Sequence record: PZ242158.1
Source: a phage
Length of the DNA stretch: 64,000 bases
Strand: one strand, 5' to 3'
Shown here: positions 1 to 64,000 of the stretch, piece by piece
How positions within the stretch are numbered: position 1 is the first letter of the stretch
How the letters are laid out: each line of letters starts with the position of its first letter
Translations under genes and position numbers: made by a program
The notes under the pieces: generated by a model
The model's database searches: none
Told to the model about the DNA's origin: nothing
Seen by the model: only the letters and a program-made list of their open reading frames with translations

Positions 1-20
1 TACCTCCTTACAAGTTCCAA

Positions 21-473
21 GTGGTTGTGTTTGGTGGTGCAACGGAGGACATTTGCCAAGCGCTTTACCAAACTATCGCCTGTACGAACAGGACTTATGG
101 TAATATTTTCTACGATGTCACTACATCTGACGGTCAAACTGAAAGAATTTATTACTCCAAGGCAAATACCTACCGCTTGGATGTAAGAATTACCTACTCC
201 GGTGCTGCGCTTTCCACAACCGAAAAAGATGCCATTGTAGAGGCTCTTTTGCAGGTTGTTAACGGACTGGATGTTGCAGATACGTTATACAATATCCAAT
301 TGGTCGGTGCTGCATCCGCTGCTGTGTCAATAGGCAGATTTAATAGACTGGTAATTCAAGTTAAATCCGTAGGAGCTTCTGATGAAGCTTACACTACAAA
401 CGATATTGTTGCGAACATGACCGAGGTGTTTGACCTCGACGAAAGTAATATAACTTTCCAACAAACTATTTAA
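21..473 (+). CDS. hypothetical virion-module protein, probably 5'-truncated by window edge
   Basis: Frame is open from nt 3 to the GTG at 21 with no stop, so the gene likely starts upstream of the window; sits in the + strand structural operon; no motif recognised. Confidence 0.4.
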   Translation: MVVFGGATEDICQALYQTIACTNRTYGNIFYDVTTSDGQTERIYYSKANTYRLDVRITYSGAALSTTEKDAIVEALLQVVNGLDVADTLYNIQLVGAASAAVSIGRFNRLVIQVKSVGASDEAYTTNDIVANMTEVFDLDESNITFQQTI

Positions 474-484
474 GGCGGCGAGAT

Positions 485-1171
485 ATGGCAGAGATTAAGT
501 CGGATGTTAACCACATCCACACTCTGCCAGATTTTGTTCAGGGAGGTCTTGACTACCTACCTGGAGATTTTCTGGCTGAGAAGGTTAATTTAGTCACATT
601 CTTAACCGTATACCTTAAAAGGTTGGAGGATGTTGATAAGATGCTGGTAGGTTTGGCTGAAGGAAGATTGCTTAACAATGCCAGCGGAAGATACCTTGAC
701 GAAGTTGGTAATCAGCTTGGTATTCTTAGGAATGGACTTTCAGATGCTGATTTTCGTGCCACACTAATTATTCAGCAGGCTGCAGCATCAAGGGGCGGGA
801 CTCGCGAAGATGTCATCTCCACCTTGCGACAATTGTTCGGAAGAGACAATTTCGATACGTGGAAAGGAGACAACTTCAGGTTTGACATAAATATTAGAAA
901 AACTTGCTTTGACATATTGCAGTCTATCGATCAGATCTTAGATATGCTACCATTACCTTGTCATTTGCGTCTTACAGAATCGCAAGGGCAAGCTTTTGGT
1001 TTTGAAGGGGACTCTACAGCTCTTGGCTTCGGATCAGTGTGGGAAGAAAGCCAATTCGGAGTTGGTGGGCTGGCTACTTTGCTATATGTTCCTGACGTAA
1101 GACCTGATTGGGACACCACAACCATTTATTGTGAAAGTATTACAGTAAACGCAACTAGACAGGAGGGTTAA
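485..1171 (+). CDS. hypothetical virion-module protein
   Basis: 228-aa ORF, ATG 8 nt after GGCGGCGAG, stop overlaps next start (TAATG); no motif recognised. Confidence 0.45.
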   Translation: MAEIKSDVNHIHTLPDFVQGGLDYLPGDFLAEKVNLVTFLTVYLKRLEDVDKMLVGLAEGRLLNNASGRYLDEVGNQLGILRNGLSDADFRATLIIQQAAASRGGTREDVISTLRQLFGRDNFDTWKGDNFRFDINIRKTCFDILQSIDQILDMLPLPCHLRLTESQGQAFGFEGDSTALGFGSVWEESQFGVGGLATLLYVPDVRPDWDTTTIYCESITVNATRQEG

Positions 1172-3243
1172 TGGCAACAGCTGTTTTTAAACCTTACCGT
1201 GATTACTCTACAATGGCTGCACAGTTTCATTACCGAACAGTTCAGGATACTGCCGTTCCTGGTAGGGATTATAATCATGTTGAGGGCGATATAACTATCC
1301 CAGTTGGGGCAACAAGTATTGAGATCCCCGTGGAAATTGTTGACAAATTACCCAACAGGTTGCCAAGAAGCTTCTTTATGGAGTTTTCATCAAAATCCCA
1401 AGGGGTAATGATTGGAACACAAAGGGCGAAATGTACAATAGTTTCAGATGAGAATCTTGACAGGATATCTTGGGATACTGTTGAGGAGAGAATGTTTCAC
1501 CCAAGGTATTGGGTTACAACTACTCAGCAGACTGAAAGTACCTGTATTGTTGCAGATAACAACTGTTGTATTAACCGTTTAGTGTCAAGAACATATGGAG
1601 GTATGGCTGGGTGTATTTGGGAAACAGTTGACAAGTATGACCATTTCGGCATTGGGTTTGATGATCACTATGAGATGAGAAACACCAAGCTCTGGTTCAG
1701 AATGTCAATAACCAACGCCAGCAACTTCTCCACTCCTGAAAAGATGATTATGACTGTAGACCTTGTTGATGGCACAATCATCTATGTTCCTTTAGCTCAA
1801 TATGCTGTCAGCATCTCAGAGGATAAGAATGTTGCAGAAATTCATATTGATTTTGAGGACTGCGTCGGGATGGACCAGAACAACAACATGATGGGTGTTG
1901 ATCCTCGGCAGGTGAGAAGGATTTTAATACCACTCATGCCTAAAGACTGGGTAAGTAATAGCACAGACCCGAGAACGGAAAATGTAGAGTGTGAGTTGCG
2001 CCTAGATCTGCTTCAGCCAGACACAGGCTGGAAAATGATGCAACTTAACAATATTCAGGTTAAAGAGCACGACGTTGGGATCTGCACCGCATATGACGAT
2101 ATGTGGAACGTATCTCCTTTAAGGGTGTTGAACAATATCAAGCGTCTGGGCTATACCGGAACCATAAACCATTATGTTGGTATGAGTCATTATTATGACT
2201 ACACATGGTCAGGAACCCAATGGTCTATAAACAGAACAGGGGCGCTAAACGCTGCAGCTTATAAATGGCATGATGATTTTATGTACAATGCCAAACGACA
2301 TAACTTCGACGTTATGCAATCTGTAAGTTTTGAGCTTTTCAGCGATGCCTGCCCGTTGGAATGGACCCAAAGAGACTGGAACGATAACTACGCTAAAACA
2401 GGGTATACACCCTGTAGCTACCTCCTGTCTCCAACCATTGAAGAGGGTATGAATTTCCTTACTGCAGTATTTAAGAATTTTGCATCAGCCGCTATGAGAA
2501 ACAACCTGCCAGTGATTATGCAGGTTGGTGAACCGTGGTGGTGGTACAATACCGATACTCGTAGACCTTGTATTTATGATTACCCTACAAAACAGGCGTT
2601 TTATGATGAGACAGGCGAGTATGCATTAGATATTGGGACTATTGACGATCCTAAAACTGGCGGTGTTTACGATAAGTATGTAGCATTTTGTCGTGGTAAG
2701 CTTGGCGCTCGTATTGCGGCTATTTCAAAGGCAATAAAGGCACACGCTGCATCAGCTCAGATGACAGCTCTGCTGTTTTTCCCAACCATTATGGAAACCG
2801 AGCTTACGCAAAAGCTTAACCTTGCTGACCAATATAAAAAGGAAGCAGGTGCTCTTGATTTCTTCTGCACCGAGTGCTACGATTGGGTGATGCAGGGAGG
2901 TATTGAAAAGGCAAAAGAGTCTGTAAACATACCTATCGTTAAGTTAGGTTGGCAACCGTCTGAAATACAATACCTTGCAGGGTTCGTTCCTAGTAAAGAG
3001 CTTGCTCCGGTATATGGTTACGACCCAACCAGGAATTACCAAGAATTTTTATGGAGATGTATTTGCGGAAACATGGCAACTATAGAGTATAGATATCCTG
3101 AGGTAAAACAGTATGTGTGGGCATACCCGCAAGTAATGTCTGACAGCATCACTGTTACCGCTAGAGATTCTACCGTGCTTCATATGGGGCAGGTTGCTCT
3201 GAAAGGGTATGTAGAAGATGTTGTCCCGCCAGACTTCTCATAA
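1171..3243 (+). CDS. large virion structural protein (baseplate or tail associated, function unknown)
   Basis: 690-aa ORF translationally coupled to upstream gene, immediately 5' of the tail-fibre genes; no catalytic motif recognised. Confidence 0.45.
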   Translation: MATAVFKPYRDYSTMAAQFHYRTVQDTAVPGRDYNHVEGDITIPVGATSIEIPVEIVDKLPNRLPRSFFMEFSSKSQGVMIGTQRAKCTIVSDENLDRISWDTVEERMFHPRYWVTTTQQTESTCIVADNNCCINRLVSRTYGGMAGCIWETVDKYDHFGIGFDDHYEMRNTKLWFRMSITNASNFSTPEKMIMTVDLVDGTIIYVPLAQYAVSISEDKNVAEIHIDFEDCVGMDQNNNMMGVDPRQVRRILIPLMPKDWVSNSTDPRTENVECELRLDLLQPDTGWKMMQLNNIQVKEHDVGICTAYDDMWNVSPLRVLNNIKRLGYTGTINHYVGMSHYYDYTWSGTQWSINRTGALNAAAYKWHDDFMYNAKRHNFDVMQSVSFELFSDACPLEWTQRDWNDNYAKTGYTPCSYLLSPTIEEGMNFLTAVFKNFASAAMRNNLPVIMQVGEPWWWYNTDTRRPCIYDYPTKQAFYDETGEYALDIGTIDDPKTGGVYDKYVAFCRGKLGARIAAISKAIKAHAASAQMTALLFFPTIMETELTQKLNLADQYKKEAGALDFFCTECYDWVMQGGIEKAKESVNIPIVKLGWQPSEIQYLAGFVPSKELAPVYGYDPTRNYQEFLWRCICGNMATIEYRYPEVKQYVWAYPQVMSDSITVTARDSTVLHMGQVALKGYVEDVVPPDFS

Positions 3244-3255
3244 TCAGGAGATAAA

Positions 3256-4296
3256 ATGTCAAAACCTAGTTTTCCATTAGAGATTTGGGCAGAGGAGGAT
3301 CAGGTTCTGCCTAACACCCACAGACAGAACAGGCTACGCCCGATTGATGATTTGTGGAGAAAAGGTTGGGATCTTGGTCAAAAGCCCTCATGTGAAGAAC
3401 TTAACTATATTTTCAATATGCTCGGGACTTGGGCAAAATACATCGCTGACGAGCAGATTCCCGCTCAAGAAGGCCGTTATCTGGTACGTGATAATAACTT
3501 GAGTGATCTTTTGAACATTCCTGTTGCCCGTAGAAACCTTGGGATTATTACTAAGGAAGAGGCAGACGCCAGGTATGTAAAAGTTACAGGTGATACAATG
3601 ACAGGCCCATTGGGTTTGCAACGTATCAACTTTAAAGCTGCCGAGTCAGATAAGGCTTGGATAGAGACAACTATTGGCCCAGATAAGACAACTCTCGACT
3701 TTGGGTTAAGTGATAATACCGGGTCGTTTGATGATGGTGGTACATCTACAGTGGATGCGTTCCGTTGGAGATTCCAGCCAACTCAGCCGGATATTAATCC
3801 AGAGTTCACTTTGATGTACCTTAACGCGATCACGGCTAACCGTGCGCTGTTGAAAGTGGTAGGCAATGTTGAAGTTGTCGATAACATGAGGTGCAATAAC
3901 CTTACTATCAGCAATACAGCGACATTCACCAACTGTAATGTGGCTAGTCAGTTGACGGCTGGGTCAGTGTATGTTAATGGTGGTGCAAGTTGTGACAGTA
4001 TGGTTGTAAGAAGCCAGCACTGTGTTGTCGGTAACAGAAATGTGGTTCGCTCTGTGAACGGAGTGACGGCTAACGGTAACGGTGATGTAACGATCACTAT
4101 CCCGCAGACAGGTGTGCAAGACATCAGAATCGGTGCAAGACTTGTGGACGGAGTTTCTGAATCTCCAATCCGCAACGGCTACGTTGTCACAGGCTGGCAT
4201 TTCGGTGACAAAAAAGAGATGCGTGGTTCAACCTACTGGGCAGGACCTTTACAAAAACTTGTAAATGGTCAATGGATCACTGTTAATTATGCATAG
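3256..4296 (+). CDS. tail fibre protein, paralog A
   Basis: AGGAG SD; blocks LGLQRI, PDKTTLDF, FRWRFQP, LNAITANRA and C-terminus QKLVNGQWITVNYA shared with ORF 5308..6354; fibre-like Gly/Asn/Thr/Val-rich repeats. Confidence 0.6.
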   Translation: MSKPSFPLEIWAEEDQVLPNTHRQNRLRPIDDLWRKGWDLGQKPSCEELNYIFNMLGTWAKYIADEQIPAQEGRYLVRDNNLSDLLNIPVARRNLGIITKEEADARYVKVTGDTMTGPLGLQRINFKAAESDKAWIETTIGPDKTTLDFGLSDNTGSFDDGGTSTVDAFRWRFQPTQPDINPEFTLMYLNAITANRALLKVVGNVEVVDNMRCNNLTISNTATFTNCNVASQLTAGSVYVNGGASCDSMVVRSQHCVVGNRNVVRSVNGVTANGNGDVTITIPQTGVQDIRIGARLVDGVSESPIRNGYVVTGWHFGDKKEMRGSTYWAGPLQKLVNGQWITVNYA

Positions 4297-4310
4297 ATCG
4301 GAGGACTAGC

Positions 4311-4895
4311 ATGAAAATACTTCAAGAGTTTAAACTTTACCAACCGGGATCTGGCGAATACCGCACCAACAAGGAAACCAAGGAGCTGACCCCTCAAGAG
4401 GTTGAGGATTACACAGCATACACTGGGTATTTTTTACGTAATGATGATGGCGATTGGTATGTGCAGTCACGAACATTACGACAAGAAAATCCGGGGTGTA
4501 TCTTCCTACTTGTTGACGAGAAGGGAATTCTTAAGACATCTACAGAAGAACCTGATGCCTTATGGCCTGCTCCAGGTCTTCGTGTGGTTATCGCCAAAAA
4601 AGAAGAGGTACCAGAAAACATTATGCTTCACCACGACGCTTTGCGTTTAGTTGGTGATGAATTTGTCACAGACAATGAATTCTTTGTTCAACAGGCAGAG
4701 GGTGTCATAGAGACAGAACTTGCTTGGGCTACTGCTAGAATTGGTGCCTATCAAGACATGATTGACCTTGAATATGATCTTACTGATGACCAGAAACGTA
4801 ACATCAGAGATTTGAAAATGTACAGGGTAAAACTTCTTGAAATAGATACATCTAAAGCCCCTGACATTTTCTTCCCGGAGCGACCTACCCTCTAA
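4311..4895 (+). CDS. tail fibre assembly chaperone (Tfa-like)
   Basis: 194 aa directly after tail fibre A; C-terminus MYRVKLLEIDTSKAPDIFFPERP resembles the conserved C-terminal region of lambda/P2-type Tfa proteins (from memory). Confidence 0.5.
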   Translation: MKILQEFKLYQPGSGEYRTNKETKELTPQEVEDYTAYTGYFLRNDDGDWYVQSRTLRQENPGCIFLLVDEKGILKTSTEEPDALWPAPGLRVVIAKKEEVPENIMLHHDALRLVGDEFVTDNEFFVQQAEGVIETELAWATARIGAYQDMIDLEYDLTDDQKRNIRDLKMYRVKLLEIDTSKAPDIFFPERPTL

Positions 4896-4906
4896 GAGGA
4901 GGTGTT

Positions 4907-5221
4907 GTGGAGTTGGATTTGGCGGCATTGTACGGTATCTGCATGGGTACCGTTGTCCCGATCTGTGTATGGGCTTTCAACCAGTGGCACACCAAATGGA
5001 AAGGCATTTCCAAGAGGTTGGATGAACTGGAGAAAGACCTCATCTTAGTGAAAAACAGTATGGTTACAAAAGATAAACTTGATTCCGTTATCGAGACCCG
5101 GTTAAGTAAGCTAGAGGCCGATATTAACGACCTTAAGCAGGATGTCAGGACAGATGTCTCCGGTATCCGAGCTGATGTACAAAAGATTTTGCACATGCTC
5201 GTAGAGCATAGTAAAAGGTAA
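4907..5221 (+). CDS. membrane-anchored coiled-coil protein
   Basis: N-terminal hydrophobic segment LAALYGICMGTVVPICVWAF followed by a heptad-like charged region; lies between the two fibre paralogs. Confidence 0.35.
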   Translation: MELDLAALYGICMGTVVPICVWAFNQWHTKWKGISKRLDELEKDLILVKNSMVTKDKLDSVIETRLSKLEADINDLKQDVRTDVSGIRADVQKILHMLVEHSKR

Positions 5222-5307
5222 ACAAAGGTCAGAACGGAAAGGACTCCGTTCTTGCATTTTGTTCCCTAAAGTGTTAAAATAGTCCTAAGGAATTTTCTCA
5301 GGAGAAC

Positions 5308-6354
5308 GTGATGACTAAACCAGTTATCCCTCTTGATATTTGGGCCAATCAGGATGTTGTGCTTGAAAATACGGGAGAGTTGAATAAGTCTCAACCAAAA
5401 AAAGAAGAGAGATTGAAAGGTTGGGATATGACACAAAGAGTGGCATGTGAAGTTGTTAACTTTGAACTTCACATGCTTTCTGCGTGGTTAAAGCATTTAA
5501 CAGAAGATGTTGTCCCGGGATGGGATAATAGATTCTTAAGGGTCACTAATAATCTAGCAGACGTTCCAGACAAAGCTGCTGCACGTCAAGTTCTCAATGT
5601 ATACTCGCCTGAAGAAATGGACGATCTGTATGTTGACAAGTCTGGAGACATAATGACTCAGACTCAAACTTTAGGTCTTCAAAGAATCGAGTTTGCATCT
5701 GCGTCAACAGACAATGCGGCAATATATACCACCATAACTCCAGACAAGACGACGATGGATTTCTGGATTATGGACAACATCGGTGGTGCTGACGGCACAG
5801 ACCTTGATGATCCTTCTCACCAAATAGACGGGTTCCGTTGGAGATTTCAACCTTCTGGTGGGCAGCCTGTGTTTTCGGCTATGAAGCTCAATGCTATAAC
5901 TGCCAACCGTGCAAGACTGGCTATCCAAGGGAATCTTGAATGCAACGATGCAAAAAGTTCCTCTGCAAATGCCAATGCGGTCACGATACCAAGAGCCACT
6001 GTTAATGGACAACAATCCTGCGGAAGCGCTCAAATAGGTGGAAGAGTTGATTGTAACGATGAAACCGTCAGGGGCCAATATGCAACAGTTGGTGGAAGAA
6101 ACGTGGTCCGCAGGGTAAATGGTAACGGCGCAGACAGTAGTGGTAACCTTACTATTCCTATGCCTAGCAGAGGGGTTGATGATGTAAGGATAGCAAACCG
6201 TTTTAAAACCACCTACAGAGAGTCAAGAGTCTACCCTGGACATGTGATGTGCTCTGGTAACTACGCTTATAAACACCCTTATCAAGGTGATTACTGGACA
6301 GGTGCTATCCAAAAACTTGTAAATGGTCAATGGATCACTATATCTTATGCTTAA
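5308..6354 (+). CDS. tail fibre protein, paralog B
   Basis: 348 aa; same conserved blocks as 3256..4296 and near-identical C-terminus QKLVNGQWITISYA. Confidence 0.6.
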   Translation: MMTKPVIPLDIWANQDVVLENTGELNKSQPKKEERLKGWDMTQRVACEVVNFELHMLSAWLKHLTEDVVPGWDNRFLRVTNNLADVPDKAAARQVLNVYSPEEMDDLYVDKSGDIMTQTQTLGLQRIEFASASTDNAAIYTTITPDKTTMDFWIMDNIGGADGTDLDDPSHQIDGFRWRFQPSGGQPVFSAMKLNAITANRARLAIQGNLECNDAKSSSANANAVTIPRATVNGQQSCGSAQIGGRVDCNDETVRGQYATVGGRNVVRRVNGNGADSSGNLTIPMPSRGVDDVRIANRFKTTYRESRVYPGHVMCSGNYAYKHPYQGDYWTGAIQKLVNGQWITISYA

Positions 6355-6365
6355 AAAGAGGGTAA

Positions 6366-6632
6366 ATGAAACTAACTCAGTTTTTATGGGGACTGGTTGC
6401 GGCATCTGATGACCCTACGAAAGTGTCCCAATCTAAGCTATGGTCGAACATAGGCATGGCGGTGATGACTGGGGTGTTTATTCATATGGGGTATAATGAT
6501 ACGCTTCCTGAATGGTATGCGTGGATATACGCGCCTTCAGTAGCTTGCCCCCAGCTTATTAGCAAATTCATCTCGCTCCGGTGGGGTTGCCAGCACCCTG
6601 ACCACGTTAAAAACGAAGAGCAAAAAGCTTAA
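6366..6632 (+). CDS. small membrane protein
   Basis: 88 aa with hydrophobic segment WSNIGMAVMTGVFIHMGY; SD GAGGG upstream. Confidence 0.35.
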   Translation: MKLTQFLWGLVAASDDPTKVSQSKLWSNIGMAVMTGVFIHMGYNDTLPEWYAWIYAPSVACPQLISKFISLRWGCQHPDHVKNEEQKA

Positions 6633-6641
6633 GGAGAAATC

Positions 6642-8387
6642 ATGGCGCAAGACATGACAAGCTTTGAGCAGGCGGTAGATCAAGTAATTGTTGATTCTGA
6701 ACGTTTGCACCTGATTGTCAACGGTAACGCTGTGGATGAAGTTGTCGTAGAGGATGGGACCACCATCCCTACGGTACGAAAAGCCATGCTTGACACCCTT
6801 TATTTTAAAACGCCACCGATCCCTTGGGCGTATGGTGCATCCACAACAGTTTTTAACCAGCTGTACGAGTTTAAAGGGGACACAGGCCCTCAGTGGTGGT
6901 ACGCTCCCGCAGCATCAAAATCTAACCCGGTTAGAATGCCAGCAGATCCTTCACAATCTCCAAACTGGAGATTATATACCGATTCTGCAGTAATGGCAAA
7001 ATACTACGCAAAACTTAACAGTCCGAGGTTCGAAGGTGACCCGCGAGTACCTACGCCTCCAATGGACGACAAATCCGAGTCTATAGCAAACACAGAGTTT
7101 GTTGTTGACTATGTGGATAGCATATTTGAAGCCATGGAGGGAATGAAAGTTACTGTAGGGTCTTTGGTGGTAAAAGGTCTTACAGAACTTGCTAACACTA
7201 TAGTTGGTGGCACACTCACCTTACATGGGCCTGTTAATGGAGCAGATTCTACTGCACGCTTCAGGAACCTAATCCTCACGGCAAATACTTCTACACTTAC
7301 TTTTGCGTGGAGTGATCCTAAGCATGCAGACTGGAGAAGCACAGAGCTGCAACCTCATGAAGTGTCCACCCACAGGGTTATAGCTGACACTATAACTTCT
7401 GGGAAACCAGTGGCTAATAATAACGATGTGCATTTTGATGGTCTAGGTAATAACTTTTTTGACTACGTGTACATTCGTGGTAATGCCATGAAGGCAGCAA
7501 CCGAACCGACATTGCAGGTAGATGGAACCACCAGGGTTAAGAACCTTGAGGTGACAGGCACTGTTACAGGGATAACCTACTCTGTCGATGGCACCATGAT
7601 TTACCCTAGCTATATTGAAAGCACGGGGGACGCATTAATAAATGGTGATTTAGAAGTTGGCGGATCTGTAGTTATTCGAGGTACAGCCTCTATCCAAAAC
7701 ATAGCTCTGAATACCCTAAGAGTCAATGAGCGTGCAACTTTTGAAGGGGAAGGGCTTACAGCCAACAAAGGTGTAATTACCGAGCTGACAACCACTACTT
7801 TAACTGCAACAACTGCAAACTCTGAAAACTGCAACGTTACCAGAAACTTGCAGGTAAATGGAGATGTTAGTTTAAACGCAGCAGGGACGGGCACCACCTA
7901 CCTTCACAACCTTGAAATATCCGGCACAGTGACTGGGTGGCTGCCAGACTTCTCTAATGTCAACTTTGTTTGTAATGGCATTAACTCCAGTGGCAAGATA
8001 ACCACCTCTCAAGAAATTGAGGCGGGTAAAACCATCACTGCCCCTACTTTCCACGCAGGAAAGGTAGATTTTGATTTAGAGGAGGTTGACGCGTCCAGTG
8101 GGACATGGACACCTAACGGGCAGGCCAGTATGTATGTTGTCCACGCGAAAGGGGATTTTACAATAGGACAGTGGCCTGGGACATCAGCGGAAGATAAACC
8201 TTATCCATTCACTGCAGTTATCTATGTCATTCAGGATGCTGTAGGTCACAACGTGACTTTGCACGATAAGTATGCTATCCTGTCGGCAACACCTGTTATT
8301 AACAACAAGGCTAACAGTGTTACCTTGCTGCAATTAACGTATTGTGGTGTTGGTGATATTGTAGACGTAGTAATTGCACAACGTTAA
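6642..8387 (+). CDS. tail fibre or tailspike-like protein
   Basis: 581 aa, Thr/Gly/Val/Asn-rich repetitive beta-type composition; SD AAGGAG; in fibre cluster. Confidence 0.5.
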   Translation: MAQDMTSFEQAVDQVIVDSERLHLIVNGNAVDEVVVEDGTTIPTVRKAMLDTLYFKTPPIPWAYGASTTVFNQLYEFKGDTGPQWWYAPAASKSNPVRMPADPSQSPNWRLYTDSAVMAKYYAKLNSPRFEGDPRVPTPPMDDKSESIANTEFVVDYVDSIFEAMEGMKVTVGSLVVKGLTELANTIVGGTLTLHGPVNGADSTARFRNLILTANTSTLTFAWSDPKHADWRSTELQPHEVSTHRVIADTITSGKPVANNNDVHFDGLGNNFFDYVYIRGNAMKAATEPTLQVDGTTRVKNLEVTGTVTGITYSVDGTMIYPSYIESTGDALINGDLEVGGSVVIRGTASIQNIALNTLRVNERATFEGEGLTANKGVITELTTTTLTATTANSENCNVTRNLQVNGDVSLNAAGTGTTYLHNLEISGTVTGWLPDFSNVNFVCNGINSSGKITTSQEIEAGKTITAPTFHAGKVDFDLEEVDASSGTWTPNGQASMYVVHAKGDFTIGQWPGTSAEDKPYPFTAVIYVIQDAVGHNVTLHDKYAILSATPVINNKANSVTLLQLTYCGVGDIVDVVIAQR

Positions 8388-8435
8388 TATATCTAACCGC
8401 TCCTGACGGGGCGGTTTTCTTATCTGGAGAACACA

Positions 8436-11400
8436 ATGCTTCCAATCCCTTTGCTAAAACTTGGTCGTCATTTCCTCGATAAGAGGGGTGGAATTAAGGA
8501 ACTTGCTGTTCTGTCATACCCAATAGACAACAGTGATGGTACAAGCAACACAGTATCCTATGTAAATAGCTTAGCTATACTTTTTGATGATGGTCAGCTT
8601 AATATTACTGGCTATAATAGGTTCGGAGAGTGTCGGACTGGAGATCTTGATACAATAAACTATCCTAATGAGGCAGCTTGGAACGTAGACCATGTTTGGA
8701 GAGCTGACCGTGCATTTGTAATCCGCACATTCGATAATAAATTTTTCTATATTGGTTGCACAGCTGGTCTTATCGGATCGGAGGCAGCAGGTGGAAACGA
8801 TGTTTGTGTCAGAGAGTGGACACCTTTGCCGGAACAGATCGTAACAGGGTTGCATTTGGACACCCATCCTGAGAGACTTGTTGAAGTAATGGGTGGCGTA
8901 AACAATACAGTGTGGGTAATTGCTGCACCAGAGGATGATGGTATGCTTCACCTGTACGGCTCTGGCAATAATACTTACGGCTCTCTTCATGTTGACAAAA
9001 GTCAACACGCTACTCCAGTTAAGATCGGTGAAACATCTGAAAGTCCAGAGACAGGTCCTTGGAAAAATCCAAGAATTAATTGTGAAGTTCATGACAACTC
9101 GGTTATTTTTGGTGGTCCTAACGGATTCTGGATTGCAGGTTACGATTTCTTAAGAAATAACAGCAAAAACACACTAGTTTATCCAGCCGAGCATGTGACT
9201 CTTGACCAGTTTAAAGGCATCCCGGTGGGCGAGACATGGAAAGGATTCATGTGTGGACCTAATGGTGCAATTATAGCCACAGAAAGGATGCACAAACCTG
9301 ATGACCAACAGCTTGTTAATGTGTTTTATGGTCAGGATGTTTGGGGTGACGACACGTGGAGAAGCCTTAACATCACCTATACCCATGAAGTAATTATGGC
9401 TCGCGGGTACGGGACTAGTGGAATTTTCTTCAATAATGGTACAAAACAGTACCGTGGTTTCTCCAGAAACCTGTGTAACGATATTGGTGCTCAATCTGCT
9501 AATAATAGTCCTAGGGCCAATTTTATTCATTACAGAGCGCTGGCAACAGCTAAGTTTGTTGAACAGACAGAGCCAGTAAGCTGGACAGAAAGCGTTTATT
9601 TCCAGGGTATCCACAGAGAAGGTTTCTTAGGGACCTTTACTGTTGTTAATGGCAAACTTTGGTGGTCAGGCATCCCAAGGGGAAGTTTTGCAGGCTCTAA
9701 TAACCTGTTTGGCGGCAGACTTAATAGTCAGGGGTTCACAGAGGTTCCTGAGAATTGGTATAAAAATGTCCCAGTAGACAGTTGGGGCGTTGATGATATT
9801 TTCGACGTTAATGGTGTTAGTAGTGTTAGCAATATCTACATTGGTGACACGGTCAAGATGAAATTGAAGCCTCAGCCAGAGGGGGCTACGTTCATTATTG
9901 ACAAGATTGAGTTGGTAAATGCTGCAGGTACGGTTGTTACAGATGCAAATTACCAATTCTCCACCAACTGGAACCACGGTGGGGCCAACGAAGTTGTTGT
10001 TACCCAGTATAACAGAAATGTTAACAGACGTGGCCTGTACTCTGTAAAAATAACCTATCATGACAAGCATGGCACAGGCAGAACCCATACGACAAGAACT
10101 TTGAACTGGAACACCATAGTTCCTGCGTATCCGTCCAACGGCAAGTGGCATACTGTCGGTAGAAACAAACAGTTCCATGTCAACGATACTGTATACTTCG
10201 GGCTTAACGCAGCTCAACCTGTTGTAGAAGGCGATACATCGTATATGGTACGACTCCATAGAATGGATGCCGGGTCTGTAACCTACGATGTGACTCAAGA
10301 GATCTACGATCAGAGACGTACCACGTATGACAATGTTGTGAAAACACAAGCCTTGTGGGAGTTCAACCCTAACGGCAGAGGCGGTAAAATGTTGCAGGTC
10401 AACGAGCAAAACGGAACATCGTTGACTGTCCATGAACATCCAGATCCTTGGCCTGATCCTGGAAAACCTAACTCTGGGGCTCGTACACTGAAAATTGTCA
10501 GCCATGATGCAGGATATTTCGGAATACGCTGGGAAGCTACAGTAAGATATGTCGACGGGACAACAAACAACATAGGGATTACACTTGGCGGCACTAGTGA
10601 AGATAACTCGCTGAAAATTGCCTACACGCCCAGAGGTATCTCTATTGATAATATGGATGTTGTTCGCAATGGTTACGGCGATGTGAATGTCAAAGTTACT
10701 CTTGGCGAACATCTTGGTGGGGAAAGGATCATCATGTATGCCTTTGATCATGATCCGCGCACCAATGGGACTTATGCAAATCAGGCATGGAGTTACCTGA
10801 TAAATGCACCTGAGCCGAATACTAAAGAGTTCTACTATGGTATGAAGCGAGATGTGTGCAAGAAAACAGGAACACATGACTGGATTGCTATCTGCGTTAA
10901 AGATGAGCGCACAGCTTGGGATGAGCCTGTTAACAGATGGTTCATAGGTATTCCTACCAGAAGTGATAAGTATGTCGCAGAATATATTGTATGCATGGGC
11001 GGTACCAACCTGAACATGTGTTGGAACGAAGATGTAAACAAATACTCTGATTATGACTATATGAGGGATTACTCTTGCAATCTGTGGTTTAACCAAACTA
11101 CAGGTTACCCTCCGCGTCAGGCAAGGGTAAATCCTGCAATCTTTACAGATACTCAGGTTTTCTTGACAAAACAGGCAAACGAGGTTCAGACCTTCAAGAA
11201 TAACTATGACCCTAACAAGTGGTTCTATAATTGTTACGGGGCATACTTTTGGGGGCCTGCTGAACTGCCTGACAGCGGTTCTTGCTTCGAGGCTGCAACC
11301 TACGGCAGCGACTATATCATGGGACAGGTCAAGAAGTACAAGATGATCCCAGGGCCTGAAACTTTAGGTAACGCTGTTGACCCATACATAAATTTCGCAG

Positions 11401-14072
11401 CTTTGCATGCGAATATGGATGGTGCAAGGTATCCGTTCGACGTTCCAGTTGCCAATGGGTACAGACGTGTCGTGATGATTATTAAATGCGATCTGATCGG
11501 AAAGCAAGTTCTTGCAGAAAACGGAACATCCACACATCCTTTTGAAGTTGCTCTGCACTACCAGTTTGCAGACTCACCATATGCGGGAGATAAAAGAATC
11601 TCCGACACAGACTCTAAGCGCTGTAAGAAAGTTTTACTTGGAGCCGGGTGGTGGTGGTACGAGTTTGATTTGACAGATAAGTTCACAGATGATACCAAAA
11701 CTCTCACAGGTATCCGTCTGGACCTTGGTGAAAACATGCACAAAGCTGTTTGTGATGGCACCTACGGTGATCCTACAGTATACTTGAAGTATGTCTCTCT
11801 TGAGCATCCAGAGGATGCCGTAATCGGTCCTAAACTGAAATTGTTCGGCTCATGGATTGCCAAGGATAGGGTAGGAATGGGTAAGAAAGTGAGAGGATTC
11901 CTGATAGACGCAGGGACAGAGGACATGCTGGTTAATGCAGTGTGGCCTACGCTAGAAGGCACCGCCTACAACAATGCAGCCAGGTCTATAAATTGGTTCA
12001 ACATTCACAGGGCTATGTGGACCACTAACTGCTACTTGTGGAGAGAGCTTAACGATCAGGCCTTTGGCTTTAGTGACGGCAGAAGGATGGCGATCATTTG
12101 CTGGACAACATTGCAAAGATGTTATGACCATGACTACGAGATTGGCGGTAGAGCATGGAAAGATATCAGAGATAGGGTTATATACAATTTTGCAGACGAC
12201 AACGGTGGTGGAGCATATAACTTTGGCACAAGCAGACTCATCCATTTGAACGGATCCTCAGCCTACAAGAAAGAAGGTTACTCCGGGTCCATGATCGAGT
12301 GGGGTCTGGTGAAAGATGCTCGTGTATTGATGGGCCAGCAACTTGCTGCTGCAATAGGTCCTAGTGCAGTGCAGTCTGCTAAACCAGCGTGGTTCGATAT
12401 CCCATTATGGTCCTCTGGAACACCAGGAGCTGCTGCAATCAACCCTACCACTGGGGATCTAGAAATCTCCTGGGAAGACCTGAAGCAGGTCGGTGGTTGG
12501 GACAAAACAGGGTATCAGGTTCAATGGTGGAGGGCTGACGGATCTTTAGCCGCTGATGAGTTTGTTAAGGACAATTTCTACACCATGTCCTCTGCAAAAG
12601 CACAGCAATTGTTCGGACAGGCTACTCCGTCAACAATCACCATGTCTATGTGCTGTAAAGACAACAGAACTGGAGCTCTGGGGCCAAGGGTTGCTAAAGT
12701 TTTCTCAGGTATTAAATGGAATCTACCTGTCCAAAGTATTTCATGGAAGCAAATAGGTGATAACAAGCTGCTGGTTACCCCTGCCTGTCAGTTCAACGCA
12801 ACTCTTAACGTTGATCCTGCTGTTGCGGCAAACTCAGCTAAAGCTTCTGACTTCTCTGTGTCTAACACTGCTATGGCAGATGTGAGGAAGATTGACACGC
12901 TGAACGCCAGAATTACCTGTAAAAACACTTATGGCACATTCCAAATCATCAACAACTTCACAGATGCTGATTCTAAGGTAGTGAGGACAGCAAGCCAGAC
13001 TCTGAGTTTAGGAACTCTGGCCTATGCGGCCCTGATCACCGAGCAGTCGGCAACACTCCAAGGAGGTGGTGTAGGCAAGTCCATTGCAACACCTGTGTGG
13101 AAGCCAAATGAGTGGGTTGTGTTTGATTTGACTGTGGACTTCTCCAGCGATAATAACTGGACATGGGTAAGGAATTGTTTGTCACAATTGATGGGAGGTC
13201 CAAGCTCCGTTAGTGATAGTCACGACTCTACTGACCCGAGTGTGTTCCAGGTAGGTAAAACTCACCCAGAGACTGGAGAAACGTTGCCTGACAGGAAGTA
13301 TGCGTTGGTTTGCATCTCTTACGGGAAGGCAGATGTCACCTTCTCAGGGACACACACTTATAACGGAACCTACAACTTCTCAAGGAAGTATAGTCTCAAA
13401 GCAGGGAACATTGTAGACGAGGTTGGTGTGCTGTATAATCCAGGTAACGGCATAGGGATTGTGGGTGGTAAACTGCAGATGCAGGAACCTTCTATTACCC
13501 CTTCCAACGTATCCGGTATTAGAAAGACTTGGGAAAGTAGTAATACCAACATTGCAACAGTGGATGCTGCCACAGGGCTGGTAACATTTAAAGCTACTGG
13601 GAATGTCACCATAAAGTTTGTAGTTACTGATGATGCAGGGCGCAAAACGTCTTCAACATCTTTTACTGTCAAACAGATGGCACCACAGTGGAGAATGTGG
13701 ATAGGTACAGCAACAAACGGGGCATACCCTAATCCGGCAGGTACTTCTGGTATGAAGACTTTCTCTACAAGCAAACCGATGGAGTACGGCAGCGGTCCTA
13801 AGGTAGGGCAGATGGTGTACTTTGGTGCGTATATTCCTGAAATTATAGGGCTTCCTAGAAGTCAGCTTCAGTTGCTGTTTGGGGCTGGTGTTGACGATCT
13901 TGCCACTTTCGGGTATAGCGACAACATCGAGGCTGCAAGGAGTTCAGGATGGGTAGGGTTCAGAATGGAGTCCGGAAAGGAAGGCAGGATTCTAGGGACA
14001 GCCTCTATAGGTGTTATGTTCCCTGGTGACCAGCAGTATCGTCTAGAAGCCTACGCAACCTTTTCTCGTTAA
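8436..14072 (+). CDS. giant fibre/adhesin-like virion protein with bacterial Ig-like (BIG2) domain
   Basis: 1878-aa ORF; near C-terminus SGIRKTWESSNTNIATVDAATGLVTFKATGNVTIKFVVTDDAGRKTSSTSFTV matches the BIG2 Ig-like fold pattern; last gene of structural operon. Confidence 0.6.
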   Translation: MLPIPLLKLGRHFLDKRGGIKELAVLSYPIDNSDGTSNTVSYVNSLAILFDDGQLNITGYNRFGECRTGDLDTINYPNEAAWNVDHVWRADRAFVIRTFDNKFFYIGCTAGLIGSEAAGGNDVCVREWTPLPEQIVTGLHLDTHPERLVEVMGGVNNTVWVIAAPEDDGMLHLYGSGNNTYGSLHVDKSQHATPVKIGETSESPETGPWKNPRINCEVHDNSVIFGGPNGFWIAGYDFLRNNSKNTLVYPAEHVTLDQFKGIPVGETWKGFMCGPNGAIIATERMHKPDDQQLVNVFYGQDVWGDDTWRSLNITYTHEVIMARGYGTSGIFFNNGTKQYRGFSRNLCNDIGAQSANNSPRANFIHYRALATAKFVEQTEPVSWTESVYFQGIHREGFLGTFTVVNGKLWWSGIPRGSFAGSNNLFGGRLNSQGFTEVPENWYKNVPVDSWGVDDIFDVNGVSSVSNIYIGDTVKMKLKPQPEGATFIIDKIELVNAAGTVVTDANYQFSTNWNHGGANEVVVTQYNRNVNRRGLYSVKITYHDKHGTGRTHTTRTLNWNTIVPAYPSNGKWHTVGRNKQFHVNDTVYFGLNAAQPVVEGDTSYMVRLHRMDAGSVTYDVTQEIYDQRRTTYDNVVKTQALWEFNPNGRGGKMLQVNEQNGTSLTVHEHPDPWPDPGKPNSGARTLKIVSHDAGYFGIRWEATVRYVDGTTNNIGITLGGTSEDNSLKIAYTPRGISIDNMDVVRNGYGDVNVKVTLGEHLGGERIIMYAFDHDPRTNGTYANQAWSYLINAPEPNTKEFYYGMKRDVCKKTGTHDWIAICVKDERTAWDEPVNRWFIGIPTRSDKYVAEYIVCMGGTNLNMCWNEDVNKYSDYDYMRDYSCNLWFNQTTGYPPRQARVNPAIFTDTQVFLTKQANEVQTFKNNYDPNKWFYNCYGAYFWGPAELPDSGSCFEAATYGSDYIMGQVKKYKMIPGPETLGNAVDPYINFAALHANMDGARYPFDVPVANGYRRVVMIIKCDLIGKQVLAENGTSTHPFEVALHYQFADSPYAGDKRISDTDSKRCKKVLLGAGWWWYEFDLTDKFTDDTKTLTGIRLDLGENMHKAVCDGTYGDPTVYLKYVSLEHPEDAVIGPKLKLFGSWIAKDRVGMGKKVRGFLIDAGTEDMLVNAVWPTLEGTAYNNAARSINWFNIHRAMWTTNCYLWRELNDQAFGFSDGRRMAIICWTTLQRCYDHDYEIGGRAWKDIRDRVIYNFADDNGGGAYNFGTSRLIHLNGSSAYKKEGYSGSMIEWGLVKDARVLMGQQLAAAIGPSAVQSAKPAWFDIPLWSSGTPGAAAINPTTGDLEISWEDLKQVGGWDKTGYQVQWWRADGSLAADEFVKDNFYTMSSAKAQQLFGQATPSTITMSMCCKDNRTGALGPRVAKVFSGIKWNLPVQSISWKQIGDNKLLVTPACQFNATLNVDPAVAANSAKASDFSVSNTAMADVRKIDTLNARITCKNTYGTFQIINNFTDADSKVVRTASQTLSLGTLAYAALITEQSATLQGGGVGKSIATPVWKPNEWVVFDLTVDFSSDNNWTWVRNCLSQLMGGPSSVSDSHDSTDPSVFQVGKTHPETGETLPDRKYALVCISYGKADVTFSGTHTYNGTYNFSRKYSLKAGNIVDEVGVLYNPGNGIGIVGGKLQMQEPSITPSNVSGIRKTWESSNTNIATVDAATGLVTFKATGNVTIKFVVTDDAGRKTSSTSFTVKQMAPQWRMWIGTATNGAYPNPAGTSGMKTFSTSKPMEYGSGPKVGQMVYFGAYIPEIIGLPRSQLQLLFGAGVDDLATFGYSDNIEAARSSGWVGFRMESGKEGRILGTASIGVMFPGDQQYRLEAYATFSR

Positions 14073-14083
14073 CAAGGGGGTAA

Positions 14084-14116
14084 ATAAAAAAAGGGGCCGT
14101 TTGGCCCCTTTCTTTT
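14084..14116. terminator. bidirectional intrinsic terminator between convergent operons
   Basis: AAAAAAA + AGGGGCC-gttt-GGCCCCT (7-bp GC stem) + TTTCTTTTT; A-run on one side, T-run on the other. Confidence 0.65.
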
Positions 14117-14121
14117 TATAG

Positions 14122-14322
14122 TTAGTAATACTCCCAACATGCCCCATCTTCAGACGGCTTGACGCGCTTACCTTTATGGTCAACATAGGTATAGCCACAA
14201 CCTTCACAAATAACAGGTGCTGCATAGCCTTCCTTCCACTGATCCTCAGTGATCAATCCTTTCAGATCTCCGCAGTCACGACCAAACAACTCTTCAGAAC
14301 AGTCTTTACAAAAATCAGCCAT
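14122..14322 (-). CDS. small zinc-ribbon protein
   Basis: 66 aa with CxxC...CxxC (CKDC, CEGC) spacing. Confidence 0.4.
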   Translation of the reverse strand: MADFCKDCSEELFGRDCGDLKGLITEDQWKEGYAAPVICEGCGYTYVDHKGKRVKPSEDGACWEYY

Positions 14323-14391
14323 CTCTATCAGTCTCCATATTTAACCAATCTATATTACATATTGCCGAAGAAACAGTATTTCATTTCATCA

Positions 14392-14610
14392 TCACAGATC
14401 TCCAACAACTTCCCAAATACCCCAGTGAGCATCTATATCCTTGATAAAGTATCTTTCTCCACGGTTTGTCCACACACCTATCCCAACTTTACCATCTATC
14501 CCATTGTATACATCTGCCTCATACTCTTTGCCCGGTGTAAAGTGTACACCCATCATAAGGGCTGTTATTCCATTAGGATTTTTAAATTTAACAAATTTTA
14601 CTTTGCTCAT
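14392..14610 (-). CDS. hypothetical protein
   Basis: 72-aa ORF packed tightly with neighbours; no motif recognised. Confidence 0.35.
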   Translation of the reverse strand: MSKVKFVKFKNPNGITALMMGVHFTPGKEYEADVYNGIDGKVGIGVWTNRGERYFIKDIDAHWGIWEVVGDL

Positions 14611-14611
14611 A

Positions 14612-14941
14612 TTACTTAATCCTTGCAGTTACAGTAGCGCTATACCCCATGTAGTTATGAGACATAAAGAATGTAAGCCCTTTAAGTTCAGGATTCTTTC
14701 TAAGAAATCGTTTCAATTTTCGAATGCAATTAACACCATGATCATAGTTTGAGAAATTAAATTTAATACCCTGCTCCATCATAGTGCACACTTCTTCATG
14801 GGTATGCCATTGTCTATCGTGGTCACAAAACCAGTAACCAATACCTTCTTTTTCTTGGATATGCAATCCCCAAAATACTTTATGCATTGGATATTTTGGT
14901 TTTCTACCATGATAATGTAGTTTAATATTCACATGTGCCAT
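14612..14941 (-). CDS. hypothetical protein (His/Cys-rich)
   Basis: 109-aa ORF, stop-start abutting downstream gene; no motif recognised. Confidence 0.4.
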   Translation of the reverse strand: MAHVNIKLHYHGRKPKYPMHKVFWGLHIQEKEGIGYWFCDHDRQWHTHEEVCTMMEQGIKFNFSNYDHGVNCIRKLKRFLRKNPELKGLTFFMSHNYMGYSATVTARIK

Positions 14942-15110
14942 TTTTTTGTTACTCCGTTCTGTATCTGTGATAATGAGAATAGCAAACTGGGGTGTGTGCT
15001 GTCAACAACATTTTTAAGCGTTTTGGGGAAGTTTTTTGAAAGGTGGGTGTAATCACAAGAGAGGGTGGAGTTATTGAAGGCACAGGCCTCTTTTGAGGCC
15101 TTAAAATCGA

Positions 15111-15491
15111 TTATGACACTTTGACGTAGCGCTCTGACAGAGCTGGAAAGCCAAAAGCAGTACCTATACTACCGTATGCTACCCACCATTGAAGTTCATC
15201 GTGACACCATTTTCCGATCAGGAAGGTGCTGGGGTAGCGGGTCAGTATTTTGGCATAAGCTTTAGGGTCTGCATCTTCTGGGATAATGATACTTGGAACA
15301 TCTTTGTTATGGCCACAGCAGCAGTTTAGAGTTTTCAATCCTGCCGCCCATAGACTCATGATAGGCTTAGCCATGCACTTATCAAGGCACACACGTTTTT
15401 TGCCGTCACGGAGCTTTTTAGGCACATCAACGATAACATTTTGATGCTTGGCACCTTTCACTTTCCAATTATAGGATTTACACTTGCACAT
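15111..15491 (-). CDS. hypothetical Cys-rich protein
   Basis: 126 aa with several Cys clusters (CKCK, CLDKC, NCCCGHNKD); possible metal binding. Confidence 0.4.
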   Translation of the reverse strand: MCKCKSYNWKVKGAKHQNVIVDVPKKLRDGKKRVCLDKCMAKPIMSLWAAGLKTLNCCCGHNKDVPSIIIPEDADPKAYAKILTRYPSTFLIGKWCHDELQWWVAYGSIGTAFGFPALSERYVKVS

Positions 15492-15688
15492 TTAATCAGT
15501 CTCCATCTAGAAAGCAATACTTTACTTAAAATCTTTGTCACCTATTACGATTGCACGAATCCACTCATTGTGATGTTCAATGGCGGTAAGGTGTAACATA
15601 ATGCAGTGATTGTCATTACCAAACACGGTGCGGTAAGCTTTAGCAGCACCATGATATAACTTCCACATCAGGTAATGATATCTTCGCC

Positions 15689-16168
15689 TCATGGCTCTTT
15701 CTCCGGTTCAGGATCTGGGTAATCTTCAATAATAAAGGGCCATCCGTTCCGCTTAGCCTCAGACTTGTACTCAATCTCCTTCATTGCAAACTCTAACTGA
15801 TTTTTAGCCGGAATACATGCCGGAGAATCATCAACCCAGATATCTGGGTAGATATCAAACTGCGCCAGGTAGGCTGCCTTCTGAACACCGCCAGTATAAA
15901 ACACACCAACATCGAGCTCCTTGCGCCAATACTCAATATCCACATTGTCTTGAGTAATGAATCGGAAAGTCACAAGGTATACTGTCCACCCCTCCTTCTT
16001 CAGGTCCCTGATCAGGCGGGAGAAGATGAAAGGGCTCGCATTAAACGTTCCATCAAAGTCAATGGCAATGATGTGCGTGCCGTGGCGAGTCTCATATGGA
16101 TTGCTTGTGGTAAGATTGCTGTAGTTAAAAGGGACCTCTTCCCCGCAGTAGCTGTAGTCCATATTCAC
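15689..16168 (-). CDS. HAD-superfamily phosphatase (possible nucleotidase)
   Basis: HAD motif I IAIDFDGTF (DxDGT), motif II-like VYLVT, motif IV-like DIWVDDSP. Confidence 0.5.
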   Translation of the reverse strand: MNMDYSYCGEEVPFNYSNLTTSNPYETRHGTHIIAIDFDGTFNASPFIFSRLIRDLKKEGWTVYLVTFRFITQDNVDIEYWRKELDVGVFYTGGVQKAAYLAQFDIYPDIWVDDSPACIPAKNQLEFAMKEIEYKSEAKRNGWPFIIEDYPDPEPEKEP

Positions 16169-16440
16169 ACCTTCTCGTTGATAAATTTACGGGCGGTTTG
16201 GTGAGTTGTTTCTGCTGTCTTCAGAATAATATTAATTTTATCGTCAAGATCATTCATCTCAGCAGTTAATTCAGGAATCTCTCCGGCATGCATAGTGAAA
16301 TCATACATAGACATGCCAAGAATCTCATTGATTCGGCGGTTGCATTCTGCAGCACGCTGGTTCATTTTCCAAGCTAACACCAGAGCCTCTTGCGTAGCCT
16401 CCAGTGCAAAGTCTAATACGTCAGCTTCTTCTTTCGTCAT
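16165..16440 (-). CDS. hypothetical protein
   Basis: 91-aa ORF overlapping neighbour by 4 nt. Confidence 0.35.
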   Translation of the reverse strand: MTKEEADVLDFALEATQEALVLAWKMNQRAAECNRRINEILGMSMYDFTMHAGEIPELTAEMNDLDDKINIILKTAETTHQTARKFINEKV

Positions 16441-16495
16441 CTCAGTCTCTCTTGTTGTATTGTTGGTAGGTGCATGAACACCTTATATCTCACTT

Positions 16496-17062
16496 TTATT
16501 CAAACTGCAATAGTAAGTCCACCACCGCGCTAGGTCTGTCAACAAATTCCCCAGGTCCACATGCCCACAGAGGGTATCCGTCTACATACCGCCAAATCCA
16601 ACCTGCAGTGTGTAGCTCAAGCAGGGCAGTACCGTCCTTACTGTCAACCACTCTTTCCCACAGTGTTGGGCAGCGAAGCTTGAGAATCGGATCACCTCCC
16701 TTATACCCGTCCATGTAGATACCCATTGCAAAGTTCAGCATCATCTTTTTGTGCACTGATCTCTTACTGAGAGTGCTCATCACTTCCTCTTTGTGAATGT
16801 TTGTAAGCTTCTCTTTGGCTACCCGCAGATCGTTGCAACCATTGTTCAGCAGATCTTCCAGACACTTGATCCGAAGGTCGTGAATGTCTTTGTCGTGTAC
16901 CGTTGGCACAGGGTCGTAGCGGTATAGCACTGTTGATACAAGGTTGCTCGGGTGTGGGTCTGACAGCAACCCATAACCCCAATACTCTTCTGTATCTGAA
17001 AGGACAAGACACCCAATGTCTCTGTCAAGCTTTCCTGTGTTGTAAGCCACATTGACCGCCAT
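16496..17062 (-). CDS. hypothetical protein
   Basis: 188-aa ORF; no motif recognised. Confidence 0.4.
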   Translation of the reverse strand: MAVNVAYNTGKLDRDIGCLVLSDTEEYWGYGLLSDPHPSNLVSTVLYRYDPVPTVHDKDIHDLRIKCLEDLLNNGCNDLRVAKEKLTNIHKEEVMSTLSKRSVHKKMMLNFAMGIYMDGYKGGDPILKLRCPTLWERVVDSKDGTALLELHTAGWIWRYVDGYPLWACGPGEFVDRPSAVVDLLLQFE

Positions 17063-17064
17063 GA

Positions 17065-17310
17065 CTATAGCTCCACTAACAAAGTGCTTTCAAAGTGCCG
17101 TTCATGCAGACCGTTGTAAGGGACCACTTCTACAACGCCATCACGGACATATGGGGCCATCATGGTGGTATAATCTCCAAACGGGTTGGTATTGTCACTA
17201 ACCACAACCACCTTCTGCCCTTCCTTGGCAGAGTGCCAAATAGATCTGCACTTCATCAGGTGTTCGAGAGCTCCAGGTAAAATTTTGTTACGTTCTTTAC
17301 GGGTCTTCAT
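17065..17310 (-). CDS. hypothetical protein
   Basis: 81-aa ORF overlapping upstream gene by 4 nt. Confidence 0.3.
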   Translation of the reverse strand: MKTRKERNKILPGALEHLMKCRSIWHSAKEGQKVVVVSDNTNPFGDYTTMMAPYVRDGVVEVVPYNGLHERHFESTLLVEL

Positions 17311-17756
17311 AATAGGTATAGCTCCTTATGAAAGTAGTCTTTTAATTTCTCACTGAGAAACCTCTTGATACCTTCCTCTAAAGTGTTTTCGATGTAGTCC
17401 AGCTTAACTGCTTCGATGGACATATCATAGATCGCCAGCTCTAAGCTGTCAAGTCCCATCATAGCATGAACCATAAGATTTTCATCTTCAGATACATTCA
17501 GGGGACTTCCTATAACATCTGTAGGTAGGATAGTTTCCCAATTATTCTGGGGGGTAGTTCTCCCACCCTCCACTTTACGGCGCAGTTCGAAGGTGTTCTT
17601 AGTGTAGAACACTTCATAAGAAACGATACGACTATCGCTCTCATAATAAACGAAGTTCAGGTAGGAGCCTAGCCGCAGTCGGCAAACTTCTACCCCAAAC
17701 CATTGTTTCTTATAAGAATTCAGGCTAATGCTGTCGCATTCACGCTTGCTCAACAC
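17307..17756 (-). CDS. hypothetical protein
   Basis: 149-aa ORF; no motif recognised. Confidence 0.4.
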   Translation of the reverse strand: MLSKRECDSISLNSYKKQWFGVEVCRLRLGSYLNFVYYESDSRIVSYEVFYTKNTFELRRKVEGGRTTPQNNWETILPTDVIGSPLNVSEDENLMVHAMMGLDSLELAIYDMSIEAVKLDYIENTLEEGIKRFLSEKLKDYFHKELYLL

Positions 17757-17772
17757 GGCTATCTCCTTTTTG

Positions 17773-18006
17773 TTAATCTTCGTAAATCAGGATCTCTGCT
17801 TTAGGTTTTCGTGCTTTCAGGTCCAGCTCTATCCAGTGCACCATAGCTGTTTCAAGAAAAACAGCCTGTATGCATCCGTCTTCAGCGTGCCCTACCAGCA
17901 TAACAAGATCTTCACCTTCATCATCTGCATCACGAACATACAAAATCTCTCCAGATTCAAAGTCTTTCACAACCTGATTGCTGGATAATTTACGAATTTT
18001 TGCCAT
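17773..18006 (-). CDS. hypothetical protein
   Basis: 77-aa ORF. Confidence 0.35.
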   Translation of the reverse strand: MAKIRKLSSNQVVKDFESGEILYVRDADDEGEDLVMLVGHAEDGCIQAVFLETAMVHWIELDLKARKPKAEILIYED

Positions 18007-18007
18007 A

Positions 18008-18271
18008 TCAGAAACCCTCTAAAAAGCTCTTGTAGAAAATAATCTCAGTATCCACACCAGTCACGATCTTGTCGTTCCTGATTTCATCTGTAAGATAGGT
18101 GTCAAAACGCAGCACCTGTGTGGTATTGTCACACATCCACTCGGCTGTGACCATGGCAAAAATCTTAGCATCTTCATTATCCGGTGTGAATGTTACCACC
18201 TCACCGCATTTAAACTTTTCGATAGGTTGCGTGTTAGCTTTTGGTTCTGCAATAGTGATTTTTGTAGTCAT
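18008..18271 (-). CDS. hypothetical protein
   Basis: 87-aa ORF. Confidence 0.35.
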   Translation of the reverse strand: MTTKITIAEPKANTQPIEKFKCGEVVTFTPDNEDAKIFAMVTAEWMCDNTTQVLRFDTYLTDEIRNDKIVTGVDTEIIFYKSFLEGF

Positions 18272-18537
18272 TACTCTTCCTTCATAGTTTCACCAAATAC
18301 TTCGATACGAGCGTCAAGCTCTGTTGCTTTCAGCTCCCCAACAAAATCTTTTAGTTCTTTCTCGTCCAGATCGTAAGCCCACACACAAGAAGAACATGCA
18401 GATTTCACAATCAGCAGCGTAGATACACGACCTGACTCTGTGATCATGCTCACAATGGTTCCCACAGGGAACGTGTTGATAGCTTTTTTAACTGGGCGTT
18501 CAGCTTTAATTACTACCTCTGTTGCCATAAATAACAT
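18271..18537 (-). CDS. hypothetical protein
   Basis: 88-aa ORF, stop-start overlap with neighbour. Confidence 0.35.
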   Translation of the reverse strand: MLFMATEVVIKAERPVKKAINTFPVGTIVSMITESGRVSTLLIVKSACSSCVWAYDLDEKELKDFVGELKATELDARIEVFGETMKEE

Positions 18538-18543
18538 CCTCTC

Positions 18544-20004
18544 TTACTTAGCGTACTCGATTAATTCCACAGTTTTACCAAAGCTAGGGATATAATTTTT
18601 ATTATACCCTTCGGTGAGAACCCATAAAGTATCGTACTTTTTCCACTTGTTGTCAACAGCCTTTTGTTCAAAGTTATGCTCAAAGTATAGGTCGGTCAGG
18701 ACGATGACATCTTTTGCATTTGGTATGTTGGCATCTAGATACTCGAACACGCAAGCAGCTGTTGTGCCCCATGTTGAGTGGACCTCATAGTTGATCATTT
18801 CGTCTATGTTGCCGCGAGTATATACTTTAACCTCTCCGACTTCAGTTGACCAACAGAACATTGTAACCTTAAACTCTTTATACAGATTGCACAATCCGGT
18901 GATTTCATTGAACATTTTCTTTAAAGTTCTTTGAGAGATTGAGCCAGAAACGTCTAAAGCTACCACAATATCTATGGTGTTTTCCGGATTACGACCAGGA
19001 ACAATAACGTGCTGGTTCTTGTTTATAGCCCCAACTTTTCGCATTGTGCTGGTCAAAGACCCAGATCGGCGACCAGGTTTTCTGTAGGTCAGTTCAGCCT
19101 TTCGTTTAGACAATATGCGTTGCTTAATAATGTCTATATAGTTGATTACAGGCTTACCTCTGTTCTTGACGAACTCACGCACCGCCTCAGGGCAACGACC
19201 TCCGGAAGCTTGCATTGCTGCCTCCAGCATGTCACCAGAGTCCTGCATGGCCTGATCTTTATCAGATTGGCTGATTACAGGTTGTGGCTGATCATACCCC
19301 ATAGCCTTTCCAAGATCATCACTGGTGCCACCGTTCCCACTCATGTGATCATCGGTTTGTCGCTTATCCCCTTGAGAGTTCTCACCTTTACCGCTCTTAC
19401 TTTTACCGTTATTCTGATCTCTTTGCTTATCAAGAACTGCATAAACGTTCTCAGCAATCCATCCATGAAACTTCATGTCGCAGTAGCAGCTGGCTAAGAA
19501 GCCAAAAGGCTTACCTTCCACAAACGTAGTGCTTTTCCCCTTCGGGAAGAAAACACAAGGAGGCTTACTAAAGTCAACCACAAGACCTGTGTTGATAACG
19601 TGATCACAAGCAATATTGAACAGTTCCGGCTCAAAACTTTTACCACGGACCAGGTGATCACAGATAATATGCCCCACCTCATGTGACAGAAGAAAGGCCA
19701 CCTCCTTCACAGATTTGGGGGAATAGAAAACCTCAGCCATCCCAAACTGTTCGTCAGTTAGAGAAGCCTTAAGAATAGCCCTGCGTTCATCAGCCAATCC
19801 CATAATGAACTCAGGACTGTAATAGATGCGTTTATGGTCGGTTGCCATGGTAGAGCACCATGTGTGGTTTTCTACAAACTGCAACCCTGACAGTAGCGTG
19901 CCATAAAACGGCAGCTTTTCAAGGAGATACATACGTGCAGCCTGCAACATTCTCAGGGCATCATCTTTCTGTGAGGCAATGATTTCTGAACTTCTGCTAT
20001 CCAT
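18544..20004 (-). CDS. VWA-domain protein with N-terminal HExxH metallopeptidase-like motif (CobT/DUF2201-like partner of MoxR-type ATPases)
   Basis: SHEVGHIICDH in N-terminal half; MIDAS-like VVALDVSGSI in C-terminal half; start moved to ATG 20004 (GGAG SD) because the TTG at 20025 lies inside an upstream hairpin. Confidence 0.6.
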   Translation of the reverse strand: MDSRSSEIIASQKDDALRMLQAARMYLLEKLPFYGTLLSGLQFVENHTWCSTMATDHKRIYYSPEFIMGLADERRAILKASLTDEQFGMAEVFYSPKSVKEVAFLLSHEVGHIICDHLVRGKSFEPELFNIACDHVINTGLVVDFSKPPCVFFPKGKSTTFVEGKPFGFLASCYCDMKFHGWIAENVYAVLDKQRDQNNGKSKSGKGENSQGDKRQTDDHMSGNGGTSDDLGKAMGYDQPQPVISQSDKDQAMQDSGDMLEAAMQASGGRCPEAVREFVKNRGKPVINYIDIIKQRILSKRKAELTYRKPGRRSGSLTSTMRKVGAINKNQHVIVPGRNPENTIDIVVALDVSGSISQRTLKKMFNEITGLCNLYKEFKVTMFCWSTEVGEVKVYTRGNIDEMINYEVHSTWGTTAACVFEYLDANIPNAKDVIVLTDLYFEHNFEQKAVDNKWKKYDTLWVLTEGYNKNYIPSFGKTVELIEYAK

Positions 20005-20016
20005 TAAAACTCCAGA

Positions 20017-20033
20017 AGGGGCCAATGGCCCCT
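20017..20033 (-). terminator. weak hairpin terminator after HNH gene
   Basis: AGGGGCC-aat-GGCCCCT hairpin; downstream on the - strand TCTGGAGTTTT, only moderately U-rich. Confidence 0.3.
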
Positions 20034-20037
20034 GTCA

Positions 20038-21081
20038 TTATTTAACGTGTTTGAAAATACCTGCCAACTCGGTCATTGTCATGCGGGTGGTCTTCATAAG
20101 ATCTGTCATAGCTTTCTCCATAATTGGAGATACTACCATAAAGTTACCTTTGGTGAAACCTTTATTCCAGTCGGTCACTAACAGGGGCTTAAGTCCAGCT
20201 CCGAGACGTTCACCAGTTAAAGCACAGCATTTGCGAACATACGAACTCTTAAATTGGCTGAACGACAGATCAACTTTCATACCTGCATCGTAGAACGTTT
20301 GACAATAGAAAGTGTAAGCCTTAGCAACCTCAACATCATCAGGCAGTGCAGGAACCTCTTCTGCAATCTCCTCTTCGACCTCCTGAGGCTCTTTTTCCTC
20401 TTCAGAGTTCTGTTCTCCAATTTCTTCTGTCACAGTTTCGTTTACGATGTCTGAAATGTGTTTGTTGGCTGCACGATCAGCCATGAAATTTTTAAAGTCC
20501 TGCATTGGTGACATATCTTCTTCCTCTTCGTCAAAAAGTGCTAGTTTATCTTCTTCTGTCCCGTATTGCAAGATGAAATCTTCAAAAGTATAATCACCTT
20601 TCAATTTCTCCATACGCTCTTCGCTCAGGTGAAGCATCATCTGCTGGACAATTTTTCGATCAGTTTTGTCTTTTATCAATATTGCAGTCTTTTTATCTAC
20701 CAGACAGTCTTTCAGAGCGTTGCACCTCAACCCTACCACACAACAATTGTCAATTGCGTAAGGACCTTCATCATCTATCCGCTCCAGAGATGGGTAGAAA
20801 GGATTCCCCAGCCCGTTTTCATCTGTGTGCATGTCGAAAGGTATAAGAGTATAGTCGCATACCCCCTCTCCTAAAAGTTTTTTACCAAATAGGAGGTATT
20901 CTTCCCATGACAGGTTGAACTCTATATCTCGTTTCCGTGCATTATTTTGTTTGCGTCTGTATTTTTTGAGCAGGCGCTCTAACTCTTCTGGTGTATAATA
21001 TTTTTCAAGATTCATGAGTTGTCTCTCGTGCTCTATAGGTGAAGAAATCTTATCAAGTGCCTCGACAGATGTCAACCTCAA
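20038..21081 (-). CDS. free-standing HNH-family endonuclease with acidic C-terminal extension
   Basis: SLERIDDEGPYAIDNCCVVGLRCNALK (xRID...N...N..K HNH pattern); start uncertain (alternative ATG at 21015). Confidence 0.5.
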   Translation of the reverse strand: MRLTSVEALDKISSPIEHERQLMNLEKYYTPEELERLLKKYRRKQNNARKRDIEFNLSWEEYLLFGKKLLGEGVCDYTLIPFDMHTDENGLGNPFYPSLERIDDEGPYAIDNCCVVGLRCNALKDCLVDKKTAILIKDKTDRKIVQQMMLHLSEERMEKLKGDYTFEDFILQYGTEEDKLALFDEEEEDMSPMQDFKNFMADRAANKHISDIVNETVTEEIGEQNSEEEKEPQEVEEEIAEEVPALPDDVEVAKAYTFYCQTFYDAGMKVDLSFSQFKSSYVRKCCALTGERLGAGLKPLLVTDWNKGFTKGNFMVVSPIMEKAMTDLMKTTRMTMTELAGIFKHVK

Positions 21082-21088
21082 AAACGTG

Positions 21089-21117
21089 TTGACTTTACTA
21101 TAAATCTACGATATAGT
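21089..21117 (+). promoter_or_regulatory. sigma70-like promoter for the + strand early/replication operon
   Basis: TTGACT, 17-nt spacer, TATAGT; in the divergent intergenic region. Confidence 0.5.
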
Positions 21118-21157
21118 GCACCCATTCGAAAGAAAACGAACACAGGAGCACTTAATC

Positions 21158-22057
21158 ATGGCAAATCTTAACAGCTTTAGCACTCGGTGGAAACAAGATA
21201 TCACAACCAATCTCTCAGCAGGTGATATCCTTTCTGCAATTTACGAGGCTTTGGATGATAAAGCTACTTCAAAATCGGTTTGTACCAACCCGCTAATTCC
21301 TATAGTAATGAAGGTTATTGAGCGTAGGCTGGTATCCGGATCTGATAAGTGGACATATCTGGATAATGGAGGCCACACTTACTCCAACGGCTATGTCGAT
21401 ATAAAAGTAGAATATGCGGTATCATATCGCCGGAGCGGCTCTGTAACTTTCAACTTTTCTGGAGGTTTCCGATCTCTGGCAACTTCACCTTTTGTTTCCT
21501 CAGAGGAGAGGTTTGAACTTCCGTTCCTTTGGATGATGGCTAACGCGACAGGCAAAACCCCTGTAAGCATTCGCGTAAAATACAACTACAACGGATCTAG
21601 TAAGATCTATGCCGAGAGTGTCTCAGCAAGTTTTTATTTTGTGATGGGGGATGGAATCCTCAAACATATAAAGATGTGTGATATGCATGATGTTATAAAT
21701 GAAGTGACTGATAAGAATGTTCTGGTGAAGGATCTCAACAATTTTTATACACCGGGAGACTATTACGTCAACCGTCCACTGTGCATCTTTAATGCTGCAC
21801 ACCCTTTAGGTGAGTATTTGATTGCCAATAGTGATATTGCCAATAACCGCTTCGAGGTAGCAAGAGTACAGAATGAGGTATTGACATCTTGCAAGAGCGG
21901 TGATAAGTTCACCGAAGAAGAGATGGGCGTTTTAGAAATGATGGGATATAAGTGTAGCCTTTGGGTAGATGAGGTGTTTAATGACGGCATCTATGGACAG
22001 GATATTTACCCGTTAAAGAAGTATACTGATTCCAGTTTAATTTACGCGGAGATTTGA
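21158..22057 (+). CDS. hypothetical protein
   Basis: Start moved to ATG 21158 (MANLNSF, SD ACAGGAG) because the tracked start at 21116 overlaps the promoter -10. Confidence 0.45.
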   Translation: MANLNSFSTRWKQDITTNLSAGDILSAIYEALDDKATSKSVCTNPLIPIVMKVIERRLVSGSDKWTYLDNGGHTYSNGYVDIKVEYAVSYRRSGSVTFNFSGGFRSLATSPFVSSEERFELPFLWMMANATGKTPVSIRVKYNYNGSSKIYAESVSASFYFVMGDGILKHIKMCDMHDVINEVTDKNVLVKDLNNFYTPGDYYVNRPLCIFNAAHPLGEYLIANSDIANNRFEVARVQNEVLTSCKSGDKFTEEEMGVLEMMGYKCSLWVDEVFNDGIYGQDIYPLKKYTDSSLIYAEI

Positions 22058-22332
22058 CTATGATGAAGGCATGTGGTAGTGTATACTATGTGGGTGAAAA
22101 TGTTCAGGCAGACAATGTGTGGAAATCCATTAAGTCCACCACCGATGATGCCTTCTTGAGCGGGTTATGTTTCCCCAATCCAGGGGACATCCTCCCTCAC
22201 CCTGGAGATTTTGTTGTTAACAAGATGGACGGTTATACCGTGTGCCTGATGGTTGAAAAAATCTTTTTAGACACTAGACACAATCACCGTCTTGTGTTAA
22301 AATTTCAAGAATGTAAAATGACAATTGCCTAA
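22054..22332 (+). CDS. hypothetical protein
   Basis: 92-aa ORF with 4-nt overlap to upstream gene. Confidence 0.35.
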   Translation: MTMMKACGSVYYVGENVQADNVWKSIKSTTDDAFLSGLCFPNPGDILPHPGDFVVNKMDGYTVCLMVEKIFLDTRHNHRLVLKFQECKMTIA

Positions 22333-22345
22333 GGAGGCCTTACCG

Positions 22346-22702
22346 ATGTCTAAAGCTACTTATCGTGCAGCTATTTACTGCAATGAACACCCCATCAATA
22401 ATGATGGTCACTGCCTTTTTAAAGAAAATCAGTTGGGCTGTATTGTCCTACCTGATGAAGGGAAAGGTTATCTGATTGCATTGACAGGGTTCGAGCCTGA
22501 AGCTTTGGAAGCCAATCTGGACTATCTGGTAGAAGAGGGTGCTGCAGACCTGGTTTCCAATGGCCTCGCCATAAGCCTTGACGAGGTGGAGCGCTTCATG
22601 GGCAATTACCGTGTAGTGCGTGAGTTTACTATCGAGGTGGAAACTCCAGAGTGGGGTAGCACTGAAACTAACGCCGAAGAAAAAGAAGAGGAGGCAGAAT
22701 AA
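22346..22702 (+). CDS. hypothetical acidic protein
   Basis: Start at ATG 22346 after AAGGAGG; acidic C-terminus EEKEEEAE. Confidence 0.4.
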   Translation: MSKATYRAAIYCNEHPINNDGHCLFKENQLGCIVLPDEGKGYLIALTGFEPEALEANLDYLVEEGAADLVSNGLAISLDEVERFMGNYRVVREFTIEVETPEWGSTETNAEEKEEEAE

Positions 22703-22959
22703 TGAAAGTGCAGATCTTGACTAATGCCGAGAAGATGTTTATTGAAGATACACCTTTTGAAGCTGGTGAGCTACAGTTCGTTTATTTTGTTGACTTAGAT
22801 AAGGTGTTCCCTGCACTGAATCTGGGTCTGGATGAAGTTCCTCATAAAGTTTTGTGCCAAGTTGTTCGTGCCTTAGCGGCAGATGGGGATTTCCACACCC
22901 TTGAAGATATCCAGACCTACGGGTATCTTGAACTGCAACGAGAAGAAGAGGTGGACTGA
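22702..22959 (+). CDS. hypothetical protein
   Basis: 85-aa ORF, TAATG overlap. Confidence 0.4.
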   Translation: MKVQILTNAEKMFIEDTPFEAGELQFVYFVDLDKVFPALNLGLDEVPHKVLCQVVRALAADGDFHTLEDIQTYGYLELQREEEVD

Positions 22960-22961
22960 TA

Positions 22962-23342
22962 ATGGCCCGGTGGAAGACAACAGTTGACCTTCATGATCAG
23001 TGGTTAGGACGCATCGCTGAAGACGGGAAACTAGTAGAGTGGGACAATAAGCATGTTAGCGAGTTGGCAAGCATTGTGGCTGGCAAGTTACGCTCCAAGT
23101 TCCCTGAACAACTGGATCCTGATAGTTCAAAGTTCGATCCTGAGTTGGAGGATGTTGTATACTACTTCGATACCGTGGATGACTACGATGCGTGGTTTGC
23201 AGCACGGGAGCTTTACCCACAAGGCTCTGCTATGCGCCAGATGGAAGAAGATTATCCTCCGTGTGAGCAATTCAATAGTGCAATGACTTGCCTCTATGAT
23301 TGGGCAGATAAGAACCTTGTCTGGATTCGGACTGCATTTTAG
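22962..23342 (+). CDS. hypothetical protein
   Basis: 126-aa ORF. Confidence 0.4.
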   Translation: MARWKTTVDLHDQWLGRIAEDGKLVEWDNKHVSELASIVAGKLRSKFPEQLDPDSSKFDPELEDVVYYFDTVDDYDAWFAARELYPQGSAMRQMEEDYPPCEQFNSAMTCLYDWADKNLVWIRTAF

Positions 23343-23386
23343 TGGGCAGTAATGGCGGCAAGGATGCTGCTTAAGGAGTAGTAGAG

Positions 23387-23656
23387 ATGTTATACCAGCA
23401 ATATGAACTTCGTGCAGAAAAAGAGTTAAATTTTGACAAAGATATTCACAGATATTATTATGGGAAAGTTAGAGGGCAAGCAAGAAAGTGTACTCCAACA
23501 CTCTTTTATGCCAGCAGACGACTAGCGCCAGAAGAGGCAACAGCAGAAAGGGTTGCGTTCAACTGGAAAGTCACGTATAATATTGACAGATCCGATGTGA
23601 TATCTGTTTTGGAAAACTTTGAAAACACTTACACACAAGTAGAGGACTTTTACTAA
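23387..23656 (+). CDS. hypothetical protein
   Basis: 89-aa ORF, SD AAGGAG. Confidence 0.4.
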   Translation: MLYQQYELRAEKELNFDKDIHRYYYGKVRGQARKCTPTLFYASRRLAPEEATAERVAFNWKVTYNIDRSDVISVLENFENTYTQVEDFY

Positions 23657-24840
23657 TGTCAAGAAACGTATTCGAAAGTGGTCAAATCACTGTCCGTGAG
23701 TTGCCAGCTATTATTCAGTTTGCCCAACGTCATAGCCGATCTGTCCTAATTTTGGGACCAATGGGTGTGGGTAAAAGCCAGGTGATGAAGCAGATCGCTG
23801 ATAATATGTTCGGTGAGCGAGATGACAACCTTGTTGACGTGCGACTGTCAGATAAAGATCCTGCCGACTTATCTGGGCTACCTATCCCTGTAGAAGCGGA
23901 TGGAACTACACGTACAGTGTTTGCAATTCCAGAATTTTGGCCTGCGGATCCTGACTGGAGCGGAATTATCTTTCTGGATGAGCTCACTCATGCAGATAAC
24001 TACCTGCAAAAGGTTGCAATGCAAATTATGCTTGACCACAAGTGCGGCACCTATGCATTCCCTAAGGGTTCTGTTTTTGTGGCTGCGGGTAACCGTTCTA
24101 CAGATGGTGCGGTTCTTTCGGCGCTCGAAGCCCCTCTGGCTAACCGTTTTATCATTGTAGAGGTTACAAGCAATGCAGAGGTGTTTATTGAGGACTACGC
24201 ATTCCTCAACGGGGTTCACTCCTCTGTAATTGGGTATCTGAAAAGAGTTCCATCAGCTATTGATAATTATGAGGCTATGGCTGAGATTAATTGTCCATCT
24301 TTTGCCACACCACGATCTTGGGTTGCTGCATCTGACATCTTGCACGATTTTGACAGCGGTATTATTTCTGACGCTATGGCCCGTGTTCTTCTACAAGGTG
24401 CTATTGGTCACACTGCAGCGGTAGAGATCTGGACTTACCACACCAAGAAACGTAATTTACCGGAAATCGGTCGGATTATGGCAGGTGGCTGCAAAGAATA
24501 CGTAGGTCCTAAGCAGCCAGACATTTTGTGGATTCTTGGATCTGAAGGTTGTATCGCTATTCGCAATATGATGGAAAATGCAAGTATCTCAGACGAAGAT
24601 CTTGTCAGCTGCGTGGCAAACTTCCTCGATTTCCTTTGGGAAAACTTCAAGGACGAGAACCGAGATTTTGTATTCTCAGTCTTTATGGCGATGATGAAAC
24701 CTAATGCCTTAGGAAATGCCTTGCTTATCGGTAAAGGGCGTGACAAGATTGTTGCTCAGCTGATCAAAGCATACCCAAACCTGATGAAGATTGTAAAAGA
24801 GTTTGGTGAAGAGTTTAGCGCCATTTTGGCTAAAGCTTAA
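23656..24840 (+). CDS. AAA+ ATPase, MoxR/AAA_5 type (CobS-like)
   Basis: Walker A LILGPMGVGKSQ, Walker B IIFLDELTHA; about 390 aa as expected for MoxR-type ATPases. Confidence 0.6.
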   Translation: MSRNVFESGQITVRELPAIIQFAQRHSRSVLILGPMGVGKSQVMKQIADNMFGERDDNLVDVRLSDKDPADLSGLPIPVEADGTTRTVFAIPEFWPADPDWSGIIFLDELTHADNYLQKVAMQIMLDHKCGTYAFPKGSVFVAAGNRSTDGAVLSALEAPLANRFIIVEVTSNAEVFIEDYAFLNGVHSSVIGYLKRVPSAIDNYEAMAEINCPSFATPRSWVAASDILHDFDSGIISDAMARVLLQGAIGHTAAVEIWTYHTKKRNLPEIGRIMAGGCKEYVGPKQPDILWILGSEGCIAIRNMMENASISDEDLVSCVANFLDFLWENFKDENRDFVFSVFMAMMKPNALGNALLIGKGRDKIVAQLIKAYPNLMKIVKEFGEEFSAILAKA

Positions 24841-24850
24841 GGGGGGTTGT

Positions 24851-25231
24851 ATGGCTAAAGTAGGTAAGCGGGGAAACTACCTGGTGGTATTGACCGAGGA
24901 GCCGGAGAAGGAGTACGAATGCAGCTCCACTTGCGTGATCGATATCCGAGAAAAAGATGTAGATGAAGTCTGGTTTAAAATATTGGACGCTTGCGATAGC
25001 AGTGATTATTTCTTCATTTATGTCAACGATAAGGCTGGATTCTTCCATGACGACGGAGAGTTGCCGTATGAAATCTATGAACTTGTAGAGGCTTGCCATC
25101 GTGGAGATGCGGAGTTGTTTGGCCTACGGCTGAAAAGCGGTAAATTCTTCTATCAAGATGAGTGCATAAATCTTCATAACTTTGTAGAGGGAACTTGCAA
25201 CGATGGAGAGATTTTGGCACACTACGATTAA
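24851..25231 (+). CDS. hypothetical protein
   Basis: Start chosen at ATG 24851 preceded by GGGGGG SD (track start 24803 overlaps upstream gene). Confidence 0.4.
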   Translation: MAKVGKRGNYLVVLTEEPEKEYECSSTCVIDIREKDVDEVWFKILDACDSSDYFFIYVNDKAGFFHDDGELPYEIYELVEACHRGDAELFGLRLKSGKFFYQDECINLHNFVEGTCNDGEILAHYD

Positions 25232-25244
25232 TTTCTAAGACCTC

Positions 25245-25271
25245 CCCCGCTTCGGCGGGGATTTTCTATTT
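25245..25271 (+). terminator. intrinsic terminator
   Basis: CCCCGC-ttcg-GCGGGG (6-bp stem) followed by ATTTTCTATTT. Confidence 0.6.
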
Positions 25272-25280
25272 GGAGTTATT

Positions 25281-25781
25281 GTGAAAATTAAGATCTTTGC
25301 TATTATTTTGAGCGCATTTTTATCGCTGCCTGTTGTTGCAGCACCAAAACAAAAAGTATATCATACTTGCAAGCCCTCAGATACTAAGGAAAACATTCTG
25401 GCATGCAATATCTACAGGGAGGCTAGAGGGGATGGCACGATGGGTATGCTGGCATCAGGGTTTGCCACACTAAACAGGAAATCTCACCCCAAATACCCAG
25501 ACACTATAAGAAAGATTGTCTACCAACCTAACCAGTTTTCGTGGACAAACCACGGCAAAATTTTTAAGGTGACAGAAAAAGATTCATGGGATCACGCTAA
25601 AAGTCTTGCAAAGATGCTTCTAAAGGTCTATAATAACAACCATGTTGCATACATGGCTATGGACATAACAGGTGGAGCAACACACTACCATACAACCAAA
25701 GTACGACCGAAATGGGCAAAAAAGATGCAGAGGACAGCTCAATTCGGGAGTCATATCTACTACAAGGAGCGCAATAAATGA
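25281..25781 (+). CDS. secreted cell-wall hydrolase, SleB/CwlJ (Hydrolase_2) type
   Basis: N-terminal signal-peptide-like MKIKIFAIILSAFLSLPVVAAP; Hydrolase_2-like motifs YREARGDG, ATLNR, QPNQFSW; GTG start with GGAG SD. Confidence 0.55.
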   Translation: MKIKIFAIILSAFLSLPVVAAPKQKVYHTCKPSDTKENILACNIYREARGDGTMGMLASGFATLNRKSHPKYPDTIRKIVYQPNQFSWTNHGKIFKVTEKDSWDHAKSLAKMLLKVYNNNHVAYMAMDITGGATHYHTTKVRPKWAKKMQRTAQFGSHIYYKERNK

Positions 25782-27760
25782 TTGTAAACAGTAATGAAAC
25801 TAAAGCAGTACTAACCGGAAATATGGAGGTCACCAGGGGCTCAATTTCTCTTAACAAAGAGACTTTTGGGCTAATCATTAAAGGGATTTACGAAGATAAG
25901 GTGCTGGCAAGCTGCCGTGAACCAATCTTCAATGCTGTGGACTCTCATGTTGAGTCTGGACGGGGTGATGTGCCGATCATTATTCACTCTCCTACAGACC
26001 TTGAACCATACTTCTTTGTGCAGGACGTTGGATTGGGCATGTCAGAAGAGATGGTCCGCAACACTTTCATGAACCTCGGTGAGTCAACCAAGCGCAACAG
26101 CAACGCTCTGGTTGGCAATAAAGGTGTTGGTTCAAAGGCTCCGTTCAGCATGGTGGACACTTTCGATGTTATCAGTGTGCACAATGGTATTGAAAGCACA
26201 TATCTATTATTCTTGGATCAGGGTATCCCAAACGTTACCAAGATCCGCGAGCGGAAGACTGAAGAGCACAACGGGGTAAAAGTTCAGTTCCATGTTAAGA
26301 AAGAGCATGTCCTGAAATATCGCACTGCTATTGCATCGTGCTTACGCTATGCGAAGTTTCCGTTCATCGTCACCGATCCAATGACCAGTAAGATGTTAGA
26401 AGGTGACAAGGTTGAGGCACAGTATCATTACGAGAAGGATGGCTGGAAAATGACCATCCTGAAAGGTTATACCAGTTCTGATGAGAGCCGTGTTGTGATG
26501 GGTCACCAACCTTACCGCTCCAAGTTCCTGGAGACATTGACCGATTACCCTGCAATCTGCGTAGAGATCCCTATCGGGGATTGCAATATTAACCCTGGGC
26601 GTGAATGGACCATAGAGGGCCATGACGACGGTGGATTCCAGGATCGCCTGGAGGCATTTGTCAAAGAAGGTATACGTCTTCGCGGGGCAGAAGTTGTTGC
26701 AGAACTGGAGACGGCAAAAACCTCCGCAGAAGCACGTGAAATGATGAAGAATAGTGGGGTGTTCGGACACATCTTCGGCAAAAACTTTATGTGGAACCGT
26801 TGGGAAGAAACAGGGCTTGGAGACTTAGGCGATTGTGAAATTTTCGCTGGCGGCTTAAATAAAGGCCGCATAGGCTATGCTCGTTATGGAAAGTCAGAGT
26901 TTTTGCGGGGAGTCTATTTAGTATTTAACGACGGAGACGGCAAATATAACCGAAATAAGTGTAACTACTTAAGCGAGATCACCGGACGCAACGTTTTCTA
27001 TTGCCGTAACACGGATCTGGTGGAAGAGATTAAAGAAGCGGCACACCACCCGTTCTTTGCAGATACGGTCAAATTGTTATCAGAGCTCCCTCGCCGACCT
27101 GTCAAGAAAGGTGAAACAAAAACTCGTTATGAGCCAGGTTATTGGGTTAAAAAACTTGAGAAGGATGGTTACTTTCGCCGTGAGCGTATTACTAAGGCAG
27201 AGTTCCGGAAGATTAAACACTGCATCCCTTATGAGGGTGATATCCAACGTGGAAGTTGTTGGCTGGGACAGCTGAGTAACATCTACCAGCAAAATTATGA
27301 CCGTGTGCGTGCGGCACTTCAGATTCCTGAAGGGGAAGATCTGTACCTGGTATCAGAATCTCGTCTGCTTTGGACTGATCCTGATTGCCAGTATGTTACA
27401 GAGAAGAGTGTGGAACATTTGTTGAAAGAGGATGCTTGGAAATTCTTACTGACTCGCGCAGCAAATGAAACTTCATATGACAGCCTGTATAGACAATTGG
27501 GGAAAATTATCCCCATGCAAGATTTTGGAAATTATCGGCCACATTTCCACAAGTGGGAAGGTAACACCGCGTGGAAGCATAGTGAGCTAAATCATCGTGC
27601 CAAAATCTTAATCGCCAACCGAGTCAAATGCGGGAAGGCCTATATTGCAAGATTGGAAAAGAAATATCCACTTTTGAAGCATGTAGGCTTGAAATATTGG
27701 GACACCCCTGCTATGATTGAATACCGTGAGCTGATTGATACAAAGAATAACACCAAATAA
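25778..27760 (+). CDS. GHKL (HATPase_c) ATPase-domain protein, rIIA-like
   Basis: VQDVGLGMSEEMV...LGESTKRNSNALVGNKGVGSKAPFSM matches GHKL ATP-lid/G-box pattern; 660 aa; followed by a second large gene as in rIIA-rIIB pairs. Confidence 0.5.
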   Translation: MIVNSNETKAVLTGNMEVTRGSISLNKETFGLIIKGIYEDKVLASCREPIFNAVDSHVESGRGDVPIIIHSPTDLEPYFFVQDVGLGMSEEMVRNTFMNLGESTKRNSNALVGNKGVGSKAPFSMVDTFDVISVHNGIESTYLLFLDQGIPNVTKIRERKTEEHNGVKVQFHVKKEHVLKYRTAIASCLRYAKFPFIVTDPMTSKMLEGDKVEAQYHYEKDGWKMTILKGYTSSDESRVVMGHQPYRSKFLETLTDYPAICVEIPIGDCNINPGREWTIEGHDDGGFQDRLEAFVKEGIRLRGAEVVAELETAKTSAEAREMMKNSGVFGHIFGKNFMWNRWEETGLGDLGDCEIFAGGLNKGRIGYARYGKSEFLRGVYLVFNDGDGKYNRNKCNYLSEITGRNVFYCRNTDLVEEIKEAAHHPFFADTVKLLSELPRRPVKKGETKTRYEPGYWVKKLEKDGYFRRERITKAEFRKIKHCIPYEGDIQRGSCWLGQLSNIYQQNYDRVRAALQIPEGEDLYLVSESRLLWTDPDCQYVTEKSVEHLLKEDAWKFLLTRAANETSYDSLYRQLGKIIPMQDFGNYRPHFHKWEGNTAWKHSELNHRAKILIANRVKCGKAYIARLEKKYPLLKHVGLKYWDTPAMIEYRELIDTKNNTK

Positions 27761-27770
27761 GGAGACAGTT

Positions 27771-28976
27771 ATGATTTTCATCTACGAACACTTCAAAACT
27801 CGTAAAGAAGCACGCGACCGCCGTGCAGAACTTGAGAAGAAGGGTTTCACATGTGCTATTGAGAAAGGCGACACAACCTGGACACTGGCAGTGGGTGCCC
27901 CAGAGTTGTTCGATCCTGACCGTGACAGCGTCTGCTACACCCGTGAGGATTTTGAAACCCGCGAAGAAGCCCGTTTATTTCGATACGGTCTGGAAGATAA
28001 CGGTAAGTACGCCATGATCTTAGATTTAGGCGAAGGTTCCGTTAAACGTTGGGGCGTGGTATACCCACTGTGTGTTGTTCACGGTGTGGGGTTCACTGGA
28101 GTAGCAATCAAGTCAGAAGAACCTTTAGTAGAAGTCAAAGATCCGGTGCTGGAAGTGGTGAGTAGTGTGTCTCAGCAACAGACTCGAAGCATCGAACCTT
28201 TGGTAGTTATTTGCGGGGAACTCCTCCAGATCACCTGCAACGAAGGCATTTTTGAAATTCGCCGCAGCGAAAGTGAGGAAGTTTACCAGAAAGTCTTCGA
28301 CCATATCTCTGTTCAGGAATATGATGAGGCAATTGGTGAAATCCTTGTCTGGCTGGAACGCAAGAATGAGTTCACCACACTTGCAGACAACCTGATCATG
28401 AAAGATGGTAAGCTCTACTACTACGGTGTAGAGATGCGATCCACCATTGCAAAGAAAATTGAGAAAGATTATGCAGACGGAACACTGGATGACCGCTATG
28501 TGAAATTCCTCGTTCGCCTGCTACGCAATCCTTCTGCAAAATCTGTAAACATGCTCTACGACTTTATGCAGGCCAACGATATCCAGATTGCAGAAGATGG
28601 TCGAATCATTTGCTACAAAGGGGTTCAGTTTAACGGCAGCAAGTGGGTGGATTGGCACAGTGGTAAAGTCCCACAATACCAAGGTGCTTTTGTATCCATG
28701 CCTCGTAACTTTGTAGAGGATGATCCTGAAGCTGCGTGCTCCTATGGCTTACACTGCGCCAGCAAAGAGTATGCAAAGAGCTACGGCACTGTAATGACTG
28801 TTATGGTTGACCCTGCAGATGTGGTTAGTGTGCCATACCAACACAATAGCGCTAAGTGCCGTGCATGCCGCTATGAGATTGTGGTAGCTCCGGAAGCACG
28901 CAAAGATGGAGACCCTATTGAATATGTAGTTGATCGTGACGGTAACACTATCGACATTCTTTACGAGGAGGCGTAA
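27771..28976 (+). CDS. hypothetical protein, possible rIIB-like partner
   Basis: 402-aa ORF immediately after the GHKL protein; assignment by gene order only; start at ATG 27771 after AGGAGA. Confidence 0.3.
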   Translation: MIFIYEHFKTRKEARDRRAELEKKGFTCAIEKGDTTWTLAVGAPELFDPDRDSVCYTREDFETREEARLFRYGLEDNGKYAMILDLGEGSVKRWGVVYPLCVVHGVGFTGVAIKSEEPLVEVKDPVLEVVSSVSQQQTRSIEPLVVICGELLQITCNEGIFEIRRSESEEVYQKVFDHISVQEYDEAIGEILVWLERKNEFTTLADNLIMKDGKLYYYGVEMRSTIAKKIEKDYADGTLDDRYVKFLVRLLRNPSAKSVNMLYDFMQANDIQIAEDGRIICYKGVQFNGSKWVDWHSGKVPQYQGAFVSMPRNFVEDDPEAACSYGLHCASKEYAKSYGTVMTVMVDPADVVSVPYQHNSAKCRACRYEIVVAPEARKDGDPIEYVVDRDGNTIDILYEEA

Positions 28977-30346
28977 TGGAAAAAGGGCAGTATGATGTAG
29001 GCACAGATGCTGCCCTCGTTGCAATCATGAGTGGTGAGAATGTCTTCGTTTCAGGACCCGCAGGTTGTGGGAAGACGTACCTCATCAACATGATCCAGTC
29101 AATGTATGGAGACTCTTGCATAACGGTTGCCCCGACAGGGGTAGCCGCTTTAAACGTTAATGGAGCAACAGCACACCGAACCTTCGATCTTGCAGCAGGT
29201 GTGAGCATGGAGTCAGACTGGACCGCAATAAGGGCAAAAACAGCAAAGCCTTTGAAAAGCAAGGCATTTACCATCCTAATTATCGATGAAATCTCTATGA
29301 TCCGTGCTGATAAGTTTATAGAGATGGATAGGAAACTCCGCTTCCTTCGAAAAAATGACAAACCTTTCGGAGGCATACAGGTCATATTGTTTGGCGATTT
29401 TTACCAGGCCCCTCCTGTTGTCTCTTCTATGGAGAAGGAGGCCTATTTCAACTTCTACCATACGGACCTGTGTTGCTATACCGAATCTTGGAAAGAGCTT
29501 GACCTCCACAACATAGCCCTAATAGATCAGTTCCGACAGGAGTCTATTCGATTTGCCACAATGCTCAACTGTGTTCGTGAGGGTCGTCGCATAAAAGAGG
29601 TTGTAGCAGAACTTAATGCTCGCTGTTACAAAGGTGGTGTACCAACAGATGCTCTCACAATTTGCGCCACCAACAAACAAGCAGAGGAAGTGAACAGAAG
29701 GTTCTATGATGCCATCAACGCCCCAGAGAAGGTATACACTGGTGAAATGAAGGGTAAGTTTCCCTCCACCCTGCCAGTTGAGCAGGAGATGAAGTTGAAA
29801 ATTGGCATGAAAGTTATGATAACCGCCAACGATGTTGACCCGACGCACAAAGTACCTTATTATGTTAACGGAACACGTGCCACAATTGTTAAATTTAAGA
29901 ACAAGGCAGTGGTGGTAGAGCTTGAAGATGGAACACAGGTTGACATAGAGCAAAGGTTGTGGGAGAATAACGAGTATAAGCCATCTCAGAGATACAACAT
30001 TGCAGAAAGGAAGATGGAGAAGTTTATAGAGAGGGTAGTGATTGGGTCATACAGGCAACTTCCTCTGAAATCTGGGTATGCCGTAACATCTCATAAAAGT
30101 CAAGGACTTACGCTAGATTGTTACAACCTGGACCTTGGAAAGAACGGAGCTTTCTCTCCTGGGATGACGTATGTTGCTTTGAGTCGGGTTAAGACAATAC
30201 AAGGAATAAACTTGTTGCGTCCACTAAGAGAAGTTGACATTATTGTTGACCCGCGAGTCGTAGAGTTTTACAATACAACATTCCCTGACTTAGACAAAAT
30301 TGTCAGGAAAGATTTTGAAACCAGAGCAGAAGAGGGGGACGTATGA
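28976..30346 (+). CDS. SF1B DNA helicase (Dda/Pif1/RecD-like)
   Basis: Walker A VFVSGPAGCGKTY, motif Ia APTGVAALNV, Walker B LIIDEISMI, motif III LFGDFYQAPPV, motif V TSHKSQGLTLD, motif VI VALSRVKT. Confidence 0.8.
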   Translation: MEKGQYDVGTDAALVAIMSGENVFVSGPAGCGKTYLINMIQSMYGDSCITVAPTGVAALNVNGATAHRTFDLAAGVSMESDWTAIRAKTAKPLKSKAFTILIIDEISMIRADKFIEMDRKLRFLRKNDKPFGGIQVILFGDFYQAPPVVSSMEKEAYFNFYHTDLCCYTESWKELDLHNIALIDQFRQESIRFATMLNCVREGRRIKEVVAELNARCYKGGVPTDALTICATNKQAEEVNRRFYDAINAPEKVYTGEMKGKFPSTLPVEQEMKLKIGMKVMITANDVDPTHKVPYYVNGTRATIVKFKNKAVVVELEDGTQVDIEQRLWENNEYKPSQRYNIAERKMEKFIERVVIGSYRQLPLKSGYAVTSHKSQGLTLDCYNLDLGKNGAFSPGMTYVALSRVKTIQGINLLRPLREVDIIVDPRVVEFYNTTFPDLDKIVRKDFETRAEEGDV

Positions 30347-30684
30347 GTTTGTGGAGAAATATCGTTAACTACGTGTGCGGCAATCCAACTCCTGAAGAGA
30401 AGGATGTTGTGATTCACGATTTTACTAAAAGATCTCGTGAAAAAGATCTACTGCTAACAAAGGTGACTGATAAAGATCCTGCAGTAGGGGACTGGGCAGG
30501 TTTTGCGTTTACATCGGACAAATACACCTTTAACAAAGGTGACTACCTTGTTGTGGATTTTAACGAAGACATTGAGGGTGCTGAACCTTACTATCAAACC
30601 CTTATTGTTGCAGGGTGTGTTGATCTCTCTGCAGGCATGCACAGTTTGATTCTTTTTGAGCTTGACTCTGAAGACCTTGAGTAG
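30343..30684 (+). CDS. hypothetical protein
   Basis: 113-aa ORF overlapping helicase stop. Confidence 0.35.
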   Translation: MSLWRNIVNYVCGNPTPEEKDVVIHDFTKRSREKDLLLTKVTDKDPAVGDWAGFAFTSDKYTFNKGDYLVVDFNEDIEGAEPYYQTLIVAGCVDLSAGMHSLILFELDSEDLE

Positions 30685-30744
30685 TAAGATGTGAGTATAA
30701 AGGGGAGGCACTCCTCCCCACAAAAACTAAGGAAGCACTAAACG

Positions 30745-31047
30745 ATGAAACGTTATAAACCATACACTTTTGAAATCGATTTCGAACTTGACGATATGTT
30801 TACTGTGGAAGCTCAGGCAGTTGTCCAGTTGCCAGACTCGGAGTGCCGTGACTCTGATGTTGACTATTACGGGTTTAGACAAATTACCGATGTGCGTGTT
30901 TACCACAACGGTGAAGAGGTGGACTTCCACCAACTGCCAAACGATATGCGCCACTCAATTTACAAACGTGCAGCCCGTGAACTAGAGTCCTATCTGGATG
31001 CAGCGACGACAGCAGCTGCATTTGCTGAAGAAGTGGGAGGTTTCTGA
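30745..31047 (+). CDS. hypothetical protein
   Basis: 100-aa ORF, SD AAGGAAG. Confidence 0.4.
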   Translation: MKRYKPYTFEIDFELDDMFTVEAQAVVQLPDSECRDSDVDYYGFRQITDVRVYHNGEEVDFHQLPNDMRHSIYKRAARELESYLDAATTAAAFAEEVGGF

Positions 31048-31442
31048 TGATTACAGGTGTGAAGATTATCCAATACCACTTAACCAAATTGGAAGATGCT
31101 GAAAAAGAGCTTGCAGAAGTTCTGAATAGTGGATATACTTTGCTATCATGCGCCTGCTCAGACACATACGCTGTGTGGACACTTATCCGGAAGGAAGAGC
31201 CTGCGGGGATCTTGGTGCCAAACCCTAAGATCATTAGTGAGGTGGATGACTACGCTCAGGACGGCCTGCCAGAAGGCTGGGAAGTATGGGAAGGTGGTGA
31301 AAACCCTGCACCAGGTAAGTGGGTAAAATACAAACTGCGTAGTGGCGCACAGTACGCTGACTATTCTGATGACCTGGACTGGAGTCATTCTTCACCAGAA
31401 TCATCTGCAAGTTCCTATGATATCATAGCTTTTAAGGAATAA
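31047..31442 (+). CDS. hypothetical protein
   Basis: 131-aa ORF. Confidence 0.4.
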   Translation: MITGVKIIQYHLTKLEDAEKELAEVLNSGYTLLSCACSDTYAVWTLIRKEEPAGILVPNPKIISEVDDYAQDGLPEGWEVWEGGENPAPGKWVKYKLRSGAQYADYSDDLDWSHSSPESSASSYDIIAFKE

Positions 31443-31454
31443 GGAGAAGGTGGT

Positions 31455-31937
31455 ATGTCAGATTTTATGTGGAAAGTTGGTTATTCCTCCCCTGAAATGT
31501 GTAAGGCCTGTTTTGTGAAAATAGGTCGCGAGGATATCGACAAAGTGATTCTTAAGTTTCGTGATGTGGCTGTAATCGGCAACCGAGTGCTTAAGCACTT
31601 AAAGAATCTGAAGCTCACCAAAAAGAAGTTCTTTGGACTTTTCGAAGAGAAGGTTGATGCTTGGACCCATTGCATTCAGGAAGCTAAATCTCACTACAGT
31701 GCTATCATTACCCCAGAACGGGTAGCCAAGATGGAAGGATTCATCAACAGCACAGAGTTTGAGTGCCTGAAAGCTGCACTTGATAGTTATCCGAAATGCC
31801 TCAAGCACTTGGACAAGTATGTAGAAAAGGATGGGGAAATGTACCTAACCCTGGACGCATATTATGAGATGCAAGAAATTTTAAATTTAGATTTGACATT
31901 GGTATCCACCGAGTATACAATAGGTATCCGGGTTTAA
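31455..31937 (+). CDS. hypothetical protein
   Basis: 160-aa ORF, SD AAGGAGAAGG. Confidence 0.4.
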   Translation: MSDFMWKVGYSSPEMCKACFVKIGREDIDKVILKFRDVAVIGNRVLKHLKNLKLTKKKFFGLFEEKVDAWTHCIQEAKSHYSAIITPERVAKMEGFINSTEFECLKAALDSYPKCLKHLDKYVEKDGEMYLTLDAYYEMQEILNLDLTLVSTEYTIGIRV

Positions 31938-31943
31938 CACTAG

Positions 31944-31970
31944 GCCCTGCCCGAAAGGGTGGGGCTTTTT
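31944..31970 (+). terminator. intrinsic terminator (copy 1 of a duplicated hairpin)
   Basis: GCCCTGCCC-gaaa-GGGTGGGGC + TTTTT; the same 22-nt hairpin recurs at 43605. Confidence 0.6.
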
Positions 31971-31988
31971 GCATTAGGAGACAGCAAA

Positions 31989-32753
31989 TTGAAATTCATC
32001 TACAAAGAACACTACCACAAAGGTGTTGTGTGGAGTCTATTTGACGGGTCTGGTGGTGCAGTTATTGACTGGGCGAAAGCTGGGTACCTGTGCCTGTGCT
32101 TTAATGCAGAAGGTGCTGACCACGGCAGTTATGCAGAGGTGATAACCGATCATCCTAACATTCACTATGTGGATTATTGGATTGACCCATGGTTCCCTCA
32201 GGAAACTTTTTGCATGTATCCAGCTCCAGACTTTATTCTTGCATTTCCTCCGTGCACGCATTTAGCGGTATCAGGTGCTGCACATTTTAAGAAAAAGCTG
32301 GCTAAGGATCCTTTGATCCAAATTAATGCTGTAAAGGATGCTCGGGTTGCGGAAGAGTTGGGAGAGATTTACGATTGCCCGTGGCATGTAGAGAATCCTG
32401 TAGGGGTTATGTCCACACTGTGGCGAAAACCTGATTACCGTTTTCATCCTTCGGATTATGGTGGGTATTTACCGGAGGATGATGTAAACCCCTGGTTTCC
32501 TGAATTTATAGCTCCACGTGATGCCTATCCAAAAATAACTTGCGGCTGGATAGGCAATGGATTTATAATCCCGGCCACAAAACCTGTCCCGCAAATAGTT
32601 GACGCGGTTAGCGGGTATTCCATGCAACACGCCAAGCTGGGTGGAAAGAGTGCAAGAACGAAGATGATCCGAAGCCTCACGCCACGTGGCTGGGCAAAAG
32701 CCGTATTCTTAGCAAACGAGCCTGTAGTAAGGAGCAGAATTAATGGGAAGTAA
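31989..32753 (+). CDS. C5-cytosine DNA methyltransferase-like protein (small, atypical)
   Basis: Motif I-like LFDGSGG, motif IV-like AFPPCTHLAVSG (Pro-Cys), motif VI-like VENPVG; start placed at TTG 31989 after AGGAGA; the tracked GTG 31959 lies inside the terminator. Confidence 0.4.
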   Translation: MKFIYKEHYHKGVVWSLFDGSGGAVIDWAKAGYLCLCFNAEGADHGSYAEVITDHPNIHYVDYWIDPWFPQETFCMYPAPDFILAFPPCTHLAVSGAAHFKKKLAKDPLIQINAVKDARVAEELGEIYDCPWHVENPVGVMSTLWRKPDYRFHPSDYGGYLPEDDVNPWFPEFIAPRDAYPKITCGWIGNGFIIPATKPVPQIVDAVSGYSMQHAKLGGKSARTKMIRSLTPRGWAKAVFLANEPVVRSRINGK

Positions 32754-34821
32754 ATTTATGGCATCTGCATACAACCGTTTCGGTGAGCCAAACCCGAAAG
32801 CAACTAAGTATAAAAGTGGGGGGAGTGTGAAACGAGACTATCGTGATGAAAAAGAGGTTGAAACTGTAGAGACTGTTTTAGAAAATACTAAAATCGTCCC
32901 TGTCCCACAACAAAATATCGGTCTGATGGCTGCACAATATTTTGGTGTGCGATCAGCATTATCCCAAGAAGATGGTGTGACAGTCACTGCAACATATTTC
33001 CCATATTACGACCGCTACGGAAATCTGTCCGGTTTCAAAAAGCGTGACTGGACGATTCCTAAAGAGCAAAGAGGCCATTTCTCCGTTGTTGGCATAGTAA
33101 AGGCTAACTCTCAGATGTTTGGTCAAAAGCTGTGTGCATCTTCCAACAACCGTAAGCAGATTAACGTTTGTGAGGGAGAAGGTGATGTTATTGCAGCATG
33201 GCAGGCTGCATATCAGATACAAGTAAAAGGGATTCTCACCAACGCTAAAGCCCCGGCAAAGGTGAAACAGTGGGCTAAAGAGGTCCAGGACGGGATCGAT
33301 GCAGTTATCAACGGTGGCGATCTGGCAGGAAAACCATGCCTGCCTTTTGTTGGAATTAACTGTGGATGTGCAAACGCAGTAGATACTTTTGCAAACAATG
33401 AGAAGTTTATCCGTAGCTATGGAACAGTTGTGCTGGCAATGGATAACGATGCAGCTAACGAGGTAGAGAAGCAAAAACACGTCATTAAAGGTGTTGAGGC
33501 CACGCACAATATCGCAGCATTTTTGATGGCTGATAACGTTTACCACGTAGAATACCCTGGTGAAGTAAATGACCCTGACGGGGTAAAAGATATCCGTGAC
33601 ATGCTGAAGGCTAAAAAGCTGGAAGATATTGTCAACATGTTCCGGCACCCTGTTAAATATGTGCCTGATGCTGTGTCGGATTTAGAAGACTTCTCTATCG
33701 AGTCTTTGCGGAAAAAGACTTCCAACGGGGTAGATATCAGCGCAGAGTTCCCAAAACTGCAAAAAATGCTAAAAGGCTTGCACAAAGGGACACTCGTAAT
33801 GCTTACAGGGCCATCAGGGGGCGGTAAAACAACTGTAGCTAAAAAACTGGAACATTGTATTGCAAGATACCTAATGGACCCGACATGCCCGAAGGCTGAT
33901 GACTATGAAGAGGATGATCGTCTATGTATGATCCATCTTGAGGAGGACCCAGAGGAAGCAATTAACTCCTTGTATGCAAACCAGTTAGGGTTTGATGTTA
34001 AAGAGTTTGTTGAAGATCCTAGCCAGTTTTTAACTGATCAAGAACACGCAGAGATTCACCAATCATGGGCAAAAGCTGGAAAAATCAAAGTGTTCAAACA
34101 TTTCGGATCTATTCCGGTGGACGAGTTGATTACCAAGCTTAAGCAAATGGTTTGCCTGTACCATTGCCGTTATATTGTGCTGGATCACCTGTCCATGGTA
34201 ATTTCAGGGCTTAATGTTAAGGATGAGCGAAAAGAACTGGACATGGCTATGACTCAGCTGGCTGCGTTTTGTAAGCAGTTTAACGTGTTTATCTTGGTGA
34301 TCGCTCACCTCAAACGTACAGAGATTGTGCCTCCTAAGGACAAGGATGGTAACCCGTTACCTTTCTGGTATCCTGTGCGAAAAGAGAATTTGCGAGGATC
34401 GGCGGGGCTTGAACAGTTGAGTTGGGTAGTCATAGGTGTCGAGGCCGAAGAAATGGTGGATCGTTCTCGTGGACGTGTCCGTCTGGTAGGTCTTAAAAAC
34501 CGTCCAGCAAAAACTCTAGGTATTGCTGACACTTTGGTTATGGACCCGCACACAGGTAAGTTCCATGATGCCAGTAATTGGTACTGGGACAAAGAAATGC
34601 AAATGTTTACAGACGGAGAAGGTGGGGAGGTTGTTTGGAGACCTCAGGCTATGTTTGAGGATCAGGAGCATGCAGTTGTAGAAACACCTATGGGCAAGGT
34701 TGTGGCTGATAAGGTTGTAACTCCTACTGTTAAGCCTGTTGACACGCAGGAAGACCTCCAGTACGATGATCCATCCTCTGACCCGGTCCCTGGTTTTGAG
34801 GATGATGAAACGCCTTTTTAA
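32743..34821 (+). CDS. bifunctional DNA primase-helicase (TOPRIM + DnaB-family, T7 gp4-like)
   Basis: TOPRIM VCEGEGDVIAA and VVLAMDNDAANE; helicase Walker A LTGPSGGGKTT, Walker B-like IVLDHLS, H4-like RGSAGLEQLS; acidic C-terminus ending DDETPF. Confidence 0.8.
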   Translation: MGSKFMASAYNRFGEPNPKATKYKSGGSVKRDYRDEKEVETVETVLENTKIVPVPQQNIGLMAAQYFGVRSALSQEDGVTVTATYFPYYDRYGNLSGFKKRDWTIPKEQRGHFSVVGIVKANSQMFGQKLCASSNNRKQINVCEGEGDVIAAWQAAYQIQVKGILTNAKAPAKVKQWAKEVQDGIDAVINGGDLAGKPCLPFVGINCGCANAVDTFANNEKFIRSYGTVVLAMDNDAANEVEKQKHVIKGVEATHNIAAFLMADNVYHVEYPGEVNDPDGVKDIRDMLKAKKLEDIVNMFRHPVKYVPDAVSDLEDFSIESLRKKTSNGVDISAEFPKLQKMLKGLHKGTLVMLTGPSGGGKTTVAKKLEHCIARYLMDPTCPKADDYEEDDRLCMIHLEEDPEEAINSLYANQLGFDVKEFVEDPSQFLTDQEHAEIHQSWAKAGKIKVFKHFGSIPVDELITKLKQMVCLYHCRYIVLDHLSMVISGLNVKDERKELDMAMTQLAAFCKQFNVFILVIAHLKRTEIVPPKDKDGNPLPFWYPVRKENLRGSAGLEQLSWVVIGVEAEEMVDRSRGRVRLVGLKNRPAKTLGIADTLVMDPHTGKFHDASNWYWDKEMQMFTDGEGGEVVWRPQAMFEDQEHAVVETPMGKVVADKVVTPTVKPVDTQEDLQYDDPSSDPVPGFEDDETPF

Positions 34822-34879
34822 TGTTTAACAAAGAGTGGGAGGGGTAGTACAACCGCCTCCCCTTTAAGGAGAACTGTAT

Positions 34880-37303
34880 ATGAGCATGTGGTCGTTCGAT
34901 TTTGAGTCATCCGGTTTGCTGGAAGACCCAGATCTTTATTATCACTGCGGCCTGTTTAAAGAGCTGAATAAGAACCGTTTTATGCTGTTCCTTCCTCTGA
35001 ATGACCGCACACACTACTCCGAGGAGGATATAGAGAAGGCCAAGAACTTTATTCTGGCAAAGAAAACTCTTTATAAGGATTTTGAAGTTCGCATAGCAGA
35101 TTTTTCGGAGTTGGAAGGTTGGCTTACAGGAAATTCCGACTGGTCACCAACAGCTTTGAACTGCCATAACTGCTACAGTTATGACTTTATGCTGATGGAG
35201 AGATTATCCGGTATTCATTTTGATATGTTCCGTGATCCTAAATGCATGGGGACTATCAACGACCACCAGGTTAACCTGTTTGATACGTTGGCTATGAGCC
35301 GAATCTTGTGGCCTGATCGCCCTTTACCAAAAGGTTGTCCGGACGCTGTATTCAACCCGGTTACTAAGAAAATGCAACCTGTTGGTCCTCACGGCCTTAT
35401 GGCATGGGGCTACGCCCTTGGTAACCAGAAAGTTCAAATTGATGACTGGCGCGATCTTCCGCTGTGGAAATATGTGGATCGTGTGTTCGAGGACGTTATC
35501 ATCCAGGAGTTGCTCTGGAAAGAGTTGGTAGCGGAATCAAAAGGTGTATTCTACGGCAAATCTGACATGCAGAACTTTATGTATGACCCTGCCAAAGAGA
35601 AGCCTAAAGGATTCAAGAAGATTACCTGGAAGAATGCATTACGCCGAGGCATGCTGCAGCATTTCCTGATGGAGCTGCAGGCTCGACAGGGTGTGTATTT
35701 CGACATAGATGGGGCTATTGCTTTACGTGACCGCTGCGATGCGTGGATGAAAGAGATCGCTGATCGTGTTGAACCACAACTTCCTTTAAAAGAGTTATCA
35801 ATGTCTCAGCGGCCTAAGTTCCCTGAAAAGCCGTTTAACCAGGATGGGACAATCTCCAATAATGGTTGGAAATGGTTAAAAGACAAGCTTGGCTACCCTG
35901 TGGACATGAGTGCTTTAGAATTCAAAGCTCCTCCTAAGCGAGCATTTACCTCCACAGGAGATGTCAGTAAGATGGGGATAAAATGGTGTGAAGAGATGGG
36001 CTGTAAAGACCCTGACAAGATGGCGGATTTCTTGAGGGGCTATATCAAGGGCACCTCCACACCACAACCTTTACCTAAAGAGCTAATGGATCAGGCAATA
36101 AGTGATCTACAGCAGAAGCGAATGCCTGACTGCAAGATACCTATGAAAATCAGTAATCAGGACGATATTAAGCGATACCTGATCAGTGCTGGTTGGCTTC
36201 CGACAATGTGGAGAACTAAGGATGTAACTAAAGACAGCAAGAAGAAAGCTCTACCTGATGCAGATGTTGATGCACGAGTGTATGCATATATGGACGAGCT
36301 TTTAGAGTCAGAGTATTGTGACCTAATTATCAACTTCTGGAACAAAACTGATGCTAAGTTCCAGACAACCGTGCACAAGTTCCGAAGCTTTCCTAACTCC
36401 GAAAGGATTAAAAAGGAAGTATTCGGGAAAATACGTAGAAAAGCTAGGGCACTTATTACTTCTCCGCAACTGAAAGATACGTTTGGACACCTATGCCCGA
36501 ATCTTGAAAAATTGAACGGAGAGATGGCTAAAGATATCGTCTTGTGGTTATCATTGCGAAACCGCAGATCGGTCCTTGATCCAATCAAGGAGGATAAGGT
36601 TGATACTGGTCTTCTTAATCACCCACGTTTGAAGATTGACCATAAGCTTCCTGCTAAAAGTTCTGGATTAACAAACACTTCCCGACAGAAACACAGTATT
36701 TGTGCAAACATGCCTAAACCATCTCCTAAAGTGGTTATGGGTAAAGAGATGCGTAGTCTGTGGGGTGTTCCTCCAGGATACTTTGAGATCGGTATTGACG
36801 GGTCCAACTTAGAGCAGCTTATCGGGGCTTGGGGTGCCTTTGAGTTCGACAACGGCCTGTATTACGATGTTGTAAGTAACGGGGACGCACACCAAAACAA
36901 TGCTGAGGCATATACAAAAGTAGCAGGTAGAGAGGTGTCTCGTAACGACGGTAAACCTATCACGTATGGGGTTATGTATGGGGCACAAAAAGATAAAGTT
37001 GCAGATATGCTGGACATCTCTCCAGAGTTGGGACAAAGGGTAATCGATGCACTCTGGGATGCCAACCCTGGTCTTAAGGGGCGTAAAGAAGATCTGGAGA
37101 AATTCTGGGAAGCAACGGGTAAGAAGTTTATCTACTCTTTTGATGGTCATGCTATCTGGACCCGATCTAAACACTCTTTACTTAATGCATACCAACAAAA
37201 TGGCGGCGCATCGTTGTGTGACTTAGTTGGGATACTCATGCACCATCAAATGGTGAAGCGTGGGTGGTACGATGAAGGTGTTCGTCGTATTATCTATTAC
37301 CAT
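34880..37303 (+). CDS. family A DNA polymerase, exon 1 (3'-5' exonuclease plus polymerase motifs A and B)
   Basis: Exo I FDFESSG; motif A EIGIDGSNLEQL; motif B RNDGKPITYGVMYG; frame ends ...RIIYYH just before motif C, then K and stop inside the intron. Confidence 0.8.
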
Positions 37304-38145
37304 AAATAACATTGTGGCTTCGTGCAGTGATGCACGTCGAAAACCTCTTTAATTGACGGGAAGGCTAAGTTGACTTTTACACCTAAACATGGTAAAAGCT
37401 CAATATGCTAATCCGCAGCGAAGACTAAAGGGGTGTAGTTAAAATGGCTAGATCAGTTGATTATCACGGATATACCGTGTTTGATGATGGAACAATACCT
37501 TTATCGAAACGTGATCATACAACAATGTTTTGTTTTGATAATGGTCGAGGTTACCTTTGCGTAACCATGTTCATCGAGGGGAAGCAGTGCACAAAAGGTG
37601 TCCACCACTTGGTTGCTGAATGCTTTGTATCAAACCCTGATCCTGAAAGGCTCACATGGGTGAACCATAAGGACGGAAACAAATACAACAATGCATACTG
37701 GAACCTTGAATGGACCACCCCTGGTGGAAATATCAAACACGCTTATGATAATGACCTCAGAGTAAGGCCAGTCGGTGAGTATAATGCCAACGCTGTACTG
37801 ACCGAGGATGAGGTAACGGAGATTTGCGAACTGTTACAGAGTGGTCTACGACAATGCGAGATTAGGGATCTTGGGTATCCTTATGAGACGGTCAGAGCCA
37901 TAAAGCAAAGAAGACAGTGGAAACATATCTCTAAAAACTACACCTGGTAGTAACGTTCAGAGACTATCGAAAGCATAGCGCCAACATAAATTGGTGCGAA
38001 GAAGCGAGTAGAGTAGGCCAGCAAGTGCGGTCGAAATGGGAGGTGCCTTGGTAACAAGGTAGTGAGATAGTCCGATCCATACAGGAAACTGTATGGCTGT
38101 GCACGTAATGGTGCGGGGTAGCTTAACGACCTACCTGAACTATTG
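37304..38145 (+). mobile_element. group I self-splicing intron (842 nt) carrying an HNH homing endonuclease
   Basis: Conserved P (aattgacgggaagg, 37341), Q (aatccgcagc, 37400), R (gttcagagacta, 37955) and S (agatagtcc, 38065) elements; 5' exon ends in U, intron ends in G at 38145; splice joins YYH to DEYQLQV. Confidence 0.75.
37444..37950 (+). CDS. intron-encoded HNH homing endonuclease
   Basis: VNHKDGNKYNNAYWNLEWTT (HNH_3-type motif); own SD AAAGGGG; lies between the Q and R elements. Confidence 0.7.
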   Translation: MARSVDYHGYTVFDDGTIPLSKRDHTTMFCFDNGRGYLCVTMFIEGKQCTKGVHHLVAECFVSNPDPERLTWVNHKDGNKYNNAYWNLEWTTPGGNIKHAYDNDLRVRPVGEYNANAVLTEDEVTEICELLQSGLRQCEIRDLGYPYETVRAIKQRRQWKHISKNYTW

Positions 38146-38499
38146 GATGAGTACCAACTTCAGGTCCCTGACACACCTAAGTATAAGACTGTGTACACCT
38201 TCGACACAATTGAAGAATTGGAAGCATTTAAGGCAGAGCAGGAGGCCAAACTTCATGTGTTCGACGGTCATAAGTACAAAAAGGCACGCAAGGATGAAAA
38301 CGGAAACGAAGTGGTTGACAGAGACGGAAACACGGTGTACGATCCTATCCTGAACGATGACGGAAAGCTTGAACTTATCTGGAGCCCTGTGGGTGAAATG
38401 GTGGTGCATTGCTTCTGGCAAGCTTCTAAAATGATGGGAGTCCCGTTCCAGATCACAGGTGAATACTTGTGTGGTCGTAACTGGGGTGATTGTCACTAA
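38146..38499 (+). CDS. family A DNA polymerase, exon 2 (motif C and C-terminus)
   Basis: Frame opens at 38122, no ATG/SD; begins DEYQLQV (completes the HDE motif C) and ends GRNWGDCH with the C-terminal His conserved in Pol A enzymes. Confidence 0.6.
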   Translation, partial: DEYQLQVPDTPKYKTVYTFDTIEELEAFKAEQEAKLHVFDGHKYKKARKDENGNEVVDRDGNTVYDPILNDDGKLELIWSPVGEMVVHCFWQASKMMGVPFQITGEYLCGRNWGDCH

Positions 38500-38866
38500 T
38501 GTAAACTATCAACACATGGAAGTGTTGTTGAGCAAAGAGGAGACTTTTATGGTAGTAGAACCAACAAAAACATTTACATCCATGACTATCCCTGTTATTA
38601 TGCAGGTGGAGTGTGTTCAGGTATCTCAAGTGTGGCCAGGCACTAAAATCCCAACAGGGCCTGATTTCTTTCAGGTTGGGAAAGTGTACAATGTCTGGAA
38701 AGCACCAGATTGTCACCCTTTCATTAAAGAGAAGGCACCAAATTGCTACCCTTTCATCAAAGATGACCGTGGAATGCTGTGGTATCTTGGAAATGACTTG
38801 ACACTGCACCTTGGGAATGCTATTATTGCAGTATTCAGACTTAACAAGAAGGAGACTGATCAATGA
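38459..38866 (+). CDS. hypothetical protein
   Basis: 135-aa ORF overlapping the end of polymerase exon 2; start uncertain. Confidence 0.35.
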   Translation: MNTCVVVTGVIVTNVNYQHMEVLLSKEETFMVVEPTKTFTSMTIPVIMQVECVQVSQVWPGTKIPTGPDFFQVGKVYNVWKAPDCHPFIKEKAPNCYPFIKDDRGMLWYLGNDLTLHLGNAIIAVFRLNKKETDQ

Positions 38867-39090
38867 CGACTTTGGTTAAAGCTACCTTTGTAGAAGAAAA
38901 GATGACAGACCTGTCATTCTTTAAAGAAGGAAAGACCTACGAGGTTTATTACGATAAAGCTCGTGCAAACAAAATGATTAAAGACGAGGAAGGGGTTGCC
39001 TGGTATATCTCTCACCTGGCAAACGGTGAGTATCATATCTACGGAACCACTTTGCTTGCCAAGTTTGTAGTTGTTGAAGAGGACCTATGA
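38863..39090 (+). CDS. hypothetical protein
   Basis: 75-aa ORF, 4-nt overlap. Confidence 0.4.
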   Translation: MTTLVKATFVEEKMTDLSFFKEGKTYEVYYDKARANKMIKDEEGVAWYISHLANGEYHIYGTTLLAKFVVVEEDL

Positions 39091-39281
39091 AAGTAAAGTA
39101 TCTGGCTGAGGGTATGAGTAGGTATTTCACCCTTGGTGAAGAATATTGGCCCTTTACAAGCAACGGCGATGTCTACGTGAAAGATAATTTCGGCACGCCG
39201 TGGTTTCTGCACCCTAATGGGCTGGGATACTCCATTTACTGCGGTGCAGTGAACAACACAACACTTGCAGAGTTTGTATAG
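39087..39281 (+). CDS. hypothetical protein
   Basis: 64-aa ORF, 4-nt overlap. Confidence 0.4.
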   Translation: MKVKYLAEGMSRYFTLGEEYWPFTSNGDVYVKDNFGTPWFLHPNGLGYSIYCGAVNNTTLAEFV

Positions 39282-39291
39282 AGGAGGTAGA

Positions 39292-39663
39292 ATGTTAGTA
39301 AAAGGTACCCACACAGTCAAACAACGTATTGAAGTTGAGATTGATGACTGCGAGCTGAAGCATATTTTACGGTCATGCTCCAACGTTTTGCTCCTTAGCA
39401 TTCTTCAGGAGCGAGCAGAGAACGAGTTCTTAAATGCACTGGCAGGCCGTCCTGGTGACTTCTGTGTGCGTAAGCGTGGTGACAACAAGTCATGGCTGTG
39501 GGAAATCGATGCCGACTGGGATTACCACAAAAATGAGGGTATAGATGAGCCTATTCGTGAATTGACAGACAAAGAGGTTCAGACGTACAATGAAGTTTGT
39601 CATTGGGCAACACGCCAACAAATCTACCTCGACCCTGTGTGGCTGATTGAAAATAGCCATTGA
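39292..39663 (+). CDS. hypothetical protein
   Basis: Start at ATG 39292 after GAGGAGG. Confidence 0.4.
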   Translation: MLVKGTHTVKQRIEVEIDDCELKHILRSCSNVLLLSILQERAENEFLNALAGRPGDFCVRKRGDNKSWLWEIDADWDYHKNEGIDEPIRELTDKEVQTYNEVCHWATRQQIYLDPVWLIENSH

Positions 39664-39739
39664 CAAGAAGTAAGATTAGATATAAGATGCTTCACACAAA
39701 CAGAGCGTTGATTTTTAAATAACTAAGGAGACTGCCAAG

Positions 39740-39994
39740 ATGAAAATTACTTTGAAGCCAGAATGCGTTGCAAATGACCGAGCTTTTAAAGATTGCACAG
39801 TCGGTGCAATTTATGAAGCAGAGTTTTGTGAGAACCCTCTGGTAAAAGCCCTTCTGGAAGAAGGGGCCCCTTTATCACAAGAAGAGATTGATGAGCTGGA
39901 AAACTCAGCACAGTGCCTTACCTTTAAAGATGACGAAGGAGACTCTGTCTGGTGCACTGTTAATGAAGTAGTTTTTGTAAAACCTGAACATTAA
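39740..39994 (+). CDS. hypothetical protein
   Basis: 84-aa ORF, SD AAGGAG. Confidence 0.4.
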   Translation: MKITLKPECVANDRAFKDCTVGAIYEAEFCENPLVKALLEEGAPLSQEEIDELENSAQCLTFKDDEGDSVWCTVNEVVFVKPEH

Positions 39995-40057
39995 TACTTG
40001 ACAACAGTGATGGGGCCTAATATAATGGCCCTATCAAAACGAAAGGGGACCACAGCA

Positions 40058-40330
40058 ATGACCAAACAATATCAACGAATTAAAGCCAAGGTTAAGCCAG
40101 ACTATCTGGAAAAGGACTCTGCTTTTCGGGACTGCACAGCTGACAAAGTTTACACAGGGGCCGTCCTGCTGAACGATGAATTTGAAGTATATGTTCTGGG
40201 TAAAGAGGCCACTATTAAGGACGACCAAGGAGATTATGTTTGCTGCACCACACGTGAGCTAGAAATCTTAGAATACTTCGGTGAAATCTTCACCTCTCTT
40301 GATGATTACTTAGACGACGAGGAAGCGTGA
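40058..40330 (+). CDS. hypothetical protein
   Basis: Start at ATG 40058 after AAAGGGGA; resembles the 39740 product (KDC/RDCT...EVYVLGKEA pattern), possible paralog. Confidence 0.35.
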   Translation: MTKQYQRIKAKVKPDYLEKDSAFRDCTADKVYTGAVLLNDEFEVYVLGKEATIKDDQGDYVCCTTRELEILEYFGEIFTSLDDYLDDEEA

Positions 40331-40719
40331 TGAAAAATATTTGGGATATTGATATCTTTGAAGCCTCTAAGCTTGACGGTGCTGATGGAGTGATTATGGT
40401 GTCTGATGGCAAGGCAACACTAACTTCAGGAGATATCATCTATGCCTTGGACGAGCTGGCGCTTCTGAAATCTACCGGTAACACTTTAGAGGAGCGTCTT
40501 CAAGGCTTCGCCTTCAAAGAAGGCACAAATACAGCCATGATGTGCACCACACGGACAGTTCAGGTGGGTAACGGTGTCTATATGATCATTGCTGTGTGTC
40601 CTAAATTCAGCAACGTCAACAAAGATGATGCTGACGCTGTCAACGATGTGGTTGTTCTCTTCGTGGGTGACGCTATGGCAGACCTGATGAATGCAGGAGA
40701 AGCGGCAAATGAAGACTGA
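40327..40719 (+). CDS. hypothetical protein
   Basis: 130-aa ORF. Confidence 0.4.
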   Translation: MMKNIWDIDIFEASKLDGADGVIMVSDGKATLTSGDIIYALDELALLKSTGNTLEERLQGFAFKEGTNTAMMCTTRTVQVGNGVYMIIAVCPKFSNVNKDDADAVNDVVVLFVGDAMADLMNAGEAANED

Positions 40720-41011
40720 AAACATTACCCCAGCAGGGTTCTTAAAAGTATACCGTGAACTGCTATATACTACAGAGGACAGTGTTCTAGAGTATCCAGA
40801 ATATCTTTTGCTGTATAAGTATCTACAGGAAGCTGGTGAAAATCTGCCAGTTAGTGCAGAAGGCGGTCCGAACTGGGTATACAGCGCATGGAGAAAGGTT
40901 GGCATTCTCCCAGATCCAGGTAAAGATATGGTAGTTTGGCAGCTTATCAACAACATCGGGATTCCAATCTTTGATGAAGCTGTTAAAATCTATTTTGAAC
41001 TTGACGATTAA
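40709..41011 (+). CDS. hypothetical protein
   Basis: Start at ATG 40709 after GCAGGAGAAG. Confidence 0.35.
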   Translation: MKTENITPAGFLKVYRELLYTTEDSVLEYPEYLLLYKYLQEAGENLPVSAEGGPNWVYSAWRKVGILPDPGKDMVVWQLINNIGIPIFDEAVKIYFELDD

Positions 41012-41028
41012 TATCAGGAGACCTTAAG

Positions 41029-41274
41029 ATGACTGAAGTAGTTGCTCGCGCAGGACAGAAAGTACGTTGTGTTGAAGTAGGTTTTGGTGGCAAAGGGTGT
41101 CAAAACTTGACTCAAGGTAAGGAATACGCTGTTATTTCTGGTGGTGGCGACGAAAGTATTGTGTTCGAGGGCCACATCCTGGATGCTGAAAACTTTGAAA
41201 TCTTTGACGACGATGGGGATCCGATCACCTGCCTGCTGGACGGGAATTGGGGAACTTTTGAAGTGATTGGCTAA
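41029..41274 (+). CDS. hypothetical protein
   Basis: 81-aa ORF, SD CAGGAGA. Confidence 0.4.
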   Translation: MTEVVARAGQKVRCVEVGFGGKGCQNLTQGKEYAVISGGGDESIVFEGHILDAENFEIFDDDGDPITCLLDGNWGTFEVIG

Positions 41275-41357
41275 CAAATATCTATTGTAATTTACAGAAG
41301 GGGATGCTAAAATAGTGTCTCCTTCTATGTTGTTCAAATAAAATCGGAGATTCCATA

Positions 41358-41723
41358 ATGGAACAAATGAACGATCAAGCGTCGGTTGCGATGAACGAGC
41401 AAGAACAACCTCAAGAATTTTTCTTAGGGTTAAGTAAAGATCAAGTGTCTCTTCTGCTAGTGCTTTCTTCTTTCATGGGAAGACTTCAGGAGCTTACACA
41501 ACAGCCAGAGGCTGAACAATTATTTCAGGCTCTGCGCGAAGAAGAAAAATATCGTCGTTTGGACTATGCCTTAGGTTGGGTAGCTCAACAACGAGATATG
41601 CTGATGGCTCTCTCTGGGACCACAAGTTTTGCAATGGGCCTGTTGGCTCAAGTTCAGGACAAATTAATTCAGGCAGGGTTTGCACACACGGCGAACACTA
41701 ACGAAGAACAAGGAGACAAATAA
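41358..41723 (+). CDS. hypothetical protein
   Basis: 121-aa ORF, SD ATCGGAGA. Confidence 0.4.
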   Translation: MEQMNDQASVAMNEQEQPQEFFLGLSKDQVSLLLVLSSFMGRLQELTQQPEAEQLFQALREEEKYRRLDYALGWVAQQRDMLMALSGTTSFAMGLLAQVQDKLIQAGFAHTANTNEEQGDK

Positions 41724-42994
41724 TGAGCGTTATTCAACAATTCGCTAACCCGATGAATCCGCGTGAAACTGTTTTACTGGCTCACGGCATGATTAAACGT
41801 GTCAGCATCAAACCTATCAAAGGTGCTGATCCTACAACAGGTATTAAAACCACTGTGTGGCAAGGTAAGAAAATTGAATCCAGCCACACCATCTCTTTAC
41901 TGATTTCTGAACTGGATTCCTCTGATAACCTGCTTCAAGGTGGTGAAGAAGTTTGGATCAGTATGGGTGATAAGCTGCTTAAACCTGGTCATCAAGACTC
42001 TGTCTCTGTTAAAATTGATGACAAGTGGGAAACCGTAACGCCGGGATGGATCGTAAATATCCCTTTGAAGGCAAACGAGCATAACGGTAAGACCTATTAC
42101 AAAGGCTCACTGGCTAAGATGGTCAAACTGGGTGCAGGAGAGGCTCCAGCAGCGACTCAGCAGCAAAAACAGCAACAAGGTGCACAATCACAAGGTCAGA
42201 AGCAGAAACCCCAGCAGAATGCCAATCAGGACGTTTTACGCATCTATGGGGATGTGACTCAGATTGTTGGCAACGTGGTTACTGTAAATGACCACAAGAT
42301 TGGCGAAGGTGCTATGGTTGTAACTGATGAGCAGCTTAAAGACCTGGTGGTAGGTGGTCGTGTTGCAGCCATTGTTGACAAAGACACCGGAAACATTATC
42401 AGTGGTTTCAAAGCCTATCCACCTAAGGCAGAGAACGGCACTCAAGGCTCTGGTGGCAAGCGTAAATCCTCTTACGACCCTATTGGTGTAGAGACGGGGC
42501 ATAGCATCAATGCTTTGCAGATCATCCTGGATCGCGGGTTTAAGGTGGATGACCCACTAAGCGTGGCTAAAACACTGCACGTAGTCACCATTGAGCTTAA
42601 GAAAGAGTATGCTCAAGCCACCAACCGAACTGAAGATGAAGTAGGTGCCAGTGTCGGTAATGCGGTGTTGAACGCTTGTCGCCGTATTGACAAGAAAACG
42701 AAAGTTGATGATTTTGCAGCGGCAATTACTGCAGAAGCAAAAGATGTCTTGACTAATCTGGCTGAGCCGTTGTACGATTGGATCAAGAACGGTGCTGAGT
42801 CCACTGACCATCAAGAACCTCAAGCTGCCAAACAGGAAGCCGCTCCACAGCAAAACACTGTAGACGCTCCTCCTGTAAATGATGAGGAAGATGACCCGAT
42901 GGGTCAGAATCCGGCGCAGTATGACTTCTGTGATGACATACCTTTCGCTCCGGTAGGTTTGCAATATGGCAAAAGTAGAATCCACGCATTGTAA
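41723..42994 (+). CDS. hypothetical protein, possible single-stranded DNA-binding protein
   Basis: 423 aa; central Gln-rich linker [20 protein letters not shown]; acidic tail with ...YDFCDDIPF; in replication module; assignment speculative. Confidence 0.3.
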
Positions 42995-43589
42995 GAGGTG
43001 CATCAAGTGCGGAGAGGTGAAAGACCTCTCCGAGTTCTACAAACACCCAAAGATGTCTGACGGTCATCTTAATAAGTGCAAAGAGTGTTGCAAGAAGGCC
43101 AGCAGGGAGGCTGACCAATTTTCCCACGACTCTTCAGAAAAAGGTGTAATACGCGTGCTGTACAAGGCTCAAAAGTGCAACAGCAAGCAAAGAGGTCACC
43201 CGCCTCCGACTTACACCAAAAAAGAGTTTAAGGAGTGGCTATACCTAAACGGTTACAAAGAGTTGTATGATCAGTGGGTAGCCAGCGGATACGACAAAAG
43301 GAAAAAGCCTTCTTGTGACAGGATAGATGATTTCAAAGGGTACTCTTTTGATAATATCCGTTTAACGACTTGGGGAGAAAATAAAGACAAGCAGACAGAG
43401 GATATTCTGTTGCATAGAAGCACCAGCGGTAGACGGTGTAAAAATGTAAGGAGGCTGGACATGAATGGCAACGTTCTTAAAGAATGGGTATCCCACAATT
43501 CTTGTAGAAGAGAAACCGGAATATGTGTTGATTACTACATTCATGAAAAAATTCCAGCCCCAGATGGATACCTCTATGAATACTTTTAG
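42966..43589 (+). CDS. free-standing HNH endonuclease with N-terminal zinc ribbon
   Basis: Cys4 cluster CKRCIKCG...CKECCK; HNH motif [23 protein letters not shown]. Confidence 0.6.
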
Positions 43590-43604
43590 CACCTAACTAA
43601 CATA

Positions 43605-43632
43605 GCCCTGCCCGAAAGGGTGGGGCATTTTT
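43605..43632 (+). terminator. intrinsic terminator (copy 2 of the duplicated hairpin)
   Basis: GCCCTGCCC-gaaa-GGGTGGGGC + ATTTTT; identical hairpin to 31944. Confidence 0.6.
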
Positions 43633-43651
43633 GTATAAGGAGATCTGAAAA

Positions 43652-44068
43652 ATGACATTAGAAGATATCATTGTTAAACCTGAGAACTATGACCAATACA
43701 ACCTGTCAACTCAATCTGTAGACTTTGGATGCGCCACGGTCAGTGCGTGGCTGGTTAACGGAAAAGAGCTGGATAAATGCTTAGAAGCTCACATGTCTAT
43801 TAACAAGTTTCTGGATGAAAATACTCACTGGCTTGAGGGTGCAGGCGTATATGCTTCATGGTTGGAGAGTATGGGATTCGACTACCAATCTGAAGAGGGG
43901 TGGTGGAGCTATTTAGCTATCTGCCCAGAGACGCTGCAATGCTTCATGAAATATTCTGAAGATTTAGAGTATCGCGCTGTGGTTGACAGTGCTATTGCCC
44001 GTTATAGCCGTAAACCTTTTTCCCACGACATTAAAACTGTGGAAGAATTTGTTGAAGTTTTCTGTTGA
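43652..44068 (+). CDS. hypothetical protein
   Basis: 138-aa ORF, SD AAGGAGA. Confidence 0.4.
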   Translation: MTLEDIIVKPENYDQYNLSTQSVDFGCATVSAWLVNGKELDKCLEAHMSINKFLDENTHWLEGAGVYASWLESMGFDYQSEEGWWSYLAICPETLQCFMKYSEDLEYRAVVDSAIARYSRKPFSHDIKTVEEFVEVFC

Positions 44069-44164
44069 CACAGGTTGAAAGGTGTGCAATTATAACTTCA
44101 TAGAACGGGAGGACGTGATGAACGAAGAAAACTGGGATGTATAACTAACAGGAGGCCACTGCCC

Positions 44165-44362
44165 ATGATTTATAGAATCCGTGTAAGAGAAGATGCACCA
44201 GGTTGTTACTTTGACTGGCGTGGGTGGTGGTTTCTCCACCCGATGGATGGACTCACAGATAGAATGCTGGATGCTGCCCTTTATACAGATACCGATATAG
44301 AATATAATCTCTATCTGAAGGATGGTATAGATAACGGTCTATTTGAAGCAATTCCTGTGTAA
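44165..44362 (+). CDS. hypothetical protein
   Basis: 65-aa ORF, SD CAGGAGG. Confidence 0.35.
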   Translation: MIYRIRVREDAPGCYFDWRGWWFLHPMDGLTDRMLDAALYTDTDIEYNLYLKDGIDNGLFEAIPV

Positions 44363-44430
44363 GAAACTGTGATAGCCATGTTTTATGATCTTCCTGTAGC
44401 ACCACCACCTGTTGAACCCGGAGAACTAAG

Positions 44431-44856
44431 ATGATCTATGAAATGCCAAAACTGATTCGTGATGATGCCCAAAACGCTCACACCATTATTATGGGCAAAC
44501 GTATGGATATTATTTGTCATAAAGATTTCTGGGAAGGAAGTTACTTCACAGAGTATTTTGGTAAACTGGACAATGGTCTGCTGATCCAGTTCTACACCGA
44601 TGCGGAAAACAACATTCACTGGGAGTTCGAAACTGAAGATATCCATAAACTTTTCACCTTCCTCGGTATTAAGGTTGAGGCCAAGTTTGAAGAAGGTGAG
44701 TGCGACGATTGTGGATTCTATGAGGTAACAGATTTCTACCTTCCAAGTGGTAAAAATCTCTACTACGAAAGCCACTTCGGCAACTCAAATATGCCACAGG
44801 GTTGGGATGAGTTTTTGGAAATTGCAGAAGAGGAGCTGGAATACCGTGATTATTGA
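44431..44856 (+). CDS. hypothetical protein
   Basis: 141-aa ORF, SD GGAGAA. Confidence 0.4.
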   Translation: MIYEMPKLIRDDAQNAHTIIMGKRMDIICHKDFWEGSYFTEYFGKLDNGLLIQFYTDAENNIHWEFETEDIHKLFTFLGIKVEAKFEEGECDDCGFYEVTDFYLPSGKNLYYESHFGNSNMPQGWDEFLEIAEEELEYRDY

Positions 44857-45304
44857 TACTGTAAAGGGAGATCTAATCTCCATTTTCAAGAAAGGGTCAG
44901 GCCACATGATCCACGGTTGTAACTGCTTTCACACAATGGGTGCAGGTATAGCGAAAGATATTGCCCGTGAGTTCCCTCAAGCACTGGCAGCCGACAAAGA
45001 GACTGCTTATGGTAATCTAGACAAGCTGGGTATGTTTTCTTGTTGGGAGCATTTTGCCAAGGCCAGGGTCGTATATGGAATCAACCTGTATACCCAGTTC
45101 TACCCAGGGCCCAATGCTGAATACTTCTCAATCATGAAAGGTTTTGAGCGAGTCAACGAGGTATTCAAAGGTATGTCATTGCCGTTCTACATTCCTAAAA
45201 TCGGATGCGGTATTGGAGGTCTAAAGTGGAAACATGTAGAAGATGTAATTAATCTTGCAACCACAGATATTGATGTGGTTGTAGTAGAGTACAAAAAGTG
45301 TTGA
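44846..45304 (+). CDS. macro-domain protein (ADP-ribose binding/processing)
   Basis: MIHGCNCFHTMGAGIAKDI (macro N-terminal Gly-rich loop), YGINLYTQFYPGP, SLPFYIPKIGCGIGGLKW (macro diphosphate-binding loop pattern); GTG start at 44846. Confidence 0.55.
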   Translation: MIIDTVKGDLISIFKKGSGHMIHGCNCFHTMGAGIAKDIAREFPQALAADKETAYGNLDKLGMFSCWEHFAKARVVYGINLYTQFYPGPNAEYFSIMKGFERVNEVFKGMSLPFYIPKIGCGIGGLKWKHVEDVINLATTDIDVVVVEYKKC

Positions 45305-45555
45305 CGACCATCTTCTGAGGTGATATAGTTTCCACAACAACTAAGAGAGGAGAGCACTGTGGAGACTAAAATCTTAATTCTTGCTGTGGTAGATACAACC
45401 GAAGGAGCTATATTCGAATCTGCAGGAGGGTATTTCTACCTACCATACGGAAAAAGAACTTCCGAGCCAAGTAAAGATTCAATCCTCAAAGTGTTCCCGT
45501 GTGCTTTCTGGCTGGAGATTTTGGTATAAGATTGCAGATGATTTGGGAGAGAATT

Positions 45556-45750
45556 ATGAGAAACAAGAAAGAACTTTACTCTGGTGAGTGGATCAACGAT
45601 CAACAGGTGGGAGAGGTAACCTGCTTCCGATGTTTTACCAGGTACAATCTTAAAACTGCACCAAAAAGTGTTCCAAAGACTGATGGTTATTATATAAAAG
45701 AACCTCATTGCCCAAAATGTAAATGCCGATTGTACTGGAGCAATCTGTAA
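45556..45750 (+). CDS. small zinc-ribbon protein
   Basis: Start at ATG 45556 after GGGAGAG; CFRCF...CPKCKC. Confidence 0.35.
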   Translation: MRNKKELYSGEWINDQQVGEVTCFRCFTRYNLKTAPKSVPKTDGYYIKEPHCPKCKCRLYWSNL

Positions 45751-45813
45751 GAGGTTGACATCTGAAAACTGCAGTGTATAATATACGCATAAACTAACAG
45801 AGAGCGATGTATT

Positions 45814-46005
45814 ATGGTAATTTTTAACCGAGATGGTATCATAGTTAGACAGCACCCGTTCCTTGAATACTATCAAATTGAGCAATGGTGCTACGGGGAT
45901 TGCAGTCACTCCTATGGGCAAAGTTGGGGATACCGTACAGTTTTTGAATCCACAGACCTTGACAAAGTAAGACAGAAAGTTTTAGAACTTATTAACAACA
46001 AGTGA
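45814..46005 (+). CDS. hypothetical protein
   Basis: 63-aa ORF. Confidence 0.3.
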   Translation: MVIFNRDGIIVRQHPFLEYYQIEQWCYGDCSHSYGQSWGYRTVFESTDLDKVRQKVLELINNK

Positions 46006-46012
46006 GTATGAT

Positions 46013-46348
46013 ATGGTAACATTGGAAAGACGTAAAGCTATCGCCGCCACACTGGCAGACATCTTTTGGGATTGCAATTTAAAAGATACCCGATATTGTG
46101 GCGCATCTGTAGATGCATTATTCCCACGGCCCACTATTGTTGCAATGGGAAACCTGTCAAACGTGGTGTATGGAGCATGGGACAAAGAAGGTGGATTTTA
46201 TATCTGGCAACCTGACTACGGGACCTGGAAAGAGGTAAGGGGTGCGGATGACTTTGGGCCTGCAGTTGCCAAAACGATGGATGGCTGGCAAATTTATGTT
46301 GGAAATGACATGAAGCTGAAAGGCGAGATTGTTTACTGGTTACCTTAA
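46013..46348 (+). CDS. hypothetical protein
   Basis: 111-aa ORF. Confidence 0.4.
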   Translation: MVTLERRKAIAATLADIFWDCNLKDTRYCGASVDALFPRPTIVAMGNLSNVVYGAWDKEGGFYIWQPDYGTWKEVRGADDFGPAVAKTMDGWQIYVGNDMKLKGEIVYWLP

Positions 46349-46368
46349 GAAAGTGCAGGAGATAAAGT

Positions 46369-46614
46369 ATGAACAAAGGGTGGACATTTGTAGACGGCGT
46401 TGAAAACATGCCTCTAGGAAAGTATATTGTAGCCATGGCAGATGAGAATGGTAAGGTAGATTTCGGAGCTTGCGAGATTGTTCTTGCAGGATCTGGTGAC
46501 CATGTGCACAAAACTGGGATAATTAACGGTCATTTCTACTTTGATTACAACCCTGTTGTGGCGTATATGGCTATGCCAGAATTCGAGTTCCCAAAGGAGG
46601 GTGCGGATGTTTAA
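46369..46614 (+). CDS. hypothetical protein
   Basis: 81-aa ORF, SD GCAGGAGA. Confidence 0.4.
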   Translation: MNKGWTFVDGVENMPLGKYIVAMADENGKVDFGACEIVLAGSGDHVHKTGIINGHFYFDYNPVVAYMAMPEFEFPKEGADV

Positions 46615-46804
46615 GCTTAAATCTGCATGGAACATCGCTGTGGGAGACGAGATCCGCATCCCAGGCGGAAAGACAATCATGAAGATATCTCGTATCGAGT
46701 ACGAAGGTGATCGTGTATTCCACATCTTTGCAGAAGATGGTCGAGAAATTTATATACAGGCAGGTTCTCACATTTATATCCGTAAGAAAGGGGACGACAA
46801 ATGA
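46607..46804 (+). CDS. hypothetical protein
   Basis: Start at ATG 46607 after AAAGGAGG. Confidence 0.35.
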   Translation: MFKLKSAWNIAVGDEIRIPGGKTIMKISRIEYEGDRVFHIFAEDGREIYIQAGSHIYIRKKGDDK

Positions 46805-47130
46805 CAGAGATCATCATTTCAACTGCAGGGTATGTGTTCCTGACAATCATTGCACTGACTATTTTGGTTACAGTGTATGGGTTTGTTATCCTTCCTATCC
46901 TTGAGACATTTAGTTTGTGTCGGTGTTGGAGAAAAGCTTACGGGCCACAACCGTGGAAGGACTGGCCTCACCTGGTGCGCTTAGCGTTCTCTTATGCTTA
47001 CGATCACTCTAGCAGTGCATGCATAACCGGATACCACGCCCACAATTGGAGCTGGGAAGGGTTGAGGAAGTGGAATGTTACAAAGACTATACCTCTCCGC
47101 ATGTATAAACCTAAAAACAAAGATAGCTGA
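46801..47130 (+). CDS. membrane protein
   Basis: N-terminal hydrophobic stretch IIISTAGYVFLTIIALTILVTVYGFVILPIL. Confidence 0.4.
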   Translation: MTEIIISTAGYVFLTIIALTILVTVYGFVILPILETFSLCRCWRKAYGPQPWKDWPHLVRLAFSYAYDHSSSACITGYHAHNWSWEGLRKWNVTKTIPLRMYKPKNKDS

Positions 47131-47441
47131 TACTTGAAAATTTCTGGCATATCAAGTATAAGGGGGATTTCTAAAATGGATTTCCTCCTTTTTGATATTT
47201 CACCAGGCCAGATATTTTAAAATTCTTAGAAAATCAGAAAACGGATAGAAAACTAAAATGGATTTTTCAGGGTAGACACGATGAGCTGAGCCACTCATCC
47301 TATCGTTTGCGTCATATTCCGGGCTACCATTCCAGATTTTCCGCGTATGCTCACACCCTTCTACCAGAACTTTCCCACTCGCCCTTGGCCTTTTATGGCA
47401 ATAATCCAGCCACTATCTTGAAGTTGCGGTACAGCTCTCCA

Positions 47442-47529
47442 AGTACTCGATCTGTTTTTCGTTTCAAAGATTGAATTTTCTGAAAATTTTTCTCGATAAA
47501 TTTCTCAGTACTCGATCTGTTTTTCGTTT
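47442..47529. repeat. 23-bp iteron pair in an AT-rich region (candidate replication origin or protein-binding array)
   Basis: AGTACTCGATCTGTTTTTCGTTT at 47442 and 47507, a degenerate third copy near 47560; nearby (C)TAAAATGGATTT x3. Confidence 0.5.
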
Positions 47530-47732
47530 TCTGAATCGGATTTTCTGGAAATCGTTCCAGCTCTCGACCTGAAATTTTTGGGGACGAAATCGATTTTTCG
47601 TTTTCAGAAATGGATTTTTAAAATTTCTATATGGGAATATTTTATGGGATACTGTTTTATAGGAAATTGTTACGGAGGGTAATTAGCATGCTAATTAAAT
47701 TTATTAAATGCGAGGAGTTCTCATTTAGAATT

Positions 47733-47751
47733 TTGAATGATAATCATTCTC
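47733..47751. promoter_or_regulatory. Fur-box-like palindromic operator, site 1
   Basis: ttGAATGATAATCATTCTC matches the Fur consensus GATAATGATAATCATTATC at 15 of 19 positions. Confidence 0.4.
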
Positions 47752-47868
47752 GTTTGCAGAATAACGGGCAGGCCCGGTGATTGTCTCCCGGCCCCTGTTG
47801 CCCCGGCTTGTTATTATAGTATCACACAGGACAAAGAAAGCAAGGATTTTTTGCATAAATTTTTAAAT

Positions 47869-47887
47869 GATAATGATAACCGTTCTC
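47869..47887. promoter_or_regulatory. Fur-box-like operator, site 2
   Basis: GATAATGATAACCGTTCTC matches the Fur consensus at 16 of 19 positions; followed, like site 1, by ..gcag..ccccggtgRttgtctccc. Confidence 0.4.
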
Positions 47888-48406
47888 ATTTTATGCAGCG
47901 CCCATCCCCGGTGGTTGTCTCCCCCGTCACCGGTGCCTGCCGTCCTTTCGATAGGCATATTGTGCCACCTGGCGGGGCCGCTGTCAACACTTCTTCAAAA
48001 ATTTTTTCTAACATAATGCACCAACCGCTGCAACCTGGCGGGGCCAGCCTGGCAGGACCTGACTGACCAGGTAGGAGAGAGTGAAAACTTGCAAACCTGG
48101 TAGGCCTATGCTACAGGGCAGGTAACAATTGAAGAGGAGGTACAAAAATGAAAAGTAATATAATCCCCTGGAAAATGTAGCGATCAACGCCGCTGAAGTT
48201 ATCACCCTGGTTGAAAAGGCTATGGCGGGAGCGTTGGAACATAAAGAAGAGTACGAAAAATGATGGTTAACCTGGCAGGGGCGGCGGCTGGAGAATTCTT
48301 CCCAAAAAATAATTCTAACTAATGGTTGACAGCTCGGAGAGTTCTGTTATTCTTATCCTCGCAAGGTGAACAACACCACACTAATTAACAGAGAGGATAA
48401 AAAATC

Positions 48407-48604
48407 ATGAACGCCTACGGAATTAAAGTACGTCGCAACACTCACCAGGCCGTCACCGATCAAATGGTTTGCCAGGTGGACGTAACCATCAACAACGGGC
48501 AAGGCCTTTATAAATTCCGTCGCGGTCAGAGCTATACCCGGCAACAGCTTAATCGTTGCGCCCTGACAAAAGGCCAGATCAACCACTGGTTTAATAAAAA
48601 ATAA
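48407..48604 (+). CDS. hypothetical small basic protein
   Basis: 65-aa ORF, SD GAGAGGA. Confidence 0.4.
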   Translation: MNAYGIKVRRNTHQAVTDQMVCQVDVTINNGQGLYKFRRGQSYTRQQLNRCALTKGQINHWFNKK

Positions 48605-48607
48605 GTA

Positions 48608-48636
48608 TTGACATATAGTCTGACACCAAATACACT
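48608..48636 (+). promoter_or_regulatory. sigma70-like early promoter
   Basis: TTGACA, 17 nt, TACACT. Confidence 0.55.
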
Positions 48637-48668
48637 AAAAGCACAAAAGACACTAAGAGGATAAAATC

Positions 48669-49067
48669 ATGAAAACCACTACCTTTAATTTTGATAATGC
48701 GGACTTTTCTTTTTCTGATGTCAAGAACTGCCGCCGTGATCGTGGATTTTACAAGGCTTATAATCTGGTGGGCCTGGACGATGACAATAATTTGCACGAA
48801 GTAGCTGAGATCCGGTATTATGCCGCCGCCAGTGGTAACACTCACTACTGCGTGTTTTGGATTCACGACAACAAGAACAATAAGTACGGTTATACTGGCG
48901 GCAAGGCGAGCGGTCACGGTTACGATAAAGCTAACGCAGCACTTGAGAGCGCATTAAATGCTATGGGGATCACTGCCGACGGCTGGATCTACGAAGAAGA
49001 GTTTTTGTCGGCACTTGCTGACCACCTGGGCTATAAAAAGCACATTGTGACATGCGCCCACGAATAA
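48669..49067 (+). CDS. hypothetical protein
   Basis: 132-aa ORF, SD AAGAGGA. Confidence 0.45.
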   Translation: MKTTTFNFDNADFSFSDVKNCRRDRGFYKAYNLVGLDDDNNLHEVAEIRYYAAASGNTHYCVFWIHDNKNNKYGYTGGKASGHGYDKANAALESALNAMGITADGWIYEEEFLSALADHLGYKKHIVTCAHE

Positions 49068-49074
49068 AAATCAT

Positions 49075-49102
49075 TGACACGCTGCAAAATTTAAGTAAAC
49101 TA
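49075..49102 (+). promoter_or_regulatory. sigma70-like early promoter
   Basis: TTGACA, 16 nt, TAAACT; followed by leader hairpin GGCGGGAA-tgt-TTCCCGCC (49113..49131). Confidence 0.5.
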
Positions 49103-49149
49103 GACACAAAAGGCGGGAATGTTTCCCGCCAACACAAAGGAAAAAGATC

Positions 49150-49554
49150 ATGAATAAGAACGTACGCCGCATCATGAATGAACTGGCAAACGATGAAAAA
49201 ATTATTGACATGCATTTGATCAACATTTGCCGCCGTTGTGTAACATATAACAACCGCGCCGCAAAAGCGCGTGAGATGAACGCAAAAGGCACCTTAAAGC
49301 CATTCCAGGTGGTGGTAAAGGCCATTAAAGATGTAACTAATACGGCAAACCAGGTACAGGGGAGCACCAACGAGAGTACCAATATTGATCCGGCTTACAT
49401 CATGAAACGGATCCGGACCTGCAAGAACAAAGAGCAAGTGTATAATGTCATAGACTGGTTGGATTCTATGGGCGATGTGGTGTACAATAGATTCTCTGCA
49501 GCTATTGAGATCCAGCTTGACAGGTTAGACGGTAAAGTACTTAAAACTTACTAA
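49150..49554 (+). CDS. hypothetical protein
   Basis: 134-aa ORF, SD AAAGGAAAAAG. Confidence 0.45.
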   Translation: MNKNVRRIMNELANDEKIIDMHLINICRRCVTYNNRAAKAREMNAKGTLKPFQVVVKAIKDVTNTANQVQGSTNESTNIDPAYIMKRIRTCKNKEQVYNVIDWLDSMGDVVYNRFSAAIEIQLDRLDGKVLKTY

Positions 49555-49559
49555 ATTTA

Positions 49560-49600
49560 TTTTTAGATGGCCTTGACTCCAGGGCCATCAATAAAGTAAA
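49560..49600 (+). repeat. repeated intergenic hairpin element, copy A
   Basis: TTTTTAGATGGCCTTGACTCCAGGGCCATCAATAAAGTAAA; 9-bp stem GATGGCCTT/AGGGCCATC, loop GACTCC; TTGACT in the loop. Confidence 0.6.
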
Positions 49601-49634
49601 TTAATCTCAGCTAAGCGAAAAAGGGGGCTTTAAG

Positions 49635-49754
49635 ATGAGCACTACACGCCAATACACAAAGGTAACTATTATCGCCTGCGTTGTCGGTTACATCCTGGCG
49701 CAAATGTTAATGAGCAGCGCTAACAGTTTTGCAAAATTTTTCTTAAATTTTTAA
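49635..49754 (+). CDS. 39-aa hydrophobic peptide (below ORF-track cutoff)
   Basis: ATG 49635 after AAAGGGGG; MSTTRQYTKVTIIACVVGYILAQMLM... Confidence 0.3.
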   Translation: MSTTRQYTKVTIIACVVGYILAQMLMSSANSFAKFFLNF

Positions 49755-49782
49755 TTGACAAGCTAACTTAGATTGATATACT
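49755..49782 (+). promoter_or_regulatory. sigma70-like early promoter
   Basis: TTGACA, 16 nt, TATACT. Confidence 0.6.
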
Positions 49783-49833
49783 TAAACACGTAAACGGGAA
49801 AACTTCCCAGAGCACACAAAAGGAGAAAACACC

Positions 49834-50175
49834 ATGACTACTATGACCGCCGCAGAAAAAGCTATTCAGATCGCCGCACTGAAAAAACAGATCGCAGACC
49901 TTGAGAACAAGATCGATAACTTTGAAATCGACGAGGACAAGTACGACGAAAACTATGATGAATGGTTAGACGAGATCTACGGCGAAATTATGATCGGAAA
50001 CATTTCTTTTCTTCCGTCGCGTATCCTCAAGGAGCTAGATCCTATCGCTTACCGCTGCGGATTTAGCGACTACATCGACAGCCTGGATATTGAGGACGAT
50101 GAAGAATACCAGGAATTACAGACAGAGTTAGAAGAAGCAAAAGAAGAGCTTGCAGAACTGGAAGAAAACGAGTAA
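49834..50175 (+). CDS. highly acidic small protein
   Basis: 113 aa with long Asp/Glu runs (DEDKYDENYDEWLDE, DIEDDEEYQELQTELEEAKEELAELEENE). Confidence 0.45.
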   Translation: MTTMTAAEKAIQIAALKKQIADLENKIDNFEIDEDKYDENYDEWLDEIYGEIMIGNISFLPSRILKELDPIAYRCGFSDYIDSLDIEDDEEYQELQTELEEAKEELAELEENE

Positions 50176-50180
50176 GATTA

Positions 50181-50221
50181 TTTTTAGATGGCCTTGACTC
50201 CAGGGCCATCAATAAAGTAAA
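50181..50221 (+). repeat. repeated intergenic hairpin element, copy B
   Basis: Identical 41-mer to copy A. Confidence 0.6.
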
Positions 50222-50264
50222 CTTTATACTGTTAACACTGAACTAATGCATAGGAGTTAAAACC

Positions 50265-50510
50265 ATGGCAGCACTAATCACCAAATATTATGCCCCTACC
50301 AACACCAAAAGCGCCCGTATCATGGTAAAAGGCTTCGGACGTAAAAAGGTGTACACCTGGGATTATGCCTTAGACACGGAAGACAACTACACCAACGCGA
50401 TGACCGATTTTATTAATGATCTGAACACGCGGATCTTGACAAATTATAAAATTACCGATATTGCCTATATAGGGGAAGGCGGGATCTGTTTTGTCGGTAT
50501 CGTCAAATAA
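50265..50510 (+). CDS. hypothetical protein
   Basis: 81-aa ORF, SD TAGGAG. Confidence 0.45.
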   Translation: MAALITKYYAPTNTKSARIMVKGFGRKKVYTWDYALDTEDNYTNAMTDFINDLNTRILTNYKITDIAYIGEGGICFVGIVK

Positions 50511-50514
50511 GCTG

Positions 50515-50556
50515 TTTTTTCGGTGGTCCTGGTAGCAGGGCCATCTATAAAGATAG
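50515..50556 (+). repeat. repeated intergenic hairpin element, variant copy D
   Basis: TTTTTTCGGTGGTCCTGGTAGCAGGGCCATCTATAAAGATAG; 3' arm identical to other copies, 5' arm has two transitions (A>G, C>T) that keep pairing only as G-U wobbles. Confidence 0.5.
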
Positions 50557-50585
50557 TTTATCAATACAATGAAAGGAGAAAGTAC

Positions 50586-50939
50586 ATGATCAGCGGGGCA
50601 AGTTTTATTATTGGCGCTATTGCTACGGCTTTAATTGTAAACAAGATCCAATCTAAAAACGAAAAAGATAGCAACGCCCTTACAGAATACCCGTTTTGGG
50701 TATTCAACGACAATGAAGACTATATTATCAAGTACAAGAATGAGAAGGGCGACCAGGTAACACCGCGACCGATCCCGGCTTACAAGATGCAAGAAACACT
50801 ATACCGCCTAAAGGCTGGAGGCGCAAAAATCGTAGACTTTTGGGGATACGATCACACAGATCAGGAAGTTATAAAGCGCCGTATCCGGGCTATTCAGGCC
50901 AATATTGAAGTTAGCAAGGGGGGAATATATGAAGATTAA
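50586..50939 (+). CDS. membrane protein
   Basis: Start at ATG 50586 after GAAAGGAGAAAG; N-terminal hydrophobic helix ISGASFIIGAIATALIV. Confidence 0.4.
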   Translation: MISGASFIIGAIATALIVNKIQSKNEKDSNALTEYPFWVFNDNEDYIIKYKNEKGDQVTPRPIPAYKMQETLYRLKAGGAKIVDFWGYDHTDQEVIKRRIRAIQANIEVSKGGIYED

Positions 50940-51126
50940 TTTTGAGAAGATTGTAAAGCGATCTCATGCTTCCGAAGAGCTGCCGGAACGCCGCCAGCGC
51001 AACAATAAACTGAATAAGCCAAAAAGATTTGGGAAGATCTGGCGAAATCATTATGATCGCAAATTACCGGGCCTGCTTTTGGAACGTGAACGACAGGCGG
51101 AACGATACCGCCACAAAGGCAAATAA
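50929..51126 (+). CDS. small basic protein
   Basis: Start at ATG 50929 after AAGGGGGGAA; Lys/Arg-rich. Confidence 0.35.
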   Translation: MKINFEKIVKRSHASEELPERRQRNNKLNKPKRFGKIWRNHYDRKLPGLLLERERQAERYRHKGK

Positions 51127-51134
51127 CAACCAAC

Positions 51135-51160
51135 GCCCCGCCATTGTGCGGGGCTTTTTA
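51135..51160 (+). terminator. intrinsic terminator
   Basis: GCCCCGC-cattgt-GCGGGGC + TTTTTATTT. Confidence 0.6.
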
Positions 51161-51307
51161 TTTCTATCCTACGAATAGCGCCCCCGGTTGGCCCTGTAAG
51201 CGCCAAAAAGGCCCCACCTATGCAATCGCCCCCCTTTAACCTGAAAACATCGCTTAGGGCCGTTTTATGGCGTTAAAAATATCATTGACAGTGATTTTAT
51301 TTAAAGC

Positions 51308-51335
51308 TTGACATCTTAAACAGGTTAGCTATACT
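51308..51335 (+). promoter_or_regulatory. sigma70-like early promoter
   Basis: TTGACA, 16 nt, TATACT. Confidence 0.55.
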
Positions 51336-51367
51336 AACCACATCAAAGAGAGAAAGGAGTAAACGCC

Positions 51368-51628
51368 ATGCGTAAATTAAAAAATTTTGATAAAGTTGAT
51401 GTTGTCCTGAATAATTTTTACTACTGCAACAACAAGGCCATTTGGTGGCGTGATAGTTCCACCGATAAAGTTAAAGCTCGCTTTCTCCAAGGGCACTGGC
51501 AAGGCCGTCCAGTGATTAAAATACTGGGGCAACTGGTAGCGTTTAAAAATTGCCGCCGTGTTGATGACGTTGAAGAGATCTTGAACATTTTACGCCACAA
51601 TAATTTAAAAAATAGTGTTGACAAGTAA
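51368..51628 (+). CDS. hypothetical protein
   Basis: 86-aa ORF, SD AAAGGAG. Confidence 0.45.
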   Translation: MRKLKNFDKVDVVLNNFYYCNNKAIWWRDSSTDKVKARFLQGHWQGRPVIKILGQLVAFKNCRRVDDVEEILNILRHNNLKNSVDK

Positions 51629-51645
51629 ATCTCGATAAGTATACT
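51618..51645 (+). promoter_or_regulatory. sigma70-like early promoter
   Basis: TTGACA, 16 nt, TATACT; followed by leader hairpin GGCGGGAAAACTTCCCGCC (51656..51674). Confidence 0.6.
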
Positions 51646-51702
51646 TAAACACACAGGCGGGAAAACTTCCCGCCACTAACAAAGAAAATAGGAGAAAATA
51701 TC

Positions 51703-52326
51703 ATGACCACCGTTAACATTACCACAGGTTACAATTTATCTTTCGACGTGCTGACCGACGAACAAAAAGAAAAAGCTATTGAAATGGTCCGCGAAAGAGA
51801 AGAACACAGCGGGGATAATTTTTTTGCAGAAAGTGTAATTGAACACTATAAAGAATATGTCTTTCCAGAGTACGGCCTTGAAGATACCGAAGTACGTTGG
51901 TCCGGCTTTTGGTGTCAAGGCGATGGCGCGTCAATCAGTGCTGAAAACGTGGATTTAGAAAAATTCTTGCGTAAAGTAAAGGCCCTGACCAAGTTCCGAT
52001 CAATTCGTCACTTGTTCGGCACAATGCACGATGGCGAGTTATCAGCCAGTGTTGAACGTATCCCGTTTAGCCATTATCATCACGAAAACACAATAGGAGG
52101 GTGCATCGATACTAATTGGCTAGACCTGACCACCAAGCAAGAGGACAAAGTTGAAGAGCTGGAAGAGCTGATCACCGAGACGGTACGGGAGCTATCCCGC
52201 AAGGTTTACGTAGACCTGGAGGAGGCCTATCTTGAACAGTTTACTACCGAAAACCTGATCGGCCTTATTGAAGCCAATGATTGGCGGTTTGATGTGGATG
52301 AATATGGGGAGATGAGTTTTTCATAA
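51703..52326 (+). CDS. hypothetical acidic protein
   Basis: 207-aa ORF, SD TAGGAGAAAA. Confidence 0.45.
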   Translation: MTTVNITTGYNLSFDVLTDEQKEKAIEMVREREEHSGDNFFAESVIEHYKEYVFPEYGLEDTEVRWSGFWCQGDGASISAENVDLEKFLRKVKALTKFRSIRHLFGTMHDGELSASVERIPFSHYHHENTIGGCIDTNWLDLTTKQEDKVEELEELITETVRELSRKVYVDLEEAYLEQFTTENLIGLIEANDWRFDVDEYGEMSFS

Positions 52327-52334
52327 ATAAAGTG

Positions 52335-52362
52335 TTGCAATAATCTAAAAACCTGCTATATT
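52335..52362 (+). promoter_or_regulatory. sigma70-like early promoter
   Basis: TTGCAA, 16 nt, TATATT; followed by leader hairpin GGGGCGAG...TTGCCCC (52373..52392). Confidence 0.5.
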
Positions 52363-52416
52363 AAAAACTCAAGGGGCGAGATGACTTGCCCCCCACAAAA
52401 CAAAGAGGAAAACATC

Positions 52417-52797
52417 ATGAAAAACACTACTAAAGCTATTGACACCGTTATGTTTAACCTGGTTACATTCCGTGAAGATATGAAAGATCTTCCACGTGAA
52501 ACAGTGTGCGACCATATCGAAAACTATCGCAAACTAATCAAAGAGTTGCCTTTAAAACGTGACCAGTACGCGGCTAACGCTATGCTTAACGCCATGATCA
52601 AAAAGATGATCCAGTGTGATTTAACTCTGGCCTATGATTATGCAGGCGGTCGTTTTGCAGTATACAATCAGCCCGTGCCCGGTATGAGCACCACCGAAGA
52701 ATTGCACGCGTTAAATCTGAAACAAGATGTATGGGATAACATGCCCCGCGTGGTGGTGTGGGCAGAAAGCGGAAAGATTTACGGCGATAATTTTTAA
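52417..52797 (+). CDS. hypothetical protein
   Basis: Start at ATG 52417 after AAGAGGAAAA. Confidence 0.45.
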   Translation: MKNTTKAIDTVMFNLVTFREDMKDLPRETVCDHIENYRKLIKELPLKRDQYAANAMLNAMIKKMIQCDLTLAYDYAGGRFAVYNQPVPGMSTTEELHALNLKQDVWDNMPRVVVWAESGKIYGDNF

Positions 52798-52861
52798 TCA
52801 GGTAACAGGCGGCATATTTGCCGCCTTATTGTTAAACAGAACTGCAAAAGAGGTACATAGA

Positions 52862-53233
52862 ATGGAATTTATTATTTTGGCTGTAGTAGTTGCCTTGTTC
52901 AACGCCTGGATCGCTGGCAAGATGGGTAGATCCGCTTTTTTATGGTTTATTATATCTATTTTCCTGGGGGTGGTTGCAACTATTGTACTTGTTATCCTTG
53001 CAATTGTTGACAAGGGGAATAATAGAAAGGGTAAAGTATTTTCAGACCTGTACGACGCTCAAACATTTGTCAACGCCTACTACAGCGATCTTCCAGTCTC
53101 CCTACGTTGCAGCCTTGCACAACAGGTTTTCGATGAAGCTAAAACCAGAGATCACGCCCATGAGATTTGTTTAACTGAGGCGGATCGCCTATTTGAGAGG
53201 AATAGAAAATATGTGGACCAGCCGTTTAAATAA
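52862..53233 (+). CDS. membrane protein
   Basis: Start at ATG 52862 after AAGAGG; two hydrophobic helices (FIILAVVVALFNAWIA, FLWFIISIFLGVVATIVLVILAIV). Confidence 0.4.
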   Translation: MEFIILAVVVALFNAWIAGKMGRSAFLWFIISIFLGVVATIVLVILAIVDKGNNRKGKVFSDLYDAQTFVNAYYSDLPVSLRCSLAQQVFDEAKTRDHAHEICLTEADRLFERNRKYVDQPFK

Positions 53234-53432
53234 TGCCACGTTAATTAACCCCTTTAGTGAAGATTTGAAGCCAGCCGCCTGGCGGGATGGATTCAATAAC
53301 GAAAGCTTTATTTTCAGGCCTGATCTTAAGGAATTTTATAACAATGGATCGAACAACGACAGAGATAATTTTTCTTGTAATGTGCGTGGTGATAATACTC
53401 CTGGGAGCCATTGCAAACCACGTCACTGCTAA
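53211..53432 (+). CDS. hypothetical small protein (weak)
   Basis: ATG 53211 after GAGAGGAA; overlaps end of upstream gene. Confidence 0.25.
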   Translation: MWTSRLNNATLINPFSEDLKPAAWRDGFNNESFIFRPDLKEFYNNGSNNDRDNFSCNVRGDNTPGSHCKPRHC

Positions 53433-53452
53433 CAGGAGGAAAGGGGGAGACG

Positions 53453-53572
53453 ATGACACCCAAGGATAAGCCCCGCACCGATAAGGCGCGCCGTGTTATG
53501 GTATGGCTTGAGATCATCGCCCTTGAAATATTGTTAGGCGTAGGGATGTATTTTATCGCTGTAAGTAATTGA
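53453..53572 (+). CDS. 39-aa membrane peptide (below ORF-track cutoff)
   Basis: ATG 53453 after AGGAGGAAAGGGGGAG; hydrophobic VMVWLEIIALEILLGVGMYFIAV. Confidence 0.35.
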   Translation: MTPKDKPRTDKARRVMVWLEIIALEILLGVGMYFIAVSN

Positions 53573-53576
53573 TAAC

Positions 53577-53615
53577 GGCCCCGATCCCTGGGGCCTAACT
53601 TTTCAAATTTTTTTT
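53577..53615 (+). terminator. intrinsic terminator
   Basis: GGCCCC-gatccct-GGGGCC followed by TAACTTTTCAAATTTTTTTTC. Confidence 0.5.
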
Positions 53616-53626
53616 CTCCCTGAGTG

Positions 53627-53655
53627 TTGCAATCCGATCCAGAATATGGATAATA
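53627..53655 (+). promoter_or_regulatory. sigma70-like early promoter
   Basis: TTGCAA, 17 nt, ATAATA; shares core AATATGGATAATAA with the promoter at 54791; followed by hairpin GGGGAG-aca-CTCCCC. Confidence 0.5.
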
Positions 53656-53713
53656 ACAATCAACGGGGAGACACTCCCCACCGCATAGACAAAGTTCCAA
53701 AAGGAGAAACAAA

Positions 53714-53914
53714 ATGAGCAACAATATCCGCGTTATTAACTTCAAAAAAGAAGAAAAAATTGCCGTGCTGATTGACGGTCAAGAAATCTTTAAAGGTGAT
53801 TATGAAGATCATCAAACGGCGATTAGTATCACTCGCGTGATTGGTTACCATAATTTTTACCCTCAAGGCGCTGAGGCAGCAGTAAAACTAATTAAAGAGA
53901 TTGTAGGCCTGTAA
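53714..53914 (+). CDS. hypothetical protein
   Basis: 66-aa ORF, SD AAAGGAGAAA. Confidence 0.45.
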   Translation: MSNNIRVINFKKEEKIAVLIDGQEIFKGDYEDHQTAISITRVIGYHNFYPQGAEAAVKLIKEIVGL

Positions 53915-53920
53915 AATTTA

Positions 53921-53961
53921 TTTTTAGATGGCCTTGACTCCAGGGCCATCAATAAAGTAAA
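53921..53961 (+). repeat. repeated intergenic hairpin element, copy C
   Basis: Identical 41-mer to copies A and B. Confidence 0.6.
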
Positions 53962-54005
53962 TTTAAACCCTGTTAAAATAATCAGTGCAAAAAGGAGTAA
54001 TGATC

Positions 54006-54305
54006 ATGTTTATCCAGGCTAATAATCTTTATTTCTTTGATGGTCAGATCGTAGACGGCGTGGAGGTGGAAATCACCGGGTGCCCTGGCGGTCAGGTTAT
54101 GACTTTTCGGAATAATGCCTTTGATGATTCTCATATCGTTATGAGAATGGAAGTTAGTAAGCTGGATGACAAGAAAACACTCATTGATTATTCCGTGAAA
54201 GATCATCCAGACTACCACATGATCTATGGTGATTTGTGCATTGTTGACCGTGACAAGGTGGGCGGCATTGTGATCGCTATTGTGAACGATGTTTTCTCAA
54301 ACTAA
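54006..54305 (+). CDS. hypothetical protein
   Basis: Start at ATG 54006, 8 nt after AAAGGAG. Confidence 0.4.
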   Translation: MFIQANNLYFFDGQIVDGVEVEITGCPGGQVMTFRNNAFDDSHIVMRMEVSKLDDKKTLIDYSVKDHPDYHMIYGDLCIVDRDKVGGIVIAIVNDVFSN

Positions 54306-54322
54306 TTTCAGCAGGTGATTTT

Positions 54323-54673
54323 ATGAAAGTAAAACTATATTACCTTAATGAGCTTAACCCCCTTGCCCAGGTCCGCGCCCTGGCTAATACCTTGATTTGT
54401 GAGAAATCTGTATATTGTGTTGAGCTTAACTCCATGCGTGAACGTCTCAAAGGTGGTTACTTTGACATCCATGCTGCAATCAACGGCCTGAATATGGAAT
54501 TTATCCGCTTACGTAACAGCCGCCAGAATCTGGCAAGAATGGAACAAGATCCGGCCCACCTTCGTAAGCTGGTTATTGAAAATCATCTAATGTTTAATGC
54601 CGATGGTGATTATTACCATTTTCACCGTAAACGCTGGTACCGTAGCGGCAATATAGGAAAGAATGCAAAATAA
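54323..54673 (+). CDS. hypothetical basic protein
   Basis: 116-aa ORF. Confidence 0.4.
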   Translation: MKVKLYYLNELNPLAQVRALANTLICEKSVYCVELNSMRERLKGGYFDIHAAINGLNMEFIRLRNSRQNLARMEQDPAHLRKLVIENHLMFNADGDYYHFHRKRWYRSGNIGKNAK

Positions 54674-54708
54674 GGCCCCTGGCAGGGCCTGCAGCGATAT
54701 AATCACAT

Positions 54709-54742
54709 AAAGGCTATGCGGTTGCATAGCCTTTATTATTTT
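54709..54742 (+). terminator. intrinsic terminator
   Basis: AAAGGCTATGC-ggtt-GCATAGCCTTT (11-bp stem) + ATTATTTTGG. Confidence 0.6.
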
Positions 54743-54790
54743 GGCGTTACAGCGGCCCCCAAGGCGCTTAAAAAATTTTTAAAGAAGTAC

Positions 54791-54819
54791 TTGCATCAAG
54801 TCCTACAATATGGATAATA
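54791..54819 (+). promoter_or_regulatory. sigma70-like early promoter
   Basis: TTGCAT, 17 nt, ATAATA. Confidence 0.5.
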
Positions 54820-54879
54820 AAGGGTGTCGGGGGGCGGTGAGGCCTCCAATCATTAACCGGATAGATAGGAGTTAAAACC

Positions 54880-55164
54880 ATGGCTATTGTTACCGTTGGC
54901 GATGTAGTAGAAATGGAAGCCAAATACTTAAAAGCTGGTATGCATATCATACGGAATGATCAAGAATTGTTATTAACCATGGTTGAATATAATCCCGGTC
55001 AGGATTATCCAAGCATTGACTACTTTTTCCAGTATGTTGATGAAGAATTAAAAGAGGATGAGGCTTATCAGGGTGAATTTTGTAATTTCTTTTGCCCTGA
55101 TGAGGTTGTAAAAGTTATCTATCAACCTGGCGTACCTTTCCCGCTGCACGCTATCAACAAATAA
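54880..55164 (+). CDS. hypothetical protein
   Basis: 94-aa ORF, SD TAGGAG. Confidence 0.45.
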   Translation: MAIVTVGDVVEMEAKYLKAGMHIIRNDQELLLTMVEYNPGQDYPSIDYFFQYVDEELKEDEAYQGEFCNFFCPDEVVKVIYQPGVPFPLHAINK

Positions 55165-55219
55165 ACCTGGCGGGGCCGAAAAGGCCCCCAATTATGAAAA
55201 TAAAGAGAGGCAAATCATC

Positions 55220-55453
55220 ATGATGGAACAAATTAAACGCGCCGAGGCTATTAATGGCAACGTGATCTATTTTGTCAGCAAAAACGAAAAAGGCGTACCC
55301 TATGCGGCGGTAATAGTACAGCCTGACGGCGATTATTGGTGTACTGTGTACGGCGCTTATTCTTTTGGGCGTCCAGTGCATGATAAAATTTTGAAAGTAG
55401 CGAACCCTACCGGGAAAAATATCACAGCAGAAAAATTTTTTGAAAATAGTTGA
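55220..55453 (+). CDS. hypothetical protein
   Basis: 77-aa ORF, SD AAAGAGAGG; leader hairpin GGGGCC-gaaaa-GGCCCC upstream. Confidence 0.45.
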   Translation: MMEQIKRAEAINGNVIYFVSKNEKGVPYAAVIVQPDGDYWCTVYGAYSFGRPVHDKILKVANPTGKNITAEKFFENS

Positions 55454-55477
55454 CATGACCATATAAGACTGTAGTAT
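55450..55477 (+). promoter_or_regulatory. sigma70-like early promoter
   Basis: TTGACA, 16 nt, TAGTAT; followed by leader hairpin GGGGC-aa-GCCCC. Confidence 0.5.
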
Positions 55478-55524
55478 ATAAATCAAAGGGGCAAGCCCCA
55501 CCAACCACAAAGAGGATAAAAATC

Positions 55525-55704
55525 ATGGCTATTATTGCAAAGACTGAGATCGTAGGCTTGGATTCTATTCTCCTCGCATATGAGGAAGCTATAGAAATGT
55601 ATGTGGTTTCCTATGGTGAGTATATCCGTGAATATAAATCTATTGATCTGGCTTTTGAATGTTATATTCGCCAGGTTAATAAAGCGTACGATGATTATCG
55701 TTAA
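55525..55704 (+). CDS. 59-aa hypothetical protein (below ORF-track cutoff)
   Basis: ATG 55525 after AAAGAGGATAAAAATC. Confidence 0.35.
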   Translation: MAIIAKTEIVGLDSILLAYEEAIEMYVVSYGEYIREYKSIDLAFECYIRQVNKAYDDYR

Positions 55705-55794
55705 AATAGTTTGAAAACAAACAACCATCTTACAAAGCATAATACATAAGGCGGTGGAATGGTCCGCCACCTGGAACAAGAAGAGGAAAACAAA

Positions 55795-55899
55795 ATGAAA
55801 CAGAAATTAATTGATGCGGTGATCCTGGTTATTGCCCTGGGTATTGGCCTGATTGCAACCATGGCTAATGTGATCTTGTCTTCCAACGGTATCGGGTGA
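55795..55899 (+). CDS. 34-aa membrane peptide
   Basis: ATG 55795 after AAGAGGAAAA; hydrophobic DAVILVIALGIGLIATMANVIL; leader hairpin upstream. Confidence 0.3.
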   Translation: MKQKLIDAVILVIALGIGLIATMANVILSSNGIG

Positions 55900-55908
55900 G
55901 GTTGGCAA

Positions 55909-56124
55909 ATGATCACTAACAAAACAGGCAAAACGGAATTTTTACGCAACTTACAGATCGGCAAGCCTGAGATCTGGTATTGCACTAAAACACCACGTGA
56001 CGAAATGAAAGACTTCACCGCCACGCTGCAACGGGTAAAGATATCCATCACGCAGAAAAAGGCCTTGATAGTGGTGGAAGGTGAGATCCCTCAAACCGTT
56101 GTTATAGTTGAGCGTACAGCATAG
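55909..56124 (+). CDS. hypothetical protein
   Basis: 71-aa ORF. Confidence 0.35.
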   Translation: MITNKTGKTEFLRNLQIGKPEIWYCTKTPRDEMKDFTATLQRVKISITQKKALIVVEGEIPQTVVIVERTA

Positions 56125-56215
56125 TTTAATTTATACCGATACCCGAAAATTAACCAACAAAGCATAAACAGGCGGTTACCGCCGCCTTAAACGTAGCAGA
56201 AAGAGGATAGACACA

Positions 56216-56500
56216 ATGAAAAAGATGATCGCAGTGGTTGCCCTGGTTGTTGGACTTAATGCGCCTGTAATGGCTAAAGAGCTGGCAAAAGAGGTTGATC
56301 TAACGGATATCCATGCCGTCAATCAAATCGGGGTTACTTATCGCTTATGCCTTGCCGCTAAAACTTTTAATGACGGCACAACAGAGTACTACGGATTCGA
56401 GGGTATCCGGTGCGGTGAGCTTGCTCGCGACCTTAAGGAAGATCCAGACCTGGAAGATCTGCCCATCACCGTAAACGGTAAAGCTTACGTAAACCGTTAA
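56216..56500 (+). CDS. secreted small protein
   Basis: Signal-peptide-like MKKMIAVVALVVGLNAPVMA; SD AAGAGGA; leader hairpin AGGCGG...CCGCCT upstream. Confidence 0.45.
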   Translation: MKKMIAVVALVVGLNAPVMAKELAKEVDLTDIHAVNQIGVTYRLCLAAKTFNDGTTEYYGFEGIRCGELARDLKEDPDLEDLPITVNGKAYVNR

Positions 56501-56502
56501 CC

Positions 56503-56640
56503 ATGAGAAAGATAATCATCACCTTGGGGATTGTGGCGGGATCGCTGGCGCTCTTTCTCCTTATGGTTAGGTATGTGCTGATCGGTATTGTCCTGGTAGT
56601 CAGTGATCTATTGGAAACGGTTGGCACCTTGTTTTAAAGA
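56503..56640 (+). CDS. 45-aa membrane peptide
   Basis: ATG 56503; IIITLGIVAGSLALFLLMVRYVLIGIVLVV. Confidence 0.3.
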
Positions 56641-56649
56641 GCGGTAAAA

Positions 56650-56841
56650 ATGAATATCGAACAAGTTAGAAAGGTATTGGCGGTACTGCGTTATCATAAT
56701 CATAGAAAGGTCATAGACGATCCTGATTATGTCGATTCAAGCCTGGAAGGGGATACACTACAAGCCATAAGTAATATGCAAGAATTGCTAAAGCGCATGA
56801 CAGAGAAAAACCGACCGGACTACATAGGCGAAAAAATATAA
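56650..56841 (+). CDS. hypothetical protein
   Basis: 63-aa ORF. Confidence 0.4.
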   Translation: MNIEQVRKVLAVLRYHNHRKVIDDPDYVDSSLEGDTLQAISNMQELLKRMTEKNRPDYIGEKI

Positions 56842-56856
56842 TCCTTATAAACTACA

Positions 56857-56887
56857 AAACAGGGCTTGCAATGGTCCTGTTTTTTTG
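56857..56887 (+). terminator. intrinsic terminator
   Basis: ACAGGGC...GTCCTGT hairpin + TTTTTTTG. Confidence 0.55.
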
Positions 56888-56970
56888 TTATACTTGTTTC
56901 ACGGCAGGCACCTGGCGACGGGGGGAGACAATCACCGGGTGTGCCTGCTATATAAAAACTATAAAAACCG

Positions 56971-56999
56971 TTGACATCTGCCAGGTGCTGGGGTAGCAT
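56971..56999 (+). promoter_or_regulatory. sigma70-like early promoter
   Basis: TTGACA, 17 nt, TAGCAT. Confidence 0.5.
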
Positions 57000-57054
57000 T
57001 TATCTCGAAGGGGGCAAAAGCGCCCACACAACAACCGGAAGAGAGGAAAACGCC

Positions 57055-57327
57055 ATGTTAAGCTGGATTAACCAAGAAGTTGAATCACGTTTTAATGCTA
57101 TTTGGGATCTCATCGAAAAAGAAGACGGCACATCAAGCCCCTACCTCAACAATTTGGAATTCCATTTTGTGGAAGCGATGAACGCAGAACATGATCACGA
57201 AGGTGGCGCGGATGAGTTCGCTAAAGGTTATGGCTTTAACAATGCCAACGAAATGATCGAGGCGGTAGTACTCCAGGCTGAGGAAGATTATCAATTAAAA
57301 ACGCTTGAATTCTGCCGCCGCAAGTAA
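57055..57327 (+). CDS. hypothetical acidic protein
   Basis: Start at ATG 57055 after AGAGAGGAAAA. Confidence 0.45.
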   Translation: MLSWINQEVESRFNAIWDLIEKEDGTSSPYLNNLEFHFVEAMNAEHDHEGGADEFAKGYGFNNANEMIEAVVLQAEEDYQLKTLEFCRRK

Positions 57328-57389
57328 TAAGATAATGACACGGGCCAAAAGGCCCACTAAACAAAAACCACATAAAGAGGAAAAACATC

Positions 57390-57653
57390 ATGAAACGCCT
57401 TGATCAGCTCAAATTAGTTCAATATATGGCTTATCGTGTTCTTGAAGTCCAGAAAGGTAGCAAAAAAGAGGTTTGCGAGAAAGCTTATAAGATCTTCACT
57501 CGCAAAAAAGATGACTGGATGCTACGCCAGACCAAAAAGGCTGACATCTTGGGGTACCTGGAAGAAGAGATCCGACTTGAAGAGCAAGAAGAGATCCGCC
57601 GTAGTGAGGCAGATTATCAGGCAGCTTGGGAAAACTGGATGAGCAACAAATAA
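57390..57653 (+). CDS. hypothetical protein
   Basis: 87-aa ORF, SD AAAGAGGAAAAA; leader hairpin GGGCC-aaaa-GGCCC upstream. Confidence 0.45.
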   Translation: MKRLDQLKLVQYMAYRVLEVQKGSKKEVCEKAYKIFTRKKDDWMLRQTKKADILGYLEEEIRLEEQEEIRRSEADYQAAWENWMSNK

Positions 57654-57718
57654 TACAACAAGGTGCACGGTCAGGGGCTTAAAGCCCCTTGATCACATAA
57701 AAATTATGCTATCCCTGG

Positions 57719-57747
57719 TTGACAGGGATCGGCAGTTTTGCTATATT
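57719..57747 (+). promoter_or_regulatory. sigma70-like early promoter
   Basis: TTGACA, 17 nt, TATATT. Confidence 0.55.
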
Positions 57748-57796
57748 CTTTTTTGAAGGGAAGTTGTAAGAAAATTAACTAAGAGGTAAAAACACC

Positions 57797-58216
57797 ATGA
57801 ACATTAAATCTAATAATCCGGCATATAGCTTTGATAACGCTTTTTGTCACGGTCCGGCGGCGAAAGGATTCGAAATCGATGGTAAACTAATTATTGTCAA
57901 TGTTGACGGGGAAGAGGTTGCAGTATATCCGGTGGCAGACGTAAAAAGCCGTTTACAATGCCGCATGGATGTTACCGCCTATCAGCTTGATCCGGTCCGC
58001 ATAGTTGCCCTGGTCCTGGAAGAAGAAATTAAAGCCATGCACCATAGCAACAGGTTTATTGGTGACGCTCAGGATAATATGAAGGTGTGCCGCCATAAAG
58101 TTAATGAAGTGCTTAAAGAGTACGGCTATAAAGATCTTATGATCAAACGTGATGAAAAATTCCGGTACCGTAACGACCTGGCAAATCGGATTTTTGAAAT
58201 ATACGAATCATTATAA
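57797..58216 (+). CDS. hypothetical protein
   Basis: 139-aa ORF, SD TAAGAGGTAAAAA. Confidence 0.45.
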   Translation: MNIKSNNPAYSFDNAFCHGPAAKGFEIDGKLIIVNVDGEEVAVYPVADVKSRLQCRMDVTAYQLDPVRIVALVLEEEIKAMHHSNRFIGDAQDNMKVCRHKVNEVLKEYGYKDLMIKRDEKFRYRNDLANRIFEIYESL

Positions 58217-58234
58217 TTTTTTAACTGAATTATC

Positions 58235-58259
58235 AAGGGGCTTAGGTCCCTTTCTTTTT
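58235..58259 (+). terminator. intrinsic terminator ending the + strand early array
   Basis: AAGGGGC-ttag-GTCCCTT + TCTTTTT. Confidence 0.5.
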
Positions 58260-58870
58260 GTCTGCTCTTCCTCCCTACCATAAACGGCCCTACCTGGCAA
58301 GTGGAATAATTGACGAGCCATCAATCCCACACACTGTACAAATATACATGTAAAATAACTATTGCATAACCTTTCATTGTGTGGTAGCGGTGCTATTTTT
58401 ACCCGTTTTCCTTCCAAAATTGCACGTAATGCAGCTATTGCACAAAATTTAACCTGATGCGCATCTTCAATATCTTGTCAACAACTAAAAATCTTTATAA
58501 GTCATACACTTACACAAACCAAAAAGCGTGTTCTACGTGAAAAATCGAGTATAACTATAGCCGACAGATCTCAGAATTTACGTACGCTCACCATTCTATA
58601 GCCTGCTAAGTATTTATTCCGACCATAGAATAACAGAATAGTCAATACCTGCATAAAATAATTATTCGTTTAAATTGCATAACATAAATCAGCTCAGGTG
58701 TCAACATTTTTCGTAAACAGTCTGAAATTGTCACGGCAAGTTATCATAATCAGAGAAATCTTTAGTCGTCTAATGTTTACTGTACGTTACTATACTAACT
58801 GGAATCATTAGATGACTAATAGAAAGATAAGAAATAATTAACAATACAATTATTTTATCTGTAACAATAA

Positions 58871-59044
58871 GGCAACTATGCAAACGAATGGCATGGCGCG
58901 ACGGAGTCGCGACATAATATAAAAGCAGTAACCATCACCCCCGTGATAGTTTGTCTGCAATCTATTAATCAGATCATAGTTGCCTTGTATTTAGTTAATC
59001 ATGACATAACAAGCAAGGCAACTATAGATCTTCTAATAGTTGCC
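58871..59044. repeat. array of inverted 9-bp half-sites GGCAACTAT/ATAGTTGCC (operator- or centromere-like)
   Basis: Half-sites at 58871 (+), 58976 (-), 59017 (+), 59036 (-); the last pair forms a palindrome with a 10-bp spacer; 20-mer ATGCAAACGAATGGCATGGC repeated at 58878 and 59150. Confidence 0.45.
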
Positions 59045-59282
59045 CTGCTTTTATATTATGTCATATATTATTAACTTGTTAATTGTTAGTCAGTCAAATC
59101 AACAGCGTTATCATTTCAGTCTTTATTGTTGTTGATCGTTATTGTTATCATGCAAACGAATGGCATGGCTTATCATCTCTGTATAAACAGTTTATGCGTG
59201 AACAGTGAGGCATGCAATAGTAACAATTGTTATTGTGTCATCATGTCAAGGGTAAAGTGTCATAGTATGTCAGACATGTTTT

Positions 59283-59716
59283 TCCCCTCTTTGTCAAGTG
59301 CTGCATGAAAAAATTTACAAGCTGGTATGGTAGCATTTTTGCGGCCTTGTTTACATTCAGGAGTGTATGTATAATCCTTGTTGTGTGGGCGTTTATACGT
59401 CTGGACGGTCAGAAGTCTGCAGGTTAATATCTAATCTATTGGCTGCTAACTATATCCCACACAAATGATAAGAAATATAATTGTTATATGCGTAAACTGT
59501 AACTCATGTTATCAATCCCTGTATGTATCGCCAGTGGTGCGCATAATGGGTATTATGTTAAATTGCCCGTAATGATAACAGTTCTCACAATGATAGGTAT
59601 TCTCATTCATCCACACAAAATAGGTTGCAAATGTTGTGCCACTGTGTGAACGGCCTGGCCTATTAATTTCTCTCACTGCCTCGATATTTGAGAATTGTTA
59701 TAAGAATGAGAAGTAT
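59283..59716. repeat. 434-bp perfect direct repeat, copy 1
   Basis: Identical by eye to 59843..60276 over the full 434 bp; contains a promoter-like TTGTTT, 17 nt, TATAAT. Confidence 0.8.
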
Positions 59717-59842
59717 CCATGTTTATATTACATCTACTTGGTTCAGAACCAAAATGCGCGAAAGCGTTTCACGATAACTAGCGACCACGGTCTGTTCCCT
59801 GGCGGCCATACGGCTTCTACTGAACGCAGCAGAGGGCGATAA

Positions 59843-60276
59843 TCCCCTCTTTGTCAAGTGCTGCATGAAAAAATTTACAAGCTGGTATGGTAGCATTTTT
59901 GCGGCCTTGTTTACATTCAGGAGTGTATGTATAATCCTTGTTGTGTGGGCGTTTATACGTCTGGACGGTCAGAAGTCTGCAGGTTAATATCTAATCTATT
60001 GGCTGCTAACTATATCCCACACAAATGATAAGAAATATAATTGTTATATGCGTAAACTGTAACTCATGTTATCAATCCCTGTATGTATCGCCAGTGGTGC
60101 GCATAATGGGTATTATGTTAAATTGCCCGTAATGATAACAGTTCTCACAATGATAGGTATTCTCATTCATCCACACAAAATAGGTTGCAAATGTTGTGCC
60201 ACTGTGTGAACGGCCTGGCCTATTAATTTCTCTCACTGCCTCGATATTTGAGAATTGTTATAAGAATGAGAAGTAT
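59843..60276. repeat. 434-bp perfect direct repeat, copy 2
   Basis: Offset exactly 560 bp from copy 1, separated by a unique 126-bp spacer (59717..59842). Confidence 0.8.
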
Positions 60277-61304
60277 TCCCATTCCGTCCGCCTGGCAGCG
60301 CTCCTGTAGGTCCTGCAAGGACTCTAGCTTTCAGCTAGACCCTTCGGGCCTCCCTACAGGTCAGGTCAAAATCGTGGTAGAATTGGGCCTATTCAGATAT
60401 TTCTGGCTGACTCTTCAGGTCTGTGTGGGAAAAGCCAACCTCTCCGGCGGGGCAGGGGGAGGTCAATTAAAAAATTTACGTGGTGTATGAAGCGCTCTTC
60501 AGGTAAGGCAGGTATTATGGGATGAAACCCTCTTCAGGCAATGATATTTGTGGGTGTGATATTTGCTGGAAAGCCAGATATGACGGGACTCCCGGCGGGG
60601 CAGGGGTAGTACAGACAGGGAAAATATGAGAATGTAGTTGGGGAAATTGATCAGACAGGTAGAGTATGGAATATGTTACAAGTATGTTAAATATGGAGGT
60701 TGAATATCTGTAGGATTTGTGTGTAAAATCAAAGACTTAAGGGGTGTTGTGATATTTTCTATAAATAATTCAAGTTTAATAGGTGATATTTGTCTCTATC
60801 CGCTTTGTGTGGTAAACAGATTCAGATGAGATTGGTTTACAAGTGTATACATAATATACAAATTAAAGATACAAGAAACCCCCCATCCCCCTTCGGCTAC
60901 CATTCACCTTTTCCTCTGACTGGTACTTAAACACTTATTCAGACTCTTCAGGTTATCACCCATATATCATATGGCAGTGACTGGTGTCCTCCGGCCCCTC
61001 TTTCGTCACCCGTCCGCTTCGCCATGCTAATGCCATAGCCAATGGTTCGGTTGTTCACCCTGTTCACTCAGGTGTATCTCCATACCCCTTCAAACCGAAG
61101 AGAACAGAAAACCCGAATTACTCGGTAAAAGAAAAGAGAAGAACTTAATTTTATCAGGATAGGCAAGAATGTCAAGGCATGACTGCTCACTAAACAAGCA
61201 AACAGTCATGTGTGGGAGGTAAGTGATTGTGGTGGTGGGAAATTTAGTTGAAAGATGTGTTATAGGTGCGCTTCCAGCACTTTAGCCGGGCAGCTAATTG
61301 TGTG

Positions 61305-61520
61305 TCAGTCCAGTGGTTCATCACCTACTTCACTGAAATCAATGTTCATGGTCTCCTCCCAACCATCAATCTCAGCACCAGAGTAGAGATCTTTAGGACT
61401 TACTCCCAAAGCATCAGCAACAGAGTCCATATTTAACACCTCTGGCAGGTATGATTCATCGAATTCAAGGTAAATCAGGCCACGAGTGTTGTCAGCTCCA
61501 CCAAATATTTCTATCTTCAT
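61305..61520 (-). CDS. hypothetical acidic protein
   Basis: 71-aa ORF, SD on - strand (GGAGA); first gene of the - strand small-gene block. Confidence 0.4.
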   Translation of the reverse strand: MKIEIFGGADNTRGLIYLEFDESYLPEVLNMDSVADALGVSPKDLYSGAEIDGWEETMNIDFSEVGDEPLD

Positions 61521-61641
61521 GAAATCTCCTCTGGAAATGAGAGTGTGAACAGGGTTTTATACGTTCCGATGCACAGGAATTATGCACGTTTGCCTCTTCA
61601 GGCCATGCTTTAGCATGAGGAACCTGTGTGGGCTCGGTGCT

Positions 61642-61854
61642 TCATAGTCTACCACCCCTGAACTCTTCGTGCTCAGGCATAATAGAGAACCAGATATCTA
61701 CGATGTCTTCCCACGTTAGGTCATCAGCCTCAGGATCTACCTGGAGCGAAGATGGAGAATCTTCAGAATCTAAGTTTTCCTCTTTCACTGGCTCAGCCAA
61801 GGGACATATAGTCACTCCTTTGGATGTCTCTTCAGATGCATGTGTGTTTATCAT
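61642..61854 (-). CDS. hypothetical acidic protein (weak)
   Basis: 70-aa ORF, no clear SD; an overlapping + strand ORF (61628..61867) is equally plausible by eye. Confidence 0.25.
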   Translation of the reverse strand: MINTHASEETSKGVTICPLAEPVKEENLDSEDSPSSLQVDPEADDLTWEDIVDIWFSIMPEHEEFRGGRL

Positions 61855-62214
61855 GTTCCACCCGTGAGTATTCCGGCAACAGCCGCTATGGACGTAATGA
61901 TCATCAGGATCACCACTAAAACTTCGGACAATGTTCTCATTGTGTACTCCATATTCTACAAACTATGTGTGGATACTATCACTGGATCGGTAATGTGTCA
62001 ACAGAAACGCCGCGAGGGTTTGGTTAAAATCCGAGCGTATGGTGATTTGGGTCAAAACGGACGTGCGTTCTCGCTACGCTCGAAATATGGAGTTGTTTGT
62101 AGGGAGCTCTTAAACGCTCTGTAATGAGATTAACTGCCCAAGGTATGCAATCGTGCACCAGATAAAGAAAAGGACGCCACAGAGCGTCCTAGGTGTCTTA
62201 AATTTGATATTTTG

Positions 62215-62526
62215 CTATACCCACGAGGGCTTATCAAGGTTGGAGTAGCTGAAAGGTGTCAAAAGGTGACTGTCAAAATCTCTCAAACTATCCAAATCTT
62301 TTTCCTCGTCCTGACACCATCTGTGCCTACATTTGTTGTTGTAGTGCATGGAATGCATAGCGTTCTGCAACTTAACAGGCACAAGTGATTCAGGAGTAGA
62401 TAGTATTGTTGGGTATGCCAGAACCACCTCAAACAGTGGAAACACATCGAAACTAAAGTCTACCTCTGCAGAGGTTGATGGCATGTAGGAGTATTTAGCC
62501 GCCTTTGTAGACATAATCCACCTCAC
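62215..62526 (-). CDS. hypothetical protein
   Basis: 103-aa ORF, 4-nt overlap with upstream gene. Confidence 0.4.
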   Translation of the reverse strand: MRWIMSTKAAKYSYMPSTSAEVDFSFDVFPLFEVVLAYPTILSTPESLVPVKLQNAMHSMHYNNKCRHRWCQDEEKDLDSLRDFDSHLLTPFSYSNLDKPSWV

Positions 62527-62855
62527 ACAGGTTTGATAATACCTTCACCGAATAGCTCTTCGTATCTAATCTTGTCCGGATCCCACTCCTGGAGAATTTC
62601 GAAGACAATATCCAACCCAGGAACAATCACTTCTCCAGTGTCAAGCTTAGCAAGAACAAAACCGGAAGGTTGAATGGTTTCCCAGTTACGGCGATCAGAA
62701 TAAAATACTTCGAAAATATCACCAACCTCAATCCGTTTCTGTTGCTCAAGATGCTCAAGGTTCTCTTTCATACGGATGCAGCGTATTTTTCGTGCAGGCC
62801 ATAGACCACCTGCATCACGTTCATTCAATTCTTTTACAGTGATCGGTATACCCAT
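62523..62855 (-). CDS. hypothetical protein
   Basis: 110-aa ORF, SD GAAGGAGA on - strand. Confidence 0.45.
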   Translation of the reverse strand: MGIPITVKELNERDAGGLWPARKIRCIRMKENLEHLEQQKRIEVGDIFEVFYSDRRNWETIQPSGFVLAKLDTGEVIVPGLDIVFEILQEWDPDKIRYEELFGEGIIKPV

Positions 62856-62871
62856 CTCAAATCTCCTTCAT

Positions 62872-62901
62872 AGATAGTAAAAGAGGGGCCCAAGCCCCTC
62901 T
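62872..62901 (-). terminator. hairpin terminator between - strand genes
   Basis: AGAGGGGC-ccaa-GCCCCTCT (8-bp stem); on the - strand followed by TTTACTATCT. Confidence 0.4.
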
Positions 62902-62909
62902 CTTTGTCA

Positions 62910-63215
62910 TTATTCTACAGAGCGTTTGAACAGAATGTCTGCCTCGGACATGTGCTCAACCTCTTCTTCGATTTTAGCTCGACGTTTTTCAGCCTCATAG
63001 CGAATATCGAACTCGGTAGCCACCAGAGATTTGATGAATTTAGGAGAATACAGGTGATCCTGCTTCTCAACGAGAATGATATCCTTAATGGCATCTTTCA
63101 GATCTTTAATCTGAAGTTGGAGTTCCACCAGTTCTTCGATTGTCTTGCGAAGGCGATCACGCTCTGCAGTGTCAGAAGGAAGAGAGGTGAACAGTTCAAC
63201 TTTAGATTTAGCCAT
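62910..63215 (-). CDS. coiled-coil protein
   Basis: 101 aa, heptad-like charged sequence; SD AAGGAGA on - strand. Confidence 0.45.
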   Translation of the reverse strand: MAKSKVELFTSLPSDTAERDRLRKTIEELVELQLQIKDLKDAIKDIILVEKQDHLYSPKFIKSLVATEFDIRYEAEKRRAKIEEEVEHMSEADILFKRSVE

Positions 63216-63243
63216 AGTAAGAGTCTCCTTATGTTGTTTTAAA

Positions 63244-63561
63244 TTAACGTTCTACAAAAATATCGTTCAGTTCAATAACCAGGAATTTCTGGTCTTCACT
63301 GTCGTCTCGTGCCAGCACCTCACAGACGTATCGGTCATCTCCATCATCATCGCAGTCAAATACAAGACTGAGGACTTTATCATGGTAAACCTTCGCCACT
63401 ACCGCCTCGTAAGTATTGCCGATTGTGAATCCAAGATAATCTCCGATGCATTTGACAACAACATGGTCTCCAGCATTTAAGTCAATCTTCGTCATTACTG
63501 CGCTCCTTGGGTAATAATACTGTATGTAAAACTTTAACCAGAGATGTGAATAACGCCCCAA
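63244..63561 (-). CDS. hypothetical protein
   Basis: 105-aa ORF, SD AGGAG on - strand. Confidence 0.45.
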   Translation of the reverse strand: MGRYSHLWLKFYIQYYYPRSAVMTKIDLNAGDHVVVKCIGDYLGFTIGNTYEAVVAKVYHDKVLSLVFDCDDDGDDRYVCEVLARDDSEDQKFLVIELNDIFVER

Positions 63562-63650
63562 AACACACCGATAGCGCTAAAACAGACAAGGCCATCATTA
63601 AAGCTTCAGTAAAATCAGTCACCCCTCACCTCTTGTTAGTCACTATACTG

Positions 63651-63914
63651 TCATTTATCCTTGCCGTCAAGAACTTTTTTAAATCTTTCAGGGATATCGC
63701 CTGTTCTTAGATAGCTCATGACCTCACAAGGTTCCCACTTAAATTTCTTACAAAGCAGGGCGGCTGAGATTGTTTCATTGCGAAAAGAAAGGATATTAAT
63801 ATCCCATTCTGAGAACCCCAACTTCCGAAGGGTAGCTACAGAAATCCTCACCGCAACCCAGCAGCAAAAACATGCAACAAACGCCACTGCTATAACCCAC
63901 ATCAGGATGTTCAT
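63651..63914 (-). CDS. membrane protein
   Basis: N-terminal hydrophobic helix MNILMWVIAVAFVACFCCWVAV. Confidence 0.4.
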   Translation of the reverse strand: MNILMWVIAVAFVACFCCWVAVRISVATLRKLGFSEWDINILSFRNETISAALLCKKFKWEPCEVMSYLRTGDIPERFKKVLDGKDK

Positions 63915-64000
63915 ACAAGCACCTCACTGAAATACAAGACACAGTGTTAAGGTTACTGACCAGCAAATAATTAACAGTGCCGTTGCAACCTTGGCAAGAT

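Follow-up and report, generated by a model that had tools for sequence, protein, structure and literature searches.

I-HmuI and I-HmuII are HNH endonucleases of the Bacillus phages SPO1 and SP82, encoded in group I introns that interrupt the DNA polymerase genes. Other phage endonucleases, such as SegG, MobE and SegB, are free-standing and engage in "intronless homing", in which they cut an adjacent gene; SegG lies next to gene 32 in T4. The T4 gene srd is an early gene. PacI (PDB 3ldy/3m7k; group 20 of the His-Me finger classification) is a homodimeric restriction enzyme of 142 aa. For SegB, free-standing homing is documented (PMC2330249), and T4 Srd has been reported to bind RNase E and to speed up host mRNA decay (PMC13232886). 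Certrevirus phage CB7 belongs to the Vequintavirinae, the same subfamily as the phage analysed here, but to a different genus. Its HNH-bearing DNA polymerase introns were shown to splice and many free-standing HNH genes are present, whereas the sections of the CB7 paper used here contain no analysis of insertion sites, targets or active-site type (PMC7344957).

Here we analysed a 64-kb stretch of DNA (the window) from a Vequintavirus (rV5-like) infecting E. coli, for which an earlier note had claimed three HNH endonuclease genes and active homing-endonuclease traffic. The three ORFs flagged as HNH were all confirmed (20038-21081, 37444-37950 and 42966-43589), and a regex search in six frames found no further HNH-, GIY-YIG- or LAGLIDADG-like ORF in the 64 kb. 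Identity as a mobile endonuclease held up for 37444-37950 and 42966-43589, not for 20038-21081. Comparative genomics, which the note had suggested for finding presence/absence polymorphisms, revealed such polymorphism at the polymerase intron and at 42966-43589; the traffic is thus borne out for two of the three genes, whereas 20038-21081 is fixed and homologous to T4 Srd. We consider it likely that the region comprises three His-Me-finger (HNH-superfamily) genes of three kinds: an intronic HNH gene, a free-standing homing endonuclease gene associated with an SSB tail, and a fixed Srd-like gene.

Group I intron of the DNA polymerase gene

The polymerase locus is composed of the following features:

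34880..37303, + strand: exon 1 of the DNA polymerase (family A), ending ...RRIIYYH
37304..38145, + strand: group I intron of 842 nt, between His808 and Asp809 in polymerase motif C (YYH/DEYQ)
37444..37950, + strand: I-HmuI-like HNH endonuclease gene within the intron, 168 aa
38146..38499, + strand: exon 2 of the DNA polymerase, starting DEYQLQVP...

The assignment of 37444..37950 as an intron-encoded HNH gene was confirmed by its canonical HNH motif (NHKDGNKYNN..NLEW), the Rfam group I match of the surrounding sequence and a clean in-frame polymerase after excision. The protein also matches phrog_59, and I-HmuI (1u3e) at E=4.5e-6. The intron scores 40.5 bits against Rfam group I (E=1.5e-8, over 37294-38095), whereas its ORF-less copies in relatives reach 73.7 and 64.7 bits and exceed the gathering score (50). 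Excising 37304-38145 in frame yields a 925-aa polymerase that is 1-2 residues off the uninterrupted polymerases of DrSchubert and JohannBauhin. The intron itself is 100% identical to that of phage WalterGehring. According to the Rfam alignment, the HNH ORF fills the loop of a peripheral hairpin in the P6 region. In the ORF-less introns a short stem-loop closes the same hairpin, and its stems covary (CATCC/GGATG vs CGCTC/GAGCG).

Among roughly 120 close relatives, the polymerase site occurs in four states: without intron (52 records), with either of two ORF-less introns (about 25 and 4), or with intron plus HNH gene (33). The insertion site is identical in all intron versions, and the commonest intron-less allele carries five synonymous changes at +3 to +18 of this site. 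Substitutions concentrate beside the insertion site here as well as beside that of the 42966-43589 element. Taken together, the sequence comparisons point to a mobile group I intron and to its HNH gene as a genuine mobile element. The intron would splice out of the polymerase mRNA, as shown by RT-PCR for polymerase introns of a related phage (PMC7344957). In mixed infections the HNH protein would cut or nick intron-less alleles, and repair of these alleles would then copy the intron in.

Free-standing endonuclease next to an SSB-type tail

The second locus lies in a replication module:

41723..42994, + strand: gene of the replication module whose product has an acidic C-terminal tip of the SSB type (phrog_4477; no Pfam match)
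42947..43592, + strand: inserted endonuclease element of about 646 nt, which replaces the upstream stop codon and ends just before the terminator
42966..43589, + strand: putative free-standing PacI-type His-Me-finger homing endonuclease gene, 207 aa
43605..43626, + strand: intrinsic terminator hairpin GCCCTGCCCGAAAGGGTGGGGC followed by a T run

The upstream gene had been described as a putative SSB gene. Its product does not match the SSB Pfam model, but in endonuclease-less relatives the 408-aa protein ends with ...FDDDIPF*, the tip of E. coli SSB. In the window the stop codon is lost (codon 408 ends at 42946) and 15 residues are added after ...CDDIPF. The upstream ORF extended in this way and the beginning of the endonuclease gene overlap by 29 nt. 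Since the terminator is common to endonuclease-plus and endonuclease-minus genomes, the endonuclease gene is co-transcribed with the upstream gene, and its translation is probably coupled to the latter.

Of 117 relatives, 51 carry the endonuclease gene, which occurs in two N-terminal variants, and about 56% lack it; its boundaries, marked by the stop codon on one side and the terminator on the other, are clean. Even a pair of phages of the same species differs, SYGMH1 having and FV3 lacking it. Sites that separate plus from minus genomes were found only at or within 25 nt of the two ends of the element, and in endonuclease-plus alleles substitutions are concentrated in the tail codons. Such clustering fits the earlier proposal that the free-standing copies cut in or near their neighbours, as far as 42966-43589 is concerned; the fixed and syntenic 20038-21081 does not conform to it. 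Judged by distribution and boundaries, the view of 42966-43589 as a real mobile homing-endonuclease element is supported.

The protein has an N-terminal Cys4 cluster (C12, C15, C38, C41), predicted to form a zinc ribbon, and the catalytic motif D118-R119...Y126...N130...N139 without a catalytic His; the D, R, Y and N residues are conserved in the family. The family profile matches I-HmuI at E=0.0048 and PacI at E=0.0065. No Pfam model was matched by the window's own protein; 12 of 31 family members match I-HmuI_NUMOD-like, and by family homology the C-terminal domain would thus be NUMOD/I-HmuI-like. In a PacI-type active site, Asp and Asn would bind the metal and Tyr would act as base in place of His (PMC5714182, PMC4081073); nuclease activity is proposed by analogy with PacI.

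Many GenBank records of relatives annotate this gene as endonuclease VII, which would make it a housekeeping Holliday-junction resolvase of packaging or repair instead of a selfish element. It matches phrog_1035 "endonuclease VII" at E=2.6e-41 and shares the superfamily and the N-terminal CxxC pairs combined with a His-Me finger with T4 endonuclease VII (Pfam Endonuclease_7). However, the phage gene product lacks the Pfam match and the catalytic His and carries a homing-type DNA-binding tail, and the gene is dispensable among relatives, which renders this identity very improbable.

In unrelated phages, too, close homologues lie behind genes whose non-homologous products end in the SSB tip …DDxIPF. 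In IMG/VR, an acidic ...[IVL]PF tail was found 40-120 nt upstream at 12 of 12 loci with an endonuclease at least 46% identical, although these include related contigs and represent only about 7-10 independent contexts. Considering all 60 loci retrieved from IMG/VR, a sample biased by its selection with a pattern on the conserved catalytic motif, the tail is upstream in 16/60 cases vs 0/60 and 1/60 in two controls; most distant homologues (≤45% identity) are not behind such tails. The upstream genes encode canonical SSB (PF00436), DUF736, ResIII helicase, DnaB-like primase-helicase or unknown proteins, and several of the loci have displaced stop codons. At 10 of 18 loci, second copies of "CCN TTY stop" were detected beside the endonuclease (4.4 per kb vs 0.17 per kb elsewhere in the loci); an exact second copy of the tail codons was not found in the Vequintavirus loci. 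The constant position of the close homologues behind SSB-tip genes makes the tail-coding DNA a likely target: the endonuclease would home to DNA encoding the SSB-type tip plus stop codon in endonuclease-less genomes, in JohannBauhin or RudolfGeigy the putative sequence ...GATGATGACATCCCATTCTAA.... As the same short peptide ends many unrelated replication proteins, this endonuclease subfamily could move between non-homologous genes and unrelated phages.

This raises the question if the endonuclease instead adjoins SSB-tail genes as a working partner, e.g. as a tip-recruited nuclease or recombination accessory, without the tail DNA being a homing target. Several contexts are indeed recombination modules (RecT-YqaJ-SSB, ERF), in which accessory nucleases are common, and co-transcription together with the start/stop overlap suggests coupled expression. 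On the other hand, there is no homology among the upstream genes, some of which encode helicases, the endonuclease is dispensable in close relatives, and at several loci the stop is displaced and the tip capped, by which a tip-dependent interaction would be destroyed. The second PF-stop remnants beside the element and the substitutions concentrated in the tail codons of plus alleles also speak against a partnership, which we regard as unlikely; we favour the tail DNA as homing target.

Srd-like early gene

The remaining gene is transcribed from the opposite strand:

20038..21015, - strand: early gene of the Srd family, encoding 325 aa when started at ATG 21015 (TTG 21081 in the ORF as listed)
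21047..21075, - strand: sigma-70-like promoter with extended -10 (TTGACA-17-TGnTAAGAT), inside the TTG-start ORF; it would drive the Srd-like gene

The promoter is near the sigma-70 consensus, and the BASEL records examined annotate the gene as 978 nt. Because of this annotation and the position of the promoter inside the 5' extension, ATG 21015 is probably the start rather than TTG 21081. A PacI-like His-Me finger makes up the N-terminal domain (E99-R100-I-D-D...Y107...N111...N120, counted from TTG), and all PacI-equivalent residues are invariant; residues 184-243 form an acidic, low-confidence linker, followed by a C-terminal domain that is a degenerate second copy. In a profile comparison (hhalign), the family's N-terminal domain matched T4 Srd with 94.9%, E=4.7e-8 and 28% identity over 124 columns, including LERFDNNVGYIKGN vs LERIDDEGPYAIDN. 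T4 Srd is reported as an RNase E activator and also bears the older label "anti-sigma factor / decoy of sigma-70". No literature linking Srd and HNH was matched in the literature searched.

Could all three genes, this one included, be active as mobile homing endonucleases and cut the genes beside them? The invariant His-Me finger, a distant kinship with the 42966 family (hhalign 80%, E=1.4e-5) and the HNH endonuclease label in some records would agree with it. Yet 117 of 119 relatives align across the gene without a break, and no indel touched it in pairwise comparisons. In Salmonella phage PVP-SE1, of a different genus, its homologue (about 46% identity) keeps the position beside the DUF2201 gene, as it does in another divergent contig. 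Furthermore, it comes first behind a strong early-type promoter. Fixed and syntenic distribution combined with T4 Srd homology rules out a mobile endonuclease and indicates a core early gene; that all three genes are mobile is hardly credible. Only this gene is fixed at the same position in relatives, a pattern that the earlier note had named as speaking against its reading of all three. The protein is an orthologue-like relative of T4 Srd and may have an Srd-like function.

Fixation alone is compatible with nuclease activity, which the protein may possess. It could be a working anti-host nuclease and not an RNase E activator, serving e.g. in host DNA degradation, a role that has been proposed for viral PacI homologues. 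We see this as possible but clearly the less probable option, as T4 Srd, the one homologue that has been characterised, is reported to bind RNase E (PMC13232886) and the first metal ligand is Glu, not Asp.

Comparison with known systems

Like I-HmuI, the intron ORF of the window encodes a canonical HNH protein (NHKDGNK..NN..NL.W) in the loop of a group I intron in a family A DNA polymerase gene. Unlike in I-HmuI, the host phage is a Vequintavirus of E. coli, the sequence differs, the C-terminal region did not align with that of I-HmuI, and insertion is at the HDE of motif C. PacI has two Cys4 zinc sites and no NUMOD-like domain, whereas the 42966-43589 protein has one Cys4 and a C-terminal DNA-binding module, and its gene behaves as a mobile one. 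The Srd-like protein differs from PacI in having no conserved Cys4 and in its second, degenerate domain.

With the phage endonucleases of intronless homing (T4 SegG by gene 32, MobE, SegB), 42966-43589 shares its stand-alone position between genes, sporadic occurrence in close relatives and substitutions clustered beside the insertion. In contrast to the T4 elements, it is a PacI-type His-Me finger and not a GIY-YIG or classical HNH enzyme, and it seems to target a short peptide-coding motif at the very 3' end, common to non-homologous genes. Such a target would let the element change its host gene, for which we know of no description among T4 elements.

The 20038 gene and T4 srd are both non-mobile, and its location behind an early-type promoter is akin to the early T4 gene. 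The proteins differ in that the one encoded in the window is longer (325 aa vs 248 aa in T4 Srd) and has both an acidic linker and a second, degenerate domain.

Endonuclease-like genes of an rV5-like phage

The 5 kb around the polymerase gene matched 123 phage records, nearly all from Escherichia Vequintavirus (rV5-like), with up to 98.6% identity. According to the annotation of relatives in the BASEL phage collection, the surrounding genes constitute a replication module (MoxR ATPase, rIIA/B, helicase, Dcm methyltransferase, primase/helicase and DNA polymerase). Because the window is closely related to many sequenced and annotated phages, comparative tests are strong. The earlier note had described three HNH endonuclease genes, and all three ORFs were found where it had placed them:

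37444-37950 (+), ORF of an HNH endonuclease within an intron of the DNA polymerase gene
42966-43589 (+), free-standing endonuclease gene
20038-21015 (-), Srd-like gene, previously listed to 21081

The assignment of all three to the HNH family holds for the intronic ORF, which has a weak Pfam match (HNH_3, 17.7 bits, below the cutoff), whereas the other two lack a Pfam match even at E=10. With permissive thresholds, Pfam and NCBIfam returned nothing for these two proteins or for the SSB-like neighbour (41723-42994) located 5' of the free-standing gene. PHROGs labels the 20038 gene as "HNH endonuclease" (phrog_3118) and the 42966 gene as "endonuclease VII" (phrog_1035). A six-frame motif scan of the 64 kb revealed no additional HNH-, GIY-YIG- or LAGLIDADG-like ORF.

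Active homing traffic had been proposed for all three genes. Presence/absence polymorphism among relatives bears this out for the intron with its HNH gene and for the 42966 gene, both of which are mobile, but not for the 20038 gene, a fixed look-alike. The observation is thus confirmed in part and its interpretation supported in part. The general point is right, yet not new, because both mobile genes ("putative homing endonuclease") and the joined polymerase CDS are already annotated in BASEL records, and such infestation is documented.

When the whole region from 18.8 to 56 kb was compared with two relatives, the indels of more than 300 nt were the insertion bearing the free-standing endonuclease, the intron, an extra endonuclease gene, a methyltransferase gene and a stretch of about 360 nt. 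The methyltransferase segment (1333 nt, putative N6-adenine methyltransferase) is found in RudolfGeigy and WalterGehring between ORFs of 113 and 100 aa; the window is without it at about 30739-30748, a further presence/absence polymorphism of the replication module. The extra gene, a putative homing endonuclease of about 735 nt, lies in WalterGehring (17376-18151 of L004) between the primase/helicase gene and the start of the polymerase, i.e. at the 5' end of the latter, and by annotation also in FFH2 and Mangalyan; the window has 45 nt at this place (34875-34919). The stretch of about 360 nt (54299-54662 in the window) has no counterpart in RudolfGeigy. Sixteen "Campylobacter phage" records (MG0656xx, host C. 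jejuni) were 90-99% identical to E. coli Vequintavirus in all regions tested, and their host attribution looks doubtful.

A group I intron in the DNA polymerase gene

In the relatives DrSchubert and JohannBauhin the polymerase gene is an uninterrupted 2778 nt. Joining 34880-37303 to 38146-38499 of the window restores exactly 2778 nt (925 aa), with a product differing by 2 residues from that of DrSchubert and by 1 from that of JohannBauhin, and no alternative join reproduces the junction CCAT/GATGAG. The intron therefore comprises 37304-38145 (842 nt). It is inserted between His808 and Asp809 (YYH/DEYQ), which we take to be the HDE of motif C of family A polymerases.

In E-value mode, Rfam detected a group I intron in the window at 37294-38095 (40.5 bits, E=1.5e-8). 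At the gathering threshold (50) no intron was reported for the window, so that E-value mode and ORF-less relatives were needed; the score stays below this threshold because of the ORF, which appears in the Rfam alignment as a 510-nt insertion within a peripheral hairpin. ORF-less introns at the same site exceed it (JEP1, 73.7 bits; RudolfGeigy, 64.7 bits), and outside the ORF the JEP1 and window intron cores differ at a handful of positions. The Rfam scores together with the in-frame excision are decisive for a group I intron. By analogy, the window intron is a putative self-splicer: in the related phage CB7, splicing of the polymerase introns was seen by RT-PCR (PMC7344957). The intronic ORF carries an HNH motif with the catalytic His and two Asn (WVNHKDGNKYNNAYWNLEWTTPGGN) in the canonical form NHKDGNKYNN...NLEW, and matches phrog_59 (E=9e-38) and I-HmuI (E=4.5e-6).

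All intron states share one insertion site, and the window intron is 100% identical to that of WalterGehring. The alleles were counted in the phage collection, since scans of IMG/VR for intron-less and intron-bearing junctions gave 0-2 contigs, too few for this purpose.

Junction alleles of the DNA polymerase gene in the phage collection
Intron with ORF: 33 records, including Av-05 (another genus, 71.5% identity)
ORF-less intron of 328 nt (e.g. JEP1): 4 records
Divergent ORF-less intron of 276 nt (e.g. RudolfGeigy, rV5): about 25 records
Intron-less junction: 52 records

In the ORF-less forms, a short stem-loop caps the hairpin that otherwise holds the ORF, and its pairing differs in a compensatory manner (CATCC...GGATG versus CGCTC...GAGCG). 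The intron-less allele of the DrSchubert type shows five synonymous changes at +3, +6, +9, +12 and +18 from the insertion site, where about 0.5 would be expected in 18 nt given 73 differences per 2778 nt overall. Judged from identity classes in an evenly spaced sample, this allele or a close variant occurs in about 24 of 34 intron-less records, and about five have the exon sequence of intron-bearing phages. The cluster of changes is compatible with a nearby target that the intronic HNH enzyme may cleave or nick, and the alleles would fit a typical mobile intron, some empty sites being resistant and others susceptible.

An 86-aa ORF at 38093-38353 overlaps the 3' end of the intron and exon 2 in another frame and matches phrog_31536 end to end; this PHROG appears to have been built from mis-called ORFs at the intron boundary.

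The free-standing endonuclease is carried by a mobile element

At least 80% of the region 41700-44100 was covered in only 51 of 117 relatives; about 66 lack some 640 nt matching the 42966-43589 gene. The two states can occur within one species, SYGMH1 having the gene and FV3 being without it. Alignment of five, then twelve, genomes with (plus) or without (minus) the insertion placed the boundaries of the element at 42947-43592 (about 646 nt), between codon 408 of the upstream gene, which ends at 42946, and a terminator. In minus genomes the upstream gene ends CAG TAC GCC TTT GAT GAT GAC ATC CCA TTC TAA (...QYAFDDDIPF-stop; in JohannBauhin and RudolfGeigy within ...GATGATGACATCCCATTCTAACATATAG...), and the terminator hairpin follows about 15 nt after the TAA. 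In the window the element replaces this TAA, and therefore the upstream ORF continues for 15 codons and overlaps the endonuclease start by 29 nt, so that its product ends ...DFCDDIPF plus 15 extra residues. The same loss of the stop after ...DDIPF, with 15 added residues (42944-42994 in the window), is seen in DrSchubert, JEP1, rV5_ev158 and SYGMH1. A second variant of the element (WalterGehring, HeinrichReichert) encodes different N-terminal 45 residues and keeps the stop directly after IPF.

Among 313 variable sites in 3.2 kb, plus and minus genomes were separated only by 42924, 42928, 43589 and 43592, none of them more than 25 nt away from an end of the element. Between the window and JohannBauhin, divergence is about 2.7% elsewhere but reaches 7 of 30 nt at the very end of the upstream gene. 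These patterns suggest that the 42966-43589 gene encodes a mobile homing endonuclease, with cleavage and over-inheritance being putative.

A PacI-type active site

The family alignment of the free-standing endonuclease (31 sequences, 32-91% identical) has invariant C12, C15, C38, C41, P115, S116, R119, Y126, N139 and R182, and D118, D122 and N130 are nearly invariant. The catalytic motif aligns residue for residue, and with identical spacing, with VDRSDSFEGYSPQNARLACFICN of PacI, a His-Me-finger restriction enzyme. PacI lacks the canonical His; its metal is held by Asp and Asn, and an omega-loop Tyr has been proposed as base or nucleophile (PMC5714182, PMC4081073). The window sequence alone gave a weak match to PacI in a PDB search (E=0.18); the family profile matched PacI at E=0.0065 and I-HmuI at E=0.0048, the latter from the HNH core through the C-terminal domain. 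In this C-terminal part, 12 of the 31 members have the Pfam domain I-HmuI_NUMOD-like and 6 have NUMOD1; the window copy is below threshold but aligns throughout.

The label "endonuclease VII" can be rejected, since there is no Pfam match at E<=10 and Arg takes the place of His in the H-x-D-H motif. A housekeeping role like that of T4 endonuclease VII is likewise rejected, as the gene is absent from about 56% of relatives.

An exhaustive profile search found 1,833 representatives (50%-identity clusters) at E<=1e-30 and 8,319 at E<=1e-10; the family is therefore large, and its catalytic domain lies outside all Pfam models. Those members with about 300 aa were considered as SSB-endonuclease fusions, but turned out to have either different N-terminal domains or nuclease domains in tandem. 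For example, P0170 and P0176 (about 300 aa) have two tandem PacI-like nuclease domains, which recalls the pair of an intact and a degenerate domain in the Srd-like protein.

Association with SSB-type tails

The upstream gene had been taken for a putative SSB gene. Its product ends in an SSB-type acidic tip (...DDDIPF) in minus relatives, but lacks the OB-fold SSB domain (PF00436) and any Pfam, NCBIfam or PDB sequence match. Similar tips precede homologues of the endonuclease elsewhere. In a Proteus lambdoid prophage, a 48%-identical homologue follows RecT-YqaJ-SSB (PF00436), with the SSB ending DWDDQEIPF-stop. In a Vibrio phage, the homologue is preceded by a small protein (itself after ERF) ending DTEIPF-stop, and in two more contexts by an SSB (PF00436) with a damaged tail and by a 161-aa protein ending LLDDIPF-stop. 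A ResIII/DEAD helicase ending ...SDEDIPF plus 24 extra residues precedes the 53%-identical homologue of a 113-kb phage contig, on which "ATT CCA TTT TAA" (I-P-F-stop) is found just 3' of the endonuclease. A distant Vequintavirus-like contig (L022) has a 76%-identical homologue in the same arrangement as the window, including the extension (APIGLQYGRSRIYAL).

For a systematic test we retrieved, by a catalytic-motif pattern, 65 IMG/VR loci encoding relatives, 60 of them with at least 350 nt upstream. Of the 60 loci, 16 encode an acidic ...[IVLM]PF peptide in the 350 nt upstream and on the same strand, as compared to none in an equal-sized downstream window and one on the reverse strand. Where the endonuclease was at least 46% identical to that of the window, the peptide occurred in all 12 loci (perhaps 7-10 independent contexts), 40-120 nt upstream; for more distant homologues it was seen in 4 of 48. 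The identifiable upstream proteins were canonical SSB, DUF736 and a DnaB-like primase-helicase. Since these belong to differing families, it is the tail that is shared, not common ancestry. Several loci have displaced stops (IPF+S, IPF+NEVQ, IPF+AYIGLS..., VPF+APIGLQ...), and in 10 of 18 a second "CCN TTY stop" lies between tail and endonuclease or just after the endonuclease, at a density of 4.4 per kb versus 0.17 per kb in the remainder of these loci.

According to our proposal, this subfamily would recognise the DNA of tip and stop, approximately GAN GAN ATH CCN TTY TRR, and insert there, so that the conserved peptide would supply a conserved target across unrelated genes. In E. coli SSB, partner binding needs a free C-terminal Phe; with the stop lost and 15 residues appended, the window variant may therefore cap the SSB-type tip.

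Among these upstream proteins, the ResIII/DEAD helicase (1141-2976 of L020) and the DnaB-like primase-helicase (L049) are encoded on unrelated phage contigs, each with an SSB-like acidic ...D(I/V)PF tail directly upstream of the endonuclease homologue. Such tails are either common on phage replisome proteins or have spread through co-conversion with the element.

The gene at 20038-21015 belongs to the Srd family

In 117 of 119 relatives, the 3.6 kb around this gene form a single alignment (90-99.8% identity), the two exceptions apparently being short fragment records. That it could be a recently immobilised endonuclease was rejected, as no relative shows an indel. Full-length homologues (40-46% identity) occur in genomes of the Seunavirus and Cronobacter phage type. 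In Salmonella phage PVP-SE1 (GU070616.1), as in the window, the gene comes first beside a divergent intergenic region, and it is followed by the DUF2201 metallopeptidase/VWA gene, an arrangement also found in another divergent contig. The gene is thus core and syntenic, as defined by its fixed presence and kept neighbourhood. On the same strand (-), a sigma-70 promoter of near-consensus sequence, its -10 of the extended type, is located at 21075-21047; the likely start is therefore the ATG at 21015 (325 aa), in agreement with BASEL annotations.

The adjacent gene at 18544-20025 (DUF2201_N + DUF2201, metallopeptidase/VWA-like) is likewise named "HNH endonuclease" in PHROGs (phrog_1314) and in RefSeq rV5-like records. 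Neither an HNH motif nor a match is present, and the label looks like annotation drift.

The alignment of the Srd-like family shows an invariant E-R-I-(D-D)...Y...N...N...K-D block; E99-R100...Y107...N111...N120 are invariant in 19 homologues, and the residues equivalent to those of PacI are all conserved, so that this protein and T4 Srd may still cut nucleic acid. A C-terminal second copy of the domain is degenerate and has lost Arg and Tyr. Against PDB, the single sequence gave nothing useful and the A1 profile only a chance-level match. Compared with each other, the Srd-like and free-standing endonuclease families align at E=1.4e-5 (hhalign, 80%). The link to Srd, a host-takeover protein of T4, is clearer (hhalign 94.9%, E=4.7e-8, 28% identity over 124 columns), with LERFDNNVGYIKGN...YN of T4 Srd aligned to LERIDDEGPYAIDN...CN of the Srd-like family. 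The gene also matches the PHROG families of the T4 "Srd anti-sigma factor" and "decoy of sigma-70" (phrog_1400, E=1.9e-9; phrog_4592, E=5e-14). T4 srd itself (2040-2786 of L014) carries the PacI-type motif.

According to Qi et al. 2015 (cited in PMC13232886), T4 Srd binds RNase E in its N-terminal half and stimulates the decay of host RNA, a function known for T4 Srd alone. On the basis of syntenic core position, promoter, and homology to T4 Srd with its function, we assign the gene to the Srd family and regard it as an early gene of host takeover whose product has a PacI-like fold; by analogy, an RNase E-linked role in host takeover is predicted.

Implications and comparison with known systems

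As a whole, the finding is ordinary for this phage group, since infestation of large coliphages, including Vequintavirinae, by homing endonucleases is documented. Intron boundaries and gene conversion by homing endonucleases come up in the BASEL paper (PMC8594841), the rV5 paper reports terminase introns only (PMC3606486), and 23 homing-endonuclease genes are described for the Certrevirus CB7 (PMC7344957). The limited collection of literature searched contained no description of an SSB-tail association of such endonucleases and no paper naming Srd together with HNH. As far as we know, no description exists of a PacI-type chemistry in the free-standing family, of its apparent specialisation for SSB tails or of the place of T4 Srd in the same fold.

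Taken together, we give about an even chance to a joint reading in which the 42966-43589 gene belongs to a large PacI-type (Tyr-based) homing family that includes a subfamily homing to SSB-tip DNA (...DDxIPF-stop), T4 Srd and its Vequintavirinae counterparts being domesticated members of the same fold. Such a subfamily would jump among non-homologous replication genes (SSB, helicase, primase-helicase, DUF736) of unrelated phages, and insertion would often remove the stop and thereby cap the tip, a binding site of replisome partners. Close relatives of the free-standing gene follow a nine-codon SSB-tip motif, not a homologous gene. If true, a selfish element uses a conserved protein-interaction motif as a portable landing site, which would also give it a route to alter that motif. 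We regard the tail-targeting Tyr-type family as a moderately novel lead, and the Srd assignment as a useful re-annotation: T4 Srd has long been known from host takeover, and its apparent nature as a PacI-like His-Me finger offers a hypothesis on its mode of action. Annotation needs correcting, as each of the names "endonuclease VII", "anti-sigma factor" and "HNH endonuclease" misleads here, and caution is advisable when these loci enter phage phylogenies.

With regard to known enzymes, the intronic gene resembles the I-HmuI type in its sporadic presence at one conserved site among close relatives. The free-standing endonuclease falls into the PacI-like His-Me fingers (group 20, Jablonska et al. 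2017), PacI having the nearest beta-beta-alpha-metal fold; it shares with the Srd-like family the lack of a catalytic His, the omega-loop Tyr and the metal ligands (Asp/Asn, with E99 of the Srd-like family in the place of D118), and it would combine this active site with a homing-type DNA-binding tail. PacI has two Cys4 zinc sites per subunit, whereas the Srd-like family has no conserved Cys4 and the free-standing endonuclease has one (C12, C15, C38, C41). In the latter, a zinc ribbon is followed by the PacI-type nuclease and, judged from family members, probably by a NUMOD-like DNA-binding domain, which would be the layout of a homing endonuclease.

Follow-up and report, generated by a model that had tools for sequence, protein, structure and literature searches.

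A SleB-like cell wall hydrolase with a predicted Sec signal peptide, encoded beside rIIA in an rV5-like phage

The window analysed here is a 64,000-nucleotide stretch of DNA (record PZ242158.1) from a Vequintavirus, an rV5-like myophage of E. coli, and is collinear with phage HeinrichReichert. On its + strand, positions 25281..25781 contain a gene orthologous to rV5 gene 2 and coding for the 166-aa precursor of a cell wall hydrolase of SleB-like (Hydrolase_2) type; these limits agree exactly with those of the original prediction, which had been made from the DNA letters alone. The gene starts with GTG, located 5 nt after a Shine-Dalgarno GGAG (25272..25275, +) read from the sequence, and its TGA stop overlaps the ATG of rIIA in an ATGA. 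The rIIA gene (25778..27760, +) encodes a 660-aa protein with an HATPase_c_3 domain, has an AAGGAG 8 nt upstream of its start, and is followed by rIIB (27771..28976, +) and a PIF1-type helicase from 28976. The remaining neighbours are a MoxR-like ATPase and, upstream, a 126-aa hypothetical protein. The latter was considered as a conserved partner of the hydrolase and rejected, as it had no match in six other phage loci. Scans of the whole window for tRNAs and Rfam families were both empty.

Synteny and the transcription units that the rV5 authors proposed suggest that the gene belongs to the early/replication block. The several kb around it contain neither a holin nor a spanin gene, and it neither adjoins nor is co-transcribed with one, as a member of a canonical lysis cassette would be. 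The neighbourhood thus bears out the proposed placement in an early/replication block with no flanking holin or spanin. The accompanying description of the gene as lying away from any lysis cassette is only partly apt: no lysis gene is nearby, but rIIA overlaps the gene's stop codon, and a cassette as such does not exist in rV5-like phages, whose genes for lysis are scattered.

An intrinsic-terminator-like hairpin separates the 126-aa gene from the hydrolase gene (25245..25270, +). CCCCGC and GCGGGG form six G-C pairs around the 4-nt loop TTCG, followed by the T-rich tail ATTTTCTATT, and the space left before the ribosome-binding site has no room for a promoter. A similar hairpin stands directly 5′ of the homologous gene in CR3, EC152, phiWec187, ESCO5 and PAK_P2, and a 'terminator' feature is annotated at the corresponding stretch in phages EdH4 and HdK5; six phage lineages have the upstream terminator, and four of them have non-ATG starts. 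The mRNA of this region folds with a minimum free energy of -20.9 kcal/mol (z -1.9; 9 of 200 shuffles equally good). An extended pairing that would sequester the Shine-Dalgarno sequence and the GTG, in the manner of T4 gene e, is no more than an idea, being marginal over shuffled sequence and not clearly kept in EC152. Placed directly before the ribosome-binding site, the terminator hairpin would, together with the weak GTG start codon, probably keep expression of the hydrolase low, and translation would run straight into rIIA via the ATGA overlap.

Transcription probably arrives from further upstream. Divergent sigma-70-like promoters at 21047..21117 probably start a + strand early unit, beginning near 21.1 kb, that would run into the hydrolase gene. 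Inside the gene, about 140 nt before rIIA, a sigma-70-like match (TTGCAA-17-TATAAT, 10/12; 25606..25634, +) could serve as a separate rIIA/rIIB promoter; such matches are no more numerous in the hydrolase region than in shuffled sequence. A literature search found no Vequintavirus transcriptome papers on expression timing.

The protein matches Pfam PF07486 (Hydrolase_2) over residues 51-161, with an E-value of 1.6e-19 and 70.8 bits against a cutoff of 27. The match covers positions 2-100 of the 100 in the profile, and the whole-protein score passes the gathering threshold. This Pfam search, which the original prediction had proposed, confirms its assignment to the SleB/CwlJ family from the motifs EARG, NR and QFSW, found at E47-A48-R49-G50, N65-R66 and Q85-F86-S87-W88. 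The protein also matches PHROG 938, labelled 'endolysin' (4e-27). Among 150 family representatives, E47 is conserved in 150/150 sequences, R66 and H158 in 151/151 and W145 in 149/151, and the 151 aligned sequences share Q85 (146), F86 (148), S87 (145) and W88 (135). The Glu47 codon (25419..25421, +) specifies the predicted catalytic residue, within the motif YREARGD. Its counterpart in the alignment with the Bacillus SleB structures 4F55 and 4FET is the first Glu of YGESRGE, which we take to be the catalytic residue of SleB. The family is huge, as an exhaustive HMMER search retrieved 11,331 representatives, whereas a word-index protein search gave just 10 relatives.

The AlphaFold model of the hydrolase (pLDDT 88.1) shares its catalytic fold with SleB. 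The only PDB matches found by Foldseek at E<=1e-3 were the SleB catalytic domains 4F55 and 4FET (target-normalised TM 0.72-0.79); 4FET superposes on the model with an rmsd of 2.7 Å, and a PDB sequence search matched the same two entries. Identity to these Bacillus proteins is 22-25%, with the QFS and H-x-F/Y motifs kept. Unlike SleB, the phage protein has no N-terminal PG_binding_1 domain (Pfam detects no PG_binding domain in it) and no role in germination. The SleB equivalog model TIGR02869 (NCBIfam) gives 50.9 bits against a cutoff of 236.5 and aligns over model positions 83-201 only. Judged by these sequence comparisons, the phage hydrolase shares the SleB catalytic domain but is not an SleB orthologue. 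SleB requires muramic-delta-lactam, which E. coli peptidoglycan does not contain, so the phage enzyme must act on a different substrate, and the substrate and bond specificity of SleB cannot be transferred to it. The gene is real, conserved and intact, with a predicted SleB catalytic fold and every family-invariant residue.

Residues 1-20 (25281..25340, +) form a predicted cleavable Sec signal peptide, with the n-region MKIK, the h-region IFAIILSAFLSL and the c-region PVVA, cut before A21-P22. The call was made by hydropathy and the -3/-1 rule and gave a single candidate site. Two Lys precede a 12-residue hydrophobic core, Pro17 and V-V-A, with predicted cleavage after A20; the charged n-region, an h-region within 10-15 residues and the small residues at -3 and -1 are those expected of a Sec signal. 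The signal-peptide-like N-terminus noticed earlier is therefore upheld, at the level of sequence, as having the n/h/c layout and AXA-type site of a signal peptidase I substrate. Across Vequintavirinae, Stephanstirmvirinae and T5-like homologues the layout keeps its shape but not its sequence, the P-x-x-A motif being retained in diverged homologues even though the sequence around it varies, and 137 of the top 150 representatives of the family carry a hydrophobic segment at the N-terminus. Cleavage of this precursor would release into the periplasm a basic enzyme of about 17 kDa (25341..25778, +; 146 aa, ~16.9 kDa, pI ~9.9) consisting of the SleB-type catalytic domain. There it would cleave the glycan strands of peptidoglycan, probably as a lytic transglycosylase by analogy with SleB. 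Cys30 and Cys42, a pair common to 31 of the 151 aligned sequences, those of the closer relatives, could form a disulfide in the periplasm.

The hydrolase region is widespread among close relatives. Its 3.8 kb match 122 phage records, with 80% or more of the length covered in 112, and the protein occurs at an identity of at least 95% in 116 phage records. rV5 gp2 and its Vequintavirus orthologues (in ime, slur16, EdH4 and, as bas58_0065, in HeinrichReichert of the BASEL collection) are likewise 166 aa long and 98-99% identical in amino acids, differing from the protein described here by a few substitutions only; they have the same GTG start, rIIA overlap and upstream terminator. rV5 gene 2 was annotated as 'cell wall hydrolase, PF07486' in 2013, and a 2020 paper described signal-peptide-bearing SleB-like proteins from every genus of Vequintavirinae. 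The identity of the gene, its predicted signal peptide and its conservation are thus already on record. Our literature search found no experiments on the activity, export, timing or mutants of this hydrolase or its Vequintavirus orthologues, and Vequintaviruses receive just a passing mention in a 2026 PNAS paper on early phage products that are toxic.

Beyond this genus, tblastn found homologues in 1334 of 50,697 phage records, nearly all from Gram-negative hosts, and in a survey of phage lysins, Hydrolase_2 is one of the dominant domains in those of Gram-negative phages (PMC8223927). The original prediction that this family is uncommon in such phages is contradicted by both. In T5-like phages, Pakpunavirus and Stephanstirmvirinae, the homologues are found among early or DNA-metabolism genes, away from the lysis genes.

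Among other Vequintavirinae, CB7_83 of Pectobacterium phage CB7, CR3_087 of Cronobacter phage CR3 and the Seunavirus homologues (EC152, PVP-SE1) are 45-52% identical to the hydrolase and also carry a signal peptide. They occupy the same genome position, in the replication block just 5′ of the helicase, with an upstream terminator hairpin. For CB7_83, the 2020 paper reported a signal peptide and, as 'data not shown', toxicity on expression in E. coli. Certrevirus, unlike the phage described here, has no rIIA or rIIB. In both Certrevirus and Seunavirus, the next gene downstream encodes a small holin candidate that has a pair of transmembrane segments, has been proposed to be a class II holin and is absent here; tblastn with the small membrane proteins of CR3 and EC152 gave nothing credible in the window and portions of the HeinrichReichert genome (best E 0.13). 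The small downstream protein was lost, or never present, in Vequintavirus. A more distant member of the same Pfam family, CwlQ of Vibrio phage Vp670, also serves a phage of a Gram-negative host. The tblastn alignment between it and the hydrolase (31% identity) leaves out everything before residue 40, so the two have no N-terminal region in common. In Vp670 the Hydrolase_2 protein was the only endolysin gene found and was treated as the lysis enzyme with the holin HolA; the close relatives of the phage described here differ in encoding a second, canonical endolysin.

This second enzyme, a lambda-R-like endolysin found in relatives that are ~97% identical, has no export signal and is encoded beside the DNA ligase gene. 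Its identity is given by a PDB match to lambda lysozyme (1AM7, E 3.5e-56) and by published annotation, while Pfam returned no match at E<=0.01. The authors of the rV5 paper named gp89, not gp2, as the lysin, and the purified orthologue LysECP26 lyses 29/29 Gram-negative strains in vitro (PMC9728275). Among Vequintavirinae genera the other endolysin varies, being a lambda-type lysozyme, an M15 peptidase or a modular lysozyme. A candidate holin and the spanins are encoded elsewhere. The window itself contains, 27 kb 3′ of the hydrolase gene, a homologue (97.6%) of the HeinrichReichert 'putative holin' (52862..53230, +) whose N-terminus has two hydrophobic segments, and the spanins of relatives adjoin the terminase gene, these and the lambda-like endolysin falling outside the window. 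Among the annotated genes of relatives are also a distinct 'tail lysozyme' of the baseplate spike and a gp25-like protein.

Given the lambda-R-like endolysin, candidate holin and spanins of the relatives, the hydrolase is most likely an accessory and not the sole endolysin. It is most likely also not a virion protein, and it most likely does not replace the endolysin, holin and spanins known from relatives. We consider the case about evenly balanced that it is a wall-weakening enzyme, placed in the periplasm in advance, that aids lysis beside these proteins. The retention of a SleB-like gene in all Vequintavirinae genera while the other endolysin changes argues for an accessory role, and a link with lysis is suggested by the holin candidate 3′ of the gene in Certrevirus and Seunavirus and, by analogy, by the Hydrolase_2 endolysin of Vp670. 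Against this stand the lack of that small membrane protein in Vequintavirus and the predicted early release into the periplasm without an obvious inhibitor, which sits uneasily with an enzyme acting only as infection ends.

Such early release favours a rival, non-lytic reading, which nevertheless seems rather unlikely to us: that the exported enzyme remodels the peptidoglycan during infection and not at lysis. Possible purposes are enlargement of the cell, a change of the wall against superinfecting phages, or action together with the membrane-associated rIIA and rIIB. The position of the gene in the proposed early unit, between the ATPase and rIIA/rIIB/helicase, its ATGA overlap with rIIA, and a cleavable signal that would free the enzyme long before lysis are all consistent with this, as are the apparently tight attenuation of its expression, its presence in every Vequintavirinae genus whichever endolysin is present, and the early or DNA-metabolism setting of the homologues in T5-like phages, Pakpunavirus and Stephanstirmvirinae. 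However, among the papers we searched there was no precedent for a phage-exported murein hydrolase with a non-lytic role in the intracellular phase, and gene order alone gives neither timing nor function. Certrevirus, moreover, keeps the gene without rII, paired with a holin-like protein, so adjacency to rII is not essential. CRISPRi-ART in EdH4 (~97.7% identical) was directed at just three genes, those for the major capsid protein, rIIA and rIIB; silencing either of the two rII genes mattered only with lambda Rex present. The more specific proposal that a low-dosed early remodelling factor and translationally coupled rIIA/rIIB form an envelope-conditioning module, with the hydrolase not a lysis protein, is one we regard as doubtful.

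Muralytic enzymes that reach the wall via Sec without holin lesions are known from Oenococcus phage fOg44 (the Sec-exported Lys44) and, as SAR (signal-arrest-release) endolysins, from P1 (Lyz) and phage 21 (R21). These belong to other enzyme families and are the sole endolysins of their phages, and the hydrolase gene differs from theirs in lying in the early block by rII, with no lysis cassette. That it could encode the principal, holin-independent endolysin was the leading idea of the original prediction; the lambda-R-like lysozyme would then be secondary. The label 'endolysin' in PHROG 938 and many GenBank records agrees with it, as do the Vp670 precedent and the conservation of the hydrolase across a subfamily in which the other lysin is swapped between genera. 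Yet the lambda-R homologue, holin candidate and spanins of the relatives make up a complete canonical holin-dependent set whose endolysin is active in its LysECP26 orthologue (PMC9728275), the rV5 authors assigned the lysin to gp89, and an early unit, an upstream terminator and a GTG start argue against a main endolysin, which would be expected to be expressed strongly and late; we judge the idea improbable. More improbable still is a SAR endolysin, in which the N-terminal segment would stay uncleaved and hold the enzyme at the inner membrane until depolarisation by a pinholin. The usual interpretation of signal sequences predicted on lysins of Gram-negative phages is a SAR domain (PMC8223927), the Certrevirus and Seunavirus homologues precede a small pinholin-like protein, and the N-terminal hydrophobic segment of the PAK_P2 homologue has no obvious cleavage site. 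SAR domains are uncleaved, however, and usually accompanied by a pinholin, whereas here a core of about 12 strongly hydrophobic I/F/L residues, not a Gly/Ala/Ser-rich transmembrane helix of about 20, is followed by Pro and a cleavable-looking V-V-A site conserved as P-x-x-A, no pinholin-like gene adjoins the hydrolase gene, and the search of the window and portions of the HeinrichReichert genome found no homologue of the CR3 and EC152 small proteins. Entry of the DNA, a role raised at the outset, would make the protein a virion-associated lysin, as a peptidoglycan hydrolase in a contractile-tailed phage might be. We consider this highly improbable, as a cleavable Sec signal would take the protein into the periplasm, whereas virions assemble in the cytoplasm, the gene lies outside the structural module, the rV5 virion mass-spectrometry supplement contains no gp2 peptides, and the relatives have the separately annotated tail lysozyme and gp25-like protein.

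Whichever reading applies, several families of large virulent Gram-negative phages keep a secreted SleB-like hydrolase besides a conventional endolysin. An envelope-conditioning module, if real, might alter the wall or periplasm so as to exclude competing phages, or might blunt envelope-sensing defences of the host or its prophages, and would explain why T5-like phages, Pakpunavirus and Stephanstirmvirinae have a secreted SleB-like early gene beside a normal endolysin. In practice little changes, as the gene is already annotated in more than 100 genomes. A second, naturally exported muralytic enzyme, as predicted here for rV5-like phages, is also of interest as an enzybiotic.

The gene at 25281..25781 on the plus strand is an intact open reading frame of 166 codons that starts with GTG, preceded 5 nt upstream by a Shine-Dalgarno GGAG. 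It ends in a TGA that overlaps the start codon of the following gene, rIIA, in the sequence ATGA, and a strong AAGGAG lies 8 nt before the rIIA ATG. The product matches Pfam PF07486 (Hydrolase_2) end to end on the profile (E 1.6e-19, 70.8 bits, cutoff 27), so the check proposed with the original prediction came out above threshold, and PHROG 938, 'endolysin', is a further hit at 4e-27. The only solved structures matched by sequence are SleB catalytic domains from B. cereus and B. anthracis (4F55, 6e-7; 4FET, 4.5e-6), and the same domains were the only significant Foldseek matches in the PDB (target-normalised TM 0.72-0.79) of an AlphaFold model built on ten homologues, with a mean pLDDT of 88. 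When the protein was aligned with 150 representatives taken from an exhaustive HMMER search, no exception was seen at E47 (150/150) or at R66 and H158 (151/151 aligned sequences); W145 is present in 149, and Q85, F86, S87 and W88 are found in 146, 148, 145 and 135, respectively. The motifs EARG, NR and QFSW, read earlier from the sequence alone, are real in this alignment and form the conserved core of the family. In the alignment with SleB, E47 falls on the first Glu of YGESRGE, which we take to be the catalytic glutamate of SleB. By score, fold and invariant residues alike the protein is a member of Hydrolase_2, and the gene encodes a conserved, intact enzyme of this family with a predicted signal peptide.

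It is not an orthologue of SleB itself, scoring 50.9 bits against the cutoff of 236.5 of the SleB equivalog model and lacking the N-terminal peptidoglycan-binding domain; the label that fits is 'SleB-like catalytic domain'. Several papers, including that on Pectobacterium phage CB7, name SleB-like phage proteins N-acetylmuramyl-L-alanine amidases, and the title of 4FET describes the solved SleB domain as a lytic transglycosylase. Both are literature labels, putative for the bond cut by this hydrolase.

More than 100 E. coli myophages of the genus Vequintavirus (rV5-like) share 97-98% identity with the 3.8 kb around the gene, and over its full length the window runs collinear with 33.3-97.3 kb of HeinrichReichert, a near-identical BASEL Vequintavirus. 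The rV5 orthologue of the hydrolase gene is gene 2, entered in that phage's 2013 gene table as 'cell wall hydrolase' (166 aa, 19052 Da, pI 10.0, PF07486), and in GenBank the orthologues go by the names cell wall hydrolase, SleB or endolysin. Annotations and published discussion of the feature thus already exist. The entire 3.8 kb at 24000-27800 also matches, at about 97% identity, sixteen GenBank records of 'Campylobacter phage' (e.g. MG065646, MG065647; host given as C. jejuni), which is likely mislabelling or contamination.

The gene order runs MoxR-like ATPase, 126-aa hypothetical protein, terminator hairpin, hydrolase, rIIA, rIIB, PIF1-type helicase and further replication genes. The absence of a flanking holin or spanin had been noted correctly, the immediate neighbours being the rII genes. 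In EdH4, a Vequintavirus phage about 97.7% identical to this one, knockdown showed that rIIA and rIIB matter only against lambda Rex. As a curiosity beside a wall hydrolase, residues 8-42 of rIIB (27771-28976) give a sub-threshold Pfam match to SPOR, a peptidoglycan-binding domain (E 1.4e-3, 19.3 bits, cutoff 21); by eye, this N-terminus resembles two short beta-alpha-beta-beta repeats, and rIIB has no export signal.

Residues 1-20 of the hydrolase read MKIK / IFAIILSAFLSL / PVVA, followed by A-P. Ahead of the PVVA / A-P junction, the only N-terminal position that satisfies the -3/-1 rule, come two positively charged residues, a strongly hydrophobic core of 12 residues and a helix-breaking Pro. 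This is the predicted pattern of a cleavable Sec signal peptide, in agreement with the signal-peptide-like N-terminus originally described. The same shape recurs, with other residues, in homologues only 35-50% identical, with predicted cuts at ...VPALA / KD in the Cronobacter phage CR3 (Certrevirus), ...TPVLA / KD in EC152 (Seunavirus), ...TPVVA / QA in phiWec187 and ...LPAYA / TH in S113, and 137 of the 150 top family representatives have an N-terminal hydrophobic segment. A SAR domain is a long, Gly/Ala/Ser-rich, uncleaved helix, from which the hydrolase pattern differs. C30 and C42, common to its closer relatives, could form a periplasmic disulfide. The published CB7 analysis reports a signal peptide for its homologue as well.

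Across the Vequintavirinae compared, the SleB-like gene keeps its site just upstream of the helicase. The order in CR3 is hypothetical protein, SleB-like protein, 62-aa protein with two transmembrane segments, 61-aa protein and helicase, with no rII genes; in EC152 it is hypothetical protein, SleB-like protein, 57-aa hydrophobic protein, rIIA, rIIB and helicase. The small membrane protein that follows the SleB-like gene in CR3 and EC152 is missing in Vequintavirus, no homologue being found in the window or in the fetched parts of the HeinrichReichert genome. A G+C-rich, terminator-like hairpin with a T-tail (25245-25270) stands directly before the ribosome-binding site, as it does in CR3, EC152, phiWec187, ESCO5 and PAK_P2, six phage lineages in all. 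Two Stephanstirmvirinae have a clear -35/-10 pair (sigma-70 promoter) after the hairpin, the three Vequintavirinae have no room for one, and four of the six genes start with GTG or TTG. The hairpin and non-ATG start may reflect deliberate limiting of the expression of a potentially harmful exported enzyme. The flanks of the window hairpin can also pair with the Shine-Dalgarno and GTG, with z only -1.9. The gene would be transcribed when the early unit, which begins at divergent promoters at 21047-21117, is read through into it. rIIA/rIIB could perhaps have a promoter of their own in a sigma-70-like match within the gene (25606-25634), a weak reading since the promoter scan gave no more matches than shuffled sequence does.

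Homologues were found by tblastn in 1334 of 50,697 phage records, including Vequintavirinae, Stephanstirmvirinae (Phapecoctavirus, Justusliebigvirus), T5-like Demerecviridae and Pseudomonas Pakpunavirus, with Vibrio, Aeromonas and Klebsiella phages also among the matches; an exhaustive protein search gave 11,331 cluster representatives. In a published survey, Hydrolase_2 is one of the catalytic domains said to have 'dominated among G-' phage lysins (PMC8223927). Given these counts and this survey, the premise that the family is uncommon among phages that infect Gram-negative bacteria is wrong. In Vibrio phage Vp670, CwlQ (Hydrolase_2) is the only endolysin gene found. Large virulent phages carry the SleB-like gene together with another endolysin, whose type varies by group: phage_lysozyme in Phapecoctavirus, an M15 peptidase in Septuagintavirus and CB7, and a lysozyme in BME3 and PVP-SE1. 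The CB7 paper reports homologues with a signal peptide in all Vequintavirinae genera, toxicity of the SleB-like homologue on expression in E. coli ('data not shown'), and an adjacent small membrane protein proposed as a class II holin.

There is no lysis cassette in rV5-like phages, and the lysis genes of HeinrichReichert lie in separate places. Its i- and o-spanins precede the terminase gene, and its 'putative holin' at 86.8 kb has a 97.6% identical homologue at 52862-53230 (+), encoding 123 aa with two N-terminal hydrophobic segments, a charged C-terminal part and only a weak, sub-threshold Pfam match (NEMP). The rV5 paper proposed a different candidate, the 78-aa gp129, so that the group has two competing holin candidates. 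The 156-aa 'endolysin' of HeinrichReichert, encoded next to the DNA ligase gene at a site outside the window, lacks a hydrophobic N-terminus and hits lambda lysozyme (1AM7) with E 3.5e-56. Its rV5 orthologue, gp89, was called the 'obvious lysin' by the rV5 authors, and LysECP26, the orthologue from rV5-like phage ECP26, lysed 29/29 Gram-negative strains when purified (PMC9728275). The rV5-like lineage has a complete conventional holin/endolysin/spanin set. Judging from near-identical relatives, the present phage probably carries the spanins and lambda-type endolysin too, in genes that the window does not reach.

With that complete set, the SleB-like protein is unlikely to be the sole endolysin, and the principal, holin-independent endolysin once suggested is accordingly improbable; the family, motifs, export signal and lack of flanking lysis genes in the original prediction stand, and its rarity premise does not. 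We give about an even chance to an accessory hydrolase. Sec would export the precursor, the signal peptide would be cut after A20, and the mature enzyme, acting on glycan strands in the periplasm in small amounts, would contribute to or secure wall breakdown alongside the lambda-type endolysin. In favour of this are a partner resembling a holin in sister genera, the example of Vp670, the toxicity reported for the CB7 homologue, and the constancy of the SleB-like gene set against a second lysin that changes from genus to genus.

The main rival, a non-lytic early remodelling of the wall possibly linked to rIIA/rIIB, draws on the gene's place in the early block, a signal predicted to be cleavable and its translational coupling with rIIA; a literature search found no experimental precedent, and we consider it possible but doubtful. 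A SAR endolysin is hard to reconcile with a hydrophobic core that is short and strongly hydrophobic and with a conserved cleavage site, which leaves it very unlikely. A virion lysin is scarcely credible, given the export signal, a gene that lies away from the structural module, and an rV5 virion mass-spectrometry file in which gp2 peptides were looked for and not found.

A scan of positions 1-64000 returned no tRNA genes and no Rfam families at the gathering threshold. A perfect 434-bp direct repeat (59283-59716 and 59843-60276, copies 126 bp apart) lies within an ORF-poor stretch of about 2.5 kb (~58.8-61.3 kb) where the plus- and minus-strand gene blocks run towards each other, shown as a 'non-coding' box in the rV5 paper. 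HeinrichReichert has one copy only and no match to the 126-bp spacer, and the repeat may be a genuine duplication or may have arisen in assembly. Megablast against HeinrichReichert left 14350-15070, 18284-18513 and 42929-43070 without a match, the first holding small minus-strand ORFs (72 aa, 109 aa) in a small-gene block between the tail fibre and anti-sigma factor genes. At the 32734/32745 junction the window is missing a 'putative homing endonuclease' gene of about 670 bp that HeinrichReichert carries between its Dcm-like methyltransferase and primase/helicase genes, a presence/absence polymorphism of a mobile gene.

Follow-up and report, generated by a model that had tools for sequence, protein, structure and literature searches.

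The window, a stretch of 64,000 nucleotides of phage DNA (PZ242158.1), contains two adjacent genes, orthologues of rIIA and rIIB, that very probably serve an rV5-like coliphage (Vequintavirus) as a counter-defence module. All the features described here are on the + strand. The rIIA gene (25778..27760, with the stop codon TAA at 27758-27760) encodes 660 amino acids and the rIIB gene (27771..28976) encodes 401, with 10 nt between the two open reading frames. The first-pass annotation had proposed an rIIA/rIIB-like pair, in which a 660-aa protein with a GHKL signature is immediately followed by a second one ending at 28976. The pair, the first protein and the immediate succession are all borne out; the length given for the second protein (402 aa) should be 401 aa, the frame having 402 codons with the stop. 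Homologues of each protein number in the hundreds to thousands, which puts the observation far beyond chance.

The source phage can be assigned by nucleotide comparison to Vequintavirus, as an rV5-like coliphage. The window is 99% identical to phage slur16 across 25281-30346. The rII locus itself is 98.7% identical to that of slur16, and 95.3% identical to that of EdH4 across all 3,199 nt. In GenBank the rII genes of slur16 are labelled RIIA and RIIB and have the same arrangement as in the window, and an rIIA/rIIB pair is already annotated in dozens of records. We note that Vequintavirus records in GenBank conventionally start at the rIIA/rIIB junction.

The genes lie in a densely packed region (25281-30684) with intergenic gaps of -4, +10, -1 and -4 nt. 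The upstream neighbour is a SleB-like cell-wall hydrolase (25281..25781; Pfam Hydrolase_2, E 1.6e-19) with a signal-peptide-like segment at its N-terminus, and its stop overlaps the start of rIIA by 4 nt. Downstream is a Dda/Pif1-like SF1 helicase (28976..30346; Pfam PIF1, E 1.1e-32; phrog_325, E 8.5e-112), the start of which shares 1 nt with the stop codon of rIIB. In a promoter/terminator scan, promoter-like sites were about as frequent as in shuffled sequence (21; shuffled mean 16.3), and terminator-like sites were somewhat more frequent (14; shuffled mean 8.3, sd 2.8). The sole convincing terminator-like hairpin in the scan is at 25245-25260, just 5′ of the hydrolase gene.

The rIIA protein matches the phrog_612 profile with E 2.4e-124, residues 1-657 aligning with positions 1-723 of 725, and T4 rIIA falls in the same family (E 9e-250). 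Comparison with T4 rIIA gave E 4e-21 by BLASTP (28% identity over 198 aa), and a probability of 99.9 with E 1.3e-37 over 296 columns by hhalign. The counterpart gene is labelled RIIA in slur16, APECc02 and rV5. On these comparisons rIIA is assigned as a homologue of T4 rIIA.

At the N-terminus of rIIA, about residues 27-190 (25856..26347) correspond to a GHKL (Bergerat-fold) ATPase domain in which motifs I-III are intact. Motif I is REPIFNAVD, upstream of DVGLGM, and provides E48, N52 and D55. DVGLGM (residues 83-88) contains D83, G85 and G87, and is followed by S103-T104-K105 and by GNKGVGSKA (residues 113-121) with G113, G116 and G118; both of these signatures had been reported in the first-pass annotation. 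E48, N52, D55, D83, G85, G87, G113, G116 and G118 are invariant across 28 rIIA homologues. The second domain, about residues 196-301 (26363..26680), is transducer- or middle-domain-like with invariant Y246, R275 and E276 (PIGDxxxNPGREW motif). rIIA belongs to the GHKL ATPases of the GyrB/Hsp90/MutL class, with all its ATP-binding and catalytic motifs intact and invariant in the family, and a transducer-like domain follows. The C-terminal half (about residues 302-660; 26681..27757) is family-specific and lies within the phrog_612 match. It is mixed alpha/beta and then helical, with AF2 pLDDT mostly 80-93, and gave neither a significant BLASTP match to T4 nor a Pfam domain.

A GHKL protein encoded next to a helicase might be an enzyme of DNA metabolism (e.g. 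a topoisomerase, or a MutL-like or MORC-like protein) that acts with the helicase in replication or recombination and not in counter-defence. We consider this highly improbable. HATPase_c_3 is the sole Pfam match above cut-off in rIIA, and the Pfam search detected no Toprim domain and no C-terminal domain of the MutL or Hsp90 type; DNA-gate and endonuclease domains are likewise absent. In fold, rIIA is best matched by Hsp90 chaperones and not by topoisomerases, and the profiles group rIIA with T4 rIIA at E 1e-124, compared with E > 1e-3 for HSP90 models. In the NCBIfam search all GHKL matches of rIIA were below threshold (17.5 bits for the HSP90 model, cut-off 455), and the TRAP1 match in a PDB sequence search had E 0.11. 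The similarity to Hsp90, MutL and type II topoisomerases is at the level of fold only, and the profile comparison with the T4 proteins that had been suggested for the pair assigns the GHKL protein to the rIIA family and not to MutL, Hsp90 or topoisomerases, its partner being rIIB-similar. Moreover, PMC11879866 reports that knock-down of rII had no effect on a Rex-free host. Pfam matches to 'Influenza C M1' and 'DUF7003', both below cut-offs, were dismissed as chance. The PDB sequence search returned no match with E < 0.09 for rIIA or rIIB, and thus no solved structure of either there.

The ATG of rIIB at 27771 is preceded, 5 nt upstream, by the Shine-Dalgarno sequence AGGAGA (27760..27765), and it is the same ATG that is the GenBank start in slur16. 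An in-frame TTG at 27735 was rejected as the start; it has no support and would overlap the end of rIIA. The rIIB call had been made from synteny alone, and this no longer applies. Residues 133-376 match the phrog_609 profile (E 1.4e-61), to which T4 rIIB belongs (E 6.6e-111), so that both families are shared with the T4 proteins, and BLASTP against T4 rIIB gave E 4e-39 with 37% identity over 204 aa. The protein is 100% identical to the 'rIIB protector' of rV5, and a database protein identical to it carries PF26926; the NCBIfam search found no family for it. A BFVD structural search gave 31 significant matches, of which the named ones are all rIIB or uncharacterized, bar one 'Transposase'. rIIB is accordingly classed, by similarity, as a homologue of T4 rIIB. 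In PADLOC neither rIIA nor rIIB had meaningful similarity to defence-system proteins.

The function of such pairs is known from relatives. RexAB of lambda, which depolarises the membrane, is an abortive-infection system. A 2025 study (PMC11879866) states in one summary sentence for five phages (T4, MM02, EdH4, SUSP1 and N4) that knock-down of RIIA or RIIB made them plate less well on E. coli expressing RexAB and had no effect in the absence of Rex; dCas13d was the tool used for EdH4 rII. EdH4 is a Vequintavirus, congeneric with the source phage, so the kind of Rex plating test that had been proposed for the window pair is already published for a 95.3%-identical locus. A role of the window pair in growth on lambda RexAB hosts would be carried over from these relatives. 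The finding is thus correct yet ordinary and already known: this textbook pair has its annotation in Vequintavirus, and a congeneric phage has already been used to test its action against RexAB.

rIIB can be divided into three parts. The N-terminal module (27771..28079) comprises two SPOR-like beta-alpha-beta-beta repeats, residues 3-42 and 53-103. It is connected by a linker (about residues 104-143; 28080..28199), which varies in length by clade and has pLDDT 24-29 and indel-rich alignment columns, to a conserved C-terminal core (about residues 144-397; 28200..28961). The description of the partner as of unknown fold therefore holds only in part: the N-terminal portion is a tandem beta-alpha-beta-beta repeat, and the conserved core has no solved structural relative. 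The core is common to T4 rIIB and to the rIIB of 2,878 phage records, but at least 80% of the window rIIB is covered in only 131 of these. In T4 rIIB, residues 7-50 match HTH_7 and HTH_28 (E about 5e-5). This HTH-like segment is absent from the window rIIB, and is a feature of T4 rIIB that does not define the family. The presence of two SPOR-like repeats in rV5-type rIIB in place of the T4 HTH is one modest new detail, and the match to SPOR (PF05036) is weak, covering half a profile of a domain of roughly 76 positions with a borderline score.

Since the N-terminal module of rIIB is unlike that of T4, the targets could differ. The pair might be a counter-defence module whose main natural target in rV5-like phages is another abortive-infection system of a prophage or island, the activity on RexAB being incidental and the rIIB N-terminal module setting the target range. 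The exchange of HTH for tandem repeat, and the small number of records (131 of 2,878) that cover most of the protein, are consistent with this. So is the finding that the RIIA/RIIB orthologues of Bas37 rank among the genes whose fitness effects in clinical uropathogenic isolates, compared with K-12, were most significant (10.1101/2025.11.20.689424), and the authors of PMC11879866 put the same question. They also report that rII pairs less than 40% identical to each other, one of them from Vequintavirus, all countered lambda RexAB, and no alternative target has been identified so far. We therefore regard another main target as possible but rather unlikely. A more elaborate proposal, to which we attach a distinctly lower probability, is that rIIB is modular, with anti-Rex activity in the C-terminal core and swappable N-terminal modules (T4-like HTH or rV5-like SPOR-like repeat) that tune its site or the defences evaded or triggered. 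The rV5 type would then have another target than T4, e.g. a partner at the envelope or division site, not DNA.

The neighbouring hydrolase brings up a further possibility, that the genes are a true lysis-timing ('lysis inhibitor') module working with the secreted SleB-like protein. PHROGs and RefSeq label both rIIA and rIIB 'lysis inhibitor', the hydrolase and rIIA genes overlap by 4 nt, apparently within one transcription unit after the hairpin at 25245-25260, and SPOR, which the N-terminus of rIIB weakly resembles, is a peptidoglycan-binding fold. The label, however, derives from the rapid-lysis plaque phenotype of T4, which according to a note in the T4 record depends on host prophage genes. 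A periplasmic peptidoglycan-binding role is unlikely because rIIB (N-terminus MIFIYEHFKTRKEARDRR) has no signal peptide, the SPOR match is borderline in score and spans only half a profile, and PMC11879866 reports no knock-down phenotype without Rex. We give lysis timing very little credence.

For the counter-defence module we envisage the following. rIIA and rIIB would be co-produced early in infection and work as a single complex. Their joint action is argued by the RIIA-RIIB fusion that is encoded by phage RB43, and by the phrog_609 profile (1055 positions), which spans both proteins, its N-terminal end matching rIIA and its C-terminal end rIIB. rIIA could be an ATP-driven dimerising clamp or switch, like its fold relatives, with the conserved core of rIIB as the partner or effector portion. 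Together they might keep the membrane potential from being collapsed by sensors or channels of the Rex type, and the infected cell would thereby go on producing phage. There may be a cost, in that rIIB could be sensed by other defences; the RIIB of T6 sets off bacterial gasdermin/CARD systems (10.1101/2023.05.28.542683). For rII pairs we infer ATP hydrolysis, dimerisation, rIIA-rIIB binding and membrane association. No hydrophobic segment of either protein accounts for the last of these, and none of transmembrane grade is conserved. Kyte-Doolittle means over 19 aa reach at most 0.84 in rIIA and 1.69 in rIIB, the latter in the region after the second N-terminal repeat, where related clades are not hydrophobic. 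Neither a signal peptide nor a transmembrane helix was predicted in rIIA or rIIB. The locus adds nothing unique on how rII pairs work biochemically. It offers two mechanistic leads: the ATPase motifs and the second-domain R275-E276 pair of rIIA are invariant and can be mutated, and the N-terminus of rIIB can be swapped as a module, of which T4-like and rV5-like phages have different versions.

Comparison with rV5, slur16 and EdH4 reveals essentially the same rIIA and rIIB genes and the same flanking genes, with no substantive difference in the locus; slur16 has downstream an extra 1.3-kb methyltransferase gene that is absent from the window. In T4, rIIA (NP_049616, 725 aa) and rIIB (NP_049889, 312 aa) have the same order on one strand and belong to the same two families, phrog_612 and phrog_609. 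The N-terminal 300 aa of T4 rIIA (GHKL and second domain) are homologous to the window rIIA, although the identity is only 28% and no pairwise similarity is detectable in the C-terminal half. T4 rIIB is 37% identical in the C-terminal 200 aa. The window rIIB is 89 aa longer, the two SPOR-like repeats and linker replacing the HTH-like residues 7-50 of T4. The phenotype is alike in that a Rex-dependent one has been reported for EdH4, a relative in Vequintavirus. The neighbours differ, being the SleB-like hydrolase and the Dda/Pif1-like helicase in the window, and topoisomerase gene 60 and denB in T4.

The GHL-class GHKL ATPases (Hsp90/TRAP1/GRP94, the ATPase domains of type IIA and IIB topoisomerases, MutL and MORC) are 10-18% identical to rIIA with no family-level sequence match. 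Their client-binding, Toprim and endonuclease domains are missing from rIIA, the last 350 residues of which occur in rIIA only. The 'membrane-associated' RIIA-RIIB fusion of phage RB43 (Q56C47, 1049 aa) has the same rIIB core (Foldseek E 1.1e-16), its rIIA part being judged by name and length. An FL20 protein named 'rIIA-rIIB' was rejected as a fusion, since it is an ordinary 330-aa rIIB; the real fusion is that of RB43. What is a single polypeptide in RB43 is encoded in the window by two separate genes 10 nt apart.

The rIIA gene (25778-27760, plus strand) encodes a GHKL ATPase of 660 amino acids and is followed in the same direction by rIIB. Direct reading of the junction places the rIIA stop codon TAA at 27758-27760, a Shine-Dalgarno sequence AGGAGA for rIIB at 27760-27765 and the rIIB ATG at 27771, all on the plus strand; since the ATG is at 27771 the rIIB product is 401 amino acids. 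The same start is given in the GenBank annotation of phage slur16. The first-pass annotation had described the order of the two genes correctly, together with the rIIA motifs DVGLGM (residues 83-88) and GNKGVGSKA (residues 113-121). It was also right that the partner reading frame ends at 28976, but its length of 402 amino acids had included the stop codon.

Both proteins fall into the PHROG families of their T4 counterparts. The best match of rIIA is to phrog_612 (E 2.4e-124, residues 1-657 on positions 1-723 of 725; T4 rIIA gives 9e-250), and that of rIIB is to phrog_609 (E 1.4e-61, residues 133-376; T4 rIIB gives 6.6e-111). By BLASTP rIIA matches T4 rIIA over its first 198 amino acids (E 4e-21, 28% identity), and residues 1-301 align with T4 residues 1-305 when a profile built from 28 rIIA homologues is used (probability 99.9, E 1.3e-37). 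The identification of rIIB had been thought to depend solely on synteny, but rIIB gives the stronger direct match to T4 (E 4e-39, 37% identity over 204 C-terminal amino acids). The alternative that the GHKL protein belongs to another family, with a partner lacking similarity to rIIB, was not borne out; GHKL models of HSP90, sacsin and restriction enzymes scored far below their cut-offs against rIIA. The best E value in sequence searches of the PDB with rIIA and rIIB was 0.09.

The ATPase fold of rIIA is recognized by Pfam HATPase_c_3 at residues 50-147 (35.5 bits against a cut-off of 25). In an alignment of 28 homologues, with identity down to 19%, the invariant residues include those of motif I (ExxxNxxD; E48, N52 and D55), motif II (DxGxG; D83, G85 and G87) and motif III (GxxGxG; G113, G116 and G118), as well as S103, T104 and K105 and, beyond motif III, Y246, R275 and E276. 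Comparison of rIIA with known GHKL proteins gave scores of 16.0 for TRAP1, 15.8 for GRP94, 14.7 for yeast topoisomerase II, 14.5 for the T6 topoisomerase II ATPase, 13.7 for MutL and 12.2 for MORC2.

The genes of 25281-30684 are closely packed (gaps of -4, +10, -1 and -4 nt), and are preceded by a GC-rich terminator-like hairpin at 25245-25260. The first (25281-25781) encodes a SleB-like cell-wall hydrolase whose N-terminus resembles a signal peptide (MKIKIFAIILSAFLSLPVVAAP) and which some records name as the endolysin; it overlaps the start of rIIA by 4 nt and appears to be co-transcribed with the rII genes. After rIIB come a Dda/Pif1-like helicase and a 113-amino-acid reading frame. These neighbours differ from those in T4, in which the pair lies between topoisomerase gene 60 and denB. 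Beside a hydrolase the rII pair might be read as acting in the timing of lysis, and beside a helicase in DNA metabolism; we consider both roles unlikely.

Lambda RexAB, a prophage-encoded abortive-infection system, excludes T4 rIIA and rIIB mutants, and not wild-type T-even phages; the locus has been termed 'long-known yet poorly understood' (PMC8594841). In a second study, knocking down RIIA or RIIB with dCas13d in T4, MM02, EdH4, SUSP1 and N4 lowered plating on RexAB-expressing cells but made no difference on E. coli without Rex (PMC11879866). EdH4 is a Vequintavirus whose rIIA-rIIB locus is 95.3% identical to that of the window across all 3,199 nt, so the plating experiment proposed in the first-pass annotation has effectively been done for the genus. 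T6 RIIB is toxic by itself, and sets off a bacterial gasdermin/CARD defence (10.1101/2023.05.28.542683).

Adjacency of rIIA and rIIB is seen across very distant phages, and in RB43 the two are naturally fused (the 'RIIA-RIIB membrane-associated' protein of 1049 amino acids in BFVD, Q56C47). Such fusion explains why the phrog_609 'RIIB' profile is 1055 positions long and matches rIIA N-termini, with rIIA-type sequence at 19-310 and rIIB at 751-1049. The RB43 fusion provides Rosetta-stone evidence for a physical rIIA-rIIB complex. We propose that rIIA would act as an ATP-driven dimer bound to rIIB, and that together they would either prevent Rex-type systems from being activated or block their membrane-depolarising output.

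Megablast of 25281-30346 matched 121 phage records. The top matches are all rV5-like (genus Vequintavirus), the best being Escherichia phage slur16 (99.0% identity over 100% of the query). The window rIIB shows 100% identity with the 'rIIB protector' of rV5 (DQ832317). Many records already carry the labels rIIA/rIIB, 'RIIA/RIIB lysis inhibitor' or 'membrane integrity protector', and several Vequintavirus records (rV5, FFH2, Murica and JES2013 among them) open at the boundary between rIIA and rIIB, as is the convention for T4. Both genes were known and annotated before this analysis, and their phenotype has been examined experimentally in another phage of the genus.

In slur16 the 113-amino-acid reading frame and one of 100 amino acids are separated by a methyltransferase gene of 1.3 kb (9466-10791), where the window has only a 60-nt gap (30684-30745); this is an indel between near-identical phages. 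Vequintaviruses are reported to carry several tRNA genes, yet ARAGORN found none in window 1-64000, so the tRNA cluster lies outside the window. A change in sign of the GC skew at about 14000-22000 marks a block of minus-strand genes.

Sixteen GenBank records of the MG0656xx series, whose labels read 'Campylobacter phage' and whose host is given as C. jejuni, share about 97% identity with this coliphage DNA, and are probably mislabelled or derived from contaminating coliphages. In Escherichia phage BP9 (PP488543) the rII-locus match spans just 89% of the query, with an 'IS2 insertion element repressor InsA' among the underlying features; this suggests that an IS2 element is inserted at or near rIIB.

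The predicted model of rIIB has a mean pLDDT of 72 (80-95 in the C-terminal part). It comprises a SPOR-like N-terminal module (residues 1-103; 27771-28079, plus strand), a disordered linker (about residues 101-141) and a mixed alpha/beta core (residues 144-397). The core is the family-defining part. By tblastn it was found in 2,878 phage records (T4-like, Felix-O1-like, N4-like, Streptomyces and jumbo Vibrio phages), while at least 80% of rIIB was covered in only 131 of these. Of 31 significant structural matches in BFVD, those that are named are rIIB or uncharacterized, except for one 'Transposase'. In one database protein of 498 amino acids, encoded on a single contig of 3.3 kb, TPR repeats are fused to the C-terminal part of an rIIB, 99% identical to that of the window; this may reflect either a chimera made in assembly or the rearrangement of a phage gene.

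The N-terminal module contains two beta-alpha-beta-beta units (residues 3-42 and 53-103). These are a genuine internal repeat: local alignment of residues 5-34 with 58-88 gave a score of 45 (z = 6.1), reached by one of 2000 shuffles, and the repeat is kept across the Vequintavirus-like clade. The N-terminal module seems to be interchangeable among phage lineages, against a conserved C-terminal core; the difference in this module is the one mildly new point of the locus. Where rV5-type rIIB has the two SPOR-like repeats, T4 rIIB has an HTH-like segment at residues 7-50, matching HTH_7 and HTH_28 with E about 5e-5, slightly under the cut-offs.
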